From contig CAYJLC010000004.1 of NCBI GenBank assembly GCA_964370735.1, positions 30,824-94,823 on the forward strand: a stretch of 64,000 bases of DNA. The letters are read 5' to 3'. Every line of letters starts with the position of its first letter. Within the stretch, counting starts at the first letter, position 1. Positions 1 through 64,000 of this stretch are shown in pieces. Under the pieces are notes generated by a model that was given only the letters and a program-made list of their open reading frames with translations, had not been told where the DNA came from and did not search any database. The DNA is from an uncultured Oscillospiraceae bacterium. Lineage in GTDB: Bacteria > Bacillota > Clostridia > Oscillospirales > Butyricicoccaceae. The position numbers and the translations under genes were made by a program.

Positions 1-2093
1 TAGCAAACGACCTTAAAATTACTAAAGGCAAACTTCGTGGAGTGGAGTCAAACGGAATGTTATGCTCATTTAACGAGCTTGGAATTGACCATAATTATGT
101 GCCTTATGCTGATGAAGATGGAATTTTAATTTTACCAACTGACACTGCTATCGGCGTTGATATCAAAGATGTTTTAATGCTAAACGACACTGTTTTTGAG
201 TTCGAAATTACATCAAATCGTCCTGATTGTATGAGCATTTTAGGTCTAGCAAGAGAAACTTTTGCGACTTATAATAAAAAATTCACTATGCCTGAAATCA
301 ATGTAAAAGGTACGGAAGGCGACATTAATGAGCATTTATCTGTTGAAGTTAATACAGATTTATGTAACAGATATGTTGCAAAAATGGTTAAAAACATTAA
401 AATTGAACCATCTCCATTATGGATGCGTGCACGACTTAATGCTTGTGGTATTCGTCCGATAAACAATATCGTAGACATCACAAACTATGTTTTACTTGAA
501 TATGGTCAACCGATGCATGCATTTGATTATGACACTATTCGTGGTAAAAAAATTGAAGTTAATACAGCATGTGAAAACGAAAAATTTACGACACTAGACG
601 AAATCGAGCGTAATTTAGACAGCAATATGATAGTAATTAAAGATGGTGAAGGCACTGTTGCTTTGGGCGGTATCATGGGCGGTTTAAATTCTGAAATCAA
701 AGATAATACGACGACTTTAGTGTTTGAATCTGCGAATTTTGATGGTGCTACTGTGCGTGTTGGCTCAAAAAAACTAGCATTAAGAACAGAAGCTTCTGGA
801 AAATTCGAAAAAGGTTTAGACCCAGAAAACTGTATGAATGCAATTATGCGTGCGTGTGAGCTTATCGAAATGCTAGGCGCAGGTGAAGTTGTTGGTGGAA
901 TTATCGATGTTTATAAAAATAAACCAGAAACAATTACAATTCCATTAGAAGCAGAAAAAATGAATAAATTCTTAGGATTAAGCATCGAAAAAGATGAAAT
1001 GATTAGAATTTTAGACACTTTAGGCTTTGTTTGCGAAAACGATGTAATCACTGTTCCTAGTTTTAGAACTGATGTTAAAATGATGGCTGATATTGCCGAA
1101 GAAGTTGCTAGAATTTTTGGTTATGATAATATTCCTGTTACATCTTTTGCTGGACAAACTGTTTGTGGTGGACTTACTGCAAAGCAAATGTTTGAGAAAA
1201 ACACTGGAATTAAAATGCGTTCGTTAGGTTATGACGAAATCATCACATATTCATTTATTAGCAAATCTAACTATGAAAAAATTAATCTGCCAGAAGAAAA
1301 TCGTGTGTCGACAGTTATCACAAACCCACTAGGCGAAGAACTTAGCATTATGAGAACTACAACTGTTCCGTCTATGATGGACACTGTTGTTCGTAATGTG
1401 AATTATCAAAATAAGGTTGGAAAACTTTATGAAATCGGCTCGATTTATATTCCACAGGTTGTGGATAATAATGTAGACGCGACAAAATTACCAGATGAGA
1501 AGAAAATTGTTACTTTTGCAAGCTTTGGTACAGACGATTTCTTTAAATTTAAAGGCGATGTTGAAATTTTACTTGCAAGTTTAAATATTACTGGTGTATA
1601 TTTCAAGGCGCAAACGACAAATCAAACGTATCATACTGGTAGATGCGCTGATATTTATGTTGCCGATACAAAAATCGGTGTATTTGGTAATATTCACCCA
1701 CAAGTTATTCAAAATTATGGTGTTAACACTAGCATTTTGATGTGTGAAATTGATTTTAATACAATTTATGAGCTGGCTAATGATAACAAACTTTATAAGA
1801 AATTGCCGAAATTCCCAGCGTCTACTCGTGATATTTCTTTCGTGTGTGATAAAGATATTGCAGTTTATGACTTAGAACAATGCATTAGAAAATCTGTTAA
1901 AAATATTTTAGAAGATGTGAAACTTTTCGACGTATTTATTTCAGAAAAACTAGGCGAAAACAAAAAATCTGTTGCATTCTCTTTAGTTTTCAGAAAAGAA
2001 GACGGAACTCTTACAGACGAAGAGTGTGATAATGCAGTTGCTAAAATTTTAGCTAATCTTGAAAAAGATTATGAGGCTGAACTTAGATCATAA
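1..2093 (+). CDS. pheT: Phenylalanine--tRNA ligase beta subunit (5' end lies upstream of the window)
   Basis: The frame is open from nt 3, upstream of the listed ATG at 42 (..KGKLRGVESNGMLCS..). It has PheT-type B3/4 and B5 regions (HAFDYD, GIMGG). The C-terminal anticodon-binding fold is present (..KKSVAFSLVFR..). Confidence 0.95.
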   Translation, partial: ANDLKITKGKLRGVESNGMLCSFNELGIDHNYVPYADEDGILILPTDTAIGVDIKDVLMLNDTVFEFEITSNRPDCMSILGLARETFATYNKKFTMPEINVKGTEGDINEHLSVEVNTDLCNRYVAKMVKNIKIEPSPLWMRARLNACGIRPINNIVDITNYVLLEYGQPMHAFDYDTIRGKKIEVNTACENEKFTTLDEIERNLDSNMIVIKDGEGTVALGGIMGGLNSEIKDNTTTLVFESANFDGATVRVGSKKLALRTEASGKFEKGLDPENCMNAIMRACELIEMLGAGEVVGGIIDVYKNKPETITIPLEAEKMNKFLGLSIEKDEMIRILDTLGFVCENDVITVPSFRTDVKMMADIAEEVARIFGYDNIPVTSFAGQTVCGGLTAKQMFEKNTGIKMRSLGYDEIITYSFISKSNYEKINLPEENRVSTVITNPLGEELSIMRTTTVPSMMDTVVRNVNYQNKVGKLYEIGSIYIPQVVDNNVDATKLPDEKKIVTFASFGTDDFFKFKGDVEILLASLNITGVYFKAQTTNQTYHTGRCADIYVADTKIGVFGNIHPQVIQNYGVNTSILMCEIDFNTIYELANDNKLYKKLPKFPASTRDISFVCDKDIAVYDLEQCIRKSVKNILEDVKLFDVFISEKLGENKKSVAFSLVFRKEDGTLTDEECDNAVAKILANLEKDYEAELRS

Positions 2094-2101
2094 AATATAT
2101 A

Positions 2102-2133
2102 AAAGGCTGTCGATTACGATAGCCTTTTTTTTT
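2102..2133 (+). terminator. Rho-independent terminator after pheT
   Basis: AAAAGGCTgtcgattacgatAGCCTTTTTTTTT: a GC stem followed by a T-run. Confidence 0.7.
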
Positions 2134-2214
2134 CTTTATTTTGACACAGACACCATTGTGAAAATGCACAAATTTCACCTTGAAAATTTTACTTTTTGCG
2201 ACAATGAAAAATGA

Positions 2215-2243
2215 TTGACATTAGTATCCTTCTGTGCTATAAT
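2215..2243 (+). promoter_or_regulatory. Sigma-A type promoter of the catabolic operon
   Basis: TTGACA (2215-2220), an exact 17-nt spacer, then TATAAT (2238-2243). Confidence 0.7.
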
Positions 2244-2251
2244 AAACACAA

Positions 2252-2362
2252 CGAAACGTTTCGCTTAATGAGATGTTTCGTTGGTTAAAAACCAATCACG
2301 AAACGTTTCGTCATATCGCATAAGACGTTTCGTAAAAAATTACACATAGACGAAACGTTTCG
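2252..2362. promoter_or_regulatory. Array of LacI-family operator palindromes in the operon leader
   Basis: Three perfect CGAAACGTTTCG palindromes sit at 2252-2263, 2299-2310 and 2351-2362. Two degenerate half-like sites lie between them (GATGTTTCG 2272-2280, AGACGTTTCG 2323-2332). All are located between the -10 box and the first start codon. Confidence 0.7.
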
Positions 2363-2378
2363 TTAAGGAGAGATGATT

Positions 2379-3227
2379 ATGGCTTACGTTACTACACTAG
2401 AATTATTGAAAAAAGCAGATGAAAATGGCTACGCTGTGGGAGCTTTCAATGTTGAAAATATGGAAATGGCTCAAGCTGTTATAAAGGCTGCCGAAGATTT
2501 AAAAGCGCCTGTAATTTTGCAAACAACTTCTTCAACGCTAAAATATGCAAAACCTAATGTGTATTTCGGAATTGTATCAGAACTTGCTAAAAATGCAAGC
2601 GTTCCGGTAGCACTACACCTAGACCACGGTAGTTCTTATGAACTTTCAAAGGAGTGCATAAATTCTGGTTACTCAAGCGTTATGATTGATGGTTCGCATT
2701 CATCATTTGAAGAAAACATCGCGATTTCAAAAAAAGTAGCTGATTTCGCAAAAACAAAAAACATTCCTGTTGAGGCCGAACTTGGAAAAGTTGGTGGAAA
2801 AGAAGATGAGCTTGATGGTGGCTCTGGAAATTATACCGACCCACTAGAGGCAAAGGAATTTGCAGAAAAAACTGGCGTAACATCACTAGCAGTTGCAATA
2901 GGCACAGCTCATGGAATTTATAAAGAAACTCCAGTTTTAGACAAAAAAAGACTAGAAGAAATCAGAAAAGTAGTATCAATCCCACTTGTTTTACACGGTG
3001 CATCTGGAATTTCCGAAGAAGATTTAAAAGATTGTATCAAACTGGGAATTTCAAAAATCAATTTTGCAACAGAACTTCGAATTGCATATTCAGACGGTGT
3101 GAAGGCTTATATGGAAACCGACCAAAAAGTTTTTGACCCAAAAAAATATGGTGACAAAGGCAGAGAATTCGTGTATAATTTAGTATGTGAAAAGATTAAA
3201 ATTTGCGGATGTGCAAACACATATTAA
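2379..3227 (+). CDS. Class II ketose-bisphosphate aldolase (FbaA/GatY/KbaY/IolJ size class)
   Basis: N-terminus ..LLKKADENGYAVGAFNVENMEMAQAVIKAAEDLKAPVILQ.., plus HLDHG and VLHGASG motifs. The ATG at 2379 lies 8 nt after AAGGAG (2365-2370). The track ATG at 2373 is too close to the RBS. Confidence 0.85.
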   Translation: MAYVTTLELLKKADENGYAVGAFNVENMEMAQAVIKAAEDLKAPVILQTTSSTLKYAKPNVYFGIVSELAKNASVPVALHLDHGSSYELSKECINSGYSSVMIDGSHSSFEENIAISKKVADFAKTKNIPVEAELGKVGGKEDELDGGSGNYTDPLEAKEFAEKTGVTSLAVAIGTAHGIYKETPVLDKKRLEEIRKVVSIPLVLHGASGISEEDLKDCIKLGISKINFATELRIAYSDGVKAYMETDQKVFDPKKYGDKGREFVYNLVCEKIKICGCANTY

Positions 3228-3237
3228 GGAGAAAAAA

Positions 3238-4230
3238 TTGGCTACGATTAAAGATATTTCTAAAGAAACTGGTTTAGGACTTGCGACAATTTCAAAATAC
3301 TTAAATGGTGGCAATGTTTTACCAGAAAATAAAATTCTAATTGAAAATGCAATAAATAAACTTGATTATAAAGTAAATGCGATGGCAAGAGGTCTGAAAA
3401 CTAACAAATCTAACATGGTTGGAATAGTTATTCCAGAACTTTCAAACCTTTTTACTACTACGATTATTTCTGATATCGAAGATGTATTAAGACAAAAAGG
3501 TTATGGCGTTATTGTTGCTGATTGCAGGTCTGATGAAAAGCTAGAAGAAGAAAAACTCGAATTTATGCTGTCAAAGCAAATAGATGGGCTTATTTATGTT
3601 CCAGTAAGTTCGAATAGCAATAATATTGAATTTGTAAAGAAATCAGGTATTCCGATTGTTTTAATCGATAGAAAATTAAAAAACTTTAATTGCGACTTTG
3701 TAGGAATAGATAATGTAGAAGCTACAAAAAAAGCCGTAGATATTTTAATTGAAAACGGACATAAAAATATTGCGTTTATTGCAGGACCGAATGATATTTC
3801 TACTGCAAAAGAGCGTTTAGAGGGATATGAAAAATCTTTGACAGAAAATAATGTCGAGATTAAAGAAAAAAATATATATCACGCAAATTATACTGTCGAA
3901 GAAGGATATAAATCCATGATAGATATAATAGAAAACAACCAAGAAATTACTGCTGTATTTGCATCGAATTATGAATCATCTGTTGGTGCTGTTATGGCGA
4001 TTAATGAAAAAGAACTTAAAATCCCAGAAGATTTGTCGCTCGTAGGGTTCGATAGTATAGAACTTTCAAAAGTTATGAATCCAAAGCTTACAATTATTTC
4101 GCAACCTATGAATGAAATAGCAAAAAATGCGTCACGAATAATTTTAGAGCGACTAGCAAATAACGGAGAGTTTGAAAGCGTTGTTTTAGACTCGTTTATA
4201 GAATATGGTAAATCAATTAAGAGAATTTAG
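3238..4230 (+). CDS. LacI family transcriptional regulator
   Basis: It has the HTH ATIKDISKETGLGLATISKYLNG followed by a periplasmic-binding-fold sugar-sensor domain. The TTG at 3238 lies 6 nt after AAGGAG (3226-3231). The upstream part of the track ORF overlaps the aldolase 3' end. Confidence 0.9.
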   Translation: MATIKDISKETGLGLATISKYLNGGNVLPENKILIENAINKLDYKVNAMARGLKTNKSNMVGIVIPELSNLFTTTIISDIEDVLRQKGYGVIVADCRSDEKLEEEKLEFMLSKQIDGLIYVPVSSNSNNIEFVKKSGIPIVLIDRKLKNFNCDFVGIDNVEATKKAVDILIENGHKNIAFIAGPNDISTAKERLEGYEKSLTENNVEIKEKNIYHANYTVEEGYKSMIDIIENNQEITAVFASNYESSVGAVMAINEKELKIPEDLSLVGFDSIELSKVMNPKLTIISQPMNEIAKNASRIILERLANNGEFESVVLDSFIEYGKSIKRI

Positions 4231-4240
4231 GAGAGAATTT

Positions 4241-5737
4241 ATGGAAAATTTACTTCTCGGAATAGACATCGGAACATCAAGCTGTAAAGTGGCTGTTTTT
4301 AATGAAGCTGGTAAAATTATTGCTCATAAAAACGGAAAATACGATGTTTTATATCCGAAATCTGGCTGGGCAGAACAAAATCCAGAAGATTGGTGGGAAG
4401 CTATCGTTTCGTGTATAAAAGACCTTGATGTTCCTAAAGAAAACATTAAAGGCATAGGAATTGACGGTCAAAGTTGGTCGGCAATTGCTATTGATGATAA
4501 GCGAAACGTTCTTACCAACACTCCGATTTGGCTTGACACAAGGGCTACGGATATTTGCAACAAAATTAAAGAAAAATACGGAAAGAATGCTTTTTTTGAA
4601 ATTTCAGGAAATCCATTTGAACCTTCATACACTTTACCGAAAATCCTATGGTATAAAGAAAATGCACCAGAAGTTTATGAAAATACATATAAAATTTTGC
4701 AATCAAACAGCTATATCGCGATGAAACTTACAGGAAATATATCACAAGATTATTCGCAAGGATATGGACTTCAATGTTATGATATTAAAAATCGCAAATG
4801 GGATTTTGGGGTGCTTGAAGAATTAGGGATTAAAACAGATATTTTGCCTGATTTTTACGAATGTCACGATGTTGTCGGTGGTGTAACTGCTAAAGTTGCA
4901 GAGCTTACTGGTTTAAAAGAGGGAACTCCTGTTGTCGCTGGTGGACTAGACGCTGCTTGTGGAACTTTAGGTGCTGGAGTAATTTTCAACGGACAAACCC
5001 AAGAGCAAGGTGGTCAAGCCGGTGGAATGAGTATTTGCATCGATGAATGCATCGCTCACGAAGCGCTAATTTTATCAAATCACGTTGTCGCTGGGAAATG
5101 GCTACTGCAAGGTGGAACTGTCGGTGGTGGAGGTGTTATCAACTGGTTTGAAAAGCATTTTTGTGACTATGAGCGAAACGTTTCGTCAGATAAAAATTCC
5201 TTTGAAATGCTGTCTGACTATGCCGAAACCATAAACCCAACTTCAGATGGACTGATTTTCTTACCATATATGTCTGGCGAACGCTCACCTCTATGGGATT
5301 CTAATGCTAAAGGAGTTTACTTCGGAGTTGATTTTTCAAAGACAAAAGCACATTTTGTAAGGGCATCTATGGAAGGTGTTGGATACTCACTAGAGCATAA
5401 TTTAGAGATTGCAAAAGAGGCTGGAGTTAATGTCGACACACTTTATGCAGTTGGTGGTTCGGCAAATAGCTTAGTTTGGACTGGGTTAAAATCGGATATA
5501 ACAGGACTTCCGATAAAAGTGCCATATTCAGATAGTGCAACGACGTTAGGCGCGTGTATTTTAGCTGGAATTGGTGTTGGAATTTATAAAGATTTCGAAG
5601 ATGCTGTAAAGAAAACCGTTCAAATAACACGCGAACACACACCGAATAAAGAAAATTATGAAATTTATCAAAAGCAATTTAAAAAATATAAAGAAATATA
5701 CGAAAGAACAAAAGATTTAATGCCATCTGAAAATTAA
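4241..5737 (+). CDS. FGGY-family carbohydrate kinase (xylulokinase-like)
   Basis: It shows LLGIDIGTSSCKVAVF.., ..GWAEQNPEDWW.. and ..GGSANSLVW.. motifs. The ATG at 4241 follows AGGAGAG. Confidence 0.9.
   Translation: MENLLLGIDIGTSSCKVAVFNEAGKIIAHKNGKYDVLYPKSGWAEQNPEDWWEAIVSCIKDLDVPKENIKGIGIDGQSWSAIAIDDKRNVLTNTPIWLDTRATDICNKIKEKYGKNAFFEISGNPFEPSYTLPKILWYKENAPEVYENTYKILQSNSYIAMKLTGNISQDYSQGYGLQCYDIKNRKWDFGVLEELGIKTDILPDFYECHDVVGGVTAKVAELTGLKEGTPVVAGGLDAACGTLGAGVIFNGQTQEQGGQAGGMSICIDECIAHEALILSNHVVAGKWLLQGGTVGGGGVINWFEKHFCDYERNVSSDKNSFEMLSDYAETINPTSDGLIFLPYMSGERSPLWDSNAKGVYFGVDFSKTKAHFVRASMEGVGYSLEHNLEIAKEAGVNVDTLYAVGGSANSLVWTGLKSDITGLPIKVPYSDSATTLGACILAGIGVGIYKDFEDAVKKTVQITREHTPNKENYEIYQKQFKKYKEIYERTKDLMPSEN
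5174..5185. promoter_or_regulatory. Intragenic copy of the operator palindrome
   Basis: A perfect CGAAACGTTTCG lies inside the kinase CDS (codons ..ERNVSS..). Confidence 0.5.
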
Positions 5738-5744
5738 ATTTTAT

Positions 5745-5921
5745 TTGTAGGGGCGTTCATTGGACGCCCGAAACCTAAAATTTTCGTTGAAATAAAAAAA
5801 CATACGAAATTTGAAAATTACAATCCTCAGTCACTAACGTGACAGCTCCTTGACGAAGGAGCCAAGAGCAAAAGCCTCCTTTTTAAAGGAGGTGGCAAAC
5901 GAAACGTTTGACGGAGGATTG
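5745..5921 (+). repeat. Intercistronic multi-hairpin repeat element, copy 1
   Basis: It starts TTTGTAGGGG and has the hairpin GGGCGT-tcattgg-ACGCCC. A four-hairpin block follows, closed by CAATCCTC..GAGGATTG. It is similar over most of its length to 7021-7190. Confidence 0.75.
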
Positions 5922-5971
5922 AAAACCAAACAAAACACAAACAATTTTTTCTAATAAGAAAGGACAAAAAA

Positions 5972-7018
5972 ATGAAAGCTTGCGTATTATTTTCGAATGA
6001 AGATATTAAATTTACGGATTATGAAGACCCAAAAGTAGGGGATTTTGATGTTAAAATAAAAATTCGAGCAACAGGACTTTGTGGCAGTGATATTCCTCGT
6101 GTTTTAACAAATGGTGCTCACTATTATCCTATTGTTTTAGGTCACGAATTTTGTGGCGAAGTAGAAGAAATCGGCTCAAAAGTTACGGCTGTTTCAGTGG
6201 TTGATAGAGTGACGGCTGCACCTTTAGTTCCTTGTTTCACTTGTGATGATTGCGCGGTTGGCAACCATGCACTTTGCAAAAAATATACTTTCATCGGTAG
6301 CAGAATTCAAGGAAGTTTTGCAGAATATCTGTCAGTTCCTGAAAAAAATGTAGTAAAACTAGATAAAAGTATTTCATTTGAAGAAGGTGCATTAATCGAG
6401 CCAATCACAGTAGCACTTCATGGGCTTTTACACAATGATTACAAAGGTGGATTTGATGTCGCTGTAATCGGTTCTGGTACTATCGGTATCTTTATGATTC
6501 AGTGGGCAAAAATTATGGGTGCTAAGACTATTACAGCCTTTGATGTTTCAGAAGAACGTCTTCAAGTTGCAAAAGAAGTTGGTGCTGATTTTGTTATAAA
6601 TTCGATGGACGAAGATTACTTAGAAAAAGCAATGGAGCTTACAAATGGTAAAGGTTTTAACTATGTTTTCGAAATGGTAGGCCATCCATCTACGATTTTA
6701 ACTTCGTTTAAAATTGCTTCAAACAAGGCGAATATTTGTATGGTAGGAACACCACACGCTGATGTTAAATTCACATATAAAGAGTGGGAACTTATGAACA
6801 GAAAAGAATTCAAACTTACTGGTTCTTGGATGAGTTTTACTGCCCCATTCCCAGGAAAAGAATGGAGTTTAACAGCGCATTATTTAAAAACTGGCGAATT
6901 TAAAGTGCATAAAGATATGATTTTTAAAAAATTTCCTATGGAAGAAGTGGATAAAGCATTTATGCTATACAAAAATCCTCGAGATGTTAAAGGTAAGGTA
7001 ATGTTAATAAATAACTAA
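5972..7018 (+). CDS. Zn-dependent MDR alcohol/polyol dehydrogenase (sorbitol / galactitol-1-P dehydrogenase-like)
   Basis: Catalytic-Zn motifs GLCGSD and GHEFCGEV are present. A structural-Zn Cys cluster CFTCDDCAVGNHALC and a Rossmann GSGTIG motif are also present. Confidence 0.85.
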   Translation: MKACVLFSNEDIKFTDYEDPKVGDFDVKIKIRATGLCGSDIPRVLTNGAHYYPIVLGHEFCGEVEEIGSKVTAVSVVDRVTAAPLVPCFTCDDCAVGNHALCKKYTFIGSRIQGSFAEYLSVPEKNVVKLDKSISFEEGALIEPITVALHGLLHNDYKGGFDVAVIGSGTIGIFMIQWAKIMGAKTITAFDVSEERLQVAKEVGADFVINSMDEDYLEKAMELTNGKGFNYVFEMVGHPSTILTSFKIASNKANICMVGTPHADVKFTYKEWELMNRKEFKLTGSWMSFTAPFPGKEWSLTAHYLKTGEFKVHKDMIFKKFPMEEVDKAFMLYKNPRDVKGKVMLINN

Positions 7019-7020
7019 CA

Positions 7021-7226
7021 TTTGTAGGGCGTTCATTGGACGTCCGATAACCGAAAAATTTTGCAAAAAACATACGCAAATACATCGAAAACGCAATCCC
7101 CAGTCACTTCATGACAGCTCCTTTGATAAAGGAGCCAAGAAAAGCCTCCTTTTAAAAGGAGGTGGCAAACCTATGGTTTGACGGAGGATTATTAAATTAC
7201 AGGAGGATAATATCCTCCCCTACAAT
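7021..7226 (+). repeat. Intercistronic multi-hairpin repeat element, copy 2 (apparently full length, with terminal inverted repeats)
   Basis: It has the same architecture as 5745-5921. The left end is TTGTAGGGC (7022-7030) and the right end is CCCCTACAA (7217-7225). There is an internal palindrome GGAGGATAaTATCCTCC (7202-7218). Confidence 0.75.
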
Positions 7227-7264
7227 GAAAATGAAAAAATACTTCGTCTAAACATACACATAAG

Positions 7265-7276
7265 CGAAACGTTTCG
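7265..7276. promoter_or_regulatory. Operator palindrome upstream of the aldo-keto reductase gene
   Basis: A perfect CGAAACGTTTCG lies about 120 nt upstream of the ATG at 7398. Confidence 0.55.
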
Positions 7277-7397
7277 GTCGGTAGCACCGACAAGCACTTG
7301 TCTTCGCCTTATTTCAGATATTAATTATATATAGCAAAGGGTTTCTACGCCCTTCCAATAATCAAAAACACAAAAATAAAATTTAAGGAGATAAATT

Positions 7398-8411
7398 ATG
7401 AATACAATTAATCCAAAATTAGTTCCACAAAAAACACTTAGAAATGGCGACCTTATGCCTATGGTAGGCATGGGAACTTTCGGTTCAGATAGATTTACAT
7501 CGGAGCAAATTTCTGATGCAGTATATGGTGCAATCAAGGCAGGTTACAGACTTTTTGACGGAGCTTCTGTATATGGAAACGAAGTTGAAATCGGAAATGT
7601 TTACAAAAAGGCTATGGACGAAGGCTTAGTTACACGTTCGGAACTTTTTATCACATCAAAAGTTTGGAATGACAAGCACGACGATGTTGCTGTTGAGTGT
7701 ATGAAATCACTACGCGACCTACAACTTGACTACTTAGACTGCTATTTTATGCACTGGCCATTCCCAAATTATCACGCTCCAGGTTGTGATGGTGACGCTA
7801 GAAACCCAGATTCAGTGGCTTTCTCTGTTGAAAAATTCATTAAAACTTGGCGTCAAATGGAAACTCTTTATAAAATGGGAGTTGTTAAACATTTAGGTAT
7901 GTCTTCTATGACAATTCCGAAACTTGAGGCTGTTTTACCACATTGTCACATTATGCCATCTGCAATTGAAATGGAACTTCACCCATCTTTCCAACAAAGA
8001 GAACTTCTTGACTATTGCGAGGCTCGTGGTATTGCTGTTATTGGTTTCTGCCCAATCGGAAGCCCGACTAGACCAGAACGCGATAAAACGCCTGATGACG
8101 TTGCTGATATGGAAATGGCATCTGTTGTTGCAGCTGCAAAAGCACATAACTGTCACCCAGCTGTAATTTGCTTAAAATGGGCTTATAAAAACGGACACAC
8201 TCCAATCCCATTCTCGGTTTTTGAAGCTGAATATGTTTCAAATTTACGCGCAGCTATCGAAGCCCCACTAACAGACGAAGAATACAAAGCAATTTGTGCA
8301 GAAGATGCAAATTCAAGATTTATCAAAGGTCAAGTTTTCCTTTGGGAAGGTGCTGACTCTTGGGAAGATTTATGGGACGTTGACGGCACAACGAAAACTT
8401 GGCTAAAATAA
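7398..8411 (+). CDS. Aldo/keto reductase
   Basis: It carries an AKR signature (..GMGTFG.., ..LFDGASVYGNE.., ..ITSKVWN.., ..LDYLDCYFMHWP..). AAGGAG lies 7 nt upstream. Confidence 0.9.
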   Translation: MNTINPKLVPQKTLRNGDLMPMVGMGTFGSDRFTSEQISDAVYGAIKAGYRLFDGASVYGNEVEIGNVYKKAMDEGLVTRSELFITSKVWNDKHDDVAVECMKSLRDLQLDYLDCYFMHWPFPNYHAPGCDGDARNPDSVAFSVEKFIKTWRQMETLYKMGVVKHLGMSSMTIPKLEAVLPHCHIMPSAIEMELHPSFQQRELLDYCEARGIAVIGFCPIGSPTRPERDKTPDDVADMEMASVVAAAKAHNCHPAVICLKWAYKNGHTPIPFSVFEAEYVSNLRAAIEAPLTDEEYKAICAEDANSRFIKGQVFLWEGADSWEDLWDVDGTTKTWLK

Positions 8412-8468
8412 GTCGATAGCATCGACAGGCAATTGGCTTCGCCACGTTTCAGACAATAAAAACCAAAA

Positions 8469-8549
8469 TTGTAGGGGCGTTCATTGGACGCCCGTTTACA
8501 GAAAAATTATTGACAAAAATTAAACAAAAATTGCGTCCACGTCAGGTGG
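8469..8549 (+). repeat. Partial repeat element, copy 3 (left hairpin module plus an inverted Y-box)
   Basis: TTGTAGGGGCGTTCATTGGACGCCC (8469-8493) is identical to the left end of copy 1. GCGTCCACGTCAGGTGG (8533-8549) is the reverse complement of the CCACCTGACGTGGACGC motif at 52631. Confidence 0.7.
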
Positions 8550-8574
8550 AAAAATAAACAAAATGGAGGAAAAT

Positions 8575-9000
8575 ATGCTTAGAAATATACCAAATAATAT
8601 CTCGGCTGAGCTGCTTAAAATTCTAATGGAAATGGGGCATGGCGATGAAATTTGTATCGCTGATGCGAACTACCCTAAATTCGGTCATGCTAAAAATGTT
8701 GTAGACTGCACAGGACTTGAGATTTCAGAACTAATGGATAGCATTTTATCGCTAATGCCATTAGACCAATATGCTGAAAATCCAACTATATTTATGGCTG
8801 TTTTACCAAACGACCCTTATGTTCCAGAAATTTGGGAAAAGTATAGAGAAATCGGCAATAAATATGAAAAAGACGGTTTACGCGAAGAAACTATCAATAA
8901 ATTTGATTTCTATGAAAGAGCAAAAAATGCTTATGCAACTATCACAACAAGCGAAAAAGCATTATATGCTAATGTAATTATCAAAAAAGGTGTTCTATAA
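8575..9000 (+). CDS. RbsD/FucU family sugar mutarotase (L-fucose mutarotase-like)
   Basis: MLRNIPNNISAELLKILMEMGHGDEICIADANYP matches the FucU N-terminus pattern. The ATG at 8563 is an alternative start. Confidence 0.85.
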   Translation: MLRNIPNNISAELLKILMEMGHGDEICIADANYPKFGHAKNVVDCTGLEISELMDSILSLMPLDQYAENPTIFMAVLPNDPYVPEIWEKYREIGNKYEKDGLREETINKFDFYERAKNAYATITTSEKALYANVIIKKGVL

Positions 9001-9013
9001 TAAGGAGTTTCAG

Positions 9014-10303
9014 ATGAAAAATCAATTAAAATCAATTTTAGAAGCAAGAAAAACTAATAAAAACATCGGTGTGCCATCTTATTGCACAGCAAATGATTTA
9101 GTGTTAAAAGCACTTTTAATCAATGCTGCAAAAACAAATAGACCAGTTTTAATCGAGGCTACTGCAAATCAAGTTAATCAATTTGGTGGATATACAGGCA
9201 TGAAACCACAAGACTTCACAAACTTTGTTTATGCTATTGCTGACGAAGTTTCTTGCCCAAAAGAGCTAATAATTTTAGGTGGTGACCACTTAGGACCGCT
9301 TACTTTTGCAAAAGAAGATGAAGAAAAAGCAATGGAACTTTCGAAAGAATTAGTTCGCGAGTATGTTTTGGCTGGATTTACAAAAATTCACCTTGACACT
9401 TCTATGAAAGTCGGTTCTGACAGCAAAGATGAGATGTTAAAAACAGAAGTTATCGCAAAGCGTGGAGCGATTTTATATGATGTTTGTATAAAAGCTTTTG
9501 AAGAAATCGAAAGCGAAGATAAAGTTCGCCCAGTATTTATTATTGGTTCAGAAGTTCCAATCCCTGGCGGTGCGACAGAGGAAGAAGAAGGCATTTCTGT
9601 AACAAAAGTAGCTGATTTTAAAGATACTGTCGATACATATAGACGCGTTTTTAAAGAATTAGGCTACGACAATGCTTTTGATGATATCATTTCTGTTGTT
9701 GTTCAACCTGGTGTTGAATTTGGTGATGCACAAGTATTTTTATACGATAGCGAAGAGGCAGCAGACCTTTGTGGTTCATTAAAAGATTATGAAAATATTT
9801 GTTTTGAAGGACATTCTACTGACTATCAAACAAAAGAATGCTTAAAATCAATGGTAGAAGATGGAATTGCGATTTTAAAAGTAGGTCCTGCGCTTACTTA
9901 TCGTCTAAGAGAAGCACTTTTTGCACTTTCTTATATTGAAAATAGCGTAGTGAGTGTTGATAAACGATCATATTTTATTGAAGTTTTAGAAGAAACTATG
10001 CTAAAAAACCCAAATAACTGGAATAAGCATTATCATGGAGATGAAACTCAGCTGAAAATCGCAAGAAAATACAGCTATTCTGATAGATGCAGATATTATA
10101 TGTCAGATGAAAATATCAAAAATACAATCACAAAACTTTTAGATAATCTTAAAGATATGGAACTTCCGATGAATATTTTACATCAATTTATGCCTGCACA
10201 ATACGATAAAATAATGCATGGTGAAATCAAAAACGATATTAACGACATACTAAATGATGCTATTTTAGAAATTCCAAAAGATTACGAATATGCAACAATT
10301 TAA
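9014..10303 (+). CDS. GatZ/KbaZ/AgaZ family protein (tagatose-bisphosphate aldolase accessory subunit / tagatose-6-P epimerase-like)
   Basis: ..GVPSYCTANDLVLKALLINAAKTNRPVLIEATANQVNQFGGYTGM.. is typical of GatZ/KbaZ. The ATG at 9014 follows AAGGAG. Confidence 0.85.
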   Translation: MKNQLKSILEARKTNKNIGVPSYCTANDLVLKALLINAAKTNRPVLIEATANQVNQFGGYTGMKPQDFTNFVYAIADEVSCPKELIILGGDHLGPLTFAKEDEEKAMELSKELVREYVLAGFTKIHLDTSMKVGSDSKDEMLKTEVIAKRGAILYDVCIKAFEEIESEDKVRPVFIIGSEVPIPGGATEEEEGISVTKVADFKDTVDTYRRVFKELGYDNAFDDIISVVVQPGVEFGDAQVFLYDSEEAADLCGSLKDYENICFEGHSTDYQTKECLKSMVEDGIAILKVGPALTYRLREALFALSYIENSVVSVDKRSYFIEVLEETMLKNPNNWNKHYHGDETQLKIARKYSYSDRCRYYMSDENIKNTITKLLDNLKDMELPMNILHQFMPAQYDKIMHGEIKNDINDILNDAILEIPKDYEYATI

Positions 10304-10360
10304 AGGCTTACTATAAAAAAAGTTCAAATATTTGCAAGTTAAATGCAACGATATACCCTA

Positions 10361-10399
10361 CACCTAGATAATAACGAATGATTTGTTATTATCTAGGTG
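10361..10399 (+). terminator. Strong hairpin ending the catabolic operon
   Basis: A 15-bp perfect stem CACCTAGATAATAAC / GTTATTATCTAGGTG encloses a 9-nt loop. The T-tract is only weak (CATTTCAATT). Confidence 0.55.
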
Positions 10400-10520
10400 C
10401 ATTTCAATTAAAGTGCAAGTTTGAGGTATTTATGTAAAAGCTATTAAATTTAGTGTTTGCCTTGAAAATGTTCGTAAAATATGTTAAACTTGACTTGTAT
10501 CAACTAACAAAGGAGATTAT

Positions 10521-12599
10521 ATGAAATCTACACTTTCAAAATATTTAATCACATATATTGCAATTTTTACAGCTTTTGTTGTTGGCTATTTTTTGCTGTT
10601 TGAAGTGCAAGTTAGAAACGAATTTTTAGAAAAAAACAACCAAAATCGCTTAAGTTCTGTAAATTACACGATGAACGTTCTTGCAAATCAATTCAATCAA
10701 CTTCAAAATTTAAGTATTTCGATTAACGAAGAAATCAGCCTTGAAACTTTAGGTTTTGACAGCACTTCTCGATTTAAAATTGGAAATATCATCAACGATA
10801 ATAAACGACAAAATTTGCTGATTTCGGATATAATTTATATTGATAACACAGAAAAAGAGTATATTTCTAGCTCCTTTGTTATTAATTTTACTGATGATGG
10901 TTATATTTTAGAAACACAATATGATGAGATTTTTTTGCCGTATGATAGGCTCATTCAAAATCCGATTATGGAGCTTTTGAGCGTCACTGGTGAAACAGAA
11001 AATCAATTAATTTTTCTCCCTAAAAATAACTCTGCAAACAAGATAACGCTCTTTGTAATCGATAAATTTAACCTTGAAACCTATTTTAACCTTAGTAGTG
11101 ATTTTAGCTCGCTTGGAATTATAGACAGCACGTCTAATGAAATTTTGTATGAAATCGGTGAAGAGTGCATAAATATTGATGGAAGTTCACTGAACTCCAC
11201 ATATTATGAAGAAGATGGGCATTTTTACTATATTTCAAGTGAACTTTTGGGTAGCTTTAAGGTTTTTGGTAGCCAATCTATCGAAAATCTATTCTACGCC
11301 GAAAATTCTTTGTTTGAAAATGTATACTATGGTTTGTTTTTGTTTGCGATTATTATTTTAATTTTTATTGTTATTTCGCTCCGTTTAACGTATGTTCCAC
11401 TATATAAACTTGCGAAAAAACTATCAACAGAAGGCAATTTGGATAAGAATTTCTTAAAACTTATTGATGATGCATATAGCGACCAAACGAGCAAATCGCT
11501 TAATCTTGAAAATGAGGTTAATGACTATAAATCAGCAATAAAATACTATGTTTTAGGAGATTTAGTTCGCAATGACACTGTTGCAGATGAACAATTTGAC
11601 GAAATTTTTAAGAGTGACCGAGAGCATTTATTCTATATAGTGAAAATTTTCAATAATAACAACTCACTTGCAACTGAAGTTAGGTCTGCGCTTGGTGAAA
11701 ATTCTGTCTGTATTTTGCTTAATAGCGATGTTCGTTCGCATACGTTGCTTGTCGATTTCTATGCCAAAACAATTGATAAAAACGAGAAAATCCTCAATCT
11801 TTTCGAAAAGATTTGTCAAAAATACGACTGCAAAGCAGGAATTAGTGCAAAATCTTCTGATGTAAATCAATTAACTTCGTTATATAATAATGTTAAATTC
11901 ATAACCGAAGATTTGTTCTTAGATAAAAATATTTTACAATATAGCGATGATTTGCGACCAAAAGATGCAAAATTCACTAGAATTTACGATAATATTGCAA
12001 AATTTGATGATTTATTTATCGAAAAAGAATATAAAGAGATTAAATCAGTTTTAGATGAGCTATTGATATCATTAAATGATAGGACGCTGCCAGAATTTTA
12101 TATAAAATGTATCTTAACCGATATAATAACTGTGATTTTTAAATATAACCACAATGTCGAAGGCGAAATTTCAATGAAATTGCTTAATTTAGTGCGACAT
12201 CACGATTATTTTGATGAAAAGCAACAAATTTCCGATATTCTGCACTCGATAATATATGATAATGAAAATTTAACTGCAAATATTAGCGTAGATTTAATTA
12301 AAAATTACATTTTAGAAAACTATGCTGATGTTAATTTTTCTCTGCAAAAACTAGCGCTTGATTTTAATGTGAGTTCGGCGTATCTAAGCTTTTTGTTCAA
12401 GAAACATACGAACATAACGCTTTCGGATTATGTTTGGCAGTTAAGGCAGGAGCAAATTATAAAGTATTTAGCAGAAACTGATTTAACTATTGAAGAAATA
12501 AGCATAAAAGTTGGCTATGATAATGTGTCAAGTCTTAGACGAAAATTCAAAAAAGAGACAGGCAAGACACCACATCAATTTAGAAAAAATGACAAATAG
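10521..12599 (+). CDS. Membrane-spanning AraC-family one-component regulator (extracytoplasmic sensor domain + cytoplasmic AraC HTH)
   Basis: TM1 is YLITYIAIFTAFVVGYFLLF. An extracytoplasmic region of about 250 aa follows, then TM2 VYYGLFLFAIIILIFIVISL. The C-terminus carries an AraC HTH (..LALDFNVSSAYLSFLFKKH..IEEISIKVGYDNVSSLRRKFKKETGKTPHQFR). Confidence 0.85.
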   Translation: MKSTLSKYLITYIAIFTAFVVGYFLLFEVQVRNEFLEKNNQNRLSSVNYTMNVLANQFNQLQNLSISINEEISLETLGFDSTSRFKIGNIINDNKRQNLLISDIIYIDNTEKEYISSSFVINFTDDGYILETQYDEIFLPYDRLIQNPIMELLSVTGETENQLIFLPKNNSANKITLFVIDKFNLETYFNLSSDFSSLGIIDSTSNEILYEIGEECINIDGSSLNSTYYEEDGHFYYISSELLGSFKVFGSQSIENLFYAENSLFENVYYGLFLFAIIILIFIVISLRLTYVPLYKLAKKLSTEGNLDKNFLKLIDDAYSDQTSKSLNLENEVNDYKSAIKYYVLGDLVRNDTVADEQFDEIFKSDREHLFYIVKIFNNNNSLATEVRSALGENSVCILLNSDVRSHTLLVDFYAKTIDKNEKILNLFEKICQKYDCKAGISAKSSDVNQLTSLYNNVKFITEDLFLDKNILQYSDDLRPKDAKFTRIYDNIAKFDDLFIEKEYKEIKSVLDELLISLNDRTLPEFYIKCILTDIITVIFKYNHNVEGEISMKLLNLVRHHDYFDEKQQISDILHSIIYDNENLTANISVDLIKNYILENYADVNFSLQKLALDFNVSSAYLSFLFKKHTNITLSDYVWQLRQEQIIKYLAETDLTIEEISIKVGYDNVSSLRRKFKKETGKTPHQFRKNDK

Positions 12600-12604
12600 A
12601 AAGT

Positions 12605-12632
12605 AGAGTTGGTTTTCCAACTCTTTTTCTTA
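12605..12632 (+). terminator. Rho-independent terminator after the AraC gene
   Basis: AGAGTTGG-ttttc-CCAACTCT followed by TTTTTCTT. Confidence 0.75.
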
Positions 12633-12804
12633 TATAGTTTTGTTTTTAGCTTAAATATTGCCTGTGAAAGTCAAAATGACCATAAATTTGTGAATTATGA
12701 TAATAAAATCAAACGGATTTTCTCGAAAATCAATTTTTGACAACTTTTTGCTACTGTAAGTGCTGAAATAGATAAACAATGACTATTTTAGCAACTTTTT
12801 AGAC

Positions 12805-12902
12805 TTGTGCAAATTGCTATTTGATTACTTAAAAATTGTGCATTTTTTTATTTTTTGGTTAAAATTTGTGCGTTTTTACTTGAAAAATCTCTAAAAACAC
12901 AA
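12805..12902. promoter_or_regulatory. Four phased TTGTG(C) boxes (candidate regulator binding array)
   Basis: TTGTGC occurs at 12805, 12836 and 12866. An inverted ACACAA sits at 12897-12902. Three boxes share the context AAAAWTTGTGYNTTTTT. Spacing is about 30-31 bp, and the array ends about 30 bp upstream of the -35 box. Confidence 0.55.
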
Positions 12903-12930
12903 TTTTTAACCACGAAATAAATATTGAATC

Positions 12931-12959
12931 TTGAAAATACTATACATCTGACCTATAAT
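12931..12959 (+). promoter_or_regulatory. Sigma-A type promoter of the ABC importer / sulfatase operon
   Basis: TTGAAA (12931-12936), a 17-nt spacer, then TATAAT (12954-12959). Confidence 0.65.
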
Positions 12960-13026
12960 GAAATTACACAAAAACACTGAAATAATACGGCGATTTTTGT
13001 TGTAATTACACAAAGGAGGAGTTTAG

Positions 13027-14025
13027 GTGGTAGATTCAAAAATATCCAAAAACAAACAAGTCAAAGCAAGTTTTAAAAGTTCATCTACAAAAAAACAAGA
13101 TAAAGAACTTTTAAGAAAGAATAATTTAAAAAAGTTTAAGCAGTCAATTCCGTTATATGTGATAATGCTTATTCCATTAATTTTCTTTATTATTTTCAAA
13201 TATGTACCTATGTATGGTCTACAAATTGCATTTAGAGATTATACAACAACAGGGGGAATTTGGGGTAGTGAATGGGTTGGAATGGATAATATAATGCGTT
13301 TCGTAAATTCATATAATTTCGAACAGATTATGTTTAATACAATTTCAATCAGTGTATATCAGCTTTTGGTATCTTTTCCTTTGACAATCTGTTTTGCACT
13401 AGTTTTAAACTCAGCGCGAACAGGAAAATTCAAAAAAGCAGTACAAATGATAACTTATGCACCTCACTTTATATCAGTTGTTGTAATGTGTGGTTTGATT
13501 TTGCAAGTTTTACAACCAAGAACTGGTGTTGTAAACATAATGCTTTCAGGCTTAGGCTTTGAAGAAATAAATTTCATGGGCGAAGCTTCTATGTTTTCTT
13601 CGATTTATGTATGGTCTGGAATTTGGCAGAATGTAGGCTGGGGCACAATAATTTACCTTTCAGCACTTTCAAGCATCGATTCTGAACTATATGAGGCTGC
13701 TGAAATAGATGGTGCGTCGAAATTCCAAATTGTACGCCATATTGATATTATGGGTATTTTACCAATGATTATCACTATGCTAATTATGGATGTTGGACGT
13801 ATTTTACAAGTAGGTTTCCAAAAGGTTTTATTACTTCAAAATGGACTGAATATATCATCTTCCGAAGTTATTCAAACTTATGCCTATAAAATCGGTTTAG
13901 CATCAGATATTCCTGATTTTTCATATTCGGCAGCAATCGGACTTTTCACAAGCTTAATTAACTTTACACTTCTTATAATTGTAAATAGAATTGCCAGAAA
14001 ATGTTCGGACAATAGTTTATGGTAA
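13027..14025 (+). CDS. Carbohydrate ABC transporter permease (LplB/YtcP-like)
   Basis: It is multi-TM with an EAA-loop region (..YEAAEIDGASKFQIVRHI..). The GTG start lies 6 nt after GGAGGA. Confidence 0.9.
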   Translation: MVDSKISKNKQVKASFKSSSTKKQDKELLRKNNLKKFKQSIPLYVIMLIPLIFFIIFKYVPMYGLQIAFRDYTTTGGIWGSEWVGMDNIMRFVNSYNFEQIMFNTISISVYQLLVSFPLTICFALVLNSARTGKFKKAVQMITYAPHFISVVVMCGLILQVLQPRTGVVNIMLSGLGFEEINFMGEASMFSSIYVWSGIWQNVGWGTIIYLSALSSIDSELYEAAEIDGASKFQIVRHIDIMGILPMIITMLIMDVGRILQVGFQKVLLLQNGLNISSSEVIQTYAYKIGLASDIPDFSYSAAIGLFTSLINFTLLIIVNRIARKCSDNSLW

Positions 14026-14036
14026 GGTGGTAGAAT

Positions 14037-14948
14037 ATGAATAGTTTTAATTTAGTTTTCAAAAAAGGTGTTAGCACATCTGATAGAGTTTTCGTTTTCT
14101 TAGTTTATGCAATAATCGCTTTCGCAGGACTTGTCGCACTTTATCCACTGATTTATGTTGTAAGTGCCTCATTTAGCTCGGCTGATGCACTAATTAACGG
14201 AGAAGTTGTGCTGTTTCCTGTCGATTTTTCGCTCGAAGCATATAAAATGGTATTTGAGTATAATGATGTATGGACTGGTTATGCAAATACGATTTTTATA
14301 ACGTTGATAGGTACAACTCTAAACGTGATTTTAACGCTTATGCTTGCATATCCACTCTCTAGAAAATCACTTTTCGGAAGAAAACAACTTACGTTCCTTT
14401 TAACATTTACAATGATGTTTTCGGCGGGTTTAATCCCTACATATTTACTTATGGACGATTTAGGGCTTGTAGGTTCAAGATTTGCGATTATTCTTTTAGG
14501 GTTACTTCCTGTTAGAAACGTAATATTAGCAAGAACTTTCTATAAAGAAACAATAGGCGATGAACTTATTGAGGCTGCAAAAATCGATGGTGCTAATGAA
14601 TATGTAATACTTCTTCAAATTGTAGCCCCACTTTCAAAAGCAATTTTAGCAGTTATCGCGTTGTTTACTTTCGTTGATTTCTGGAATGAATTTTTCAACT
14701 CGATGATTTATCTTAGAGATTTAGAATATTATCCACTGCAACTTATTTTAAGAGAAATTCTTATGATGGCAAATATCGACCCTACTGTTATGCCACTTGA
14801 CCCTGAAACACAAAATGCACTTGAGGGAATGAGTGAGCTTCTAAAATACGCAGTTATCGTAGTATCAAGCGTGCCTGTTATGTGTATCTTCCCACTTGTG
14901 CAAAAGCATTTTGTGCGTGGAGTTATGTCAGGTGCTGTTAAAGGTTAA
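14037..14948 (+). CDS. Carbohydrate ABC transporter permease (LplC-like)
   Basis: It is multi-TM with an EAA loop (..IEAAKIDGANEYVILLQIVAPLS..). Confidence 0.9.
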   Translation: MNSFNLVFKKGVSTSDRVFVFLVYAIIAFAGLVALYPLIYVVSASFSSADALINGEVVLFPVDFSLEAYKMVFEYNDVWTGYANTIFITLIGTTLNVILTLMLAYPLSRKSLFGRKQLTFLLTFTMMFSAGLIPTYLLMDDLGLVGSRFAIILLGLLPVRNVILARTFYKETIGDELIEAAKIDGANEYVILLQIVAPLSKAILAVIALFTFVDFWNEFFNSMIYLRDLEYYPLQLILREILMMANIDPTVMPLDPETQNALEGMSELLKYAVIVVSSVPVMCIFPLVQKHFVRGVMSGAVKG

Positions 14949-14971
14949 ACATTATTATTAAGGAGAATATT

Positions 14972-16660
14972 ATGAAAAAATTAACATCAATTATTTTAAG
15001 TGCGACTATGCTTTTAAGTCTAGTTGCTTGCACACCACAAAATGAGATTGACAATGAAATACCAGAAATTACTGAACCAGTAACACAAGAAACAGGTGAC
15101 CCTAATGTTAATCCTGCTGGTGAGTTTCCTATTGTAAAAGAACCTATTACGCTTAAAGTTTTAGCTTCTCAAATGGCAAATGTTGAAGATTTAAAGACAA
15201 ATGACTTTACAAAGCGTCTTGAAGAACTTACAAACATTAAACTAGAATGGGAAATCGTTCCTGCAACTTCTGCTCAAGAGAGATTAAATGTTCTTCTTGC
15301 AACAGGTGGTGATTTACCGGATATTTTACTAGGATTTGACATTAAAATGCCACAACAAATTGCATTTGGCGAAGAGCAACAAATGTTTGTTGATATGTCA
15401 CCATATTTAGATACTTATGCACCGAATATCAAAGAAGTATACGAAGATGTTCCGCTATTAGAAGATATGTCTAGAACACCAAACGGTGGGCTTTATGCAA
15501 TTTCTGGTGTTGAAGAAACGTATCATGTTAAGTTCCAACAAAAAGCATGGATTCAAAATTCGTATCTTGAAGCATTAGACACAGAACTTCCTACAAATAC
15601 AGACGAATTTAAAGATTTACTTATCGCAATTCGTGATGAAGACCCAAATGGCAATGGTGAACAAGACGAAATTCCATATATCGGGGCAACAACAGGCTGG
15701 AGTTTACCAATCGTTCCGTTTACAATGTCAGCTTTTATCGACTATTATAACATAGACGGTGTACCAACCGATATCGCATTTACAGTAGAAGATGGAAATA
15801 TTGAAATTGCTGCTGATAAAGACGGTTTCAAAGAAGGATTAATGTACTTAAATGACCTTGTAAACGAAGGTTTGCTTGATCCACTTTCATTCACACAAGA
15901 TCAAAAACAGCTAAAAACTCTTACAGGTAACGAAAACGATATCGTAGGTATTTTCACAGCAGGTGCTCCTGGTGGTGGCGTTAATGGTGCTGATAATCAA
16001 TTAAAATGGACAGCAGTTCCTCCTCTTGAAGGCCCATCTGGCGAAAATTACACAAGATATATTCCAATGTCACTTTCTTATGGTAGATACGCAATAACTA
16101 ACCAATGCGAAAACGTTGAGGCGGCTGTTCGTCTTGTAGACTATCTAATGTCACGCGAAGGAACTCTTAATTCGTCAATCGGTGTTGAGGGTGTTGACTG
16201 GGAATGGAATACTGACGAGAACGTTAAAGGCCTAAATGGTGATACAGCAGTTTATATTAGACATACTCCTTATGGCGTTCAACAAAATGTGAACTGGGAC
16301 AAAATGGCTCCTCTAAATTTAGTTGATGAATTTAGAAATGGTCAGGCAGCGCCAGAGGGTGCTTCTAACATAGAAGGTATGCTATATAAAGAATCAGAAG
16401 AGAAATATGCTCCAGTGAATACTGAAAAATATATTTTACCAGTAGCAATTCCAGATGAAGACCAAAACGACTTCACAGACATTTCAACTTCACTTGAAAC
16501 GTATTTAAAACAAAGTGTGGCTGAGTTTGTAGTTGGTGTTCGTTCATTCGACGATTGGGACACACACGTTGCGACAATTGAATCTATGGGCGCTGAGCGT
16601 TTTGAAGAAATCATCAATAATGCTTATGCAAATCAATACGGAACTTTAGGTTTAGAATAA
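14972..16660 (+). CDS. Extracellular solute-binding lipoprotein (large LplA-type, 562 aa)
   Basis: The signal peptide has a lipobox (LLSLVAC). Size and composition are typical of Firmicutes oligosaccharide-binding proteins. Confidence 0.85.
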   Translation: MKKLTSIILSATMLLSLVACTPQNEIDNEIPEITEPVTQETGDPNVNPAGEFPIVKEPITLKVLASQMANVEDLKTNDFTKRLEELTNIKLEWEIVPATSAQERLNVLLATGGDLPDILLGFDIKMPQQIAFGEEQQMFVDMSPYLDTYAPNIKEVYEDVPLLEDMSRTPNGGLYAISGVEETYHVKFQQKAWIQNSYLEALDTELPTNTDEFKDLLIAIRDEDPNGNGEQDEIPYIGATTGWSLPIVPFTMSAFIDYYNIDGVPTDIAFTVEDGNIEIAADKDGFKEGLMYLNDLVNEGLLDPLSFTQDQKQLKTLTGNENDIVGIFTAGAPGGGVNGADNQLKWTAVPPLEGPSGENYTRYIPMSLSYGRYAITNQCENVEAAVRLVDYLMSREGTLNSSIGVEGVDWEWNTDENVKGLNGDTAVYIRHTPYGVQQNVNWDKMAPLNLVDEFRNGQAAPEGASNIEGMLYKESEEKYAPVNTEKYILPVAIPDEDQNDFTDISTSLETYLKQSVAEFVVGVRSFDDWDTHVATIESMGAERFEEIINNAYANQYGTLGLE

Positions 16661-16667
16661 TTTAGAT

Positions 16668-16702
16668 AGGGGCGAGGGTTTGACCCTTTCCCCTTATTTT
16701 TA
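16668..16702 (+). terminator. Intercistronic hairpin / partial terminator after the binding-protein gene
   Basis: AGGGGCGAGGGtttgaCCCTTTCCCCT followed by TATTTTTAT. It begins TAGGGGCG, like the repeat-family hairpin. Confidence 0.45.
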
Positions 16703-16715
16703 TAAAGGAGAAAGT

Positions 16716-18878
16716 ATGAATATTTATGTTTCACCAAATGGTGATGATGGAAATAATGGTAGCAGATTATCACCGATTAAGACGATAGAAGAGGCAAAAA
16801 ATCGTGTTCGTCAGCTTGAAACAGGAGATATCACCGTTTTGCTTCGTGGTGGCAGATACCAAATTAACGAAACTATTTATTTTGGTATAGAAGACGGCGG
16901 AAACGAAAATAAAACAGTAACTTACAAGGCATTTGTCGATGAAGTTCCATATTTCACATCGGAAATCGATGTTATTGGTTGGGAAAAAGCAGATTTAGAA
17001 GAATTCCCTGAAATTTCAAAAGGAAAAATCTACAAAGCACCATTTCCAAATGGTATCACCGAAGTTAAGACAATGTTTTCAGGAAATACGCGACTAACAA
17101 GGGCGCACAGCGAAATGGTAAATCCTGAAAAAATCCACGAGTACACAAGAATGGACAGCCTAAATGTTGCACTTGAAAGCGAGCGTCCACTACTTAGACG
17201 AGTTGATTTTAAGGCTGGATTTATCAAAAAACGTCCGAATATGAGTGATATTGAACTTCGTTTTATGCCTGTTCCATGGACGATGAATTTACTTCCTTTG
17301 GCTTTAGTTGACGAAGAAAACAGTGTCGCAACTCTAGCAGTAGAGGCAACAACACCGCTTTCAGGAAAACCAGACGGTATGCGCGTAGAAAACGACCCGA
17401 TGTATATGACAAAAGAAGGATTTTTCTGCACAAATTCTCAGAAAAGAGAGATTTATTACTTTGGTGAACCTAAAAATATAAAAACTCCATCGGTTTTATG
17501 CTTTTTTGCAATAGAAGGCGATACAGATTATGAAAAACCTGTTGATACACCTGTAAAAAATCTGCATTTCGAGGGATTAGAGTTCGCGTTCAGTTCAAGA
17601 TACACGACAAAAGACGGCTACAAAGGCACAGGAATTCAGCACGACTGGGAGATGTTTGACACCAGAAATTCTGTAATTCGTTTTAGAGGCGCCGAAGACT
17701 GCTCGCTTACAAATTGTCACATTCATAGCACATCAAACACTGCAATAAGACTCGATTTACATTGCAAAAACATATTAATTAAGAACAATTTAATCGATGA
17801 CATTGGAAATATGGGCATCCTTTTATGTGGTTATGGACCTGGCACAAAAGACGTTAACAAAAACAATATTATAACAAATAATATAATAACTAGGTGTGGC
17901 GAAGAAATTTGGCATGGTCATGCGATTTTCTTGTGGCAAAGTGGTGAAAATTTAGTATCACACAATAAAATTCATCACTCAGCACGAAAAGGAATCGGAC
18001 TTTGTGGCGTGAGAATTACAATTCTAAAACGTCCAGACCATAAATTTGATGAGGCATCTAAAACTATTCGTTGGAATGAAATCGAAATCACTGATGAGAA
18101 TGACGATTTTGCAAACTATACGAAGTATTTACATTGTAGAAATAATATTATAGAGAAAAACAATGTTTATAAAGTTATCGAAAAAATAGGTGATGGTTCG
18201 GCTATAAATGTTTCAGGTGCTGGCACAGGAAACAACATTCGAGAGAATTATATTCACCATATTTCTACATATTTTTCGAGTAGCGTGCTTAGAACTGATG
18301 ATTGGCAAAGTGATACAATTTTTGAACGAAATGTTATTTATAAATCGAATATTTCAGGTATTACACGCAAAAATTACACTCATATTATTAATAATTTCAT
18401 CATTGATGTTAGTGCTAAAAATGGATATATTCGATTTGCATCTTATCCAAACGAGAAGGCAAATTACGGCTCTAAAATAAAAAACAACATTTACTTTGAC
18501 ACCGAAGATGAAATGAAAGTTTTCGGAAAAGGATATCTTGTGTCAGAGGGTGCGACTTTACCAGAAAATTGCGAAATTAGTAATAATATTATGTTTTGCA
18601 AGGAAAACAACGGCTGTTTGAACGAGCATTTTTCTGAAGTAAGTGAAGTCGGTAGCAAAATTTGCGACCCACTTTTCAAAGATATAGAAAATGAAGATTT
18701 TACTTTTTGCGAAAATTCACCAGCAATTTCTATGGGTATTTCCGAAATCGACGTAAAAAACACTGGAATTACGTCTGAATTTCCGAAAAGACTTCTCGAT
18801 TTAGAATATGAAGGCTCGCTTGATGATGAATATGACAGAGGAAAAAATCCAAATAAAACACAATACAACTGGTGGTAA
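16716..18878 (+). CDS. Cytoplasmic right-handed beta-helix protein (candidate glycan-active enzyme; family unknown)
   Basis: It has no signal peptide. The N-terminus YVSPNGDDGNNGSRLSPIKTIEEAKNRV..LLRGGRY parallels the N-terminus of the 1799-aa protein. There are repeated NN-I-x-N/I-G coil motifs (..IKNNLIDDIGN.., ..ITNNIITRCG.., ..HNKIHHSARKGIG..). The ATG at 16716 follows AAGGAG. Confidence 0.7.
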   Translation: MNIYVSPNGDDGNNGSRLSPIKTIEEAKNRVRQLETGDITVLLRGGRYQINETIYFGIEDGGNENKTVTYKAFVDEVPYFTSEIDVIGWEKADLEEFPEISKGKIYKAPFPNGITEVKTMFSGNTRLTRAHSEMVNPEKIHEYTRMDSLNVALESERPLLRRVDFKAGFIKKRPNMSDIELRFMPVPWTMNLLPLALVDEENSVATLAVEATTPLSGKPDGMRVENDPMYMTKEGFFCTNSQKREIYYFGEPKNIKTPSVLCFFAIEGDTDYEKPVDTPVKNLHFEGLEFAFSSRYTTKDGYKGTGIQHDWEMFDTRNSVIRFRGAEDCSLTNCHIHSTSNTAIRLDLHCKNILIKNNLIDDIGNMGILLCGYGPGTKDVNKNNIITNNIITRCGEEIWHGHAIFLWQSGENLVSHNKIHHSARKGIGLCGVRITILKRPDHKFDEASKTIRWNEIEITDENDDFANYTKYLHCRNNIIEKNNVYKVIEKIGDGSAINVSGAGTGNNIRENYIHHISTYFSSSVLRTDDWQSDTIFERNVIYKSNISGITRKNYTHIINNFIIDVSAKNGYIRFASYPNEKANYGSKIKNNIYFDTEDEMKVFGKGYLVSEGATLPENCEISNNIMFCKENNGCLNEHFSEVSEVGSKICDPLFKDIENEDFTFCENSPAISMGISEIDVKNTGITSEFPKRLLDLEYEGSLDDEYDRGKNPNKTQYNWW

Positions 18879-18887
18879 GGAGAGTTT

Positions 18888-20270
18888 ATGAAAAAACCTA
18901 ATATAGTATTTTTACTTACAGATGACCAACGATTTGACACAATTAATGCACTGGGAAATCCTGATATTATCACGCCAAATATGGATTTTTTAGTTGAAAA
19001 CGGCACAAGTTTTACAAATGCACATATTCCAGGTGGAACTTCTGGTGCAATTTGTATGCCTAGTCGTGCGATGATTAACACAGGGCGTACGCTATTTAAT
19101 CTCGAGGGTGAAGGACAAAATATCCCAAAAGAACATAAAACTATCGGAGAAATACTTAAAGAAAACGGATATTACACATTCGGCACAGGAAAATGGCACA
19201 ATGGACCTCCATCGTTTACAAGAAGTTTTGATTTTGGCGATAATATTTTCTTCGGTGGAATGTGGGATCACTGGAATGTACCGACAAATTATTATGACCC
19301 AACAGGCGAATATGACAACGTGATAAATTTCGTGGCAAATTCTGCTGGAAGTAATAAAGTCACAAAAGTTCACTGCGATAAATTCAATGCAGGCGTACAT
19401 TCTAGCGAACTTTTGACGCAAACTACGGTTGACTTTATCGAAAGAAGACGTGACGACAAGCCGTTTTTTGTGTATACTGCATACCTTGCACCACACGACC
19501 CACGCACAATGCCAGAAGAATACAAAAATATGTATAATATCGACGACATAAAGCTACCACCGAATTTTACCCACGACCCATTTGACTTTGGTGTTCGCAA
19601 TATTCGCGACGAAGTTCTCGCATCTTATCCACGAGATGAGAGAACTATTAAAGAGCAAATAGCTGAATATTACGGTATGATTACCCATCTTGACCACGAA
19701 ATTGGCAAGGTTATCGATGCTGTACGTCGCAAAGGTGAACTTGATAATACAATTTTCATTTTGGCAGGTGACAATGGCCTTGCAATGGGTTGCCATGGAC
19801 TTATGGGCAAACAAAATCATTACGAGCATAGTATCAGAATTCCACTTGTGATGTGTGGTGCTAATCTTCCGAAAAACAAAAAAATTGATAATTTCGTTTA
19901 TTTAATGGATATTTTTCCTACGATTTGTGATATTTTAGATGTAGAAATCCCAAGTTCTGTTGAAGGAAAGTCTTTTTATAAGATGTTTTCTGATGATGCA
20001 TACAAAACTCGTGAAAACTTGTATTTTGTGTATAATGACTTAATTCGTTCAGTTAAAAATGAACGCTATAAACTTATCGAATATCGTAATTTTATCACAA
20101 AAACAGAACTTTTCGACCATCAAAATGACTCTTGTGAAATGAATGATTTATCGAAAAACCCAGAGTATTCTGATGCGAAAAACGAGCTTTCAGAGCTTTT
20201 GCAAAAATATAAAACCGAGTGGAACGATGAAAATCATCATTTGGGCAAAAAGTATTGGAATGCTTTTTAA
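18888..20270 (+). CDS. Sulfatase (S1 family, Cys-type), no signal peptide
   Basis: N-terminus PNIVFLLTDDQRFDT. The formylglycine motif C-M-P-S-R is at codons 56-60 (19053-19067). A ..GKWH.. motif and ..FILAGDNG.. are also present. Confidence 0.9.
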   Translation: MKKPNIVFLLTDDQRFDTINALGNPDIITPNMDFLVENGTSFTNAHIPGGTSGAICMPSRAMINTGRTLFNLEGEGQNIPKEHKTIGEILKENGYYTFGTGKWHNGPPSFTRSFDFGDNIFFGGMWDHWNVPTNYYDPTGEYDNVINFVANSAGSNKVTKVHCDKFNAGVHSSELLTQTTVDFIERRRDDKPFFVYTAYLAPHDPRTMPEEYKNMYNIDDIKLPPNFTHDPFDFGVRNIRDEVLASYPRDERTIKEQIAEYYGMITHLDHEIGKVIDAVRRKGELDNTIFILAGDNGLAMGCHGLMGKQNHYEHSIRIPLVMCGANLPKNKKIDNFVYLMDIFPTICDILDVEIPSSVEGKSFYKMFSDDAYKTRENLYFVYNDLIRSVKNERYKLIEYRNFITKTELFDHQNDSCEMNDLSKNPEYSDAKNELSELLQKYKTEWNDENHHLGKKYWNAF

Positions 20271-20287
20271 AATAAAACTATTAAAAG

Positions 20288-20308
20288 AGCTGTTTTTACA
20301 GCTTTTTT
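20288..20308 (+). terminator. Short terminator/attenuator between the sulfatase and the surface-protein gene
   Basis: AGCTGT-tttt-ACAGCT followed by TTTTT. It sits 18 nt before the next RBS. Confidence 0.5.
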
Positions 20309-20325
20309 AAATAAAGGAGAGAAAA

Positions 20326-23300
20326 ATGTTTAAAAAAATAACAAGTTTAATTCTTGCTACTTCTGTAATATTATCGCTTTCACCAAATATTTTTGCGACA
20401 AATACTGATGATTTAAGCGATATTTTTGTATCAAAAAACGGAAGTGATAGTGCAAATGGCTCGATTGAAACTCCATTTGCAACACTCGAAAAAGCACTTA
20501 ACACTGCAAAAAACACAGGACAAGATGTTTATATAAGAGGTGGCACTTATTACGAAAATATTCAAATTTCCGACGTTCATAACATTGAAATTTCAAATTA
20601 TAACGGAGAAAAAGTAACTTTTAACGGCACAACTGCAATTGAAAATAACTGGATAGCCACAACAAACGAAGAAGTTCCATCTTTTGTGCGTGAAAATGTT
20701 TATGAAACGACAGTTAATGAAGATATTTGGCAACTTTTTAAAGAAGATGAAACATTAGTTACTGCGAGATTTCCAAACGGTAGCTTTGATTATGAAGATG
20801 GAATTGGCTATATTTTCAACTTAAAAGAAACAACAAGGCATTTAAGCCAAGCAAAAGACGAGAATGGTGAGTTTTTATCAGAATTTGGGCATTTTTATGA
20901 CGAAAATCCGTCTTCAACAGCCACAAATAACGGTGATTATGATGAAGGCAACGATGTTTCTTATGACTCTGCACGAACGCATCTAAATGAAGTTGGAATT
21001 GATGAATTGTCTTATAGCCTTGAGGGCGCAAACGTGGTTTTACACATGGGTTCGTGGCTTTCTTGGGCAAATGTTGTTACAGAACACGAAATTTATGCTG
21101 ATAATTTTAAATTTAGCAAAGATTTCTCTGGTTCTGGCACTGCAATGAATAATAATGCGATTTTATGGGGCGGTGGAGAAAATGGTACAGGTAACGCTAC
21201 TTGGAACGCAAAAAATTTAAATGGCGGACAAGGGTATTACTTCTTTGAAGGCCTACAATGTATCGACCACGAAAACGAGTGGTATTATGATAAAGATACA
21301 GGAAAAGTTTATGTTTATAGCGAAAATGGTGCTCCAGCAGGCAATTATTTTGGAAAAACACAGACTTATTACTTAGAAATGAGCAATTCTTCAAATGTTA
21401 CTATTAATGGGATTGACTGCTTTGCGACAACTCTTTCGGTAACAGACAGCACAAATATAACGCTTGAAAATTCGAATTTTTTATACCCAAGTTATAATAA
21501 ATTAGTGCTTGACGAGTACACAAGACCAGAAGTGACAAAATTTTGGAACTCAAATAGTACAGCCGACGCAAATAATACGGTTAGAAATTGTAAATTTGAG
21601 TATATGGACGGCCCTGCACTTGAAATGAACGGTAAATATAATGTTATTGACAATAATTTGATGCACCACATAGACTATACGACACTTGGTACAGGTGCTG
21701 AAGGAACTATAAATGTTGCGAGTGCTGATTTTGCAAAAATTACTCGAAATACAATCCATACTGCGGGTAATTCCGAGGGGATTCGTGCAGGAAAAAGCGC
21801 CGAAATTATGTATAACGATTTGTCAAATATGAGCTTGCTTCAACACGACGGTTCGCTTATTAACATCGGGGCTAGCGTGCAAAATGGCGTTCAAATCAGG
21901 TATAATTGGGTGCACGACGCACCAAAATCGAGCATACGTTTTGACACTGCTGGAATGGGAAATGCCGATACTGTTCAGTATGATGAAAACGGCACAATGG
22001 CGTATAATGTCACTTGGAATGTCGGTCAAATGAAAATTAAAGGCGAAAATCATTATATCGTAGGAAATACTGCTTTGACATCAAATGCAGCGCATAAAAT
22101 TGGGATTTCTGTATTATATGACCCTCCGATGGGTGGATTTAACGAAAAAACGCTCACTTTTAACAATGCAGGCATACTTTCAGGGCATTTTGGTGTACCA
22201 ACTGATATTCCTAGCGTAACACAAGGTGGAAACTTTAACGGAAGTGTTGAAAGTTTGCTTGTCGACCCTGAAAATCTAGATTTTAGACCAAAATCTGACT
22301 TGCTTATAAATAATGGTACGACAAATTTTGATGCATCAAATGAGTTTGGCGAAAATCCAATGGAATTTTTTAAATCAGGGCAAAACAGTGTTAGTATCGG
22401 CGCTTATGAATATGGCGATGAAAACTATATGATTGCTGGATTTAAGGATGAAAAAGCATCTGTTCCAATTCCGAAAGACAACGGCACGAAAGCAGATACT
22501 GAGTTTGACTTAATGTGGCTTTCTGCCTATAATTCGACGGATAATAGAGTATATTTCGGAACAAATCCTGAAAATTTACAGGTGAAATCTACACAAACTA
22601 ACAATATTTGTAGTTTTACAGCCGAAGATGAGCTTGAACTGAATCAAACTTACTATTGGAGAGTTGATTCTTTTGTAGATGGAAAATGGATTACTGGCGA
22701 TGTTTGGAGCTTTGAAACTATCCCAAATATTGCAAATGTTTCTTCTATAAGTCAGCTTGAAAATGCGCTTTTGGACAACAGTATCGACGTAATTAATGTA
22801 ACATCTGATATTACTTCAAATGTTGATATTTCTCGCACAGAAAGCGTTGAAATAAACCTAAATTCAAGCGCGATTACAGGAAATGTTAGCATAAATTCGG
22901 ACGCCTATGCTGTCACTATCAATGGCGACAGAGGCATTATCGGAGATATTTCGATAAATTCGCCTAAATCGACTGTTAACATAAACACACCGGTTACAGG
23001 CGATGTAAATATTGCAAATGTGTTTAGTTTCTTTAATTCTTCGACTGCAAATGCTGTAAATGTTAACGGAAAAGGGAATATTCAAAGTGAAAATCCGATT
23101 TTCATTAACACGACAGAGCGTATCGATTTAGTCGGTGATATTGGCGATGTGATATTTGGTGAATTCAGCGGAGTTTATCCATTTACTAAGGCTATTGTAT
23201 ATCAAATTGACACGATTACTGGCTTAGATGAGCAAATTACCGACAAATATAATGGAATTCAATTAGAAATTCTTCCGAAATCAATAGATATTCCTGTTAC

Positions 23301-25725
23301 ACTTGATAAAACATTCGAGAAACTGACAATTTCTAGACCGTCTACTGTTAATGGTGGAAATATTTCAAGAGTGGATATTAAAGCGGATGGAAATATTAAT
23401 TCTTCTGTCGAAACTACTAATATTTTGACAAAAGATATTGAATTTACAAATCAAGGAACAATCGATATTTTAAACAGTGGCGTTAATTTTGCTATTGAAA
23501 ATTTAGGTACAATAAATCAAATTAATCTTACAGCTAACAACCTTATTATTACAGTTTTAGGGGAAAATGTGCCGATTTTCTACACAAATCTCGACCCTGC
23601 TACAATTAAAATTGTAGATGAAAATGGTGATGAAATTATTGGTGCTAAGGTGTATAAAGTGCTTTCTGCTCCACAAAATCTTGTAGGATTGGCACCAACT
23701 TCGCAAGGTGGAAAGGGTAAAATTTCTGGCATTACGACTGAGATGGAATTTTCGAGTGATAATGGCGAAACATACACAAAAATCACTGATACTGACATGG
23801 GGTTTGATGTTGGAGAATATCTTGTGAGATTTGCTGAAACAGAGCATAATCTTTCTAGCGAAGCGACTTTAGTTACAATTGGCGAGTTTAATCAGCTTTT
23901 ATATGATGAAATTTTAGCAGAAATGCAAAAATATTATGATAATGCCACTATTCCAAACACAGTTTTAAAGGGCGAAGATGTACAAGATTATGTTATTTTA
24001 TTAGATGATGGTGCATCTGCAAGCAATGAAATTTCAAAAAATCCAAGCACAGTGTCAAATGACCTATTGACAGTTAAAAATGGCAAATTAACGCTAACTG
24101 ACATAGTTCTAAAGGACGCAATGGACAATACACTTGATGTTTCGATTACTTTTGAAAAAAATGGTATGATTTTGACAAAAAATGTAAATGTCACTATCGA
24201 AAAGAGCGAAAAAGGTCTTATTGATATTACAAATGAGCAGATAAATACGATTTCAGGCTTAAATTCGGAGGTTCTAGACAACGAAATCATAATTACAGGT
24301 GAAAGCAATGTCCCACAAATAAAAACCGAGCTATATCTTCCGACAGGAATTACAGCAAGACTTGCTACAAATGTAGCGCTTCAAGCGAATACGAAGTGGA
24401 CGATTGACGGAACACTTTATATAGACAAAATGATGAACGACAAGTCTAAAACAGAAAATTTTGGAACAAATGGACAGCTGATTTTTGCTAGTGAAACTTC
24501 TTCATATAGAGTGATAGACAAAACTGCAATCGGAGAATATCAAGGTAGTTTAGGTGTTTTAACACTTGACGACAGTTCGGAAATCATTCTTTCTTCGGAC
24601 AAACAAACGATTACAATTTCTAAAGGCACTGTTAAAATTCCTGCTGGAAAAACATTAACTTTAGGTGATGTTTCTGACTTTAATAGTACAGAAATTGATA
24701 AAGGAAATCTAACCATTAAAAATTTAGTTATAAATGATGATGCGAGCATTAAAGTTAATGGTACGTTCGATTATAACGGAAGAAATTTCACAGGTAATGG
24801 AACGATTTTAGTTGGTAATGGCACAATTATAGGAGAAGTTGAAACTCTTTCGCTTTCATCTGTAATTGAAAAACAAAGTGGGAATATTAATTATTCTAGC
24901 ACAGATAGCCTAACAATTAGTATCACAGAAAAATCATTAAGTTCAGGTGATGTTTTCAAATTAAATGCTCAAACAAAACCAAATAACGATGAAGTTATAT
25001 GGAGTTCTAGCGATGAAAATGTAGCTACTGTTGATGAAAATGGAAGTGTCACAGCTATTTCAAGTGGTTTTGCGATAATAACTGCAAAAAAAGCTCACAA
25101 TAGTGAAAAATACGCTACTTGTTATATAGAGGTAATAGGTTCGAGCGTTAGACCACGTCCGAATGATGATGATTTGGTAGAAAATAATCAAAATATTGAA
25201 ATTGAAGAAACAGAAACACCATTAACAGATGGTGAGAAATTAAAATTCACAGATATTTCAGAGCACTGGGCGAAAAATGCTATCGAATATGTGGTTGAAA
25301 ACGAGCTTATGAACGGAATTTCTGAAACAGAATTTGCTCCAAACTTAGAAATGTCAAGAGCGATGATTTGGACAGTTTTATATCGTTTAGATGGAAATAC
25401 TGACGAAACAGGCGATATTTGGTATGAAAAAGCTATGGCTTGGGCTGTGGAAAACGAAATCTCTGACGGAACAAATCCGATGGATAGTATCACTCGTGAA
25501 CAACTTATTACGATGCTTTGGAGAGATGCTGGCGAACCAGTTTCTGAGTATGATTTATCAGGGTATACTGATTTAAGTGATGTTAATGATTATGCAAAAG
25601 TTGCGTTTGCTTGGGCAGTAGAAAATGGATATATTTCAGGTAAAGCTGAAACTTTACTTGCACCAAAAGACACAGCAACAAGAGCAGAAGTTGCAACAAT
25701 TTTAACAAGAATTCTAGATAAATAG
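20326..25725 (+). CDS. Secreted, S-layer-homology-anchored giant beta-helix protein (1799 aa)
   Basis: It has a signal peptide (..LSLSPNIFATN). The beta-helix N-terminus is FVSKNGSDSANGSIETPFATLEKAL..IRGGTYY. A Big_2-like domain is present (..VIWSSSDENVATVDENGSVTAIS..). Three C-terminal SLH repeats are present (FTDISEHWAKNAIEYV.., WYEKAMAWAVEN.., DYAKVAFAWAVENGYISG..). Confidence 0.85.
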   Translation: MFKKITSLILATSVILSLSPNIFATNTDDLSDIFVSKNGSDSANGSIETPFATLEKALNTAKNTGQDVYIRGGTYYENIQISDVHNIEISNYNGEKVTFNGTTAIENNWIATTNEEVPSFVRENVYETTVNEDIWQLFKEDETLVTARFPNGSFDYEDGIGYIFNLKETTRHLSQAKDENGEFLSEFGHFYDENPSSTATNNGDYDEGNDVSYDSARTHLNEVGIDELSYSLEGANVVLHMGSWLSWANVVTEHEIYADNFKFSKDFSGSGTAMNNNAILWGGGENGTGNATWNAKNLNGGQGYYFFEGLQCIDHENEWYYDKDTGKVYVYSENGAPAGNYFGKTQTYYLEMSNSSNVTINGIDCFATTLSVTDSTNITLENSNFLYPSYNKLVLDEYTRPEVTKFWNSNSTADANNTVRNCKFEYMDGPALEMNGKYNVIDNNLMHHIDYTTLGTGAEGTINVASADFAKITRNTIHTAGNSEGIRAGKSAEIMYNDLSNMSLLQHDGSLINIGASVQNGVQIRYNWVHDAPKSSIRFDTAGMGNADTVQYDENGTMAYNVTWNVGQMKIKGENHYIVGNTALTSNAAHKIGISVLYDPPMGGFNEKTLTFNNAGILSGHFGVPTDIPSVTQGGNFNGSVESLLVDPENLDFRPKSDLLINNGTTNFDASNEFGENPMEFFKSGQNSVSIGAYEYGDENYMIAGFKDEKASVPIPKDNGTKADTEFDLMWLSAYNSTDNRVYFGTNPENLQVKSTQTNNICSFTAEDELELNQTYYWRVDSFVDGKWITGDVWSFETIPNIANVSSISQLENALLDNSIDVINVTSDITSNVDISRTESVEINLNSSAITGNVSINSDAYAVTINGDRGIIGDISINSPKSTVNINTPVTGDVNIANVFSFFNSSTANAVNVNGKGNIQSENPIFINTTERIDLVGDIGDVIFGEFSGVYPFTKAIVYQIDTITGLDEQITDKYNGIQLEILPKSIDIPVTLDKTFEKLTISRPSTVNGGNISRVDIKADGNINSSVETTNILTKDIEFTNQGTIDILNSGVNFAIENLGTINQINLTANNLIITVLGENVPIFYTNLDPATIKIVDENGDEIIGAKVYKVLSAPQNLVGLAPTSQGGKGKISGITTEMEFSSDNGETYTKITDTDMGFDVGEYLVRFAETEHNLSSEATLVTIGEFNQLLYDEILAEMQKYYDNATIPNTVLKGEDVQDYVILLDDGASASNEISKNPSTVSNDLLTVKNGKLTLTDIVLKDAMDNTLDVSITFEKNGMILTKNVNVTIEKSEKGLIDITNEQINTISGLNSEVLDNEIIITGESNVPQIKTELYLPTGITARLATNVALQANTKWTIDGTLYIDKMMNDKSKTENFGTNGQLIFASETSSYRVIDKTAIGEYQGSLGVLTLDDSSEIILSSDKQTITISKGTVKIPAGKTLTLGDVSDFNSTEIDKGNLTIKNLVINDDASIKVNGTFDYNGRNFTGNGTILVGNGTIIGEVETLSLSSVIEKQSGNINYSSTDSLTISITEKSLSSGDVFKLNAQTKPNNDEVIWSSSDENVATVDENGSVTAISSGFAIITAKKAHNSEKYATCYIEVIGSSVRPRPNDDDLVENNQNIEIEETETPLTDGEKLKFTDISEHWAKNAIEYVVENELMNGISETEFAPNLEMSRAMIWTVLYRLDGNTDETGDIWYEKAMAWAVENEISDGTNPMDSITREQLITMLWRDAGEPVSEYDLSGYTDLSDVNDYAKVAFAWAVENGYISGKAETLLAPKDTATRAEVATILTRILDK

Positions 25726-25737
25726 AAATTGAAAAAA

Positions 25738-25767
25738 ACGATAGTTTTAAAGACTATCGTTTTTTTA
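25738..25767 (+). terminator. Rho-independent terminator after the surface-protein gene
   Basis: ACGATAGT-tttaaag-ACTATCGT followed by TTTTTTT. Confidence 0.8.
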
Positions 25768-25786
25768 TGACTAGGAAATATAACCG

Positions 25787-25835
25787 CCTGACGTGGGTGC
25801 ATTTGTGAAATTTTTTCTAGTATACCACTTTTTTG
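25787..25835 (+). repeat. Y-box repeat module
   Basis: CCTGACGTGGGTGCATTTG..AATTTTTTCTA..CTTTTTTGACA parallels 52633-52680. It shares the CCTGACGTG core with 31243, 31323 and 31402, and with 8533 (inverted). Confidence 0.6.
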
Positions 25836-25908
25836 ACATGCAAAGACGGATATCTAAGAGATATCCGTCTGAAAAGTGAAATTTTAAATGCGTCAAATTG
25901 TTTATTAG

Positions 25909-26733
25909 TTATTCTAAATTCAATTTTTTGCTAAAGATATACACAGTAGAAATATAATAACCAATAGAAAGAATTAAGAAGACGATACCAATTATAATAT
26001 ACTGCATATTAATAATGCTCCAAATTTCTGCATCTGTTGCGTAATTAATATTATTTGACCCTGCAAACATAAATACAAAAGTAATAACAGAAGTTATAGA
26101 TTGAATTACAGTATAAACTATAAAAAATGTTAAAATAGACGCCACAATTTTATTTTTAAATAAACTTCCGACAGCTATTGAGAAATAAAACATTAAAACT
26201 GAGTAGAAAACAGAAACTACTGAGATAAAGATATAGCTTCCGATAAGTCCTTGCATACCATTTTCTTCAATAAGCAATGGTAATTCATACATAAATGCAC
26301 GATAAAATTCGCCCATACTTATTTCATTAATTTGTTCGAATAAAATAATGTTAAAACAGATAATTCCTGTAATAATATACACAAGATATGAAACAACATT
26401 AAGTGTAACTGCTGTAATAAGTTTAGAAAGCACTAGAGAATTTGCAGTTACAGGCAGTGAATGCATAAGATAGCCTTCATTTGAAACTAAATTTCTGTAA
26501 AATCTATAAACTGGGAAGATGTAAACCGCGGTGCTCACTACAAATAACCCAAGTAGTAGAATAAATGGTGAAAGTGCTGTATAAAACATCACGATATCAT
26601 TATCAGGGAAAAATTCGTATAACATACGCAAAACACTAGTTAAACTAACTGTTATAACTATAACAAGCGCAAATACAGGCAAAAATACCTTAAACATATC
26701 ACGAAATTCGTATTTTAATAATTTTCCTAACAT
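25909..26733 (-). CDS. ABC-2 type transporter membrane protein
   Basis: It is a polytopic membrane protein. It overlaps the upstream ATPase gene by 7 nt, in a ytrA-like operon layout. Confidence 0.7.
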   Translation of the reverse strand: MLGKLLKYEFRDMFKVFLPVFALVIVITVSLTSVLRMLYEFFPDNDIVMFYTALSPFILLLGLFVVSTAVYIFPVYRFYRNLVSNEGYLMHSLPVTANSLVLSKLITAVTLNVVSYLVYIITGIICFNIILFEQINEISMGEFYRAFMYELPLLIEENGMQGLIGSYIFISVVSVFYSVLMFYFSIAVGSLFKNKIVASILTFFIVYTVIQSITSVITFVFMFAGSNNINYATDAEIWSIINMQYIIIGIVFLILSIGYYISTVYIFSKKLNLE

Positions 26734-27422
26734 CTGTATACCTCCCTAAATAACGAATCGACACTTTTTCCATATTGCTCTCTAATATGGTCGACTGTTG
26801 AAATAAGGCCGATTCGAGCATAATTTATGAAAACTATATCATCAAGTATACCTTCGATATCATTGATTAAATGCGTGCTTATGATAACGGTTGCATTTGG
26901 GTTGTAATTTCTAATAATAGTTTGTAAAATATAATCTCTTGAGGCAGGGTCTACGCCACCAATGGGCTCATCTAGCAGATAAACTTCGGCATTACGCGAC
27001 ATTACCAAAACAAGCTGTACTTTTTCTTTCATACCTTTTGAAAGAGTCTTATATTTTAATTCTGGGTCGATTTTTAAATCACTTAATAAAGCATAAGCCT
27101 TATTTGTGTCAAAATCTAAGTAGAAATCTTGATAAAATTTAATAATATCTTTAATTTTTTGGCTTTTTGGCAAATATTCTTTGTCAGGAAGATATGCCAC
27201 TTTACTTTTTGTTGTTGGTGATGGTGGTTGACCATTTATTAAAACTTCTCCATTTTGCGGAGTTAGAAGTCCTGTAATTAGCTTAATAAGTGTTGTTTTA
27301 CCACTACCGTTTGGTCCTAATAGACCTACAATTCTGCCACTGTGAAAAGCGATATTAACATTATCTAATGCTACTTTTGAACCATATTTCTTTGTGACAT
27401 TTTTAAGTTCAACTATTGCCAT
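26727..27422 (-). CDS. ABC transporter ATP-binding protein
   Basis: Walker A GPNGSGKTT, signature LSKGMKEK and Walker B VYLLDEP are present. Confidence 0.95.
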   Translation of the reverse strand: MAIVELKNVTKKYGSKVALDNVNIAFHSGRIVGLLGPNGSGKTTLIKLITGLLTPQNGEVLINGQPPSPTTKSKVAYLPDKEYLPKSQKIKDIIKFYQDFYLDFDTNKAYALLSDLKIDPELKYKTLSKGMKEKVQLVLVMSRNAEVYLLDEPIGGVDPASRDYILQTIIRNYNPNATVIISTHLINDIEGILDDIVFINYARIGLISTVDHIREQYGKSVDSLFREVYRC

Positions 27423-27783
27423 TGTTATCCCTCATTTCTAAAATATACTCTATTACTTCGTCACTTTGGATGCCTAGGGCATTCATTTTTGACAAAAACT
27501 CCTCTACATTTTTATGAACTAAAAATTTGCGTTGGTTTCTAAGCAAATTTTCGTCATTTGTAACAACCCTACCTTGAGTTCCTAGCGAAATTAAAAGCCC
27601 CATTCTTTCAAGTTCGGAAAGAGATTTTTGACAAGTGTTCGGATTTATCTTGAAAAATTCGGCAAGCTCTCTTACGGATGGAAATCTAGAACCGATAGGA
27701 TATTTGCCACATAGAATTTCGACGCTAAGCAAGTCGACCACTTGAATATAGATAGGCGTATCGTTTGAAAATACAGTGTTCAT
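27409..27783 (-). CDS. GntR family transcriptional regulator (YtrA subfamily)
   Basis: ..PIYIQVVDLLSVEILCGKYPIGSRFPSVRELAEFFKINPNTCQKSLSELE.. is present. The start at 27783 follows GGAGGTG. The 15-codon track extension lacks an RBS. Confidence 0.9.
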   Translation of the reverse strand: MNTVFSNDTPIYIQVVDLLSVEILCGKYPIGSRFPSVRELAEFFKINPNTCQKSLSELERMGLLISLGTQGRVVTNDENLLRNQRKFLVHKNVEEFLSKMNALGIQSDEVIEYILEMRDNNGNS

Positions 27784-27918
27784 AATCTCACCTCCATCGT
27801 GTATTACTGTACTAACATAATAATACACGATTTTTCTGAAATTGTCAATAGGTTTTAGGAAAAAAGTTGCATAAATTGAAAATTATCATCATAGCTTTTA
27901 AATAAAGGAGTGATATAT

Positions 27919-28428
27919 ATGTTTATGTATACTGCAAAAGTTACAAAATTTAGAATTATTGTGTTTATTTTAGCTGTTGCTATAATAATTAGTGCAATAA
28001 TTATGCTAATTCCAAATGAGCCGAACGCCGATGAAACATTAAACGAACAAATGCTAGAGGCTACTATGGCGTCCATTACGGTTTCGGGGATTGAAACGAA
28101 TGATGACCGAATTATTTTCCTGAATGAGAAGGGTTTAGAGGTTTCTGAAACGGAAATTGATAAGAAAACCATTCAAATTCCATCGGAATTTAATGAAACT
28201 TATGAAAAATATAATGAATTACAAAAAATGCAGGGATTTGATTTGTCAAAATTTCAAGGAAAAACTGTGGAACTTTATGTTTATGAGGTGCTAAATTATC
28301 CGGATACGGAAGAGGAAATTCACGCAAATATTTTGATTTATAAAAATAAAATTATCGGCGGAGATGTTTCGAGTGTAAACATAGATGGGTTTATCGAAGG
28401 ATTTTCGAAAGAAACTTTGGCAGGATAA
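27919..28428 (+). CDS. DUF4830-like membrane-anchored protein
   Basis: It has an N-terminal TM. The C-terminal part ..YEKYNELQKMQGFDLSKFQGKTVELYVYEVLNYP..ANILIYKNKIIGGDV.. recalls DUF4830. The ATG at 27919 lies 8 nt after AGGAG. Confidence 0.5.
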   Translation: MFMYTAKVTKFRIIVFILAVAIIISAIIMLIPNEPNADETLNEQMLEATMASITVSGIETNDDRIIFLNEKGLEVSETEIDKKTIQIPSEFNETYEKYNELQKMQGFDLSKFQGKTVELYVYEVLNYPDTEEEIHANILIYKNKIIGGDVSSVNIDGFIEGFSKETLAG

Positions 28429-28497
28429 CACTAAAAACTTGATTTTTTAATATAATTATGGTACAATTTATATAAAAAATTAGGAAATGGTGGAAAA

Positions 28498-29229
28498 ATG
28501 ATAAGACTTGATAAATTTCTTGTAAACCTAGGATATGGTACGAGAACTGAAATAAAAGAGAGCGCTAGACGTGGATTAATTTTTATAAATGGTAAAAAAG
28601 CAGTAAAAACAGACATAAAAGTTAATGAACATACGGATATTGTAGAATATGATGACGAAATTGTTGTATATAGACCGCATATTTATCTTATGCTTAATAA
28701 AAAAGCAGGCTATGTGACAGCGAATTCTGACCCTGATAGCCCAACGATTTTTGATTTAATTCCTGACGAGTACAAAAGACCAGATATGTCTGCGGTAGGA
28801 AGACTGGATAAGGACACAGAAGGCCTACTTCTTGTCACTACGGATGGAGATATGAACCATCGTTTGATGTCACCAAAACGCCACGTTGACAAAGTTTACT
28901 ATGTAGAAACTGATGGCAAAATTTTAGAAGAACACATAAAAATCTTTGAAAATGGCATTGAATTTCGTGATGGAACGAAGCTAAAGCCTGCAAAATTAGA
29001 AATTTTAACTGAAAATACAGCGAAAGTTACGATTTCTGAGGGGAAATATCATCAAGTAAAAAATATGTTTCGCGTAATAGATATGAATGTAACATACCTA
29101 AAACGTGTGAAAATTGCAAATTTATCGCTTGATATTAGCCTTGGACTTGGCGAGTGTCGCGAGCTTGAATTTGAGGAAGAAATGTATCTAAAAGAGATTA
29201 CTGGCATCATCAAAAGAACGGTGAGATAG
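28498..29229 (+). CDS. RsuA/RluB-family rRNA pseudouridine synthase
   Basis: It has an S4 domain (RLDKFLVNLGYGTRTE..). The catalytic motif is GRLDKDTEGLLLVTTDG. Confidence 0.9.
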   Translation: MIRLDKFLVNLGYGTRTEIKESARRGLIFINGKKAVKTDIKVNEHTDIVEYDDEIVVYRPHIYLMLNKKAGYVTANSDPDSPTIFDLIPDEYKRPDMSAVGRLDKDTEGLLLVTTDGDMNHRLMSPKRHVDKVYYVETDGKILEEHIKIFENGIEFRDGTKLKPAKLEILTENTAKVTISEGKYHQVKNMFRVIDMNVTYLKRVKIANLSLDISLGLGECRELEFEEEMYLKEITGIIKRTVR

Positions 29230-29230
29230 T

Positions 29231-29563
29231 ATGCAAATTTTAGGTTTGGGGACGGATATAGTCGAGATTTCTCGAATTAGAGCGTCTATCGAAAACGAGC
29301 ACTTTATAAAGCGATTTTTCACCGAAAATGAGATGAAATATGCAGAAAATAAAACAAATCGCGAGCAAACTTATGCGGGGATTTTTTGTGCGAAAGAAAG
29401 CATTGTTAAAGCTTATGGAACGGGTTTTCGTGATATAAAATTTGTCGATATCGAGATTTTGCACGACGAGCTTGGAAAGCCTTTTTCAAACGATAAAAAT
29501 ATAATTTTAACCATTTCACATTGCAAAGAATATGCAACTGCAACTGCAATTTTTTGGGGGTAA
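29231..29563 (+). CDS. acpS: Holo-[acyl-carrier-protein] synthase
   Basis: ILGLGTDIVEISRI.. and ..FCAKESIVKAYG.. motifs are present. Length is 110 aa. Confidence 0.9.
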   Translation: MQILGLGTDIVEISRIRASIENEHFIKRFFTENEMKYAENKTNREQTYAGIFCAKESIVKAYGTGFRDIKFVDIEILHDELGKPFSNDKNIILTISHCKEYATATAIFWG

Positions 29564-29565
29564 AA

Positions 29566-30102
29566 ATGAAAAAACTTCTCTTTTTAGCGATTATTTTGCT
29601 AATTTCTGGCTGTGAAAAAGCAGTGGATTTAGAGGAAGTTGAAAACGATGTGAGAGAACATTTTGAGCATCTTGAAACAGCAAATTTTGGTGCGATTATT
29701 GTGACTAGCATTTATGACAAAACCGCGGAATTTGAAGTTGATTTCACATATAATCAGGTCGAAAATGACGTGGTAACGATAGTAAAACCAGAAAATATAG
29801 CTGGAATTACATCGGAAATTGAAAAAAATGAAGGAAATTTGAAAATTACATTCGAAGATGTGTCTATCGAAACGCTTATGCAGGATAATTTGGGTATAAA
29901 TCCGAATGATGTCTTGAGTTTTGCGATTTTTGATTTAATAAATTCGAAACCGAATTATATTGTGGTTGATGAGGAAATAAAGTTAAATTTTTCAAGTGGT
30001 GAAATTTCGAAAAATATCTTTCTAAATCGTGAAAATTATGATATAATAAGTATTGAAGGTTATATTTCTGACGAAATGGTAATCTTGCTTACTACGACTT
30101 AA
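29566..30102 (+). CDS. Lipoprotein (occupies the position of B. subtilis ydcC)
   Basis: MKKLLFLAIILLISGC contains a lipobox. The ATG at 29566 lies just after the acpS stop. No homology is claimed beyond position. Confidence 0.6.
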   Translation: MKKLLFLAIILLISGCEKAVDLEEVENDVREHFEHLETANFGAIIVTSIYDKTAEFEVDFTYNQVENDVVTIVKPENIAGITSEIEKNEGNLKITFEDVSIETLMQDNLGINPNDVLSFAIFDLINSKPNYIVVDEEIKLNFSSGEISKNIFLNRENYDIISIEGYISDEMVILLTTT

Positions 30103-30133
30103 TGCAGTGTGAAATTGCAAAACTGGAGAATTT

Positions 30134-31240
30134 ATGGTTAATAAAGATAGAACTTGGGCTGAAATTAGCCTTAAAAACATCGAAAAAAACTTAAATTTAA
30201 TAAAAAAACACACAAAAACAAAAGTTATGTGTATTGTAAAAGCCGATGCTTATGGGCATGGGCTTATGCAAGTTTCTGGCGCTTTAGCAAGGGCATCGGC
30301 GGATTATTTCGGTGTTGCAACACTTTCTGAGGCGATTTTGCTTAGGCAATCTGGCTTGGATACACCGATTTTGTTACTAGGATTTTTCGAGGAGCAGTAT
30401 GCTACCGATATTATCGAAAATAATATTACGACTACTGTTTATGAAAAAGACACTGCCGAAATACTTTCTAAATGTGCGAAAAAACTAGGTAAAATCGCAA
30501 AAATTCACATTAAAGTCGACACAGGAATGTCGAGATTAGGCTTTTTGCATTATGAAAATTTAATCTCGGAAATTTGTGAAATTTATAATATGGAAAATTT
30601 AGAACTCGAAGGTATTTTTACACATTTTTCTGTTGCAGACAACCCTGCGATGGAGGAATTTACAAATAATCAGGCAAAAAGATTTGAAAATCTATGTGAA
30701 AACCTTGAAAAAGAGGGAATTTTCTTTAAACTAAAGCATATTAGTGCATCTTCTGCGTTAATTCAATACGAGCATCTGAGATACGATATGGTAAGGGCAG
30801 GGATTGCACTTTTTGGGTACTATCCGGACGAAAATATTGACAAAACCATTGATTTAGAGCCTTGTATGACGCTTTATTCGCGAATTGCACAGGTGAAAAC
30901 GTTGAAAACTGGCGAAAGTGTTAGTTACGGCAGACGATATACGGCTGATACGGATAAAAAAATCGCGATTGTTTCTATTGGCTATGCCGATGGTTATTTT
31001 AGGGCGAATACGAATGTTGCGTATATGCTTGTAAATGGCAAAAAAGCAAAGGTTTTAGGCTCGGTTTGTATGGATATGACGGTGATTGATGTTACCGATT
31101 GTGGACAAGTGAAAAAGGGAGATAAAGTTGTTGTTTTCGGAGAAAATGGCTTGTTTGCGAATGATTTAGCAGAGTTTTCGAACACAATTACTTACGAAGT
31201 TTTATGTGCTGTCAGCAAAAGAGTGCCAAGGATATACTAA
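30134..31240 (+). CDS. alr: Alanine racemase
   Basis: The PLP-lysine motif VKADAYGHG is present. ..SRLGF.., ..GIFTHF.. and ..GYADGY.. are also present. Confidence 0.95.
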   Translation: MVNKDRTWAEISLKNIEKNLNLIKKHTKTKVMCIVKADAYGHGLMQVSGALARASADYFGVATLSEAILLRQSGLDTPILLLGFFEEQYATDIIENNITTTVYEKDTAEILSKCAKKLGKIAKIHIKVDTGMSRLGFLHYENLISEICEIYNMENLELEGIFTHFSVADNPAMEEFTNNQAKRFENLCENLEKEGIFFKLKHISASSALIQYEHLRYDMVRAGIALFGYYPDENIDKTIDLEPCMTLYSRIAQVKTLKTGESVSYGRRYTADTDKKIAIVSIGYADGYFRANTNVAYMLVNGKKAKVLGSVCMDMTVIDVTDCGQVKKGDKVVVFGENGLFANDLAEFSNTITYEVLCAVSKRVPRIY

Positions 31241-31242
31241 TA

Positions 31243-31470
31243 CCTGACGTGCACGCAATTGCTTCGCAATGTATTGACAAAGTTTTCGGAAAACCTAAAT
31301 TGCCTGTCGGTGCAACCGACCACCTGACGTGCACGCAATTGCTTCACAATGTATTGACAAAGTTTTCGGAAAAACCAAAATTGCCTGTCGGTGCTACCGA
31401 CCCTGACGTGCACGCGTTTTGTTTCGACGAAGTTTTTAGAAAACTAAACTTACCTGTCACCGTTTGTAAC
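31243..31470 (+). repeat. Noncoding tandem repeat, ~80-nt unit x about 2.8
   Basis: Units span 31243-31322 and 31323-31401 and are near-identical. A degenerate third unit starts at 31402. Each unit has CCTGACGTGCACGCA, the hairpin ATTGC-ttc-GCAAT, TTGACA-N16-TAAATT, and the hairpin GTCGGT-gcw-ACCGAC. Confidence 0.85.
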
Positions 31471-31615
31471 GAAAAACATACATTAACAAAAAAACTAAAA
31501 ATCGCATAATATAAAGTGTAGCTTATTTAGGTTAAAATATTTTTAAAAAATATGATTAAAACCGAGATAATTGTGGGAAACTAACATAAAAGAATTCCTA
31601 CGGAGAGTGAAACTT

Positions 31616-31969
31616 ATGGAGCAAATAAAACGAGGAGATATTTATTATGCAGATTTAAGCCCAGTTGTAGGTTCAGAACAAGGTGGAGTACGCCCTGTTT
31701 TGATAGTTCAAAATAATATCGGCAATAAATACAGCCCAACTGTTATAGCAGCCGCTATTACTTCGCAAATTAATAAAGCGAAAATGCCTACACATATTGA
31801 GATTGAAGCAAAACAATACGGACTTACAAAAGATTCTGTAATACTTATGGAACAGATTAGAACAATTGATAAGAAAAGATTAAAAGAAAAAATGGGTACA
31901 CTTGATATGAAATCTATAACTCAAGTGAACGAAGCTTTAGCTGTGAGCTTTGGTTTATCCGAAGAATAG
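31616..31969 (+). CDS. mazF: MazF/EndoA (PemK-family) mRNA interferase toxin
   Basis: [80 protein letters not shown] is very close to my recollection of B. subtilis EndoA. The ATG at 31616 follows GGAGAG. Confidence 0.9.
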
Positions 31970-31978
31970 GAGTAAAAT

Positions 31979-32512
31979 ATGAAGAATTTTAAACCAATTT
32001 TAATTACGAGCATGCTTGCTACGCTTATGATTTCAGGCTATTTTGCAGTTTCTGCTGAATACGGCTCTAAGGATGACCCACTTGTCAGCCTTAGCTACAT
32101 AAAAGAGATAATTTTACCTCAAACAGAAGCTATGATTGAAGAAAAACTAGCAAATAGTAATTCTAATATCAATATTTCTGAGGTTTTAGATAGTTTAGAT
32201 ACAAATTATTTAACACTTGTTAGTGATGAAACTTTTATTGATTCTGTTTCAAAAAATGTATCACCAGTAACATCTTCGGTGCTTAATTTATCTTCAGAAC
32301 AGACACTTCATTTAAGCACAGGAAGTGAAGTTTTGCTACGCACAGGTGGGCTTACTATGACTTCTGGTTCGGCTTTAAATGCAACAACGGCTGAAAACGC
32401 AGGTGCAACCATTGCAATCGACAATTTATACATAACAACAGCGAATGATACTACGATGAAATCTAGTGCTAATACAACAGTAATAGTTTTTGGGAAATAT
32501 GAATTAAAATAA
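31979..32512 (+). CDS. Secreted protein of unknown function
   Basis: It has a signal peptide/TM (ILITSMLATLMISGYFAVSA). A DPLVSLSYI motif and a Thr/Ser/Ala-rich C-terminal half are present. It starts 10 nt after the mazF stop, with an AGGAG RBS. Confidence 0.6.
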   Translation: MKNFKPILITSMLATLMISGYFAVSAEYGSKDDPLVSLSYIKEIILPQTEAMIEEKLANSNSNINISEVLDSLDTNYLTLVSDETFIDSVSKNVSPVTSSVLNLSSEQTLHLSTGSEVLLRTGGLTMTSGSALNATTAENAGATIAIDNLYITTANDTTMKSSANTTVIVFGKYELK

Positions 32513-32518
32513 GAATTT

Positions 32519-32549
32519 AAGGACGAACCGAAAGGAACGTCCTTTTTTG
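32519..32549 (+). terminator. Rho-independent terminator
   Basis: AAGGACG..CGTCCTT stem followed by TTTTGT. Confidence 0.6.
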
Positions 32550-32702
32550 TGTGAAATGCTGAAATATAGGGATAAAATCGCTTATTGTCAACACATATTT
32601 ATCACAATAAATTAATTAGAAAATATGCAAGTTTTTATTGAAAAAAATGTCTTTTTATGGTATTATATTTATTGGTAGTCAAATTTTAGACAAGGTGATT
32701 TT

Positions 32703-34916
32703 ATGGAAGAAATTTTAAGTTTTATTGGCACAGTTGTGGCTATAATATATGAAAACGAGCAAAATGGTTATGCTGTCATAAAACTTCAGTCTGATGAAGG
32801 CGAAGAAATCACTGCAAACGGAATTATGCCGGGCATAGCTTGTGGAGAAAAGATTGAAGCTTTTGGAAATTGGCAAACACATAAAACCTATGGGTTTCAA
32901 TTTTTAGTGGAAACTTACGAAGTTAGTTTGCCTTCGACAGAAAAAGGCATGATTGACTACTTAGGAAGTGGAATTATCAAAGGAATTGGTAGGAAACTAG
33001 CAGAAAAAATCGTTGATAACTTCGGACTTTCGACTTTTGAAATTATTGCAAATAATCCGAATGCTTTAGCAGATATAGACGGAATTTCGGTTAAAAAAGC
33101 GTATACTATATCACAAAATTTTGCAAAAATTACACATATTCGTTTTATTATTGACTTTTTGATTGAATATAGCTTGCCTATTGAAGTGGCGAGCAAGGCG
33201 TATAAACGTTTTTCTGACGATGCTGTAAATATTATGACGGAAAATCCGTATATTTTATGCGATGATTATTTCGGAGTAGATTTTTTGAAAATCGATGAAA
33301 TAGCAGATAGTTTGGGCGTTGATAGAGAGAGCGATATGCGTTCGAAAGCAGGAGTTTTGTATGTTTTGCGTCATAATTTGACAAATGGGCATTCATTTAT
33401 TCCTCTTGAAAAGCTTAAATCTGCGACAAGTTCTCTTTTGGAACAAGAAATTGACCAAATTACACAAAATATCGAAGAACTTATGTTAGAAAATTCGATT
33501 TTTATTGAAAATATTGCAAATGTATCGGCAGTTTACTTAAATTATATGTATTATACAGAAGATTATGTAAGCCGGTATTTGTTGGCGTTTGAAGAGTATG
33601 CTAATAAAATTGACATAAATATTGACGAGTTTATCGGCGAAATAGAGATGGAACTCGGGAAAACTTATGAGGAAAGCCAAAAAAATGCGCTACGTTATGT
33701 AGCAAGTGGTGGCGTTTTTATCCTTACAGGTGGACCGGGTACAGGAAAAACTACAACTGTCGAGGGTATAATTCACGTTTTAGAGGCGATGGGTCTTTCT
33801 GTGGAACTTTGTGCACCTACTGGTCGTGCGGCTAAGCGCATGAGCGAGGTTTGTGGAAGGGAAGCTAAGACTATTCATAGGCTACTTGAGCCGAATTATG
33901 ATATGGACAGTTCGAAGATGGTTTTTGCAAAAAATGAGGAAAATAAAATTGAAACTGATGCAATAATTGTCGACGAAGCGTCTATGATTGACATAAATTT
34001 AATCGAGGGGCTTTTAAAAGCATTAAAATTCGGTACAAAAATAATTTTTGTAGGTGACCCAGACCAATTGCCCCCTGTGGGTGCTGGCAATTTCTTATCA
34101 GATGTAATTTCTTCAGGGAGATTTAATGTGATAAGCCTTACAGAAGTATTTAGACAGGCAAAAGAGAGCCTTATTGTCCTTAATGCACATAATGTTAATC
34201 GTGGGCAAGGGCTACTTCCGGCAAAAAAAGATGGAGATTTCTTTTTTAAGCATCTAGATAATGAAGGAGAAATGCTTGATGAGGTGGTTTCGCTTTGCAA
34301 AGAGCGACTTGTGAAACATTATTCTATAAATCAGGCACAAATACAGGTTATTTCGCCATCGAAAAAAAATAAAGCTGGAACAATTTCAATAAATCAGCGT
34401 TTGCAAGAAACGCTAAACCCAGCTAAAGATAAACTACCAGAGAAAAGATTTGGGAATTTAATCTTTAGACAGGGCGATAAAGTTATGCAAATTCGCAATA
34501 ATTATGATATTATGTGGATTAAAGGCGATACAAGTGGTATTGGTATTTTTAATGGAGAAATCGGTGAAATTATAAAAATCGATATGCTTTCGGAAACATT
34601 ATCAATAAATTTCGACGATAAAATCGCACTTTATTCGTTTGAGATGCTAAATGAACTGGATTTAGCATACGCGCTTACAGTTCATAAATCTCAGGGTAGC
34701 GAATTTGATGTCGTGGTTATGGTTATTCCGAATAATATCGGAAATTTAATGACGAGAAATGTTTTATATACTGGTATAACTCGTGCAAAAAAACTTCTAG
34801 TTTTGGTTGGTGACAAAGAGGCTTTATGCAAAATGATTGAAAATAATCGTAAGCGTAAGCGTTATAGTGGACTTAAAATTAGAATTATCGGTACATCGGA
34901 GGACGCTATTGTTTAA
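32703..34916 (+). CDS. recD2: RecD2-type SF1B ATP-dependent DNA helicase
   Basis: Walker A GGPGTGKTT is present. ..IIVDEASMID.., ..VGDPDQLPPVGAG.. and the C-terminal ..YALTVHKSQGSEF.. motifs are also present. Confidence 0.9.
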   Translation: MEEILSFIGTVVAIIYENEQNGYAVIKLQSDEGEEITANGIMPGIACGEKIEAFGNWQTHKTYGFQFLVETYEVSLPSTEKGMIDYLGSGIIKGIGRKLAEKIVDNFGLSTFEIIANNPNALADIDGISVKKAYTISQNFAKITHIRFIIDFLIEYSLPIEVASKAYKRFSDDAVNIMTENPYILCDDYFGVDFLKIDEIADSLGVDRESDMRSKAGVLYVLRHNLTNGHSFIPLEKLKSATSSLLEQEIDQITQNIEELMLENSIFIENIANVSAVYLNYMYYTEDYVSRYLLAFEEYANKIDINIDEFIGEIEMELGKTYEESQKNALRYVASGGVFILTGGPGTGKTTTVEGIIHVLEAMGLSVELCAPTGRAAKRMSEVCGREAKTIHRLLEPNYDMDSSKMVFAKNEENKIETDAIIVDEASMIDINLIEGLLKALKFGTKIIFVGDPDQLPPVGAGNFLSDVISSGRFNVISLTEVFRQAKESLIVLNAHNVNRGQGLLPAKKDGDFFFKHLDNEGEMLDEVVSLCKERLVKHYSINQAQIQVISPSKKNKAGTISINQRLQETLNPAKDKLPEKRFGNLIFRQGDKVMQIRNNYDIMWIKGDTSGIGIFNGEIGEIIKIDMLSETLSINFDDKIALYSFEMLNELDLAYALTVHKSQGSEFDVVVMVIPNNIGNLMTRNVLYTGITRAKKLLVLVGDKEALCKMIENNRKRKRYSGLKIRIIGTSEDAIV

Positions 34917-35466
34917 AGAAAGTTGTATTATATGCAAAAAAGAGGGGACTACCCTTTGCGAAAATTGCAAAAATGATATTTCATCGTTAAAGCTTTTAGA
35001 AAAAGACGAGATAAGATATCTATATAAATATGATGAACCTTTAAGAACTGCGTTTAAAAGATATAAATTTAACGGAAAAAAGCATTATTCTAAAACTTTT
35101 TCCTGTATATTTTTAAAGGATTTGGACTATGATGAAATAGACATAATTACTTATATTCCAATTTCTTTTAAGAGATATCACGAGCGAGGCTATAATCAAG
35201 TTTTGGAAATTTTGAAATTTTCAAAGTTTAAAGCTATAAAAACATTGCATAAAAGGCATAGAAAAAGACAGTCGGAGCTAAATGCTATTGACAGAGAAAA
35301 GAATGCAAAAAATTCATTTGTTGTGATAAAAAATGTTAAAGGCAAGAAAATTCTGCTTTTTGACGATATTTTAACGACAGGTGCGACAATTAATTCGGCG
35401 AAAAATGCACTGCTTAAAGCAGGCGCGAAATCAGTGGACATCATAATTTTTATGAAAGCCATATAA
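34909..35466 (+). CDS. comFC: ComF family protein (ComFC-like phosphoribosyltransferase)
   Basis: The N-terminus has a Cys4 finger (CIICKKEG..CENC). The PRTase motif is ILLFDDILTTGATI. The TTG at 34909 lies 5 nt after GGAGGA and overlaps the recD2 stop. Confidence 0.8.
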   Translation: MFKESCIICKKEGTTLCENCKNDISSLKLLEKDEIRYLYKYDEPLRTAFKRYKFNGKKHYSKTFSCIFLKDLDYDEIDIITYIPISFKRYHERGYNQVLEILKFSKFKAIKTLHKRHRKRQSELNAIDREKNAKNSFVVIKNVKGKKILLFDDILTTGATINSAKNALLKAGAKSVDIIIFMKAI

Positions 35467-35516
35467 ATAAGATTACTATTTTTAGTATATAAATGAAATT
35501 TAACAAGAGGTGTAAA

Positions 35517-36542
35517 ATGGGAATTACAAACGATATAGGGATTGACTTAGGTACGGCATCGATTTTAGTTTATGCAAAGGGCAAAGGCGTTATTTTATGC
35601 GAGCCATCTGTTGTGGCTGTGGACAAAACTAACGGTAGAATTTTAAGCGTTGGGCTTGATGCACAAAAAATGTTAGGTAGAACACCTGGAAATATTGTGG
35701 CGATTAGACCACTTCGTGAAGGTGTGATTTCTGACTATGAAATGACAGAAAAAATGATTAAAGAATTTATCAAAAAAGTTCTTGGTTTTAAATTACTTAA
35801 ACCAAATATAGTGGTTTGTGTTCCTTCTATAATCACAGAAGTTGAAGAAAGAGCAGTTATCGACGCGTGTATGCAAGCAGGCGCGAAAAAGGTGTTTTTA
35901 ATCGAAGAACCTGTTGCAGCTGCTATTGGCGCGGGTATCGATATTTCTCAACCTGATGGGCATATGATTGTCGATATTGGTGGTGGTACTACTGATGTTG
36001 CGGTTATTTCTTTAGGTGGTATTGTTGAATCTACTTCAATCAAAATCGCAGGGGATAAGTTTGACGATGCAATTGTTAAATATGTTAGAAAAAAATATAA
36101 TATTTTAATCGGTGATAGAACTGCTGAGCAAATTAAAAAGCAAATCGGCTCGGTTTATAAAGAAGAAGAAAGTGAAAGCATGAATATTCGTGGTAGATGC
36201 CTACTTACTGGTTTACCAAGAGAAATTACTATCACTTCTGATGAAACTATCGAGGCGTTTGAAGAAGTTTCTTCAAGAATGCTTGAGGCAATTCACTCTG
36301 TTTTAGAAAGAACTCCACCAGAACTTGTGTCGGATATTTCTACAAATGGTATACTTATGACAGGTGGTGGCTCGCTAATTAGTGGGTTAGACAGATTAAT
36401 CGAGGCTACTGTTGGCATTAAAACTGCTGTTGCAGAAGATGCGATTTCTTGCGTAGCATTAGGTACAGGCAAATGCCTAGACAACCTAAAAGATATGCAA
36501 GACGGAACTATGAATCTTTCAAGAAGAAAAGAAATGTTTTAA
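35517..36542 (+). CDS. mreB: Rod shape-determining actin homologue MreB/Mbl
   Basis: ..IGIDLGTASILVY.., ..EPSVVA.., ..IEEPVAAAIGAG.. and ..DIGGGTTDVAVIS.. motifs are present. The ATG at 35517 follows AGAGGTG. Confidence 0.9.
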   Translation: MGITNDIGIDLGTASILVYAKGKGVILCEPSVVAVDKTNGRILSVGLDAQKMLGRTPGNIVAIRPLREGVISDYEMTEKMIKEFIKKVLGFKLLKPNIVVCVPSIITEVEERAVIDACMQAGAKKVFLIEEPVAAAIGAGIDISQPDGHMIVDIGGGTTDVAVISLGGIVESTSIKIAGDKFDDAIVKYVRKKYNILIGDRTAEQIKKQIGSVYKEEESESMNIRGRCLLTGLPREITITSDETIEAFEEVSSRMLEAIHSVLERTPPELVSDISTNGILMTGGGSLISGLDRLIEATVGIKTAVAEDAISCVALGTGKCLDNLKDMQDGTMNLSRRKEMF

Positions 36543-36548
36543 TAAAAA

Positions 36549-36579
36549 GGTGCTGTCAAAATACGACAGCACCTTTTTT
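36549..36579. terminator. Bidirectional terminator between mreB and the convergent gene
   Basis: GGTGCTGTC-aaaatac-GACAGCACC is flanked by an A-run on the 5' side and a T-run on the 3' side. Confidence 0.8.
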
Positions 36580-36582
36580 GTG

Positions 36583-37044
36583 TTAAGGCTCAAAAGAAAC
36601 ATTGTTGCGATAATCAACTTTCCTTATAGCCTTTTGCATTTTTTTGCTATAAAAGGATTCAGTTTTATACACTTTCCAAGCACAATTTAATGCAATTTGG
36701 GAAGCATCAGTTAAGTCCGATATATAATTTTTCTCATATAGTTCAAATTTATTGAGTACGTTTATAAGTGGTATTTGATTTTTATTTGTATTTGAGAGGT
36801 ATAACATAATATTAAACTTGATATTTTTAAGAGTTTCTATGTCACGATTACTCTTGTTGTATTCGGTAGCAAATGATAAAAGTAATTCTCGCAGTTCTGT
36901 CATTCGCACTAAACGTTCGTTAGATACATTTTCGATATATGTTTTTCTTTTTGATAAAAAAAGAGAATAAACACTGAAGAAAAGGCTGAAAAAAGAGATT
37001 AAAAACGGTAAAATAAATGATAAATTTTCAAAAATAAATTCCAT
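36583..37044 (-). CDS. Hypothetical single-pass membrane protein
   Basis: The start at 37044 (MEFIFENLSF..) follows GGAGGT. It has one N-terminal TM. I recognised no motif. It is very AT-rich and bracketed by terminators. Confidence 0.5.
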   Translation of the reverse strand: MEFIFENLSFILPFLISFFSLFFSVYSLFLSKRKTYIENVSNERLVRMTELRELLLSFATEYNKSNRDIETLKNIKFNIMLYLSNTNKNQIPLINVLNKFELYEKNYISDLTDASQIALNCAWKVYKTESFYSKKMQKAIRKVDYRNNVSFEP

Positions 37045-37112
37045 ACTGACCTCCAATAAAATAAAATTAATATATATAAAGATTATCATATTTTACATAT
37101 TTTGTCAAATTA

Positions 37113-37141
37113 CAAAAAAAGCTGTCATATTAGACAGCTTT
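37113..37141 (-). terminator. Terminator after apgM
   Basis: On the - strand: AGCTGTC-taatat-GACAGCT followed by TTTTTTT. Confidence 0.75.
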
Positions 37142-37145
37142 TAGT

Positions 37146-38357
37146 TTATTTTTTTGTAAAATCGCCCATGATATTGAATGCGTCATCATAGAAATTTCCT
37201 GTTTCTTTGGCAGAATCTTCGTCGAATCTTTCTACTCCAGCTACTTTATTTGCACTGTCATAAATTAAATACGGAATTGGGTCTGCTGTGTGTGTACGAA
37301 GGACAATCGGAGTTGCGTGGTCTGGCATGATTAAGATTTTATAATCTTCACCAGTTTCATCTAATGCCTTTTTCACTCTAGGAAGAATTTCTTCGTCGAT
37401 ATGTTCGATAGATTTTACTTTTAGTTCAGTGTCACCGTCGTGTCCACATTCGTCTGGCGCTTCGATATGTACAAATAAAAATTCATCGCCATTTTTGATA
37501 GCATTTGCACCAGCTTCGCCTTTTCCAGCATAATTTGTATCATAATCCCCAGTTGCGCCTTCAACTTCGATTACATTTAGTCCAATTCCTCTTGCGATAC
37601 CTTGAATTAGTGGAACTGCTGTGATAACCGAACCAGAAACATTGTATTTTTCTTTGAATAAAGTGAATTTCGGCTTTGTTCCTTCGCCCCATAACCAAAT
37701 GCTGTTTGCAGGCTCTAGCCCTTTTTCCATACGACGGATATTTACAGGGTGTGCCATAAGAAGGTCGTAAGAACGCTTCATCATATCGATAACTTTTTCA
37801 GAATAAGCACCTTTTGGCATATATTCAGTGATTTTTTGTCCTAAAATATCGTGTGGAGGTGTCATTGTGTAGTCGTAATTTATATTTTTCCACGTCATAA
37901 TATGACGGTAGCTAACGCCACGATAAAAAGAAAGTTCATCTGAAGAAAACTCATCTTTTAGTGCATCAATAAGCTCATACGCCTCTTCATTTGTAATTTT
38001 GCCACCACTATGGTCTAATATTGTTTTATTTTCAAAAGGAACATCATCAGTAGAAATAGTTACTAAATTCAGTCTAAAAACAGTGTCATTATCGAAAAGT
38101 TCTATATCTAAGCCTAGCGCTTCGATAGGAGAACGACCAGTATAAGCCTCGTGCGCGTCATAGCCTAAAACGGACATATTTGCAACATCACTACCTTTTG
38201 GTAAATCATCGTATAGGGTGATAGCTAAACCTTGTGTACCCTCTTTGGCTAAAGCGTCCATGTTGGGCTTTTTTGCAACCATCATAGGAGTTTTGTTACC
38301 AAGTTCTTCTATTTTATAGTCAGCCATGCCATCGCATAAAATAACTGCATATCTCAT
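37146..38357 (-). CDS. apgM: Cofactor-independent phosphoglycerate mutase, ApgM (archaeal) type
   Basis: MRYAVILCDGMADY..LGNKTP..AKKPNMD.. N-terminus. Metalloenzyme-superfamily motifs ..HIEAPDECGHDGD.. and ..MPDHATP.. are present. Confidence 0.8.
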   Translation of the reverse strand: MRYAVILCDGMADYKIEELGNKTPMMVAKKPNMDALAKEGTQGLAITLYDDLPKGSDVANMSVLGYDAHEAYTGRSPIEALGLDIELFDNDTVFRLNLVTISTDDVPFENKTILDHSGGKITNEEAYELIDALKDEFSSDELSFYRGVSYRHIMTWKNINYDYTMTPPHDILGQKITEYMPKGAYSEKVIDMMKRSYDLLMAHPVNIRRMEKGLEPANSIWLWGEGTKPKFTLFKEKYNVSGSVITAVPLIQGIARGIGLNVIEVEGATGDYDTNYAGKGEAGANAIKNGDEFLFVHIEAPDECGHDGDTELKVKSIEHIDEEILPRVKKALDETGEDYKILIMPDHATPIVLRTHTADPIPYLIYDSANKVAGVERFDEDSAKETGNFYDDAFNIMGDFTKK

Positions 38358-38455
38358 TTAATTTCTCCTTTATTAATTTAATATGATAAATTATAACATA
38401 AATGAACGGAAAAATCAACCTGTTAAATGTTAAATATTTTGTCAAATTTTCGCTA

Positions 38456-38812
38456 TTATTTAGGTAATTTTTTTGTAAAAACCAATTTTGACCCAATAAT
38501 TATAAGAATTACACCTAGAATTTTTCTCAAAATGCTAGTGTCTATATTGTTTGCTAGAAATCCAAAGGCTATTGTCGAGAAAATACCAGATATAGTGCAG
38601 TGAACCATTGCTTTTTTGTCTACAAGCTTATTTTTTAGGTGAAAAAATAGCGCTGGGCTTGCAGAAAACACAAAATATGTGAGATTTATTCCTTGAGATA
38701 CGATTTGCGAAACACCAAGAACCATAGTGAGATACAAAATAAAAATACTCCCACCACCAATTCCAAATCCAGAAAGTATTCCGAAAAGAACGCCTAAAAT
38801 AAAATTTATCAT
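38456..38812 (-). CDS. TauE/SafE (TSUP) family half-size membrane protein, second half
   Basis: MINFILGVLFGILSGFGIGGGSIFI.. is present. Its ATG overlaps the stop of the upstream half-gene (ATGA). Confidence 0.7.
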   Translation of the reverse strand: MINFILGVLFGILSGFGIGGGSIFILYLTMVLGVSQIVSQGINLTYFVFSASPALFFHLKNKLVDKKAMVHCTISGIFSTIAFGFLANNIDTSILRKILGVILIIIGSKLVFTKKLPK

Positions 38813-39147
38813 AAAAGACTTCGTATACCTCCATAGATTATAACTGCACCTAGAAAGCGTTTTAGCCATAAAATAGGAACTTTTTTAAAGACTTTGCCTG
38901 AAATTATTCCACCGAAAAAACCACCGAGCAAAAAGGGGAGTGCTAGGTTTAAATCGAAGTTTCCATTGTAAATATAAATGCCACTAGAGATTATAGATAA
39001 TGGTAAAATTATCGAAATTGACGTTGCAAATGCGTTTTGTTGTTCTAATTTTCCAAATTTTATTAGCAAAGGAATTAAAATCATTCCACCAAAAGCACCG
39101 AAAAATCCATTTATTGCACCGACTAGCGCTCCGATTAAAAAATACAT
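38809..39147 (-). CDS. TauE/SafE (TSUP) family half-size membrane protein, first half
   Basis: MYFLIGALVGAINGFFGAFGGMILIPLL.. is present. Length is 112 aa with 4 TM. Confidence 0.7.
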   Translation of the reverse strand: MYFLIGALVGAINGFFGAFGGMILIPLLIKFGKLEQQNAFATSISIILPLSIISSGIYIYNGNFDLNLALPFLLGGFFGGIISGKVFKKVPILWLKRFLGAVIIYGGIRSLL

Positions 39148-39253
39148 AAAATCACCTCATAAATATCTTGTGCAAAATTAAGTAATTTATGTAAATTTAT
39201 AAAAAAATCGACATTACCTAATAGGTAGTGTCGATTTTATGTATGAATTAGTG

Positions 39254-40318
39254 TTAACGAATAACAGTTACACCGTTTGTGTCATTTTCGATTTTATAAA
39301 CAGCAGAATTATCAAGAGCCACAAGATACGAGCCGACAATATTGCTAGTGCCTTTTTCATAAACATTAATTCTAGCGGCAGTTGAACCTTCGATAAGTGC
39401 AATTCCGTCTTCAAATAATATTTCAAAATCTTCCATGCTTTCGCCTGTTAAGCCTAGTTCAGACGGAGTAAATGAGCGAATTATATCGATAGTGTCGTCG
39501 ACAGATAGAGCGTCGACAGGCTCACGCCCAGAGCTTGCCGTTTCGCTTTCAGCAACAAAAAGCGCACCCTCTTCAAATTTAGGGTTTATATCGATAATTA
39601 TATTATTTGCAAGGATTTCAAGTACATAACTTCCGTTTAAACTTTCATTATTTTTGGCAAGAAACAGAGAGGTAGTAGTGTCACTAGGCACTGTTTCTAG
39701 CGTAACAAATATATCAGAAAAAACATCGGAATCAGGTATTTCATCAGAGAAAACCAGCGGAGTAAATCCTTCGGCTTTCATAATTTCGATATATTCATTT
39801 AAAAGCTCGATATTATTTTCAATTGACGAGTAGGTTATGTTAATCGAATTATTGTTATCATGAGAATATGCAAGCCAATAATATTCGGTAGGAAATGTTT
39901 CTAATGTGTTGAAAGCAGGAACAGTTATGTCATAAATCGCATAAGTTTCTGGAATTTCCGTAGGAATTTCGATATCTCCACGCGTAAAATCGTCGATTAA
40001 TGATTGGAGTTCTGCATTTAGTTCATCGTCTGTCATCTCGGTGCTATCATCTTCGACATCAGTAACATCTTCACCGTCAGTAACATCTTCGGTAGGCTCG
40101 TCGGTTTCAGTCGTGTCTTCTGTCACGTCTGTCGGGTCTTCGGAAGATGTGTCTTCACCACCTGTTTCCTCGTCACCTGTTTCCTCACCATCAGTTTCGC
40201 CTTCGACAGTTTCAGTAATCTCGTCGGTAGGCGTTTCTTCTGTTGCTGCATCTCCACCACCACATCCATAAAGGAAAAGTGATATGATTGCAAGCATAAT
40301 TATATATTTTTTATTCAT
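39254..40318 (-). CDS. Lipoprotein with a highly acidic Thr/Glu/Asp-rich linker
   Basis: MNKKYIIMLAIISLFLYGC contains a lipobox. About 90 aa of E/D/T-rich low complexity follow, then a globular C-terminal region. The start overlaps the upstream gene by 8 nt. Confidence 0.65.
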   Translation of the reverse strand: MNKKYIIMLAIISLFLYGCGGGDAATEETPTDEITETVEGETDGEETGDEETGGEDTSSEDPTDVTEDTTETDEPTEDVTDGEDVTDVEDDSTEMTDDELNAELQSLIDDFTRGDIEIPTEIPETYAIYDITVPAFNTLETFPTEYYWLAYSHDNNNSINITYSSIENNIELLNEYIEIMKAEGFTPLVFSDEIPDSDVFSDIFVTLETVPSDTTTSLFLAKNNESLNGSYVLEILANNIIIDINPKFEEGALFVAESETASSGREPVDALSVDDTIDIIRSFTPSELGLTGESMEDFEILFEDGIALIEGSTAARINVYEKGTSNIVGSYLVALDNSAVYKIENDTNGVTVIR

Positions 40319-42161
40319 TGTACCCCTCGGTTTCATCTTCGTAGCAAATTCTGATTTTGTCACCACTAACTAAAATATGTGTGAATGGTCGGTCTTCATC
40401 GTTTACAGTGATTATAACACGTTTTGAGATATTGCCAAAATCAAGCCCCGAATATTCTAATAAATCCATGACGAAATATGGAGAACCATCGTCTTTTCCG
40501 TCTAAATCTAGTGGATTATCATTTAAAAAGAATGAGTATGCAGTTTTTGCGATTGGTTTCTCTGGTTGTGTATCAGCAGATTTTTCCACAGTTTTTTTGC
40601 TTGATTCCGAATTGTATTCCAGTTTAACCGAAGAATTTGTCGGAATTTGGCTGTCTTCATCTAGCAAATTATCGTCTAAAATTACTCCATAAGCATCGAA
40701 CATATCCATTAATTGATAGGCAAAAACTATATTATTTTCGCCAGTTTTTGCAGGAATAAAAGTAATTTTATCGCCAGTGTTTACAATATCGGATAATTTC
40801 GCTACTTTTCCGTTGATTTTAAGCTCCGAAGGAGTTGCAGGAGCACCATGGAACACTTTTTTCTTTCCGTCAATTTCAATAATAGTCGACGAACCACTTT
40901 TGCCGATAAAGTCCATATAAGTGTGTCCATTCATCATAAGAAGTTCTAAAACAGTAACTGTACCATTACGGAACAATTTCGCTTGCGCTCCGTTTAATGT
41001 AACGTGATAGCTTTCGCTTAAAAGGTTTAGCCCTGTCGAAATTGCAATGCCTAGAGGCGTGGTATATTCTGGGTCTTCAAGGTCGAAATTATCAGAATAT
41101 GCACTGTTTTTAAAGTGGCCACCGGCAATAGCGACCCTTCTGTCGTCCATTTCAAGCGATTTTGCAACTTCCTCACGAAGTCCTGAAAGTTTACTGCCAC
41201 CACCAGCTAAAAACACTGCGGACGGAGTGCCATTATTTATTTGTGAAATTCTGTCGGCGATTTCTTTTGCAAGGTTTTTCGAGGCGCTTTCAAGGATTTT
41301 TGTGATTTCATTTTGCTTTAAACTTTGCTCAAATCCTAAAATATCTGTAAAACGAATTTCTTCGGATTTTCCGATTTGCATTTTAATATGCTCGGCAGTG
41401 TTATAGTCGACAAGCAGGTTTTTCATAAGTGTTTCGGAGATTTCATCGCCAGCAACCGTCGCCATTGTATAGCCGACAACAGCTCCGTCTTTGCAAATCG
41501 CAATATCGGAAGTACCAGCACCAATATCAACTAAAGCGAGGTTTAAAAGCCTTAAATCCTTTGGAATTGCCGCATTTAACGCTGCAATAGGCTCTAAAGT
41601 TAGAGTGTCGATTTCTAAATTTGACGCACGCATAACAGCATATAGGCTGTCGATAACTTCGCTCGGTAGAAAAGTTGCCAAAACAGAAACTTCAAAATTC
41701 TGCCCTGTGTGTCCTTTCATATTCGAGATAGGGTAGCCGTCTAATAGGTTTTTTACAACGGTATAGCCGACTAAAAACATACGTTTATCTGTATTTGTTA
41801 ATTTCTCCTCTGCATTTGAAACTGCCATAGCCTCAAGAGAAGTTATTCTATCGTCATTAATAATTTCAGGGGCTTTTAACTCTAAAGATGCGCTACCTGA
41901 TTGGGTTTTTAAAGCACGTCCTGCGGCTGCAACACAAGCTTTTTTAAGCTTTGTTCCTAGCCTTTTTTCTAAAATTTCAGTGACTTCGCGAACAGCTTTT
42001 GCCACTTGTTCGATGTCTTCAATTTGACCATCTTTCATTGCACGTTTAGAATGAGGTTTTTTCTCGATATGAGTTATGGAAACTTTTTCGCCATTTTTAG
42101 TGGCAATCATTCCTATAATATTTCTAGTGCCTATATCTAAAGCGTAAATGATATCTTCCAT
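40311..42161 (-). CDS. FtsA/PilM-like actin-fold ATPase with a ~230-aa C-terminal extension
   Basis: ..YALDIGTRNIIGM.., ..LALVDIGAGTSDIA.. and ..VFLAGGGSKLSGL.. phosphate-binding motifs are present. The C-terminal part has two ..GDKITFIP / GDKIRICY segments suggestive of small beta-grasp-like modules. Confidence 0.65.
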   Translation of the reverse strand: MEDIIYALDIGTRNIIGMIATKNGEKVSITHIEKKPHSKRAMKDGQIEDIEQVAKAVREVTEILEKRLGTKLKKACVAAAGRALKTQSGSASLELKAPEIINDDRITSLEAMAVSNAEEKLTNTDKRMFLVGYTVVKNLLDGYPISNMKGHTGQNFEVSVLATFLPSEVIDSLYAVMRASNLEIDTLTLEPIAALNAAIPKDLRLLNLALVDIGAGTSDIAICKDGAVVGYTMATVAGDEISETLMKNLLVDYNTAEHIKMQIGKSEEIRFTDILGFEQSLKQNEITKILESASKNLAKEIADRISQINNGTPSAVFLAGGGSKLSGLREEVAKSLEMDDRRVAIAGGHFKNSAYSDNFDLEDPEYTTPLGIAISTGLNLLSESYHVTLNGAQAKLFRNGTVTVLELLMMNGHTYMDFIGKSGSSTIIEIDGKKKVFHGAPATPSELKINGKVAKLSDIVNTGDKITFIPAKTGENNIVFAYQLMDMFDAYGVILDDNLLDEDSQIPTNSSVKLEYNSESSKKTVEKSADTQPEKPIAKTAYSFFLNDNPLDLDGKDDGSPYFVMDLLEYSGLDFGNISKRVIITVNDEDRPFTHILVSGDKIRICYEDETEGYNE

Positions 42162-42282
42162 AGTTAAATCACCTTTTCAAAAAATTACATATATAATAAT
42201 TATACTATAAACAGTGCTTAATTTCAAGGTTTATTTCGATATTAAACTGATATCTGCTTTAGTATAATGAAATTTTGTATTG

Positions 42283-42308
42283 AAAAAGGACGGAAAATCC
42301 GTCCTTTA
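42283..42308 (-). terminator. Terminator after the yjfB-like gene
   Basis: On the - strand: AAGGACGG-atttt-CCGTCCTT followed by TTTC. Confidence 0.7.
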
Positions 42309-42312
42309 AAAA

Positions 42313-42489
42313 TTATGCGTAAGTGTCGATGTATTTGCCTAGTTTTGGAATATCATTCATCATTTCGATAAGATTATTTGCAATAACTTCTTGACTATCC
42401 ATCGTTTCTTTTGTCATTGCAAGAGATAAACCTTGGGTAACTTGCGCCTGAGCCATGCTCATAGAGGCAAGGGCTATGCTATCCATCAT
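42313..42489 (-). CDS. YjfB-like putative motility protein (58 aa; below the ORF-track cutoff)
   Basis: Hand translation: MMDSIALASMSMAQAQVTQGLSLAMTKETMDSQEVIANNLIEMMNDIPKLGKYIDTYA. GGAGGA lies 7 nt upstream. The pattern matches the YjfB_motility family as I recall it. Confidence 0.7.
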   Translation of the reverse strand: MMDSIALASMSMAQAQVTQGLSLAMTKETMDSQEVIANNLIEMMNDIPKLGKYIDTYA

Positions 42490-42501
42490 ATAAATTTCCT
42501 C

Positions 42502-42720
42502 CTATTTTCCTAAAAATGCATTTAACACATTTTCGTCGATATCAGCCGATGCTAAGTTTACATCGGTAGCTTGTTTTAGTTCACTTCGCAAAATCAGCAC
42601 GTCTTTTGGTGCATCTATGCCTATGTTTACTTTTCCGTTTGGGTCGATTGATACAATTTTAATGCTAATATCATCGCCGATTAAAAGTGAATCTCCGACT
42701 TTTCTTTTTAAAACTAACAT
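42502..42720 (-). CDS. csrA: Carbon storage regulator CsrA
   Basis: MLVLKRKVGDSLLIGDDISIKIVSI..IGIDAPKDVLILRSEL is present. Confidence 0.95.
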   Translation of the reverse strand: MLVLKRKVGDSLLIGDDISIKIVSIDPNGKVNIGIDAPKDVLILRSELKQATDVNLASADIDENVLNAFLGK

Positions 42721-42722
42721 AG

Positions 42723-43163
42723 TTACACCCCATTTTTAAATTCTGATAATTTATGACGCATATTTAATTCCGTACTGTCTAAAATAACTTGGCAAGCAAT
42801 TCTAAGCTCGTCATTTATAACAATTGGGCATTTTAAATTAACCGTACTATCAGAAACAGGGTCGCGAACAACGCAAAAAACATAGTAACATAAGTCTTCG
42901 CTTTTAGATGCTTTCATATAAGAAAGCTCGTCTTCTTGCAAAATAGGCGCATAAGACGGGTTTAACGAAAACGGATTCATTGAAACAAAAGCAAGCGATG
43001 GTGTTTTTAAGCTTTGAAAACAAAGTAGATTTGTGCTACTGTCACCAAAAGGCAAAAGCAAAAATTCATGCTCGTCTTCAAAACCGAAAATTCCGTTTGG
43101 AAAAGATAGAACATCGCTGTTATCATAGTCTATCATTCCAAAATATTTTGTATTTGTTGTCAT
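42723..43163 (-). CDS. fliW: Flagellar assembly factor FliW
   Basis: ..FPNGIFGFEDEHEFLLLPF.. is present. It lies immediately upstream of csrA. Confidence 0.9.
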   Translation of the reverse strand: MTTNTKYFGMIDYDNSDVLSFPNGIFGFEDEHEFLLLPFGDSSTNLLCFQSLKTPSLAFVSMNPFSLNPSYAPILQEDELSYMKASKSEDLCYYVFCVVRDPVSDSTVNLKCPIVINDELRIACQVILDSTELNMRHKLSEFKNGV

Positions 43164-43165
43164 TA

Positions 43166-43774
43166 TTAAGCCTCCACAGAGAATTTTGGCTCGTAGTCAG
43201 GTGCTGAAGATGGAGGTACATAGATAGGGGAACCGACATAGTTTATAATGATTTCTGGCTGTTGAGTCACTGTAAACTCGATGTCACCAGGGGTAAATTC
43301 CATGTCAAATTGGTTCATTCGCCAGTCGAAATTCAGTTTGTCCATTTCATATTGGATAGACAAATCGCCACCCTCAAAACTTATTTCTGGAGGAACATCT
43401 GGTAGAAACTTTACATTTACATTCGAAAGTGTTCCGATAGTATCGCGTTTTGCAAGCTCGGCTGTGACATTTTGCCCAACCTTTGCTTTAAGTAGCATTT
43501 TACCGTCGTTAACTGTCGCAGATGTAGCCTCGTAGGCGCTTTGTATTCCGTTATCAGCTGCCTGCTCGATATTACTTACAGTTGTAGGCACTATTGAGTT
43601 TCTAGCCTCAAAAGTGTCAATATTTACTTTAATAGGACGGCTTTTGATTTTTAAACCACCACTATCGGTTGAAACCTCTAGCTCTGCAGAACCAGATGCA
43701 TATTTAATTTCTGCATGCTTTGTTTTCATTTGAATTTCAATTGGAACTGTTTTTATTTCAATTAATGGATACAT
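43166..43774 (-). CDS. DUF6470/YviE-like protein of the late flagellar operon
   Basis: It sits between flgL and fliW, as yviE does in Bacillus. The N-terminus is MYPLIEIKTVPIEIQMKT... Confidence 0.5.
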   Translation of the reverse strand: MYPLIEIKTVPIEIQMKTKHAEIKYASGSAELEVSTDSGGLKIKSRPIKVNIDTFEARNSIVPTTVSNIEQAADNGIQSAYEATSATVNDGKMLLKAKVGQNVTAELAKRDTIGTLSNVNVKFLPDVPPEISFEGGDLSIQYEMDKLNFDWRMNQFDMEFTPGDIEFTVTQQPEIIINYVGSPIYVPPSSAPDYEPKFSVEA

Positions 43775-43811
43775 ACTCTAATCCCCTTTACTAAAAGTAT
43801 AATGACTTGCG

Positions 43812-44924
43812 CTATCTCATGTAATCAAAAAGTGTGTCTGGAATTACACTATTTCCCATGCTTAAAGCCGCGTTATAGATTGTTTGAGCCCAAGAAAGTT
43901 CAGAAATTGCGTCTGCTAAATCCACATCTTCGATATATGCACGCTCTGAATTCAGCGATTCAAAGGTGTCTTCTAGAATTTTAGTAGAAGTTTCTAATAC
44001 TTTAACGTCTGCTGAAAGTTCGGCATGCTTTTCAATCATGCTTTCTTGTGAAGTTTGAAATCCTGTTACAAGAGAATTAGCTGTATCAAATTTTCCACCC
44101 CATTCGTCGGCCCTAGTTTCGTCATAGCTTTCAAAAATATCTGCAAGACGGAACATAGTAGAAACCACGTCTTTTGGGTTTCCGTCGGCATCTAATCCAT
44201 AGCCTAGAAACTCTATGCCAGAAATAGCAGCATTATAGGCAGTATCAGGTAAAACATCGCCATTGTCATCGACAGCAAAGCCAAGACCGATATCGATGTG
44301 CATGCTTTCTTGATTCCATTTATCAAGCATTTCTAAGTTTGTATAATTGCCAGCAGTAGGGTCGGCAGGGTCTTTTGGAATAGTGTTTCCGTCTGCATCA
44401 ACATAGTCTAAATCAAGGTCAGCATCAAGCATAACACCACGATAAGCAAGGTGGCTAAGTCCTTCTGCATCCTCGACTATGCTAAATGGAGGATTTTGAG
44501 TGTCTGCACCTGCAAAAATATAGTCACTTTCATATTGTGCGTTTAACGATTGCACGATTGCTTCTGCACCCGAGCGAAGTGATTGTGCTTGGTATTCTAA
44601 ATTGTCAAGATTTGTGCCATTAAGCCCTTGTAAAGCTGGCACAGTACCAAATTCATTGGCAAGGTCATCGACAACAGTTTCCATATTTGACCACGCAGAT
44701 TGGAATTTACCTGTTGCAGATTCAATATTTGAAAGTTGAGCATTGATTTCATTAGCCGAGCTATGAATTTTAAATGCCCTTGTAGCACCAGCAGGATCTT
44801 CAGCAAAAGAACTGAAATTTCTACCTGATAATACTTGCTCTATCGAGCTATTTAGGTTTGCAGTTACACCAGATAAATTCGATTTATAAGTGTAAAGTGT
44901 ACCCCTTGTTGTAACACGCATCAT
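43812..44924 (-). CDS. flgL: Flagellar hook-associated protein 3 (FlgL)
   Basis: It has a flagellin-like N-terminus (MRVTTRGTLYT..) and C-terminus (..AQTIYNAALSMGNSVIPDTLFDYMR). It lies downstream of flgK. Confidence 0.85.
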   Translation of the reverse strand: MMRVTTRGTLYTYKSNLSGVTANLNSSIEQVLSGRNFSSFAEDPAGATRAFKIHSSANEINAQLSNIESATGKFQSAWSNMETVVDDLANEFGTVPALQGLNGTNLDNLEYQAQSLRSGAEAIVQSLNAQYESDYIFAGADTQNPPFSIVEDAEGLSHLAYRGVMLDADLDLDYVDADGNTIPKDPADPTAGNYTNLEMLDKWNQESMHIDIGLGFAVDDNGDVLPDTAYNAAISGIEFLGYGLDADGNPKDVVSTMFRLADIFESYDETRADEWGGKFDTANSLVTGFQTSQESMIEKHAELSADVKVLETSTKILEDTFESLNSERAYIEDVDLADAISELSWAQTIYNAALSMGNSVIPDTLFDYMR

Positions 44925-44938
44925 ATTAAATAGCCTCC

Positions 44939-46645
44939 TTACGCGCCCATATTAAGTAGAGTTTGAAGTGCTTCGTCTAATGTTGTCATAAGTTGAATTG
45001 CAGCAGTATATGCAGCTTGATAAGTCATTAGATTCGAAGCCTCGTCATTTAAGTCTACACCTGTAATGCTATCACGACTAACATAAAGTTCGTTTGCCAT
45101 GTTCGCATAAGTGTTTGTAACAGTTGTCATAGATTGTTCACTTTGAGCAAGCGTTCCTTGAATATTTATAAACATATTTTCAAAAGTGCCTTCAAAAAGT
45201 GATGGTGATGTTGTGTCAGCAGGGTTTACAAGATAGTCCACATTTTTATCGAATGAAGCAAGATATCTTGCAAGGTTAGTACGGTCGTCTGACGGTGCAC
45301 CGATAGTTGTGCTAGAAAGAATAGAAACATCGCCTTCTGACCAGCCTTTTGATATAGATATATTCCCAGCATTGATGCCAGTTGTATCGTTTGAGTCGGA
45401 AGAAATACTAAATAGATTTCCAGCGCCATCAAGGTCGGCTGTGATATCGTTTCCGTCTGCATCAGTTGTATTAAGTGCATTAAAAACAGCTGCAAATTCG
45501 CGTGCTAAAACATCAAGAGAATTTTGGTAGAACTGGATGCCTTTTTTAGATAATGCATCTTCGTCATACTCGATTGAAGTAGGGTCGGTAGTTTCGGCAT
45601 CATTATAAGAAAATTCGCCACTCTCGGTTAAAAATTCTCTAATAGATTGGAATGCGCCGTATAAAGCAGTGTCAGAAACACCGATAACATCGTCAAATTG
45701 TGCCTCTTTTTCATGTTGGACAAGTGCACCAGTGGCATCGGTTATAACAGCAGGTTTATAAACGTCACCATCAAGGTCGTTTAGCACTCCGAAAACAACA
45801 TTTTGGTTGCCAGTGGTATTATCGATAGTTAAATCTCTAGAATATTCTCCATGGACTAAATAAACAGGTTGGTCATCGTTTTCATAGTCATGAATACTGA
45901 TTTTTAATTGGTCAACCATAGTTCCAGCGCCCACATCGACTTTTTCATAAGTGATGTCGACTTTAATGTATTCGCTTAATTTATCTAATTGAAGATTTCT
46001 TTCGTCTTTTAATTCTAAAGCGCTATCGCCACGAATTTCGGCTTTATGGATAGCGTCATTTAGATATGCGATATCGTCTAAAATCAAATTGACTTGTCTT
46101 GTAGCCTCGTCAAGCTTAACTTCGTAATTTCCTTCTAAATCGTCAAGTTTGTCTGAATATGTATTGAAGATTGTAGTAAGTGAAGTCGCAGCAGAACGAA
46201 TTAACGCGTCGTACCCTTCGATACCACTTGTATTAGCCGAAGAAATTAAGTCACGCAGTTCATTAAATTGGTCTAAAAGCACACCGTCGTCTTGGTCGGC
46301 GTCGCCACCTAGTCCAACTTCGTCTAAAATTCTCGCGATGTCTTGCAAACCTGCTAATGTTGTATCGGCAGAAGATAAATCAGAGATTGCAGAGCGATAT
46401 GATAGGTCAAAAGCAGCATCGCGATATTGCGAAAGCCCAGTTGTTAAAACACCACGTCCAGCGTTTATATTGTACTGTGAATAGTATTTATCGTTATTAG
46501 AGCCAGATAAAGCGACTTGGTCTAGAGATTGTCTTGTATATCCTACGGTATTGATATTTGTGATATTATGACCGGTAACATCAATAGCTTTTTGTGCAGC
46601 ATATATCCCTAGTCGCGCTGTATTAAAAGTGCCAAATGTACTCAT
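44939..46645 (-). CDS. flgK: Flagellar hook-associated protein 1 (FlgK)
   Basis: The N-terminus is MSTFGTFNTARLGIYAAQKAIDVTGHNITNINTVGYTRQ. The C-terminus is ..EASNLMTYQAAYTAAIQLMTTLDEALQTLLNM. Confidence 0.9.
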   Translation of the reverse strand: MSTFGTFNTARLGIYAAQKAIDVTGHNITNINTVGYTRQSLDQVALSGSNNDKYYSQYNINAGRGVLTTGLSQYRDAAFDLSYRSAISDLSSADTTLAGLQDIARILDEVGLGGDADQDDGVLLDQFNELRDLISSANTSGIEGYDALIRSAATSLTTIFNTYSDKLDDLEGNYEVKLDEATRQVNLILDDIAYLNDAIHKAEIRGDSALELKDERNLQLDKLSEYIKVDITYEKVDVGAGTMVDQLKISIHDYENDDQPVYLVHGEYSRDLTIDNTTGNQNVVFGVLNDLDGDVYKPAVITDATGALVQHEKEAQFDDVIGVSDTALYGAFQSIREFLTESGEFSYNDAETTDPTSIEYDEDALSKKGIQFYQNSLDVLAREFAAVFNALNTTDADGNDITADLDGAGNLFSISSDSNDTTGINAGNISISKGWSEGDVSILSSTTIGAPSDDRTNLARYLASFDKNVDYLVNPADTTSPSLFEGTFENMFINIQGTLAQSEQSMTTVTNTYANMANELYVSRDSITGVDLNDEASNLMTYQAAYTAAIQLMTTLDEALQTLLNMGA

Positions 46646-46655
46646 ATTTTCCTCC

Positions 46656-47123
46656 TTATGCCCTGAAATCAGTGCGCATATTTTCTGTTTTATTTGGGGC
46701 TATTTCGTAGTTTGCAGTTGTTTCGAGAACAACACCACGATTAATTAATCCGTTATTAACAATACTTAGATGTTTTTCTATAATTGCAACAGATTTTTTG
46801 CGAACTTCTTCTAAAGTATTGTAGTCGTTTAGAAGTTTTGTTACGATGGCTAAAGTTTCGTCTTTAAGAGAAGGGTCGCAGTGGTTGTGAAGTTCTCTTA
46901 GAGGGACGCCTGCAAGCCCGATTTCTGAGATAAGGGATTTCTTTTTTATTTCTAATCCACGAAGAGAAAGCGATAGAGCCTGTTCTTCTTTAATGTGTGC
47001 GTTTAATGTATCTAAATCGTGGCTTTTAACAGCGGCGATTATTTTCAATTGTAGCGAATGAAGTTTTAAAAACTCTTGGTTTAGGCTTTGTAAAAAATTT
47101 AAAAAACTCTTGAAATTGTTCAT
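46656..47123 (-). CDS. flgN: FlgN family flagellar export chaperone
   Basis: It is a 155-aa helical protein between flgM and flgK, the canonical position. Confidence 0.7.
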   Translation of the reverse strand: MNNFKSFLNFLQSLNQEFLKLHSLQLKIIAAVKSHDLDTLNAHIKEEQALSLSLRGLEIKKKSLISEIGLAGVPLRELHNHCDPSLKDETLAIVTKLLNDYNTLEEVRKKSVAIIEKHLSIVNNGLINRGVVLETTANYEIAPNKTENMRTDFRA

Positions 47124-47126
47124 ACT

Positions 47127-47423
47127 CTATACCTCGATTTTAAGCATCATTTTCGATGCTATTTCTGACGAATTTGGCTTATAAGTGCCATCTAAAACTT
47201 GATTACGAAGTTCTAAAATTCTGTTTTGAGTAGGACGAACACGCACGTCATTTGAAACTTTTGCTACTAAGTCTTTGATATTTTTCTCATCTTGCGAAAG
47301 AATTTCTGAAAATTCTGCTTGGTCGTAATTTTGCTCTTTTTGAGCCGTATCAGCAATGTTTTCTGACTTTTTCGGTTTACCAACGTTTCTTATTAAATTA
47401 TTTGAATTTATAATCGGAAACAT
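47127..47423 (-). CDS. flgM: Anti-sigma-28 factor FlgM
   Basis: The C-terminus ..VRPTQNRILELRNQVLDGTYKPNSSEIASKMM.. is typical of FlgM. The start at 47423 follows AAAGGGGGG. Confidence 0.8.
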   Translation of the reverse strand: MFPIINSNNLIRNVGKPKKSENIADTAQKEQNYDQAEFSEILSQDEKNIKDLVAKVSNDVRVRPTQNRILELRNQVLDGTYKPNSSEIASKMMLKIEV

Positions 47424-47661
47424 CTTATGTCCCCCCTTTTCCATAATTCTATTTTCTTATAAATTTATTATCGTCAGTAATTTTCAAAAAATAAGCCTAA
47501 TTACATTATTTTTTGAAAAAACTGTAAAAAAAGTTACGCTAAGGTGCTAAATGTTAAAATTCTGTGAACAACATCGACAAATTTTTCCATATTTCGCTAT
47601 ATCACAGGGTTTATTTACCATAAAGTATTTGGAAATATTTTAAAAAAACCTATAAAATAGC

Positions 47662-47693
47662 AAAAAAAACCAACCCTTTCGGATTGGTTTTGT
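47662..47693 (-). terminator. Terminator after rplA
   Basis: On the - strand: AACCAATCC-gaaa-GGGTTGGTT followed by TTTTTTT. Confidence 0.8.
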
Positions 47694-47695
47694 AA

Positions 47696-48391
47696 TTATT
47701 CAGAAACTTTTGCTTGGTTGATTTTAACACCAGGACCCATTGTTGAAGCTACAACTAATGAACGGATGTATTGACCTTTTGCAGCAGCTGGTTTAGCTTT
47801 TACAACAGCGCCAACTAAAGCGTTGAAGTTATCTGCTAATTTTTCAGCACCGAAAGATACTTTACCGATTGGGCAGTGAATGATGTTAGTTTTGTCTAAA
47901 CGGTATTCAATTTTACCAGCTTTAGACTCGTTTACAGCTTTAGTAACGTCCATAGAAACAGTACCAGCTTTTGGGTTTGGCATTAAGCCTTTTGGACCTA
48001 ATACTTTACCTAAACGACCAACTACACCCATCATATCTGGAGTAGCGATTACTACATCATAGTCAAAGAAGTTTTCTTTTTGAATTCTTTCAAGCATATC
48101 TTCAGCACCAACATAATCAGCACCAGCAGCTTTTGCTTCGTCAGCTTTAGCGCCTTTAGCGAATACTAAAACTTTAACATCTTTACCAATACCGTGTGGT
48201 AAAACGATAGCACCACGAACTTGTTGGTCAGCGTGTCTTGAGTCAACACCTAATTTGATGTGAACTTCAACTGTTTCGTCAAATTTTGCTTTAGCAACGT
48301 TAATTACTGCTTCTAAAGCTTCTGACGGGTCGTATAATTTAGCGCGGTCAATCATTTTTGCGCTTTCAACGTATTTTTTACCTCTACGCAT
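47696..48391 (-). CDS. rplA: 50S ribosomal protein L1
   Basis: ..[21 protein letters not shown].. is present. Length is 231 aa. Confidence 0.97.
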
Positions 48392-48466
48392 AGGTTAAAT
48401 CCTCCTTAAGTGGTTACTCGGAAACGACGTTCCTCCCACGTATTTATGCCATACTGGCTTTAATAA

Positions 48467-48892
48467 TTAATCTTCTACAACAACGCCCATAGAACGTGCA
48501 GTACCTGCGATCATGCTCATAGCAGTTTCAACAGATGCAGCGTTTAAGTCTGGCATTTTGATTTCAGCAATTTTTCTTACGTCTTCTTTGCTGATTTTTG
48601 CAACTTTATCTTTTTGTGGAACTGCAGAACCGCTTTCGATGTTACAAGCTTTCTTGATTAACACTGGAGCTGGTGGAGTTTTTGTGATAAAGCTGAATGA
48701 ACGGTCTGCATAAACAGTGATTACTACTGGGATAATCATACCGATATCATTTTTTGTACGCTCATTAAATTCTTTAGTAAACGACATAATATTAACACCA
48801 TGTTGACCTAATGCAGGACCTACTGGTGGTGCAGGTGTTGCTTTACCTGCTGGAATTTGAAGTTTTATATAACCTACTACTTTTTGTGCCAT
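48467..48892 (-). CDS. rplK: 50S ribosomal protein L11
   Basis: [36 protein letters not shown].. is present. The upstream 14 codons of the track ORF are spurious. Confidence 0.97.
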
Positions 48893-48953
48893 TTGGGAGC
48901 ACCTCCTCAATAAAAATGTGGTAATGGCGAGCATTTAGCTCTTCCACTTTAGT

Positions 48954-49508
48954 TTACGTTGCAAGTGGTTTAACACTCGCGATATCTAGTTCGGCTGGAG
49001 TTTCCCTACCAAACATAGATACAAGTACAAGTACTGTTCCTTTTTCTTTATCGATTTCGGAAACAATACCAACAGAACCTTCTAAAGGACCTGCACAAAC
49101 TCTGACAGAATCTGAAACTTCGAACGGAATAATAACTTCGCGTTTGATTTCCATTGCTTCATCAGTGTCGTATTTTTCAAGACCAAAACGTCTTACTTCT
49201 TCTTCTGATAATGGAGTTGGCTTAGAATCTGCACCAACAAACCCTGTAACACCCCTTGTGTTTCTGACAATAATCCAGCTATCATCATTTAAAACCATTT
49301 TAAGCATTACATAGCCTGGGAAAAGCTTCTTAGAAACTTCCTTGACTACGCCATTTTTAACTTCTTCAACAGTTTCAAGTGGTATAACAACTTTGTGAAT
49401 CAGATTATGGAGTTTACGATTTTCAACAGCTTGTTCGATAGTCGAGCAAACTTTGTTCTCATAACCTGAGTAAGTATTTATAACATACCATCTAGCAAGT
49501 TCTGACAT
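48954..49508 (-). CDS. nusG: Transcription termination/antitermination factor NusG
   Basis: ..RWYVINTYSGYENKV.. forms the NGN domain. The C-terminal KOW region is ..FEVSDSVRVCAGPLEGSVGIV... Confidence 0.95.
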   Translation of the reverse strand: MSELARWYVINTYSGYENKVCSTIEQAVENRKLHNLIHKVVIPLETVEEVKNGVVKEVSKKLFPGYVMLKMVLNDDSWIIVRNTRGVTGFVGADSKPTPLSEEEVRRFGLEKYDTDEAMEIKREVIIPFEVSDSVRVCAGPLEGSVGIVSEIDKEKGTVLVLVSMFGRETPAELDIASVKPLAT

Positions 49509-49527
49509 AGTTCAATCCCCCTTTAGT

Positions 49528-49797
49528 TTAACCTAAGCTTATAAGTGCGTGACTTATAAATTTAAATACAAAGTCTAGTCCAGCTATAACAACTAAAGCC
49601 ATTAAAACTGTGCTTAAAACAACACCTGTGTTGTTTAAAACTGCATGACGAGTAGGCCATACAACTTTTTTTGCTTCAGCTTTAAGTTCTTTAAACCATT
49701 TTAGCGTTTTGTTTTGTTTCTTTTTGGCAGGTTTCGAAGATTTTTTGTCTTTGTTTTCTTTTTTAAGCTCAGTATCTTTATTATTTAATTCTGACAA
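49528..49797 (-). CDS. secE: Preprotein translocase subunit SecE (with a Lys-rich N-terminal extension)
   Basis: ..WFKELKAEAKKVVWPTRHAVLNNTGVVLSTVLMALVVIAGLDF.. is present. It lies between rpmG and nusG. Confidence 0.9.
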   Translation of the reverse strand: MSELNNKDTELKKENKDKKSSKPAKKKQNKTLKWFKELKAEAKKVVWPTRHAVLNNTGVVLSTVLMALVVIAGLDFVFKFISHALISLG

Positions 49798-49822
49798 TTA
49801 AAACACACCCTTTCCAAAAAAA

Positions 49823-49972
49823 TTATTTTGTTTCTCTGTGAACAGTGTGCTTTTTACAGAAACGACAAAACTTATTCATTTCTAAACGATCTGGATTGTT
49901 TTTTTTGTTTTTCATTGTGTCGTAGTTTCTTTGTTTGCAATCTGTACACGCTAATGTAACTTTTACGCGCAT
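49823..49972 (-). CDS. rpmG: 50S ribosomal protein L33 (49 aa; below the ORF-track cutoff)
   Basis: Hand translation: [58 protein letters not shown] lies upstream. Confidence 0.95.
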
Positions 49973-50053
49973 TTCGGCACCTCCTTAAATTTTGGCCTCC
50001 CTTTGCAATTGACAAAATAGCCCTTTGCTACAAGTCCTGCATAGGTAAATAGA

Positions 50054-50082
50054 ATTATATCACATATTCTAGGTTTTGTCAA
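50054..50082 (-). promoter_or_regulatory. Sigma-A type promoter of rpmG-secE-nusG-rplK-rplA
   Basis: On the - strand: TTGACA (50082-50077), a 17-nt spacer, then TATAAT (50059-50054). Confidence 0.65.
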
Positions 50083-50166
50083 GGTTTTTTAAACAAATTT
50101 TACTTTTGTATTATATGTATATATATCGATAAAAATTTACATGAAATTTTTAAAAATTAAGAGATA

Positions 50167-50195
50167 AAAAACCCTATTCGAAAATAGGGTTTCAC
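50167..50195. terminator. Bidirectional hairpin terminator
   Basis: AAACCCTATT-cgaa-AATAGGGTTT has a T-run on the - strand side. It may end the DUF1846 transcript about 250 nt after its stop. Confidence 0.6.
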
Positions 50196-50216
50196 TATTT
50201 TGTGACTTCATCACGA

Positions 50217-50319
50217 TTTTAAATTTTCGCCAAATTTGTAGGGGAGAACTGCGTTCTACCTAAAAAGCAAGCAAATTTCGTCGAAAAAAGGGTATTTCGC
50301 ATTTGTGAATGCGACCAAA
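50217..50319 (+). repeat. ~103-nt dispersed repeat, copy A (direct repeat of 52502-52604)
   Basis: In my hand alignment with 52502-52604, 87 of 103 positions are identical. It contains TTTGTAGGGGAGAAC..GTTCTACC and the hairpin TCGCAT-ttgtga-ATGCGA (50297-50314). Confidence 0.75.
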
Positions 50320-50439
50320 CTACTCGTTTGGATAGAGGGGTTTTTAAAAAACTTGACAAACGACTTTAACTTTTATGCAATTTTCTCTATCTTACCCCTT
50401 TTGCGAAAGTCTAAACTACCCCGAGTGGGGTAGCTTTTG

Positions 50440-51924
50440 TTATTTATGATACAATTTCGATGTTTCGTATTTTGCAGAGCAAGTAAGGTTTATGCCGATT
50501 TTTTTAAGCGTTTTTTCGTCTACTTGAGATAAAATTACGCTAGAATGAGCCTCGGCGCCCTTTAATTTCTCGATTTGCTTTAGTGCTAGTGCCGAAGTTG
50601 GGTTTGTTACAGCAGAAATCGATAGAGCTAAAAGCAGCTCGTCTGTGTGGATACGAGGGTTTTTTGAGCCTAGCATATCGGTTTTAACTTTTCCGATAGG
50701 TTCGATTATTGCAGGGGATAAAACAGGCACATCTTTTGGAATATTTGCAAGATGTTTAATGGCATTTAAGATTGCAGCAGAAGAAGCCCCGAATAAATCA
50801 GATGTTTTTCCTGTCACAATAGAACCGTCAGAAAGCTCGATTGCAACAGCAGGAGAGCCTGTTTCTAAAGCTTTTTGCTCGGATACTTCAGAAACTTTTC
50901 TGTCTTCTATGCTTGTTTTCGCTTGTTTCATAAGTAATTCTAATTTAAATATTTTATCTTCTGTCGACAAGCCTTGGCGAACTAGGCATTTTTCGTGGAA
51001 GTATCTTCTAATGATTTCACGTCTTGCAGCCTCACAAGTCACATCGTCGTCAGAAATGCATTTTCCAGCCATATTAACACCCATATCCGTCGGTGATTTA
51101 TATGGGTTTGTGCCATAAATTCTAGTAAAAATAGCATCTAAAACTGGGAAAACCTCTATGTCACGATTATAGTTGATTGTAGTTTCTGAGTATGCTTCTA
51201 GGTGGAAAGGGTCTATCATATTTGCGTCTTTAAGGTCTACTGTTGCCGCCTCATACGCGATATTTACTGGGTGAGATAATGGCAAATTCCATACTGGGAA
51301 TGTTTCGAATTTTGCATATCCAGAGTTTAAACCGCGTTTATGGTCATGGTAAAGTTGAGAAAGACATGTAGCCATTTTTCCACTACCAGGCCCTGGTGCT
51401 GTGATTACTACAAGTGGACGAGATGTTTCGATATATTCATTTTTTCCATAACCCTCGTCACTCACTATATGAGAAATTTCCGTAGGGTAGCCTTTGATTT
51501 CATAATGCTCATAGCATTTTATACCAAGTGAATTTAATCTCGCTTTAAAAGTTTCTGCCGAGGCTTGTTTGTTATATTGGGTGATAACTACCGAGCCTAC
51601 AAATAAATCAATGCTTCTAAAAGCGTCGATTAGACGTAAAACATCAACGTCATAAGTGATGCCTAAATCCGAGCGAACTTTATTGTTCTCGATGTCGATT
51701 GCTGAAATAACAATAATAATTTCGGCTTTGTCTTTCATTTGAGAAAGCAGGCGAACTTTTATATCCGGTAAAAATCCTGGTAAAACCCTTGAAGCATGGT
51801 AATCATCAAAAAGCTTTCCGCCGAATTCTAGATATAGTTTATTGTCAAAGTTTTTAATTCTTTCGATTATGTGTTCCGATTGCATTTGCAAGTATTTATC
51901 GCAATCAAATCCTATTTTTTGCAT
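50440..51924 (-). CDS. DUF1846 (UPF0371) family protein
   Basis: MQKIGFDCDKYLQMQSEHIIERI..LYLEFGGKLFDDYHASRVLPGF.. is characteristic of UPF0371. Confidence 0.85.
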   Translation of the reverse strand: MQKIGFDCDKYLQMQSEHIIERIKNFDNKLYLEFGGKLFDDYHASRVLPGFLPDIKVRLLSQMKDKAEIIIVISAIDIENNKVRSDLGITYDVDVLRLIDAFRSIDLFVGSVVITQYNKQASAETFKARLNSLGIKCYEHYEIKGYPTEISHIVSDEGYGKNEYIETSRPLVVITAPGPGSGKMATCLSQLYHDHKRGLNSGYAKFETFPVWNLPLSHPVNIAYEAATVDLKDANMIDPFHLEAYSETTINYNRDIEVFPVLDAIFTRIYGTNPYKSPTDMGVNMAGKCISDDDVTCEAARREIIRRYFHEKCLVRQGLSTEDKIFKLELLMKQAKTSIEDRKVSEVSEQKALETGSPAVAIELSDGSIVTGKTSDLFGASSAAILNAIKHLANIPKDVPVLSPAIIEPIGKVKTDMLGSKNPRIHTDELLLALSISAVTNPTSALALKQIEKLKGAEAHSSVILSQVDEKTLKKIGINLTCSAKYETSKLYHK

Positions 51925-52088
51925 ATTTAAACTTCCTTTCCTTACGCTAAATTAATTATACTATAAAAAAAATATTTTTACAAGCAAAGTTATGATTTTA
52001 TATGTAAAATTAATTTAAACTTTTCGTTCACACTTTTAGCAAATTCTGTATAGTATGTAACAGTAGAATACGAAAGGAGGAAAACAGT

Positions 52089-52247
52089 ATGTGGCAAACT
52101 AACTGCAATAATGGTTGTGCAACAACTTGTGGTAACACTTTTGGCAATGATTATATTTGGATAATTTTAATCGTAGTCGCTTTATTAGTATGCTTTGGTG
52201 GCTTTGGAACTGGCTGCAACAATGGCTGTGGTAACACTTGTATTTAA
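52089..52247 (+). CDS. Tiny Cys/Gly/Asn-rich single-TM peptide (52 aa), YjcZ-like
   Basis: Hand translation: MWQTNCNNGCATTCGNTFGNDYIWIILIVVALLVCFGGFGTGCNNGCGNTCI. AGGAGG lies 8 nt upstream. It is not in the ORF track. Confidence 0.7.
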   Translation: MWQTNCNNGCATTCGNTFGNDYIWIILIVVALLVCFGGFGTGCNNGCGNTCI

Positions 52248-52273
52248 TTTGATATAAAGAAGGGAGAATTTTT

Positions 52274-52378
52274 ATGTATTGCAATAATTTTGATACTATG
52301 TGGATTATAGTAATTTTAATTGTTATCGTTTGCTGCTGTGGTGGTGGATTTGGATACCCTAATAATTGCTGTAATTAA
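52274..52378 (+). CDS. Tiny Cys-rich single-TM peptide (34 aa), YjcZ-like
   Basis: Hand translation: MYCNNFDTMWIIVILIVIVCCCGGGFGYPNNCCN. A GGGAG RBS is present. Two terminator hairpins follow. Confidence 0.65.
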   Translation: MYCNNFDTMWIIVILIVIVCCCGGGFGYPNNCCN

Positions 52379-52390
52379 TGTACTTAAAAT

Positions 52391-52447
52391 AAACTCCCTT
52401 CATACTCGGGAGTTTCAAAAAAACCCGTTTTGTCGACGGGTTTTTAT
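52391..52447 (+). terminator. Tandem terminator hairpins after the tiny-peptide genes
   Basis: AAACTCCC-ttcatact-CGGGAGTTT comes first. Then AAACCCG-ttttgtcga-CGGGTTTTT. Confidence 0.75.
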
Positions 52448-52501
52448 AATGTATAGGGTAAAATTTTATACAAAAGTGTAAATTTTGAAACTTTGTCACT
52501 C

Positions 52502-52680
52502 TTTTAAATTTTCACCGAATTTGTACGGGAGAACTCTGTTTTCCCTAAAAAGCAATCAAATTTCGCCGAAAAAAGGATATTTCGACCTTGTGATGTCGAC
52601 CAAAAGGATTTCATTCTTTGGAAAACTGACCACCTGACGTGGACGCATTTGGGAGAATTTTTCTAACTTTTTTGACACGA
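52502..52680 (+). repeat. Dispersed repeat, copy B, plus an adjoining Y-box module
   Basis: 52502-52604 aligns with 50217-50319. CCTGACGTGGACGCATTTG..TTTTTCTA..TTTTTTGACA (52633-52680) parallels 25787-25835. Confidence 0.75.
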
Positions 52681-52720
52681 TAAAAGAGGCTTTTGCAATT
52701 GCAAGCCTCCTTTGAGTTTA

Positions 52721-54358
52721 TTATTGGTCGAATTCTAAATTATCGAATTCTGTGGCTTTTATAACACCAGACTGGCTGTCGTAGAATGTGATTTCCACTT
52801 CATCGCCAACTTCAGTTAATACAAGTTCTGCGCTTGTTTCGCCGACAATTGTAAAGATTTTATCGTCTTTTCTGTCTAAAATAACGCTGTATACAACGCC
52901 TGTATCTAGGCTTTCGCTACCTATACGAACAACATTTCCTTTGATGGTTTCAACTTCGCCACCTTCTGGAATAAACGAACTCGTAGAGCCTAAAACGCTG
53001 TCATAATCGCGAAGTGCACTGTTTATTGTGTCGCCGATACCAACGCTAGTTACGTCTGAAACTGATACAAATGCGTATTGTTTAATAAGTCCACCATTGT
53101 CTTTTAATGTGATGAAATATGTTGGAATTCCATTGTGGTTTATGATAATTGGAGAAGTAGCAAAATATCCAAATTGCTGAACAGCACCTTCGGCAGAATT
53201 CATTGCAGCAGACTCTGTTGCACCACTAATTTGATATAATTTTGATTCTTTTGTAACCATATCTACCATCATAAAGCCCATTGCAGATTCATCGGCACCG
53301 ACAGAAGTAAGTCCTGTAAACAGGTAGCAATTTCCTTCGTTATAGATGATTGCAGTTTCTGAACTTGTCATAAATTTATCTAAATTCGAGAAGTTAAAAA
53401 TACCATGCACATACTCACCTTGGTTGTTAAGTTGCGTCATAATAAATTCTTCTGGTTGAACCCTGTCTACCCATGATGGAATTTCATCGATAGAGTATTC
53501 GTTAACTTCGCCAGTTGTTGCTTGTAAAGTTATAACGCCAGTTGCTTCTGGTAATGCATATAACCAATTGTTTTTATAAGTTGTAATAATCCAATACGGG
53601 TTGCCTTCATCGTCGATTTCAAAAGAATAGTCTGTCATTGCATCAAAAGATTTTCCAGCAAATATTCTTAAATAACGCTCGATATCGTCAAAGAAATATG
53701 AGTTTGGTTGGTATTTAATCGGAGTTTCAACAAATTCGATATCTTGAAGGTTTGTCGCTGAAACTTTTATATATCCGGCTGAACCATCGATGTTGCTAAT
53801 CCATTTGAAAAATCCTGAGTGTTGTAAAGGAACTACCCAGAAAAGTTCGCCATTAATTTGTTGTATAACAGGCTCGCCTAAGAAAACTTGCGACCCCATT
53901 CCTGGGTTTTCGCCTAGTTTTTTATCGGCAAGTGAATATGCAAGCGATTTGTCCACGATTGGAACTTGCGACAGGTCTAAAAGTTGCACATCTTCCGAGA
54001 ATGCTGTGATTTCTGGTGTGCCTAATTGGTCTTTGTATGCTTTTGAGTTAAATAGCGGGGAAGAGGCGATGTTTGCAACAAAATAAATCCCCCATAAAAC
54101 TGCTAAAACTGTCACAACTGGTTTGAAACCTTTTACTTTGGTGTCGATATTAATTTTTGCACGTCCTGTGACATCTTGAGTTAATTTGATGCCTGATAAT
54201 GCGTAGAAAAAGTTTACAACAACAAATGCAGACACTACAAAAAGCCAAGAAAACAGACCTTCGGCGTACATTGGGTTTAGGTTTGACGGGCTGATTATAT
54301 ATGCGATGACGAAAAATGCAATCAGCGCTAAATTACCATAAATTCTAACTTTTTTCAT
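52721..54358 (-). CDS. Membrane protein with a large extracytoplasmic domain, function unknown
   Basis: There are three predicted N-terminal TM helices, then about 430 aa of soluble domain. I recognised no motif. Confidence 0.6.
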   Translation of the reverse strand: MKKVRIYGNLALIAFFVIAYIISPSNLNPMYAEGLFSWLFVVSAFVVVNFFYALSGIKLTQDVTGRAKINIDTKVKGFKPVVTVLAVLWGIYFVANIASSPLFNSKAYKDQLGTPEITAFSEDVQLLDLSQVPIVDKSLAYSLADKKLGENPGMGSQVFLGEPVIQQINGELFWVVPLQHSGFFKWISNIDGSAGYIKVSATNLQDIEFVETPIKYQPNSYFFDDIERYLRIFAGKSFDAMTDYSFEIDDEGNPYWIITTYKNNWLYALPEATGVITLQATTGEVNEYSIDEIPSWVDRVQPEEFIMTQLNNQGEYVHGIFNFSNLDKFMTSSETAIIYNEGNCYLFTGLTSVGADESAMGFMMVDMVTKESKLYQISGATESAAMNSAEGAVQQFGYFATSPIIINHNGIPTYFITLKDNGGLIKQYAFVSVSDVTSVGIGDTINSALRDYDSVLGSTSSFIPEGGEVETIKGNVVRIGSESLDTGVVYSVILDRKDDKIFTIVGETSAELVLTEVGDEVEITFYDSQSGVIKATEFDNLEFDQ

Positions 54359-54368
54359 AAATCTCTCC

Positions 54369-54944
54369 TTAATATCCTAAGCTTTCCTCGATTAAAATCA
54401 ATTCGTAGCTAGAAATTCCTGTTGGTTTTCGTTCTAAAATAGCAGTCGCTCTGCAAATTCTGTCGTCTGAGTTGCAATCGTAACATTTCATTTCATCAGC
54501 CACAGCACATGGAGTATTTCGGTTAAGCCTTTTTGCATTTAGTGGCGAGGCGATATTTTTTGCACGAGATATAGCAGACGAAACGTCATCACATAGCTTG
54601 TTTGTGCCACAGATAACAATTACTTTGCTCGGTCCATAAATACTTGCAGAAACTCTATTTCCTCTGCCGTCAATATTCACGATAACACCTGTTTTAGACA
54701 AGGCATTCGCCGATGTTATGTAGGTGTCTGGTGTTTGACATAGGTTTCCTTCTGCGACAGAAAATACTTGATTTTGCTCCTTTAAAGCATTTGTAAGGTC
54801 TAATGCGTGACATGTCATAGACCCTCCGATAGAAACTTTTTGCGAGATTATGCTGTCTAAAAGATAATTTTTTGCATCATTTGCACTTTCAAAATAAGAT
54901 ACCGAAAAACCATGTTTTTCAAAATTTTCAATTACACTTTTCAT
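54369..54944 (-). CDS. LUD-domain (LutC/YkgG-like) protein
   Basis: ..FEKHGFSVSYFESANDAKNYLL..VSIGGSMT.. and ..GPSKVIVICGTNKL.. patterns are typical of the lactate-utilisation LUD domain. Confidence 0.7.
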   Translation of the reverse strand: MKSVIENFEKHGFSVSYFESANDAKNYLLDSIISQKVSIGGSMTCHALDLTNALKEQNQVFSVAEGNLCQTPDTYITSANALSKTGVIVNIDGRGNRVSASIYGPSKVIVICGTNKLCDDVSSAISRAKNIASPLNAKRLNRNTPCAVADEMKCYDCNSDDRICRATAILERKPTGISSYELILIEESLGY

Positions 54945-54953
54945 AACTTCCCC

Positions 54954-55595
54954 CTAAAATAATTTTAAAATTTCGCTTGTATCATCGATAATTATATCTG
55001 CACCTGCTTTTTTAAGTTCGTCGGTAGTTCTAAAACCCCAAGAAACGCCGATAGTATAAATTCCAGCATTTTTCCCTGTATGTATATCGACTTCAGAGTC
55101 GCCTACAAAGATGCTCTCGTCGAGTTTTGAGTCTAGCATATCTAAAATATAAAAAATCCCATCTGGGGCAGGTTTTTTATCCATATCATTTGTTTGACCT
55201 TTTACTTGGTCGAAAATATTCGGAAAAACTTCTAAAGCAAGCTCTTTTGCAGGTAAATCGGGCTTGTTTGTTAAAATTGCAAGCTTTATATTCTTTGCTT
55301 TTAGAGCAGATAACATATCTATTACACCATTATATGGATTTGTTGTGTCGTTTTTGTGAAGAGAGTAATACTCACAATAATCATTATAAACCTTATCGAA
55401 AACTTCGTCAGTAGTCACCTGTCCTATCGATTTATAGATTAGCATTTTAGCACCATTTCCGATAAAAGACTTAACTTCGTCTATCGTTCTTTCAGGAAAT
55501 CCATTTAGTTTCAACGCGTAATTTACGCCGGTATATAGGTCGTTTAATGTGTTTAAAAGAGTTCCATCTAAGTCGAATATTGCAGTATTATACAT
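54954..55595 (-). CDS. HAD-family hydrolase (phosphoglycolate phosphatase-like)
   Basis: Motif I is IFDLDGTLLNT. Motif II is ..LAILTNK... Motif IV is ..VGDSEVDI... Confidence 0.85.
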   Translation of the reverse strand: MYNTAIFDLDGTLLNTLNDLYTGVNYALKLNGFPERTIDEVKSFIGNGAKMLIYKSIGQVTTDEVFDKVYNDYCEYYSLHKNDTTNPYNGVIDMLSALKAKNIKLAILTNKPDLPAKELALEVFPNIFDQVKGQTNDMDKKPAPDGIFYILDMLDSKLDESIFVGDSEVDIHTGKNAGIYTIGVSWGFRTTDELKKAGADIIIDDTSEILKLF

Positions 55596-56472
55596 TTCTT
55601 TTTCCTCCTACTTTAAATCCATGGCCTAAAACTTCTCTTACATCGGATACGATTAGAAACGCATTAGGGTCGATATCTATAACAATTTTTTTGATAGCAG
55701 GGATTTCTTTAATTCGCATAGCGCAGATAATAACATTTTTTCTAGCGCTTGTATATGCACCATGTCCTTCGAGTAAAGTTGCACCACGATTGATGTCTGA
55801 TACGATTTTTTTTGCGATTATTTCGTTATAGTCAGAAATAATATATACCATTTTCGCATTATCAGGACCTTCGATAACCATGTCGATTACTCGTGTGCTT
55901 ATATAAATTGCAATTGTTGCATATAGTGCATTTTCTATACTTCCAAAAACGAAAGCAGACCAAACAACCACGAAAATATCGATAAACATCATAATTTGCC
56001 CAAGGCTCAAATGTGGTTTTGAAACTTGTATAACTTTAGTTATAATATCTGTTCCACCAGTAGAACTGCCGACAGAGAAAACCAAACCTAATCCTAAACC
56101 TAGCAAAATCCCACCGAAAACAGTGGCTAAAAACGGCTCTAAGATTATAGGATTATCCTCATAAAAACGTGCAAGCATATCAATTAAAACAGATGCAATT
56201 GTTACTGTGAAAATTGTTGTTATCGCAAAGAATTTCCCGAGTTTTTTAAATGCTATAAAATAAAGCGGGACATTCATAACAGATAAAAGGGTACCAGACG
56301 GAAGCCCTGTCATAAAGTTTATAATAACGCTGATACCAGTAAATCCGCCAGGGGCGATATTATAGGGTTCTAGGAAAAAAGATAGGGAAGTTGCATATAG
56401 AGAAGACCCTATTATGATAACAACTAGATTTTTAATTAGTAGTTTTATTTCAAAATTTTTCATTGTATTCAC
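55588..56472 (-). CDS. YitT family membrane protein (with a C-terminal DUF2179 domain)
   Basis: It is polytopic at the N-terminus. The C-terminal ..RGATLLEGHGAYTSARKNVIICAMRIKEIPAIKKIV..DPNAFLIVSDVREVLGHGF is present. Confidence 0.85.
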   Translation of the reverse strand: MNTMKNFEIKLLIKNLVVIIIGSSLYATSLSFFLEPYNIAPGGFTGISVIINFMTGLPSGTLLSVMNVPLYFIAFKKLGKFFAITTIFTVTIASVLIDMLARFYEDNPIILEPFLATVFGGILLGLGLGLVFSVGSSTGGTDIITKVIQVSKPHLSLGQIMMFIDIFVVVWSAFVFGSIENALYATIAIYISTRVIDMVIEGPDNAKMVYIISDYNEIIAKKIVSDINRGATLLEGHGAYTSARKNVIICAMRIKEIPAIKKIVIDIDPNAFLIVSDVREVLGHGFKVGGKRNV

Positions 56473-56501
56473 CTTAAAAAAACCTCCGATAGGTCGGAGG
56501 A

Positions 56502-57161
56502 TTAATATATTTTATGCTCAGTTTTTGTCATTACATAGTAGCCGTCTATAAAACAGCTTGCAAAAACTTGTGGTTTTTCACCTTTAACACCATCTCTGCC
56601 AATTTGAGAGTAAAAGCTATACATATCACCGTTTTCAAGTTCATATCTTAGCACAAAAGTGTGATTATATCCTTCGCTGAAAGTTAAAACATCGAATAGA
56701 ACATATTTAGCATTAGAAAGACCACAGATTTCCATGTCGTTTACACAAACTTTGGCGATTTTTTCATCTAAATTTGATGATACGCTAGTGCCAAAAGCCT
56801 TGTTTGAAACAGAAAGTCCGTTTATAAAAGCAAAAAGCTTTGCCTTAGTTTCGATTTCTCGAACTTCATCAGGGTTTTTAGCGCTAAATTCAAGCTTTTC
56901 GATGATTGGTTTCGCTTTTTTTAGGCATAAAGACTTCATTTTGCTGTCTGTGATGTGTTGATATACTTCTTTTCCGTCAGAATAAATGTCATACTCGAAA
57001 TCAGAAGGCTCTAAATTTTCCATTACAATTTTTTTATAATTAATCATATCAGAAAATTTACTTGGCGTCAATTGAAGAGAAAATTCAGTCAGTTTTCTTT
57101 TGAAAAAAGTCGAATTTTCCTCCCATTTTTCTAAAAATAGTTGTGATTTGTTGCAGTTCAT
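56502..57161 (-). CDS. Hypothetical cytoplasmic protein
   Basis: It is a long ORF in an operon-like array. I recognised no motif. Confidence 0.5.
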   Translation of the reverse strand: MNCNKSQLFLEKWEENSTFFKRKLTEFSLQLTPSKFSDMINYKKIVMENLEPSDFEYDIYSDGKEVYQHITDSKMKSLCLKKAKPIIEKLEFSAKNPDEVREIETKAKLFAFINGLSVSNKAFGTSVSSNLDEKIAKVCVNDMEICGLSNAKYVLFDVLTFSEGYNHTFVLRYELENGDMYSFYSQIGRDGVKGEKPQVFASCFIDGYYVMTKTEHKIY

Positions 57162-57170
57162 AGTATCTCC

Positions 57171-58196
57171 TTATTTATTTATATATGCAAAATTTTCTGG
57201 TTTATACATATTTGAAATTACACCTTTATTTAAAGCAGAAAAGCTTTCAAATGTTGCGATTTGGTATTCGGTTGAAACAGGAATGTAGACAGTGTCGCAA
57301 ATTTCAGCAAAAAGCATAGGCGACTCAAAAGTAGAATCATCGTTTAAAAAAGCTTTTTCGGATAAAGCGATAGACATTTTAGCAGTTATATTCTCATCAA
57401 AAAGTTTTAAATTTTCGACTAAAACATCAGTAGTCGACATTTCGTCGTCTTTATAGTTTACATATCCTAAAATACCTTCGGCGACAAAATGGAAGCCCGA
57501 AAGTAAAATTTCATCAAAACCAAGGCTTTCAATTTCTTTACACACTTCGATTAAATATGCATTTGAACTTTCGCTATAAGGGTCGAGCGTTCGATTTCCG
57601 TTAATATCTAGGAAAATATAGCCCGAGTTTGTCATAGTAGCGCCTGTGCCATACGCTCGTATATATAAATTATCCGTATAGGTAAAAACTTCGGCGATTA
57701 AATACACATTTGCAGATTTAAGTGTAGAAATTGCGTCTGTTAGGTCAGTTTCTGTCGTTAAATTTTCATAAGAAAGCGAAGTTTGGTAATTTATTGTGCC
57801 ACTGTAATTTTTAATAGGAATAACAACGCCAGAAATTTCTTTTGCATTTGATTTTGCGATTAAATCATCGATATAAAGGCTGTCTGTCGCCTTTGTTACA
57901 TCAAAATAAAGAGCATTTGTTGTGATTTCAACGGGAAGAGTAGGCTCAGGAGGTGTCTCCGGAGCTGTTTCTTCTTCGATTACGATATTAGAATTTAATT
58001 CCTCTGTATCGGTTTTAACAGGGGGAGTTTGACTGAAATTAAAAGAAATTCCGTCAGAAGAAATTATAAAGCTGTCTTGTAAAAAAAAGAATGCGACAGC
58101 TAAAAGCAAAACAGCAAAAAACATAATAACTAACACATTTTTTGCTGTATTGAATTTTTTCTTGCGATTGTATTTATTATAGCTACTTTTATACAT
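57171..58196 (-). CDS. Membrane-anchored protein, possibly DUF4015/GHL-type putative glycoside hydrolase
   Basis: It has an N-terminal TM. Segments ..GVVIPIKNYSGTINY.., ..VYLIAEVFTYTD.. and ..LGFDEILLSGFHF.. resemble DUF4015 as I recall it. Confidence 0.4.
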   Translation of the reverse strand: MYKSSYNKYNRKKKFNTAKNVLVIMFFAVLLLAVAFFFLQDSFIISSDGISFNFSQTPPVKTDTEELNSNIVIEEETAPETPPEPTLPVEITTNALYFDVTKATDSLYIDDLIAKSNAKEISGVVIPIKNYSGTINYQTSLSYENLTTETDLTDAISTLKSANVYLIAEVFTYTDNLYIRAYGTGATMTNSGYIFLDINGNRTLDPYSESSNAYLIEVCKEIESLGFDEILLSGFHFVAEGILGYVNYKDDEMSTTDVLVENLKLFDENITAKMSIALSEKAFLNDDSTFESPMLFAEICDTVYIPVSTEYQIATFESFSALNKGVISNMYKPENFAYINK

Positions 58197-58239
58197 AATT
58201 CACCTTTAAAAATTATTTATCCAAGGTAAATTACACAAG

Positions 58240-59022
58240 TTATGATATAGTGATAATCTTTCTTGGACATTTTAAAATGCACTTTTTGCAGTTTATACAC
58301 TTATCATAATCTATAATCGCCAAATTGTCAACCATATCTATTGCATTTTCTGGACATTCTTTTTGACATAGCTTACAACCGATGCAAGAAACTGCACAAT
58401 TTGCCTTTGAAACTACACCTTTGTCGTGTGAAGAACATGGGATATCTATTATTTTATCATAATTTTTTAATTTTATTAAATTTTTTGGACATGTAGTGAT
58501 ACATTTTTTGCAAGCAGTACATTTTTCTGGGTTAATAATAGCAACACCGTCGACAATTTTGATTGCATCAAATGGACATGCGCGAACACAGTTTCCAAAA
58601 CCTAGACAACCGTAGTTGCAGTTTAAGTTTCCACCTAAAGTATTTGAAACCACGAAACAGTCTTCAATCCCTGCATAATTAAATTTTACATTTGCATTTT
58701 TTCCACCCTTGCATGAAACGAATGCACTCTCTTTTACAAAATCGGTGGCTTCAACTCCTAAAATCGAAAAAATCTTATCAGAAACAGATTTGCCACCGAC
58801 AGGACATCCGTTAGCGTTAGCGTTTCCTGAAACTAATGCTTCGGCAAAGGAAGCACAGCCAGTAAAGTCACATCCACCACAGTTTGCGCCAGGTAAAGCA
58901 TCACATATCGCCTCGATGCGCTCGTCTTTTGGCACTGCTAGAAATCTAGCAGCCAGCCATAAGATTACAGCAAAAAGAAGTCCCATTCCACCTAAAATAA
59001 GCGCAGAATATAAAATTGACAT
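58240..59022 (-). CDS. rnfB: Rnf electron transport complex subunit B
   Basis: It has an N-terminal TM and a CGGCDFTGC cluster. Several CxxCxxCxxxCP ferredoxin motifs are present. Confidence 0.9.
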   Translation of the reverse strand: MSILYSALILGGMGLLFAVILWLAARFLAVPKDERIEAICDALPGANCGGCDFTGCASFAEALVSGNANANGCPVGGKSVSDKIFSILGVEATDFVKESAFVSCKGGKNANVKFNYAGIEDCFVVSNTLGGNLNCNYGCLGFGNCVRACPFDAIKIVDGVAIINPEKCTACKKCITTCPKNLIKLKNYDKIIDIPCSSHDKGVVSKANCAVSCIGCKLCQKECPENAIDMVDNLAIIDYDKCINCKKCILKCPRKIITIS

Positions 59023-59034
59023 ATTAAACCTCCC

Positions 59035-59619
59035 TTAAAATATCTTAAGTCCACTAAAGCCCATGAAAGCCATAGCTATTAGACCCGCTGATATTAAAGC
59101 AATTGGCATACCTTTGAAGCTTTTTGGAACATTCATAAGTTCTAAACGTTCTCTAACACTTGCAAATAATACGATAGCAACCAAGAAACCAATTCCCGCT
59201 GCAAAGCCGTTTATGATTGAGCCGATAAAATTTAGCTCGTCGGTAGTATTTAAAATAGCAACACCTAAAACTGCACAGTTTGTTGTTATTAGTGGCAGGA
59301 AAATTCCAAGAGAGCTGTATAAAACAGGCATTGTTTTGCGTAAAAACATTTCTACTAATTGAACTAAAGTTGCGATTACTAAAATAAATGCGATAGTTTG
59401 CATAAATTCGATTTCTAGCATTATAAGAATTTGATTTACACCAAAGGTAACGGCAGAAGCGATTGTCATTACAAAAGTAACGGCAAGACCCATACCAACC
59501 GAAGTATCGATTTTTTTAGAAACACCTAAGAAAGGACAAATGCCTAAAAACTGCATTAAAACGAAGTTTTCAATTAAAATTGCAGATATAGAAATACCTA
59601 AAATCTCTGTAAAACCCAT
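59035..59619 (-). CDS. rnfA: Rnf complex subunit A
   Basis: It is a polytopic protein of 194 aa. ..ENFVLMQFLGICPFLGVS.. is present. Confidence 0.9.
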   Translation of the reverse strand: MGFTEILGISISAILIENFVLMQFLGICPFLGVSKKIDTSVGMGLAVTFVMTIASAVTFGVNQILIMLEIEFMQTIAFILVIATLVQLVEMFLRKTMPVLYSSLGIFLPLITTNCAVLGVAILNTTDELNFIGSIINGFAAGIGFLVAIVLFASVRERLELMNVPKSFKGMPIALISAGLIAMAFMGFSGLKIF

Positions 59620-60260
59620 TATTTTTCCCTCCTTTTATTAGCGATGAATTGAATGAATGCTACTATAAACCCTAGAGTTATAAATGCACCAGCTGGGCTT
59701 GCGATAAGGCTTAAAACTGGGTAACTAAATCCGGCTTTTTCAAAGGCTGCTACGATATCGAAAGATATGTCGCCCCAAAGCGTGATTGAGCCTTTACCGA
59801 TGATTTCCCTTACTGTCGCTAATATACATATAGCCACTGCAAAACCAAGTCCCATTGAAAGTCCGTCTACGATAGATGGTAGTAATTTATTTTTTGAGGC
59901 AAATGATTCTGCTCTTGCAAGGATTATGCAGTTTACAACTATTAGTGGTATAAAAATACCTAAAGTGCTTGCTAAATCAGGCAAATATGCTTTAACTACC
60001 ATGTCGACAATAGACACAAAGCCTGCGATGATTACGATATACGAGGCAATTCTTATTTTCGGTGAAATAACGTTTCTAAGGAGTGAAATTACTATGTTTG
60101 AGCAAATTAAAACGAAAATTACAGCAAGACCCATACCGATACCATTGCTTAGTGTGGTAGAAATAGCAAGGACAGGACACATTCCGATAAATTGAACTAA
60201 AACAGGGTTATTTGTTAAAACTCCGTCTTTTATTTGTTTAAGATAACTATTCATTCGCAC
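59619..60260 (-). CDS. rnfE: Rnf complex subunit E
   Basis: ..NPVLVQFIGMCPVLA.. is present. It is polytopic, 213 aa. Confidence 0.9.
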   Translation of the reverse strand: MRMNSYLKQIKDGVLTNNPVLVQFIGMCPVLAISTTLSNGIGMGLAVIFVLICSNIVISLLRNVISPKIRIASYIVIIAGFVSIVDMVVKAYLPDLASTLGIFIPLIVVNCIILARAESFASKNKLLPSIVDGLSMGLGFAVAICILATVREIIGKGSITLWGDISFDIVAAFEKAGFSYPVLSLIASPAGAFITLGFIVAFIQFIANKRREK

Positions 60261-61308
60261 CCTCCTTAATCGTTTTTAGGTAGTCAATAGCTGCTTGAAC
60301 AGAGTATTTATACGCATTTGAAGATGCTGTTGCACCACTCATAGCGTCTATTTGCTCTGTGCTATCTGTGATACCGACAAATTGTGATTCAAAAGGCGCT
60401 TGCAAATCTGTGCCTAAACCTTTTGTTTCTTCGTAATACGCGACAACAGTTTCTGTTATAACGCTGTCTTTATCGAATATTGTTAGAATTTCTAGTGGAC
60501 CCTCATAGGCATCGACAGAAGTTTTAACGATATAGCCTAAGATTTCTTCACCATTTTTTGCAGTGATAAAATTAGTTAAAACTGCGTCTGCGTCGCTAGT
60601 AAGAGTGCCTTCTACAAAGTCAGTTGCACTTTCGAAATAGCTAAGGTATGGCGATGGGGCAGGAGTATCGGTAGAACCATCGTCACTGCTAGATGTGGAA
60701 GTATTTTCGCGTAAAAATGCAAGGGCAGTTCTAATGCCTAATTTGTATGCGTTAGATGAAATTGTAGCACCGCTTATAGCGTCCACTGCATCTGTGTTTT
60801 CAGAAAGTCCGATGAATTGGTTTATAAATGGAATTTCTTCTTTAGAACCGATGCCTTGGGTTTCTACATGGGAGATAACTTTTGAGTTTACGATAGTAAG
60901 ATTTTCATCGCACACAACAAGAATTTTCATATCGCCACCAAAACCAGAAACAACAGTGTTAACAGCATAACCGATTATATCTTCGCCATCTTTTGCGATA
61001 TAGAAACTGTCGATTATATCGTTTGTGTTTTCGTCGAGTGGTGTTTCAGTAAATTCAGTAGCTTTTGGCAAAAATTCGCTTAAAGCTTGGTTCATAGCAT
61101 TTATTTCGTTTTGTAAAATAACAGGTGCTGTAACAGAGTTTACTGCTGCTAGAAGCGTTGCGATTATTGAAGTTATTAAAAATAAAGTGGTAACTAGTCT
61201 TGCGACTTCAAATTTCTTATAAAAATTGCGAATAGCAGTAAGTGTGATTTTTGTGTATTTAACTATCGCCCCACCGAATTTTTTTAATCCGTCTAAAAAC
61301 TTATCCAT
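60247..61308 (-). CDS. rnfG: Rnf complex subunit G with two tandem FMN-binding domains
   Basis: It has an N-terminal TM. Two FMN_bind modules each end in a flavinylation-type motif (DAISGATISSNAY and DAMSGATASSNAY). Confidence 0.85.
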   Translation of the reverse strand: MDKFLDGLKKFGGAIVKYTKITLTAIRNFYKKFEVARLVTTLFLITSIIATLLAAVNSVTAPVILQNEINAMNQALSEFLPKATEFTETPLDENTNDIIDSFYIAKDGEDIIGYAVNTVVSGFGGDMKILVVCDENLTIVNSKVISHVETQGIGSKEEIPFINQFIGLSENTDAVDAISGATISSNAYKLGIRTALAFLRENTSTSSSDDGSTDTPAPSPYLSYFESATDFVEGTLTSDADAVLTNFITAKNGEEILGYIVKTSVDAYEGPLEILTIFDKDSVITETVVAYYEETKGLGTDLQAPFESQFVGITDSTEQIDAMSGATASSNAYKYSVQAAIDYLKTIKEGANE

Positions 61309-62305
61309 GGTTTTCCTCCTTTTTAATTCTAATAAAGCTTGGAGAACCGAATTTTCTTGGAAGTGTATATTTATCGATTAAGTATACTAGGATATTCATG
61401 ATAAGTATAGCATAAGATGCACCTTCGGCAGAACCACCGAAAAATCTTAAAAATACTGTTATAAGCCCACAACCAATACCGAAAACAAGTTTACCTTTTT
61501 TTGTGATAGGGCTTGTTACATAGTCGGTTGCCATAAAGAATGCTGCAAGCATAAGTCCACCACCGAATACATGATAGGTTGCAAATAGTAAAGGATCATT
61601 TGAACCAGGGAAAAGGTAAGTTAGAATAAACACTGTGCCTAAGAAAGACAGTGGAATTATCGGGTTTATAACACGTCGAACAAATAAATATAACGCTCCG
61701 ATTATTATTGCAAAAACCGAAGTTTCGCCTATTGTTCCTGCTACTTGACCTATGAATAAATCATTTATTGTTTCAGAAGGTAGCATACCTGCTTTTAAAT
61801 CGGCTAATGGAGTGGCAGAAGATATAGCGTCTACCACATTGCCATATAGTGGTAGTGATTGACCTGGTAATGTGAAAGTAGTCATTTCAGTTGTAAAACA
61901 TAAAACGATGAAAATTCTCGCTGCTAGTGCTGGGTTTACAATGTTTTGACCTAGACCACCAAATATCATTTTAATTACGATGATTGCAAAGACAGAACCG
62001 AAAGAGGCTATCCATAAAGGGATTGCAACAGGTAGATTATAGGCAAAAAGTATGCCTGTAATTACACACGAAAGGTCTTTGATTGTGATAGTTTGTTTTG
62101 AGATTAAATTAAATGCAAGTTCAGAAAGAATTGCAGAAATTACACAAACAAAAGTTATAACAAGTGCTCTAAAGCCAAATGTTAACACAGACATAATAAG
62201 CGCAGGAATTAATGCGATTATGACATCTGCCATTATAGCTGTCGTACCTTCGGCAGTTTTGATATGCGGACCGGAAGTGACGTAAACTTTTTTTAAATCA
62301 GACAT
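61301..62305 (-). CDS. rnfD: Rnf complex subunit D
   Basis: It is polytopic. ..VTSGPHI.. is near the N-terminus and ..ATDYVTSP.. near the C-terminus. Confidence 0.9.
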   Translation of the reverse strand: MSDLKKVYVTSGPHIKTAEGTTAIMADVIIALIPALIMSVLTFGFRALVITFVCVISAILSELAFNLISKQTITIKDLSCVITGILFAYNLPVAIPLWIASFGSVFAIIVIKMIFGGLGQNIVNPALAARIFIVLCFTTEMTTFTLPGQSLPLYGNVVDAISSATPLADLKAGMLPSETINDLFIGQVAGTIGETSVFAIIIGALYLFVRRVINPIIPLSFLGTVFILTYLFPGSNDPLLFATYHVFGGGLMLAAFFMATDYVTSPITKKGKLVFGIGCGLITVFLRFFGGSAEGASYAILIMNILVYLIDKYTLPRKFGSPSFIRIKKEENHG

Positions 62306-62316
62306 ATTTTTTCTCC

Positions 62317-63621
62317 TTATTTACGCATCATTATTTTGTCTTTTGTGGCTTTGAAATTTTGAACTAAATCAATTCTTGCAGGGCATTCGTAAGAACAACA
62401 ACCGCAGAAAACGCAGTCTAGCCCACCTATTTTTTTATATTCATCAAATTTATCTTTTTTTGCATATAAGTTCATATAAATCGGTGCAAGTTTCATAGGA
62501 CAGACATTTGTACAACGTCCACAACGGATACAAGAAGGATTATTTGTGCGCTTATCTTCATTTCCCATAAAGGCTAAAAATGCATTTGTGCCTTTAACAA
62601 CAGGAATATCGGTAGTAAATTGTGCAGCTCCCATCATAGGACCACCCAAGATAAGTTTATTTGGCTCGTCTTTAAAACCACCTGCCTCAGAAACTAGGTG
62701 TGTGATAGGTGTGCCGATTGGTGCTTCTAAGTTTTTAGGATTTGCAATAGCCGAACCAGAAACAGTAACCACACGTCTAAGCATAGGTGCGCCTGTTTCA
62801 AATACACGATTTATAGCAATTACTGTATCGACATTAAAAACCACGCACGATACATCAGACGGAAGTTTTCCAGATGGTACTTGACGTTTTGTTAGCGAGT
62901 AGATAAGTTGTTTTTCAGCACCCTGTGGAAATCTAGTTGGTAGCGGGACTAATTTTGCTGTGCAATCTTGCACTCTTATTTCTTCGCGAATTGTTTCAAA
63001 AACATTTTTTTTATTTTTTTCGATACCGATTAAAATATTTGTAATACCAAATAATTTTTCTAAAATCAATATACCAGAAATTAATTTTTCTGGATATTCT
63101 AAAAGTAGTCTATGGTCAGAAGTTATGTATGGTTCACATTCGGCAGCGTTAATGATTATCGTGTCTATTTTATCGATTGCAGAACTGATTTTAACATGGG
63201 TTGGGAATGCAGCACCACCATGGCCGACAATACCTGCATTTTTGATGGCGTCTGTGATTTGCTTTTGAGTCATTTTTTTGTAATTATATTCTTTAAACTC
63301 GACATATTCGTTTGCAAAGTCATTTTTAATAACAATTGTTTTAACTTTTCTGCCTTGGCTTGTCATCATATCTTTGATTTCGGTAACATTACCAGAAACA
63401 GAAGAATGAATAGGTGCCGACATAAAGCTGTCACTATCTGCAACTTTTTGTCCGATTTTAACTTTATCGCCTATGTTTACAATCGGTTCACAAGGAGCTC
63501 CGATATGCATTGACATTGGTAGATATATAAACTCCGGGGGAGTAATTTTTTCTATTGGTTTTGAATTAGTGTGAGATTTATTATCTTCTGGGTGTATCCC
63601 ACCACGCCACTTAAATATCAA
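62317..63621 (-). CDS. rnfC: Rnf complex subunit C
   Basis: ..GIVGHGGAAFPTHVK.. is present. Two C-terminal 4Fe-4S motifs are present (CIRCGRCTNVCP, CVFCGCCSYECP). Confidence 0.9.
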   Translation of the reverse strand: MIFKWRGGIHPEDNKSHTNSKPIEKITPPEFIYLPMSMHIGAPCEPIVNIGDKVKIGQKVADSDSFMSAPIHSSVSGNVTEIKDMMTSQGRKVKTIVIKNDFANEYVEFKEYNYKKMTQKQITDAIKNAGIVGHGGAAFPTHVKISSAIDKIDTIIINAAECEPYITSDHRLLLEYPEKLISGILILEKLFGITNILIGIEKNKKNVFETIREEIRVQDCTAKLVPLPTRFPQGAEKQLIYSLTKRQVPSGKLPSDVSCVVFNVDTVIAINRVFETGAPMLRRVVTVSGSAIANPKNLEAPIGTPITHLVSEAGGFKDEPNKLILGGPMMGAAQFTTDIPVVKGTNAFLAFMGNEDKRTNNPSCIRCGRCTNVCPMKLAPIYMNLYAKKDKFDEYKKIGGLDCVFCGCCSYECPARIDLVQNFKATKDKIMMRK

Positions 63622-63777
63622 TTAAATCACCTCTTAAATATTTTTTCTAATTATAACACTAATTTTAGCAAAAATCAATAGCTAATATACTAGTTTTTTA
63701 ATATTTTTTAACTTATTTGCAACAAAAATTGTTAAAAAATTGACTATCTGCTAATTTTTAATATTATTTTTTATATG

Positions 63778-63806
63778 TTGATTTATTAACAATTATTTGG
63801 TATAAT
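63778..63806 (+). promoter_or_regulatory. Sigma-A type promoter upstream of the cyclophilin gene
   Basis: TTGATT (63778-63783), a 17-nt spacer, then TATAAT (63801-63806). Confidence 0.5.
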
Positions 63807-63846
63807 TAAAAGTAATGAATAAAATTAAAAAAGGAGATATATTATT

Positions 63847-64000
63847 ATGTCAAACCCAATTATCACATTTAAAATCGAGGATTTCGGAAATATCAAAGTA
63901 GAACTTTACCCAGAAATTGCAAAAAACACTGTTAATAACTTTCTAGCTCTTGCAGGCGAAGGTTTTTACAATGGAAAAATCTTTCATAGAGTAATTCGTG
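63847..64000 (+). CDS. Cyclophilin-type peptidyl-prolyl cis-trans isomerase (3' end beyond the window)
   Basis: Hand translation: MSNPIITFKIEDFGNIKVELYPEIAKNTVNNFLALAGEGFYNGKIFHRVIR. AAAGGAG lies upstream. It is open to the window edge. Confidence 0.85.
   Translation, partial: MSNPIITFKIEDFGNIKVELYPEIAKNTVNNFLALAGEGFYNGKIFHRVIR

Follow-up and report, generated by a model that had tools for sequence, protein, structure and literature searches.

The locus consists of seven open reading frames on the plus strand (Table 1), and a check of the window (the whole 64,000-nucleotide stretch of DNA analyzed here) places them at the coordinates given in an earlier note on the same DNA, with the gene order, sizes, and predicted locations described there all present in the sequence. 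At the head stands a regulator in which two hydrophobic, putatively membrane-spanning segments (aa 9–27 and 271–289) flank a segment of ~240 aa predicted to lie outside the cell, and whose C-terminal AraC HTH (aa 590–690) is predicted to be cytoplasmic. The best sigma-70-like match of the region lies upstream of the first permease gene, as a pattern match only and in a region where such sites are in total no more numerous than in shuffled sequence. Permease 1 has five hydrophobic spans, with orthologs in Firmicute loci, and permease 2 has six. The hairpin after the last gene is likely a bidirectional terminator that closes the operon.

Table 1. Features of the locus, in window coordinates, with the basis for each assignment.
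Feature	Coordinates	Strand	Basis
AraC-family membrane sensor-regulator, 692 aa	10521..12599	+	Pfam HTH_18 E 5.5e-19; hydropathy
Terminator-like hairpin 3' of regulator gene	12605..12624	+	Consensus scan
Sigma-70-like promoter match, TTGAAA-17-TATAAT	12931..12959	+	Consensus scan, 11/12
ABC permease 1, LplB/UgpA-like	13027..14025	+	PF00528 (BPD_transp_1) E 1.1e-13; NCBIfam UgpA/GlcT-like
ABC permease 2, LplC/MalG-like	14037..14948	+	NCBIfam MalG/GlcU-like E 3e-16
Large lipoprotein solute-binding protein (SBP), 562 aa	14972..16660	+	PF01547 (SBP_bac_1) E 3e-11; lipobox LVAC
BH-A, predicted GH141-family right-handed beta-helix glycoside hydrolase, 720 aa	16716..18878	+	Homology, AF2, Foldseek
Cys-type S1 (formylglycine) sulfatase, 460 aa	18888..20270	+	PF00884 E 2e-51 with SGSH_C; C56-M-P-S-R60
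BH-B protein, secreted, wall-anchored, multidomain, 1799 aa	20326..25725	+	Pfam, AF2, Foldseek, sequence
Sec signal peptide, aa 1–24	20326..20397	+	Sequence; hydropathy; AF2 pLDDT <50 at aa 1–29
BH-B predicted catalytic module, GH141-like beta-helix, aa ~30–710	20413..22455	+	AF2, Foldseek, hhalign
Fn3-like beta-sandwich, aa ~711–800	22456..22725	+	AF2 strands aa 712–798; Foldseek Fn3 matches
Orphan I/T/N/S-rich stalk, aa 801–1526	22726..24903	+	Sequence
Big_2 Ig-like domain, aa 1527–1595	24904..25110	+	Pfam E 1.8e-8
Three SLH repeats, cell-wall anchor, aa 1640–1799	25243..25722	+	Pfam SLH E 5.6e-18
Terminator-like hairpin after operon	25732..25766	.	A/T-flanked, 14-bp stem; consensus scan

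Gram-positive-type polysaccharide utilization loci (gpPULs) of Firmicutes comprise a transcriptional regulator, an SBP-dependent ABC transporter, and CAZymes, while a shared MsmX-type ATPase is supplied in trans. The window has in common with this concept the regulator, the two permeases, the large lipoprotein SBP, at least one CAZyme, and the absence of an ATPase gene, and its genes are co-oriented and co-located. That the locus lacks an ATPase, as the earlier note had it, holds: the sole nearby one (26727–27422, minus strand) belongs to an unrelated unit that also contains a GntR regulator.

BH-A, counted here from the ATG at 16716 within an open reading frame that mechanically starts at 16680, has a Pfam Beta_helix match and neither a signal peptide nor a transmembrane span, and is predicted to be cytoplasmic. 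Over its full length (~690 aa) it is 34–35% identical (E 1e-113 to 1e-125) to Wf141_1, Wf141_2, and Wf141_4 of Wenyingzhuangia fucanilytica CZ1127, which the BH-A family profile scores at 711, 672, and 610 bits, respectively. These three proteins are endo-fucanases, assigned to GH141 in CAZy and to the CUPP branch GH141*6 (PMC12786026). For Wf141_1 and Wf141_2 the linkage cleaved was established as alpha-1,4, which classes them as endo-alpha-1,4-L-fucanases (EC 3.2.1.212) (PMC12786026; IJMS, Dec 2025), and the Wf141 substrates are sulfated fucans and oligosaccharides of DP 4–10 (PMC12786026); fucoidan-cutting members of GH141 have been shown only recently. The primers published for cloning Wf141_1 to Wf141_4 match protein P0178 and the open reading frames of the contig that encodes it, L076 of W. 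fucanilytica. An experimental template for the BH-A family is available in PDB 9RX2, a 'Parallel beta-helix repeat protein' of Mariniflexile fucanivorans (717 aa; P0165, 100% identity) that is 76% identical to Wf141_2 and aligns with aa 29–713 of BH-A (E 1e-125, 38% identity). It is a lipoprotein or secreted form from a Flavobacterium, unlike the cytoplasmic BH-A; our literature search found no paper citing it.

The AF2 model of BH-A (pLDDT 94.3) has as its top Foldseek match, in a library with entries to April 2026 that predates 9RX2, the GH141 enzyme BT1002 (PDB 5MQP; E 1.7e-24, TM 0.55/0.65), which the BH-A profile also matches at E 1e-27. The GH141_M Pfam domain scores 26.4 bits in BH-A family members, just under the 27-bit threshold. 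BH-A contains QHDW (308–311), D493-G494-S495, and R526-T-D528; W311, D493-G494, and R526-x-D528 are invariant in 46 homologs, S495 being the exception. The catalytic Asp pair of GH141 is D523/D564 in BT1002, and DG and RxD are signatures of the fucanase branch (PMC12786026); D493/D528 of BH-A correspond to that pair by way of the structural superposition in the same paper. The DG and RxD of BH-A align with the DG(N) and RTD of Wf141_1, Wf141_2, Wf141_4, and 9RX2. Of the published GH141*6 signatures (xHQxWxxxD, xDG...NxxxxNx, and xRxDx, including N515 and R547 in Wf141_1; PMC12786026), BH-A has QHDWxxxD, DG, N506/N511, and RxD, with S495 in place of N515 and RTDDWQ in place of RTDGGQ; W332, N515, and R547 of Wf141_1 map onto QHDW, DGN, and RxD, whose BH-A counterparts are W311, D493-G494-S495, and R526-x-D528. 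Judged by sequence similarity, fold, and catalytic Asp pair together, BH-A can be assigned to GH141. It shares with Wf141_1, Wf141_2, and Wf141_4 full-length homology, the same order of QHDW...D, DG...N....N, and RxD, and a similar neighborhood of S1 sulfatases and further beta-helix genes. The Wf141 proteins, however, carry secretion signals and belong to a Bacteroidota cluster, whereas BH-A is signal-less, cytoplasmic, and placed behind an ABC importer, in a sister clade (DGS / RTDDWQ) that is separate from the assayed one (DGN / RTDGGQ) at 34–41% identity. The linkage, sulfation pattern, or even sugar specificity of this clade could therefore differ, and the activity of BH-A is a prediction.

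The 1799-aa protein has an N-terminal signal peptide and a C-terminal SLH triplet, in which two units score above the Pfam threshold and the third is SLH-like by eye. The Fn3-like beta-sandwich, with a weak Pur_ac_phosph_N match, ends the conserved BH-B unit; the stalk beyond it lacks internal repeats, and none of the retrieved loci encodes a homolog of it. For the BH-B module (AF2 pLDDT 87.9) the top Foldseek match is again 5mqp (E 1.2e-16, TM 0.44–0.46/0.57–0.60), and no fucanase is among the matches listed. Of the endo-1,3-fucanase families considered for BH-B, GH174 (Fun174A) has a structure study cited in PMC12534559, and GH187 (Fun187A) is called 'dominated by beta-sheets' in the literature. 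The BH-B profile matches 9rx2 at 1.3e-19 and 5mqp at 4.4e-13. In pairwise BLAST against GH141, what aligns is chiefly the N-terminal cap (E 1e-6 to 3e-8), plus one weak internal stretch (E 4e-4). As near to BH-B as any characterized protein is Wf141_3, a divergent GH141 singleton of W. fucanilytica with reported endo-fucanase activity (hhalign 99.8%, E 1.4e-28, 468 columns, ~21% identity in the alignment), whose HD(G) and (R)FD motifs align with H-D508-G and R538-F-D540 of BH-B. The latter are invariant in 30 homologs, and D508 and D540 align with D493 and D528 of BH-A. Of the two profiles, however, it is that of BH-A which gives Wf141_3 the higher score (165 bits, against 105 bits with that of BH-B), and the C-terminus of Wf141_3 is a PDZ domain where the BH-B protein has Fn3, stalk, and SLH. 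No characterized member of the BH-B family was found, and the family numbers at least 150 full-length clusters in a 50%-identity representative library. As far as these profile and fold comparisons reach, the N-terminal 700 aa of BH-B form a separate large family related to GH141, and a candidate new fucoidanase family.

The BH-A family aligns with BH-B over about 560 columns (hhalign 99.8%, E 2.7e-29); their resemblance is therefore not due to chance, and by this comparison the two are distant homologs of each other. BH-B lacks the QHDW...D motif: at this segment of the alignment its profile has a gap. The earlier note had pointed to an N-terminal signature common to both proteins, which is real but generic when taken alone, since the cap motif is also found in the GH120, PL9, and PL6 beta-helix enzymes. 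It had considered neither protein assignable to a family by eye; both can now be placed in the GH141 fold or superfamily, with BH-A a homolog of characterized endo-fucanases, and the structure prediction and Foldseek search it had proposed put BT1002 first for both. BT1002 is a GH141 alpha-L-fucosidase from the RG-II PUL of Bacteroides thetaiotaomicron, exo-acting on a pectic side chain; it has its N-terminal cap and GH141 insertion domain in common with BH-A and BH-B, at 14–16% identity, and has Gln in place of the QHDW Trp (PMC12786026).

The sulfatase has the C/S-x-P-x-R maturation motif within a sulfatase domain and, lacking a signal peptide, is predicted to be cytoplasmic. No anSME (radical-SAM) or FGE gene occurs among the scanned window ORFs of at least 150 aa; one may lie elsewhere in the genome. 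Orthologs of the sulfatase (34–74% identity) occur in 24 BH-A loci across phyla, and this orthologous group, delimited by an identity of at least 34%, travels with BH-A. The association extends further: among 59 BH-A loci with at least five genes, from at least eight phylum-level groups, S1 sulfatases are found in 56, GH29 in 41, and BH-B in 34, with BH-A and BH-B adjacent in 20, and sulfatases account for 150 of the 673 genes. Metagenome loci centered on BH-B (n=54) likewise contain sulfatases (35), BH-A (18), and GH29 (16). Some close BH-B relatives lie in sulfatase-free loci (Vibrio azureus, contigs JDSF01 and JMSU01); contig JDSF01, at least, looks Firmicute.

Seven other Firmicute loci are syntenic with that of the window, in the order (AraC or LacI)-permease-permease-SBP-BH-A-(GH29)-sulfatase-(GH29), and the enzymes of the Firmicute loci all lack signal peptides. 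Orthologous regulators stand at the head of loci L004 and L005, and binding-protein orthologs precede BH-A in L004, L005, L007, and L009–L013. The name of the closest relative's MAG suggests the gut of a seaweed-eating fish.

From its gene content, and from a topology that recurs in related Firmicute loci, the earlier reading of a Gram-positive-type locus for a sulfated glycan is sustained, as is the topology itself: a beta-helix enzyme that is exported and fixed by SLH repeats, an ABC importer fed by a lipoprotein SBP, and a signal-less cytoplasmic beta-helix enzyme with a sulfatase. That reading had left the substrate open within the sulfated glycans; the homology of BH-A, together with GH29 in related loci, narrows it to a sulfated fucan. 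The locus is a Gram-positive-type PUL, and we consider it probable that its substrate is a seaweed sulfated fucan, that is, fucoidan or another fucose-containing sulfated polysaccharide (FCSP). The membrane-spanning AraC sensor would then control the operon at 13027–25725. The exported 1799-aa protein, held at the wall by its SLH repeats, would cut the polymer extracellularly with its N-terminal module, and sulfated fuco-oligosaccharides would enter through the binding protein and two permeases, energized by an ATPase encoded elsewhere. In the cytoplasm BH-A, in a sister clade of characterized endo-alpha-1,4-L-fucanases, may cleave the oligosaccharides further while the S1 sulfatase takes off sulfate esters. 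The final step would fall to exo-fucosidases (GH29/GH95) from elsewhere in the genome; such genes are present in equivalent loci of relatives, and none was found within the window.

The same architecture could instead serve another sulfated glycan, such as galactan or carrageenan, ulvan, the side chains of a sulfated galactofucan, or host mucin or glycosaminoglycan, which we regard as unlikely. The nearest solved sulfatases are 6hr5, an ulvan Rha3S sulfatase domain, and 6pt4, an iota-carrageenan exo-2S sulfatase, but both alignments are of low identity (roughly 30% by eye). The former we take to be an S1_25 domain, and the fucoidan-linked S1 subfamilies considered were S1_15, S1_16, S1_17, S1_22, and S1_25. 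The absence of GH29 from the window and the galactitol/tagatose-like character of the adjacent operon also fit a different sugar, as does the polyspecificity of GH141, which includes a xylanase and a pectin-specific fucosidase (PMC12786026). Against this, fucanases are the closest characterized relatives of BH-A, GH29 accompanies most homologous loci, syntenic Firmicute ones included, and the 25 commonest families in a census of 119 other neighbor proteins include none of carrageenases, ulvan lyases, or GAG lyases. Within the fucan reading itself, BH-A might be an exo-acting alpha-L-fucosidase or sulfo-fucosidase like BT1002, releasing monomers from imported oligosaccharides and replacing the missing GH29. 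We doubt this alternative. In its favor, BH-A is cytoplasmic and no other glycosidase of the locus acts after import, BT1002 is its best solved fold match in the Foldseek library, and residues that bind substrate in the assayed endo-fucanases are changed in its clade (N to S; GG to DW). Yet all four assayed Wf141 enzymes are endo-acting and without fucosidase activity on pNP-glycosides (PMC12786026), the sequence similarity to BT1002 lies mainly in the N-terminal half, and relatives keep GH29 genes beside BH-A.

Two further readings deny one or both beta-helix proteins a hydrolase function. We find it highly improbable that the 1799-aa protein does no more than bind glycan, as an adhesin or S-layer-associated protein without catalytic function, which might be supposed from its SLH anchor and Big_2 domain, its ~720-aa orphan stalk, where aa 803–913 weakly match a 'pectate lyase-like adhesive' domain (PF20585, E 5e-4, under the Pfam cut-off), and the want of a characterized family member; the invariance of D508 and D540, which align with GH141 catalytic motifs, speaks against it, as do the stand-alone BH-B proteins of 710–760 aa common in sulfatase/GH29 loci. 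We give hardly any credence to the beta-helix proteins being polysaccharide lyases acting on a uronic-acid-containing sulfated glycan. Although the N-terminal cap matches PL9 and PL6 lyases, these matches span just 50–100 N-terminal residues; the Pfam label of relatives is 'Pel9A-like', but it is GH141 hydrolases that give the full-length alignments and the best fold matches; and the GH88 neighbor in one Firmicute locus has no recurrent counterpart, GH88 and GH105 not being recurrent neighbors.

That the products feed the adjacent operon, as the earlier note proposed, is no more than hinted at by orthologs of its AKR, FucU, GatZ, and Zn-ADH genes, which adjoin BH-A or BH-B genes in three unrelated loci. 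The operon nevertheless forms a transcription unit of its own, equipped with a LacI regulator and a terminator, and does not lie beside the closest Firmicute loci. It contains no recognizable L-fucose pathway and resembles a galactitol/tagatose-type route (GatY, GatZ, GatD-like ADH, FGGY kinase).

Few marine polysaccharides resist degradation as strongly as fucoidans, which thereby play a part in sequestering carbon. Known fucoidan degraders deploy dozens to hundreds of enzymes and, by the fucanase literature, come almost all from four Gram-negative phyla. Fucoidan PULs and clusters of Bacteroidota, Verrucomicrobiota (Lentimonas), Planctomycetota, and Kiritimatiellota contain the same GH141-type beta-helices, S1 sulfatases, and GH29 (PMC11685898; PMC12786026), and these Gram-negative systems work through SusC/D or process their substrate in the periplasm, by enzymes that are secreted or periplasmic. 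In the locus described here, SLH repeats anchor the outer enzyme, import runs through an ABC transporter with an SBP, and processing is cytoplasmic, with three enzymes only; our literature search found no characterized Firmicute system of gpPUL type for fucoidan or sulfated fucan. We suggest, tentatively and as a possibility short of an expectation, that BH-B, which recurs beside GH141, sulfatase, and GH29 genes, founds a large family or deep GH141 branch of extracellular sulfated-fucan depolymerases, and that a Gram-positive anaerobe here provides the first minimal fucoidan system. If so, the linkage or sulfation specificity of BH-B would differ from those of GH107, GH168, GH174, GH187, and the Wf141 enzymes, and the system, reduced to one enzyme at the surface, one importer, and two enzymes in the cytoplasm, would be experimentally tractable and may couple to a non-canonical deoxy-hexose route through the neighboring FucU, AKR, Zn-ADH, FGGY-kinase, and GatYZ operon. 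Fucoidan-cutting enzymes are wanted as tools for obtaining defined fucoidan oligosaccharides. With its outside–import–inside topology, the three-enzyme Firmicute locus would offer a compact model for the function of GH141-type beta-helices and their partner sulfatase, and for how fermenters may gain access to fucoidan in anaerobic and gut habitats.

Seven co-oriented plus-strand ORFs occupy 10.5–25.7 kb of the window, with coordinates that match those of the earlier note exactly. The first encodes a 692-aa protein that we read as a predicted membrane-spanning sensor-regulator, because it combines an AraC helix-turn-helix at its C-terminus (Pfam HTH_18, E 5.5e-19) with two strongly hydrophobic spans (aa 9–27 and 271–289) that enclose a segment of about 240 aa. 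The other six genes lie downstream of a promoter-like site, with intergenic gaps of just 10–56 bases, and encode in order two MalF/MalG-type permeases; a 562-aa lipoprotein solute-binding protein (SBP; lipobox LVAC); the 720-aa beta-helix protein BH-A, without a signal peptide; a 460-aa S1 sulfatase (18888–20270; C56-M-P-S-R60), also without a signal peptide; and a 1799-aa protein that begins with a Sec signal peptide and carries a Big_2 domain as well as an SLH region. The N-terminal GH141-like module and Fn3-like domain of this last protein are here called BH-B. As previously stated, no ABC ATPase was found in the locus, and the larger ORFs scanned in the window (at least 150 aa) include neither a sulfatase-maturating enzyme nor a fucosidase. 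An Rfam scan of the whole 64-kb window (1–64000) returned no family at gathering score, although leaders or T-boxes are frequent at ribosomal-protein and pheT genes, both of which the window contains.

Features of the locus and of the neighbouring genes (window coordinates)
Feature	Position	Strand	Details
Catabolic operon	2373-10303	+	GatY-like class II aldolase, LacI, xylulokinase-like FGGY kinase, GatD-like Zn-ADH, AKR, FucU/RbsD-like mutarotase, GatZ
Strong hairpin	10361-10399		closes the catabolic operon
Terminator-like hairpin	12605-12624	+	3' of regulator gene, consensus scan
Best promoter-like site of the region	12931-12959	+	upstream of six-gene run, consensus scan
BH-A	16716-18878	+
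Gene of the 1799-aa protein	20326-25725	+
Segment aa 801-1526 of the 1799-aa protein	22726-24903	+
A/T-flanked hairpin	25732-25766	.	3' end of six-gene run
Convergent small unit	25909-27828	-	GntR regulator, ABC ATPase, 274-aa protein without Pfam match
DUF4015 'putative glycosyl hydrolase' domain protein	57171-58196	-

BH-A matches PDB 9RX2, a 'parallel beta-helix repeat protein', over its whole length (E 1e-125; 38% identity), and also the GH141 fucosidase BT1002 (PDB 5MQP) in its N-terminal part. A literature search found no paper on 9RX2. Reassembled from HMMER alignments and used as a search query, the 9RX2 sequence proved identical to a protein of Mariniflexile fucanivorans, a classical fucoidan degrader, and 76% identical to P0178, a protein of Wenyingzhuangia fucanilytica. 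A December 2025 paper describes four W. fucanilytica proteins that are filed in GH141, Wf141_1 to Wf141_4; all are endo-fucanases and none an exo-fucosidase, Wf141_1 and Wf141_2 are sulfated (1,3;1,4)-alpha-L-fucan endo-1,4-alpha-L-fucanases, and the substrates are fucoidans and oligosaccharides down to DP 4–6 (PMC12786026). Termini obtained by translating the published cloning primers identify P0178 as Wf141_2 and locate the other three genes in its surrounding contig, L076. The BH-A family profile (46 homologues) scores Wf141_1, Wf141_2 and Wf141_4 at 711, 672 and 610 bits, and BH-A itself shares 34–35% identity with each of these three across some 690 residues (E 1e-113 to 1e-125). The Wf141_1 active-site residues W332, N515 and R547 (numbering of PMC12786026) map to the motifs QHDW, DGN and RxD; the BH-A motifs are QHDW (308–311), D493-G494-S495 and R526-T-D528, all invariant among the 46 homologues except S495. 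Among solved structures, the AlphaFold2 model of BH-A (pLDDT 94.3) is closest to BT1002 (E 1.7e-24); beta-helices of GH120, GH136 and GH110 rank next. The register of the BT1002 catalytic Asp against BH-A is ambiguous in HMM alignments because of beta-helix coil slippage, and was not relied on. Whole-length homology, the motifs and the model match identify BH-A as a GH141-family hydrolase at the level of sequence and predicted fold.

Within GH141, BH-A sits in its own clade (DGS / RTDDWQ), apart from the assayed Wf141 clade (DGN / RTDGGQ), with 34–41% identity between the two. Its clade spans Bacteroidota, Kiritimatiellota, Lentisphaerota, Verrucomicrobiota, Planctomycetota, Gammaproteobacteria, Spirochaetota and Firmicutes. 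Fucan specificity is thus a prediction for BH-A, GH141 being polyspecific and the assayed fucanases belonging to a different clade. The native Wf141_3 product (W. fucanilytica, L076 5092–7464) is 790 aa long with C-terminal PDZ-domain matches; judging by the published reverse primer, which stops at an internal GVSEELKK, the construct used in the assays seems not to include the PDZ tail.

Over its first approximately 800 residues the 1799-aa protein consists of a conserved unit, which also occurs as stand-alone proteins of 710–870 aa. BH-B represents a separate family, yet one homologous to BH-A (hhalign 99.8%, E 2.7e-29, 558 columns) and at the same distance from the divergent Wf141_3 (99.8%, E 1.4e-28). 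Its H-D508-G and R538-F-D540 line up with D493-G and R526-x-D528 of BH-A, and the QHDW segment is missing in the alignment with the BH-A family. The BH-B model (pLDDT 87.9) terminates in an Fn3-like sandwich and has BT1002 as its top match (E 1.2e-16); structure prediction with Foldseek, the check proposed in the earlier note, returned the same GH141 enzyme for both proteins. The family is large, with at least 150 representatives at 50% identity and full-length scores above 590 bits. The earlier note could place neither beta-helix protein in a family, a statement that for BH-A is now superseded. For BH-B our searches found no characterised member; it may already be filed in CAZy's very broad GH141 or may correspond to GH187.

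A scan with BH-A patterns, one genome per species, returned 70 loci. ORFs were called in these and labelled by comparison with the proteins of the window, with two seed sequences for GH29 and with the profiles of the BH-A and BH-B families. Fifty-nine loci have at least five genes, and of these S1 sulfatases occur in 56 (150 of 673 genes), GH29 alpha-L-fucosidases in 41 and BH-B in 34, adjacent to BH-A in 20. A BH-B-centred scan of metagenome contigs (54 loci) found sulfatases in 35, BH-A in 18 and GH29 in 16, and included a remote BH-B sub-branch without any of these neighbours. When 119 other neighbour proteins were surveyed with Pfam, T9SS-sorted proteins and SusD were seen, and the 25 most frequent families included no carrageenase, ulvan-lyase or glycosaminoglycan-lyase family. 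Firmicute BH-A loci are syntenic with the window, in the order (AraC or LacI), permease, permease, lipoprotein SBP, BH-A, (GH29), sulfatase, (GH29), and one additionally carries BH-B. In all Firmicute loci BH-A, sulfatase and GH29 are without signal peptides, with lipoprotein SBPs and a secreted BH-B; Gram-negative versions of BH-A have a signal or lipoprotein peptide. The nearest relative is the MAG 'Eubacteriales FM_66_G121_IV' (BH-A 68%, sulfatase 74%), which, as its isolate name fits, probably derives from the Kyphosus sydneyanus hindgut study, where GH29/GH141 transcripts from Clostridia were noted (PMC11333855). No fucose catabolic genes were found beside the Oscillospiraceae loci, whose neighbours are LacI, GH88, GH30 and housekeeping genes.

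The orthologue group that includes the window sulfatase has a sharp boundary (identity at least 34%, next sequences 28%) and is present in 24 of the BH-A-scan loci, at 52–74% identity in Firmicutes and 38–41% in Colwellia. The solved structures nearest to this sulfatase are of enzymes for ulvan and iota-carrageenan; the alignments are of low identity (roughly 30% by eye) and do not decide its subfamily.

Several other arrangements were recovered. In the syntenic metagenome locus L005 (8480–10000), repeated fragments of the SBP 3' end take up about 1.5 kb between SBP and BH-A, with no sulfatase remnant in what is the sulfatase's place in relatives. Flavobacteriaceae loci (L017–L033, L051, L091, L092, L137) carry tandem BH-A paralogues (about 736 + 760 aa; approximately 50% identical in the L017 pair compared), followed by BH-B or by sulfatases and GH29, which suggests sub-functionalised specificities inside one locus. 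A fixed block of sulfatase, sulfatase, BH-B and BH-A recurs in Colwellia, Psychrobium and related Gammaproteobacteria (L043, L050, L063, L064, L069, L104, L141); its first sulfatase is the orthologue of the window's, so that the window's trio reappears in another phylum and gene order. Close stand-alone BH-B relatives (35–42% identity) in Vibrio azureus CP018617 (L077), JDSF01 (L078/L080) and JMSU01 (L133) have no sulfatase, GH29 or BH-A neighbours, and at least one of the latter two contigs looks Firmicute. One of these relatives is fused to a chitin-binding type-3 domain and others have CBM_4_9 nearby; BH-B enzymes need not all act on sulfated fucans.

What the analysis shows is sequence homology and fold, the conserved motifs, where the proteins are predicted to reside and which genes recur together; substrate, endo or exo mode and regulation are inferred in the mechanism proposed here. 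Outside the cell, the SLH-anchored BH-B module would depolymerise sulfated fucan, and the SBP and two permeases would import sulfated fuco-oligosaccharides with an ATPase acting in trans. In the cytoplasm BH-A would cleave these oligosaccharides (its assayed relatives take DP 4–10; PMC12786026), the Cys-type sulfatase would remove sulfate, and fucose would be set free by GH29/GH95 enzymes encoded elsewhere. The ligand of the AraC sensor is presumably an extracellular product. We give little weight to the beta-helix proteins being polysaccharide lyases: both models match a glycoside hydrolase best. Similarly improbable is that the 1799-aa protein is an adhesin. Residues 801–1526 (726 aa), between BH-B and the Big_2/SLH anchor, form an I/T/N/S-rich orphan stalk with a sub-threshold 'pectate lyase-like adhesive domain' match as its sole domain signal; neither a homologue in any fetched locus nor internal repeats were found, and the segment may be a spacer, stalk or binding region of the SLH protein.

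The earlier note had the products feeding the adjacent catabolic operon. That operon is a separate unit, closed by its own hairpin, and its genes are missing beside the closest Firmicute loci. We reject a canonical L-fucose pathway: FucI and FucA are absent, the FucU-like mutarotase scores below the NCBIfam cut-off, and GatY-type aldolases have, by the known DHAP aldolase stereospecificities, the wrong C3/C4 stereochemistry for L-fuculose-1-P; the operon contains no canonical fucose, galactitol or tagatose set. However, AKR orthologues (56–58% identity) directly adjoin BH-A in two loci, one from a Verrucomicrobia MAG (L075) and one from Puteibacter (L049), where FucU, a Zn-ADH and an MFS transporter accompany them; orthologues of GatZ (42%) and Zn-ADH (50%) adjoin a BH-B gene on contig L139. 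This recurrence in unrelated loci keeps the feeding idea open: a link is hinted at, not established, and the operon might process a sugar derived from fucoidan by a non-canonical route. In a Reichenbachiella MAG (L026 12444–15114), a Zn-ADH and an altronate/galactarate-dehydratase-family protein directly follow BH-A; we take the latter to resemble UxaA-type fuconate dehydratases of non-phosphorylative fucose pathways. Elsewhere in the window, the convergent unit looks like an unrelated small exporter, and the DUF4015 gene belongs to a long minus-strand run whose last gene is RnfC-like.

Bacteroidota, Verrucomicrobiota and Planctomycetota have known fucoidan loci that combine GH141-type beta-helices with S1 sulfatases and GH29 (PMC11685898, PMC12786026). 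Compared with these, the window's locus is minimal in size and Gram-positive in architecture: one enzyme is SLH-anchored, import is of the SBP-ABC type, and GH141 and sulfatase are cytoplasmic. It also pairs GH141 with the BH-B family, for which a characterised member was not found. It is conceivable, though we consider it rather unlikely, that BH-B would constitute a new fucoidanase family and the window the first tractable Gram-positive fucoidan system.

Follow-up and report, generated by a model that had tools for sequence, protein, structure and literature searches.

A dispersed intergenic repeat inserted between alr and a mazE-less mazF in a Clostridia genome

In Bacillus subtilis, the genes around the alanine racemase gene are ordered ydcB (acpS)-ydcC-alr-ndoAI (mazE)-ndoA (mazF). 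The locus considered here lies in a 64-kb stretch of DNA, which we call the window, and carries a tandem array of noncoding repeats between alr and mazF, where that order has mazE. An earlier note on this DNA offered two explanations: the array might encode an RNA antitoxin, as in type III toxin-antitoxin systems, or mazE was lost and its slot was colonized by dispersed repeats. Does the array belong to the toxin system, and if it does not, what keeps this MazF in check?

An alr-linked mazF without an adjoining mazE

The four genes that the earlier note had named in this order (acpS, a lipoprotein gene, alr, and an EndoA-type mazF) were all found where it had placed them, and the order is common to the window and B. 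subtilis. The acpS gene for holo-ACP synthase (29231 to 29563, plus strand; Pfam ACPS, E = 7.9e-17), whose position is kept in relatives, is followed by a gene for a GerS/YdcC-like lipoprotein (29566 to 30102, plus strand) with the lipobox LISG/C. This product had a weak NCBIfam GerS match (E = 1e-5, below the cutoff), and the Caloramator gene in the lipoprotein position matches Pfam YdcC. Next come alr (30134 to 31240, plus strand; Pfam Ala_racemase_N and _C, found in all homologues) and mazF (31616 to 31969, plus strand; Pfam PemK_toxin, E = 2e-38), the latter encoding an EndoA-type endoribonuclease toxin without an adjoining antitoxin gene. The top PDB matches of the mazF product were B. 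subtilis EndoA (4MDX, 4ME7, and 1NE8; E ~3e-47), with which it aligns end to end at ~65% identity. The catalytic residues of B. subtilis MazF, Arg25 and Thr48 (PMC10893535), are kept in the window MazF, and the matching residues are invariant in the homologue alignment.

Of a type II MazEF system, the window has an endoribonuclease toxin with the PemK/MazF fold and the catalytic Arg and Thr, and no adjacent cotranscribed RHH or AbrB-type MazE was found in it. The 375-nt alr-mazF spacer holds no antitoxin-like open reading frame (ORF), in agreement with the earlier note, and no ORF longer than 25 aa apart from one generated by the repeat. A tblastn search with three MazE sequences against the window and its relatives returned nothing at E < 0.1, and the 64-kb window contained no antitoxin-like small gene and no MazE-like ORF. 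Canonical mazE genes were detectable by the same approach in Caloramator, where the canonical order alr-RHH mazE-mazF includes a 107-aa RHH protein, and in Avimonoglobus, where a short, uncalled mazE was recognized from its C-terminal motif.

Eight related loci, with Alr 46 to 60% and MazF 77 to 90% identical to the window proteins, likewise have neither mazE nor the repeat. The alr-mazF spacers are 130 to 139 nt long in the loci with Alr identities of 56 to 60% (L006, L008, L009, and L001-5) and 165 to 203 nt long in those with identities of 46 to 50% (L055, L056/57, and L059); L108 carries the same leader-mazF-downstream gene module away from alr. No MazE-like ORF or repeat was found in any of these loci, L108 included. 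MazF is far better conserved than the neighboring Alr and its catalytic residues are invariant, so that selection acts on the toxin even where there is no repeat. An alr-linked EndoA orthologue is thus kept under strong selection without an adjacent antitoxin gene across this Clostridia group, and the loss of mazE is, as judged from sequence comparison, ancient, clade-wide, and independent of the repeat.

Solo toxins are common (PMC2701414), and the window mazF resembles them, including Myxococcus xanthus MazF-mx, in being a conserved chromosomal mazF without an adjoining antitoxin gene. Unlike MazF-mx, the window toxin is the Firmicutes EndoA orthologue linked to alr, with a leader and a downstream partner gene that are both conserved. 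The locus also differs from that of B. subtilis and its clostridial counterparts: there is no mazE gene, mazF has its own conserved noncoding leader, and it precedes a conserved gene for a putatively secreted protein.

The array and its dispersed repeat family

The two near-identical units and degenerate third unit described between alr and mazF were confirmed (Tandem Repeats Finder: 31242 to 31415, period 80, 2.2 copies, 93% matches, score 304). Unit 1 (31242 to 31321, plus strand; also seen by nhmmer and promoter scan) consists of a head, CCTGACGTGCACGCAATT, a body with TTGACA-16-TAAATT, and a tail, AATTGCCTGTCGGTGCAACCGAC. Unit 2 (31322 to 31401, plus strand; also seen by nhmmer) is 95% identical to unit 1, from which it differs by three substitutions and one indel, a 1-nt insertion. 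Unit 3 (31402 to 31478, plus strand) has an identical head and a diverged body and tail, and a sequence profile (nhmmer) recovered it at 31402 to 31458 with E = 3e-6. Where unit 3 ends, comparison with related genomes also places the right edge of the insertion, approximately. The elements reported within the unit could all be read from the sequence, namely, the palindrome CGTGCACG (31248 to 31255), the hairpins ATTGC-TTC-GCAAT (31258 to 31270) and GTCGGT-GCA-ACCGAC (31306 to 31320), and the promoter-like TTGACA-16-TAAATT (31274 to 31301, found by the promoter scan). The G+C content of the repeat region is 44%, compared to 24% in the adjoining leader and 35% in the window. No plasmid or phage sequence matched the region in a blastn search. 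The unit also bears weak likenesses to CodY and Spo0A boxes.

The repeat is not confined to this spacer. The core CCTGACGTG was found at the three other places where it had been reported, 8534 to 8546 (minus strand), 25787 (plus strand), and 52633 (plus strand), and allowing up to two mismatches, it has five matches in the window versus 0.34 expected. Head and/or tail modules occupy four further intergenic loci in the window. A full-length member (8412 to 8549, minus strand), with head CCACCTGACGTGGACGCAATT, a ~100-nt body, and tail AATTGCCTGTCGATGCTATCGAC, fills the intergenic gap between two plus-strand genes; a solo tail module, CTTGTCGGTGCTACCGAC, is intergenic at 7276 to 7299 (minus strand); a diverged head copy, CCGCCTGACGTGGGTGCATTTG...TTTTTTGACA, lies between convergent genes at 25784 to 25840 (plus strand); and another head copy, CCACCTGACGTGGACGCATTTG...TTTTTTGACA, is intergenic at 52630 to 52680 (plus strand).

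Beyond the window, we scanned a 596-Gb collection that included GTDB representatives for the 18-nt head CCACCTGACGTGGACGCA, for which ~35 chance matches are expected over the whole collection. A total of 22 copies were found on 20 contigs of the Clostridia MAG CAKQXG01, and two copies each in JAWXUO01 and CAVEYD01. Tandem head copies also occur at unrelated loci, upstream of a membrane-protein gene with a 97-nt period (L047) and after an unrelated gene (L052). In viral and JGI metagenome contigs, nearly all matches were chance-like singletons in high-G+C coding sequence, and two were family-like (L082 and L105). The 18-nt core is unchanged across genomes of 33 to 51% G+C, while the flanking modules differ; exact conservation across Clostridia of such different base compositions implies a factor that recognizes it. 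The idea that the head is a transcription factor site at a fixed distance from TTGACA was rejected, as the spacing is 17, 23, or 29 nt and the orientation is inconsistent.

The family is undescribed; a full-text literature search for the core sequence found no paper, and Rfam applied to 20 family-bearing loci found only an unrelated SAM riboswitch. It would be noncoding and intergenic, with a behavior resembling that of REP/BIME, pneumococcal BOX, or MITE elements. Like these, it is short, intergenic, found in either orientation, and multicopy per genome, and it is modular (head, variable body, and tail hairpin) and occasionally tandem. The short imperfect palindromes, multiple copies, and intergenic placement that define REP/BIME elements are all present, every window copy being intergenic; the family hairpins are short, that of the head having 4 to 5 bp and that of the tail 6 bp. 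No REP-associated tyrosine transposase or other transposase was found near any family copy examined, and no recurrent transposase or other ORF was found near 26 repeat copies on 22 loci. Of inverted repeats, as in MITEs, no long terminal ones were seen, only an inner 6-bp GCAATT/AATTGC.

The insertion and the native mazF leader

When the window is aligned with its relatives (alignment A1), each relative has one gap of ~237 nt, facing window positions 31238 to 31474, and the 130- to 203-nt spacers of the relatives match the final ~135 nt of the window spacer. Since the match is limited to those last ~135 nt, positions 31241 to ~31478 are an insertion upstream of the native leader. Its edges are approximate, and a target-site duplication is unreadable, as the nearest relative is distant (Alr 60%).

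The ~135-nt leader itself is conserved (alignment A1) and contains GCATAATAT, TAGTAGCT, TATGATTAAAA, TTGTGGGAAA, and the ribosome-binding site CGGAGnGTGA. Of these, GCATAATAT is invariant in the relatives' alignment and recurs in L055, L059, and L108. A promoter-like site of the native leader, P1 (TTAACA-16-CATAAT; 31483 to 31510, plus strand), had a scan match of 10/12. Its -10 region also reads CATAnnnTA, which fits a mother-cell sigma pattern. A second conserved -10-like box, TATGAT (31551 to 31556, plus strand), lies within TATGATTAAAACC and is kept in L006, L009, L055, and L108, with TATAAT in its place in L056 and L059. Farther downstream, a conserved 5' leader stem-loop with the base GGGAA/UUCC is predicted at 31573 to 31601 (plus strand) and ends 1 nt before the ribosome-binding site GGAGAG (31602 to 31607). 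The hairpin was predicted in all seven orphan leaders folded, with inner parts that vary in length, and the L108 leader has an analogous palindrome by eye. A small leader peptide (MIKT...) was considered and rejected: L008 and L003 retain only a truncated form of 4 aa, and L056 and L059 lack it.

We consider it probable, at roughly 80%, that the array is a local cluster of lineage-specific dispersed repeats that stands outside the toxin system and that mazE was lost separately and much earlier. Two recently duplicated units and one older, diverged unit would have inserted downstream of the alr stop codon and upstream of the promoter and leader native to mazF. The spacer would by then have been empty, so that mazE would not have been replaced by the repeat. 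Of the earlier proposal that mazE was lost and its slot colonized by dispersed repeats, the colonization holds, as does the loss, which is, however, older, clade-wide, and unrelated to the repeat.

Roles considered for the repeat and the restraint of MazF

The type III reading supposes that the tandem units are transcribed, processed, and bound to MazF as an RNA antitoxin, as ToxI is to ToxN. As in ToxIN, CptIN, and TenpIN, tandem noncoding repeats lie upstream of an endoribonuclease gene, here one without a protein antitoxin, and ToxN does share its core fold with Kid/MazF (PMC3401426), as the earlier note had asserted. Yet 137 nt lie between the end of the array and mazF, the array is upstream of the conserved promoter-like boxes, and it comprises only 2.2 to 3 units of 80 nt, compared to the 5.5 tandem repeats of 36 nt in ToxI (PMC3401426). 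Unlike type III toxins, the window toxin is a PemK/MazF protein: it matches Pfam PemK_toxin only, with EndoA/MazF as its best PDB matches, rather than ToxN/AbiQ, CptN, or TenpN, and relative to EndoA it has no insertions for the extra RNA-binding elements described in ToxN (PMC3401426). If the UACAU specificity of EndoA-type MazFs (PMC10893535) extends to the window MazF, a cleavage site recurs in each full unit on the minus strand (31269 and 31349), but the sense strand of the units has none; the single TACAT reported for the spacer is indeed its only plus-strand copy, at 31479. No plus-strand terminator-like site, such as the palindromic one between the array and the toxin gene in type III systems, was found in 31000 to 32100. 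The predicted fold of the unit is no more stable than that of shuffled sequence (z = -0.3), and Rfam gave no match at the gathering score in the whole window and chance-level matches only at E <= 10 in 31100 to 31700. The repeats are dispersed rather than conserved with the toxin: the family also occupies unrelated intergenic sites and is missing at 8/8 related orphan-mazF loci. Because the repeat is missing from relatives whose mazF likewise has no antitoxin gene beside it, we conclude that the array is very probably not an RNA antitoxin; the proposal of a ToxI-like RNA for MazF is unsupported, and we regard it as highly improbable. Such an RNA would have made the locus a bridge between type II and type III systems, a claim that, given the comparative evidence, should not be carried forward. 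Still harder to credit is that the 101-aa ORF at 31204 to 31509 is a real gene, for example, for a novel repeat-containing antitoxin. For a genome of 35% G+C, the open frame is unusually long, but local G+C richness leaves the units open in several frames of both strands. The ORF starts inside alr, has no Pfam match and no similarity to MazE, and corresponds to a segment missing from relatives. It is the only long ORF in the spacer, and it passes through the first half of unit 1 in one frame and through that of unit 2 in another, both as the earlier note had described.

A regulatory insertion, in which unit promoters or hairpins change transcription of mazF and its downstream gene or of the alr 3' end in this lineage, is unlikely but deserves more weight than either of these. 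The sigma-70-like unit promoters TTGACA-16-TAAATT and TTGACA-16-CAAAAT each match at 10/12, equal to native P1, and point at mazF with no terminator in between; the region has 10 promoter-like sites versus 3.4 +/- 2.1 in shuffles, and the dispersed copies at 25784 and 52630 also have TTGACA after a T-run. Those dispersed copies, however, have no usable -10 box after TTGACA, and the orientation of the family relative to neighboring genes is inconsistent. A different candidate for the missing function is the gene downstream of mazF, which we call X (31979 to 32512, plus strand). Its product has a signal/TM segment, A-x-A/EYGSKDDPLVSLSYI, helices, and a C-terminal beta domain (alignments A2 and A5), and the gene appears to be cotranscribed with mazF. 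That X is a replacement antitoxin in reversed gene order is improbable, even though X adjoins mazF in seven mazE-less loci (at 9 to 20 nt in six and at 3 nt in L108, where it is not beside alr) and is missing from both mazE-bearing loci, a correlation that may reflect a single clade. Its positively charged N terminus, hydrophobic helix, and conserved A-x-A/E site predict an exported or membrane-anchored protein with its bulk extracellular. X had no match in Pfam, NCBIfam, or the PDB and no DNA-binding or known antitoxin domain, and only a decayed version of 63 aa remains beside the intact mazF of Intestinibacillus (L059). The structure prediction (mean pLDDT of 61) was confident only in the C-terminal beta domain. 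A PDB fold search returned weak cupin-like matches only (E ~3e-3, TM ~0.3).

Returning to the array as a cluster of dispersed repeats, we infer that it has no functional consequence for MazF beyond, at most, some additional read-through transcription; the array may nevertheless influence mazF expression or yield an RNA. What restrains MazF in this group is presumably encoded elsewhere, or else its expression is tightly controlled. A large Clostridia group would carry a module of promoter-like boxes and a 5' stem-loop, mazF, and a secreted protein of ~180 to 220 aa, with no adjacent mazE. Tentatively, and with considerable doubt, this group may have exchanged mazE-mazF for such an antitoxin-less leader-mazF-exported protein module, restrained by something other than MazE, to which the window repeat would be irrelevant. 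Under that arrangement, mazF expression could be confined, for example, to a terminal sporulation compartment, or restraint could come from translational control by the leader RNA or from an unrecognized partner. How a mazE-less MazF is restrained is a more interesting question than the repeat itself, and an alr-linked EndoA orthologue with its own leader and downstream gene offers a testable case of how a solo MazF stays harmless.

Gene order and repeat array around the alr-mazF spacer

The order acpS, lipoprotein gene, alr, and mazF proposed in the earlier note was borne out, with acpS at 29231-29563 (Pfam ACPS), a lipoprotein gene with a GerS-like product at 29566-30102, alr at 30134-31240, and mazF at 31616-31969 (Pfam PemK_toxin; preceded by the ribosome-binding site GGAGAG). 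The mazF product is an EndoA-type protein of 117 aa without insertions, and its description as very EndoA-like is justified: it matched the Bacillus subtilis EndoA structures 4MDX, 4ME7, and 1NE8 at an E value of ~3e-47 and aligned end to end with EndoA at 65% identity.

In Tandem Repeats Finder, the only strong array of the window was that in the 375-nt spacer between alr and mazF (31242-31415; score 304, with 2.2 copies of period 80 and 93% matches). Three substitutions and a 1-nt indel separate units 1 and 2, and a profile built from the two recovered a degenerate unit 3 at 31402-31458 (E value of 3e-6), confirming the two near-identical ~80-nt units and decayed third that had been described. 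Each unit comprises a head, CC(A)CCTGACGTG(C/G)ACGCAATT, whose G variant holds the mini-hairpin CCAC-CTGAC-GTGG; a body containing TTGACA; and a tail, AATTGCCTGTCG(G/A)TGC(A/T)A(C/T)CGAC, that folds as a 6-bp hairpin. G+C content is 44% in the repeat region, compared to 24% in the adjacent leader and 35% in the window. The sole long open reading frame (ORF) in the spacer (31204-31509) starts within alr, reads the first half of unit 2 in a different frame from that of unit 1, and has no Pfam match, in agreement with the claim that it is generated by the repeat and free of coding constraint.

Loss of mazE and later arrival of the repeat

With MazE sequences of Caloramator, B. subtilis, and Staphylococcus aureus as tblastn queries, neither the spacer nor the 64-kb window nor the loci of relatives showed anything MazE-like (E > 0.1 for every match), as the earlier note had claimed for the spacer; likewise, no antitoxin-like small gene appeared when the genes of the window were simply inventoried. 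The antitoxin gene is detectable where present. In the Caloramator locus, a 107-aa ribbon-helix-helix protein was called between alr and mazF, and in Candidatus Avimonoglobus (GCA_018714645.1; locus L060), the 272-nt alr-mazF spacer (L060:3671-3942) encodes a short MazE whose C terminus has the typical motif ...LRKGYEEMALLNVSLAQM... (sequence ...MERSLRKGYEEMALLNVSLAQMCLESDNDALRACEEKLTECE, then stop). The gene caller missed the latter, so apparent solo MazF loci need a translation check before they are labeled orphans.

Relatives were chosen by an Alr homology search, in which the nearest sequence beyond that of the window itself had 60% identity, and the encoding contigs were fetched. Three of these loci, L006 (GCA_044426345.1), L008, and L009, share the gene order of the window (pseudouridine synthase, acpS, 180-aa protein, alr, mazF, ~180-aa protein), with alr and mazF separated by just 130 to 139 nt. 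Sporulation- or germination-related neighbors were also observed, namely, the GerS-like lipoprotein in the window and a GerA operon in L006. All five Logan contigs of another relative (L001 to L005, assembled independently; Alr P0002) end ~30 to 95 nt past the alr stop, within the mazF leader, likely due to assembly-graph branching at the highly conserved mazF. Alignment of the spacers opened a single ~237-nt gap in every relative, facing window positions 31238-31474; from the 3' side of this gap to the mazF start codon, conservation is clear, with blocks GCATAATAT, TAGTAGCT, TATGATTAAAA, TTGTGGGAAA, and TTCCnACGGAGnGTGA. More distant loci have spacers of 189 nt (L055; 50% Alr identity), 202 to 203 nt (L056 and L057; 46%), and 165 nt (L059, Intestinibacillus sp.), with neither mazE nor any repeat, and all retain the same leader motifs. 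The spacer comparison suggested in the earlier note thus found orphan relatives with short spacers that lack both elements.

Within this group, MazF identity is 77 to 90% versus 46 to 60% for Alr, and the residues matching Arg25 and Thr48, which are catalytic in B. subtilis MazF (PMC10893535), are invariant, indicating that the toxin gene is kept by selection without the repeat. These repeat-free, mazE-free relatives show the loss of mazE to be an old event common to a wide group of Clostridia, and the repeat to have been added later, in the lineage of the window specifically, upstream of the native mazF leader. The alternative offered in the earlier note, that mazE was lost and a dispersed family colonized the slot, is therefore supported in both of its parts, but not in their connection: mazE was lost before the repeat arrived, and the two events are independent.

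A dispersed intergenic repeat family

Modules of the repeat occur at four additional loci in the window, all intergenic and inconsistently oriented to neighboring genes: one complete element of 138 nt at 8412-8549 (-), a tail alone at 7276-7299 (-), and head copies at 25784 (+) and 52630 (+). Family modules are thus present at all three places (near 8533, 25787, and 52633) where dispersed cores had been noted. We also observed two adjacent small ORFs on the + strand of the window, 52089-52247 (52 aa) and 52274-52378 (34 aa), each with a good ribosome-binding site and with a terminator after the pair; the peptides are Cys/Gly/Asn rich with a central hydrophobic segment.

A scan of a one-genome-per-species collection with the 18-mer CCACCTGACGTGSACGCA returned 45 loci, compared to ~35 chance matches expected there, and about half were singletons in unrelated phyla. 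A single Clostridia metagenome-assembled genome (MAG) from Hadza gut, CAKQXG01 (~50% G+C), carries 22 copies on 20 contigs, and two copies each occur in JAWXUO01 (33% G+C) and CAVEYD01. Across Clostridia MAGs of 33 to 51% G+C, intergenic repeats share the exact 18-mer CCACCTGACGTGGACGCA, with surrounding modules that vary by genome; the 18-mer lies at 8529-8549 (-), 31320-31337 (+), and 52630-52647 (+) in the window and at comparison loci L011, L046, L042, L045, and L019-L054. At one unrelated locus (L047), tandem heads recur every 97 nt upstream of a gene for a membrane protein, and at another (L052) they are triplicated after an unrelated gene. No recurring ORF or nearby transposase accompanied the copies; no Rfam family, plasmid, or phage matched the repeat; a literature search for the sequence was empty; and scans of viral and JGI metagenome data for the 18-mer gave essentially background. 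In behavior, the family resembles the modular repeats dispersed between genes that are known as REP/BIME, BOX, or MITE elements. It could not be assigned to any one of these by their hallmarks (a transposase of their own, long terminal inverted repeats, and target-site duplication), none of which was seen at the loci compared. It sits beside a solo MazF, and both are of already-known kinds.

Control of an antitoxin-less MazF

The earlier note had proposed that the repeat RNA is a type III (ToxIN-like) antitoxin of MazF, which we now consider extremely improbable. By published criteria, type III loci have a palindromic terminator before the toxin gene, a tandem array before the terminator, and ideally a promoter upstream, and encode ToxN, CptN, or TenpN; ToxN has additional structural elements that bind the RNA pseudoknot (PMC3401426). 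In contrast, the toxin here is a plain EndoA-type MazF, no terminator-like site lies between array and mazF, and the 135 nt separating them is a conserved promoter-bearing leader. MazFs of B. subtilis, S. aureus, and Clostridioides difficile cut UACAU (PMC10893535), yet the sense strand of the units lacks it: as stated earlier, the only one is at 31479, past the recognizable part of unit 3. The antisense strand has one per full unit (31269-31273 and 31349-31353, minus strand), with a ~15% chance expectation for a single duplicated unit. Compared with shuffled sequence, the units show no excess folding stability (sense z = -0.29 and -0.28, antisense z = +0.28; whole array z = -1.3). The main objection is that toxin and repeats are not inherited together. 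That the units supply extra transcription into mazF would be compatible with a dispersed repeat having entered the spacer, and is unlikely. Each full unit has a promoter-like site that equals the native mazF one in quality (10/12 matches; TTGACA-16-TAAATT in unit 1, TTGACA-16-CAAAAT in unit 2), with no terminator following, but dispersed copies keep no usable -10 box, so the promoter is not a conserved family property.

The constant features of the group, down to 46% Alr identity, are the leader, mazF, and a downstream gene, X, without mazE (window 31481-32512; L006, L008, L009, L055, L056, L059, and L108). In L108, this module is not beside alr and lies upstream of genes whose products match Peptidase_U4 and two sigma-70-family domain sets. 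The leader has a conserved -10-like box, GCATAATAT (GCATAATATA at window 31505-31513; equivalents in L008, L009, L003, L059, and L108), which in the window is preceded at 16 nt by the -35-like TTAACA. This box fits the sigma-70 -10 (CATAAT) and CATAnnnTA, the pattern of mother-cell sporulation sigma factors, equally well, a lead rather than a test. A second -10-like box reads TATGAT or TATAAT. A leader stem-loop (window 31573-31601) with the base GGGAAAA/UUUUCC and a variable inner part (12-nt loop to ~50 nt of extra helix) stops 1 to 3 nt short of the ribosome-binding site in each of the seven alr-linked orphan loci. This stem-loop may control translation or mRNA stability; a similar palindrome is present in L108.

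Gene X (window 31979-32512) starts 3 to 20 nt after mazF and encodes a protein of ~180 to 220 aa with a positively charged N terminus, one hydrophobic helix, and an invariant motif A-x-A|EYGSKDDPLVSLSYI, with the invariant AEYGSKDDPLVSLSYI directly after the signal/TM segment. The structure model shows helices plus a C-terminal beta domain predicted with confidence (pLDDT of 80 to 90). The family includes 2079 representative clusters (E <= 1e-3), with no Pfam, NCBIfam, or PDB match and just weak cupin-like matches in a fold search. Its position in the module notwithstanding, X is very unlikely to be the antitoxin of MazF, as it is predicted to be exported and has decayed to 63 aa in Intestinibacillus, where mazF is intact. 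Solo toxins are common, and a solitary MazF has a developmental role in Myxococcus (PMC2701414). MazF may here be restrained by a trans-encoded MazE or by tight expression control. The exactly kept 18-nt core implies some factor that recognizes it, and this core, together with the clade-wide antitoxin-less leader-mazF-X module, is where the residual value of the locus lies.
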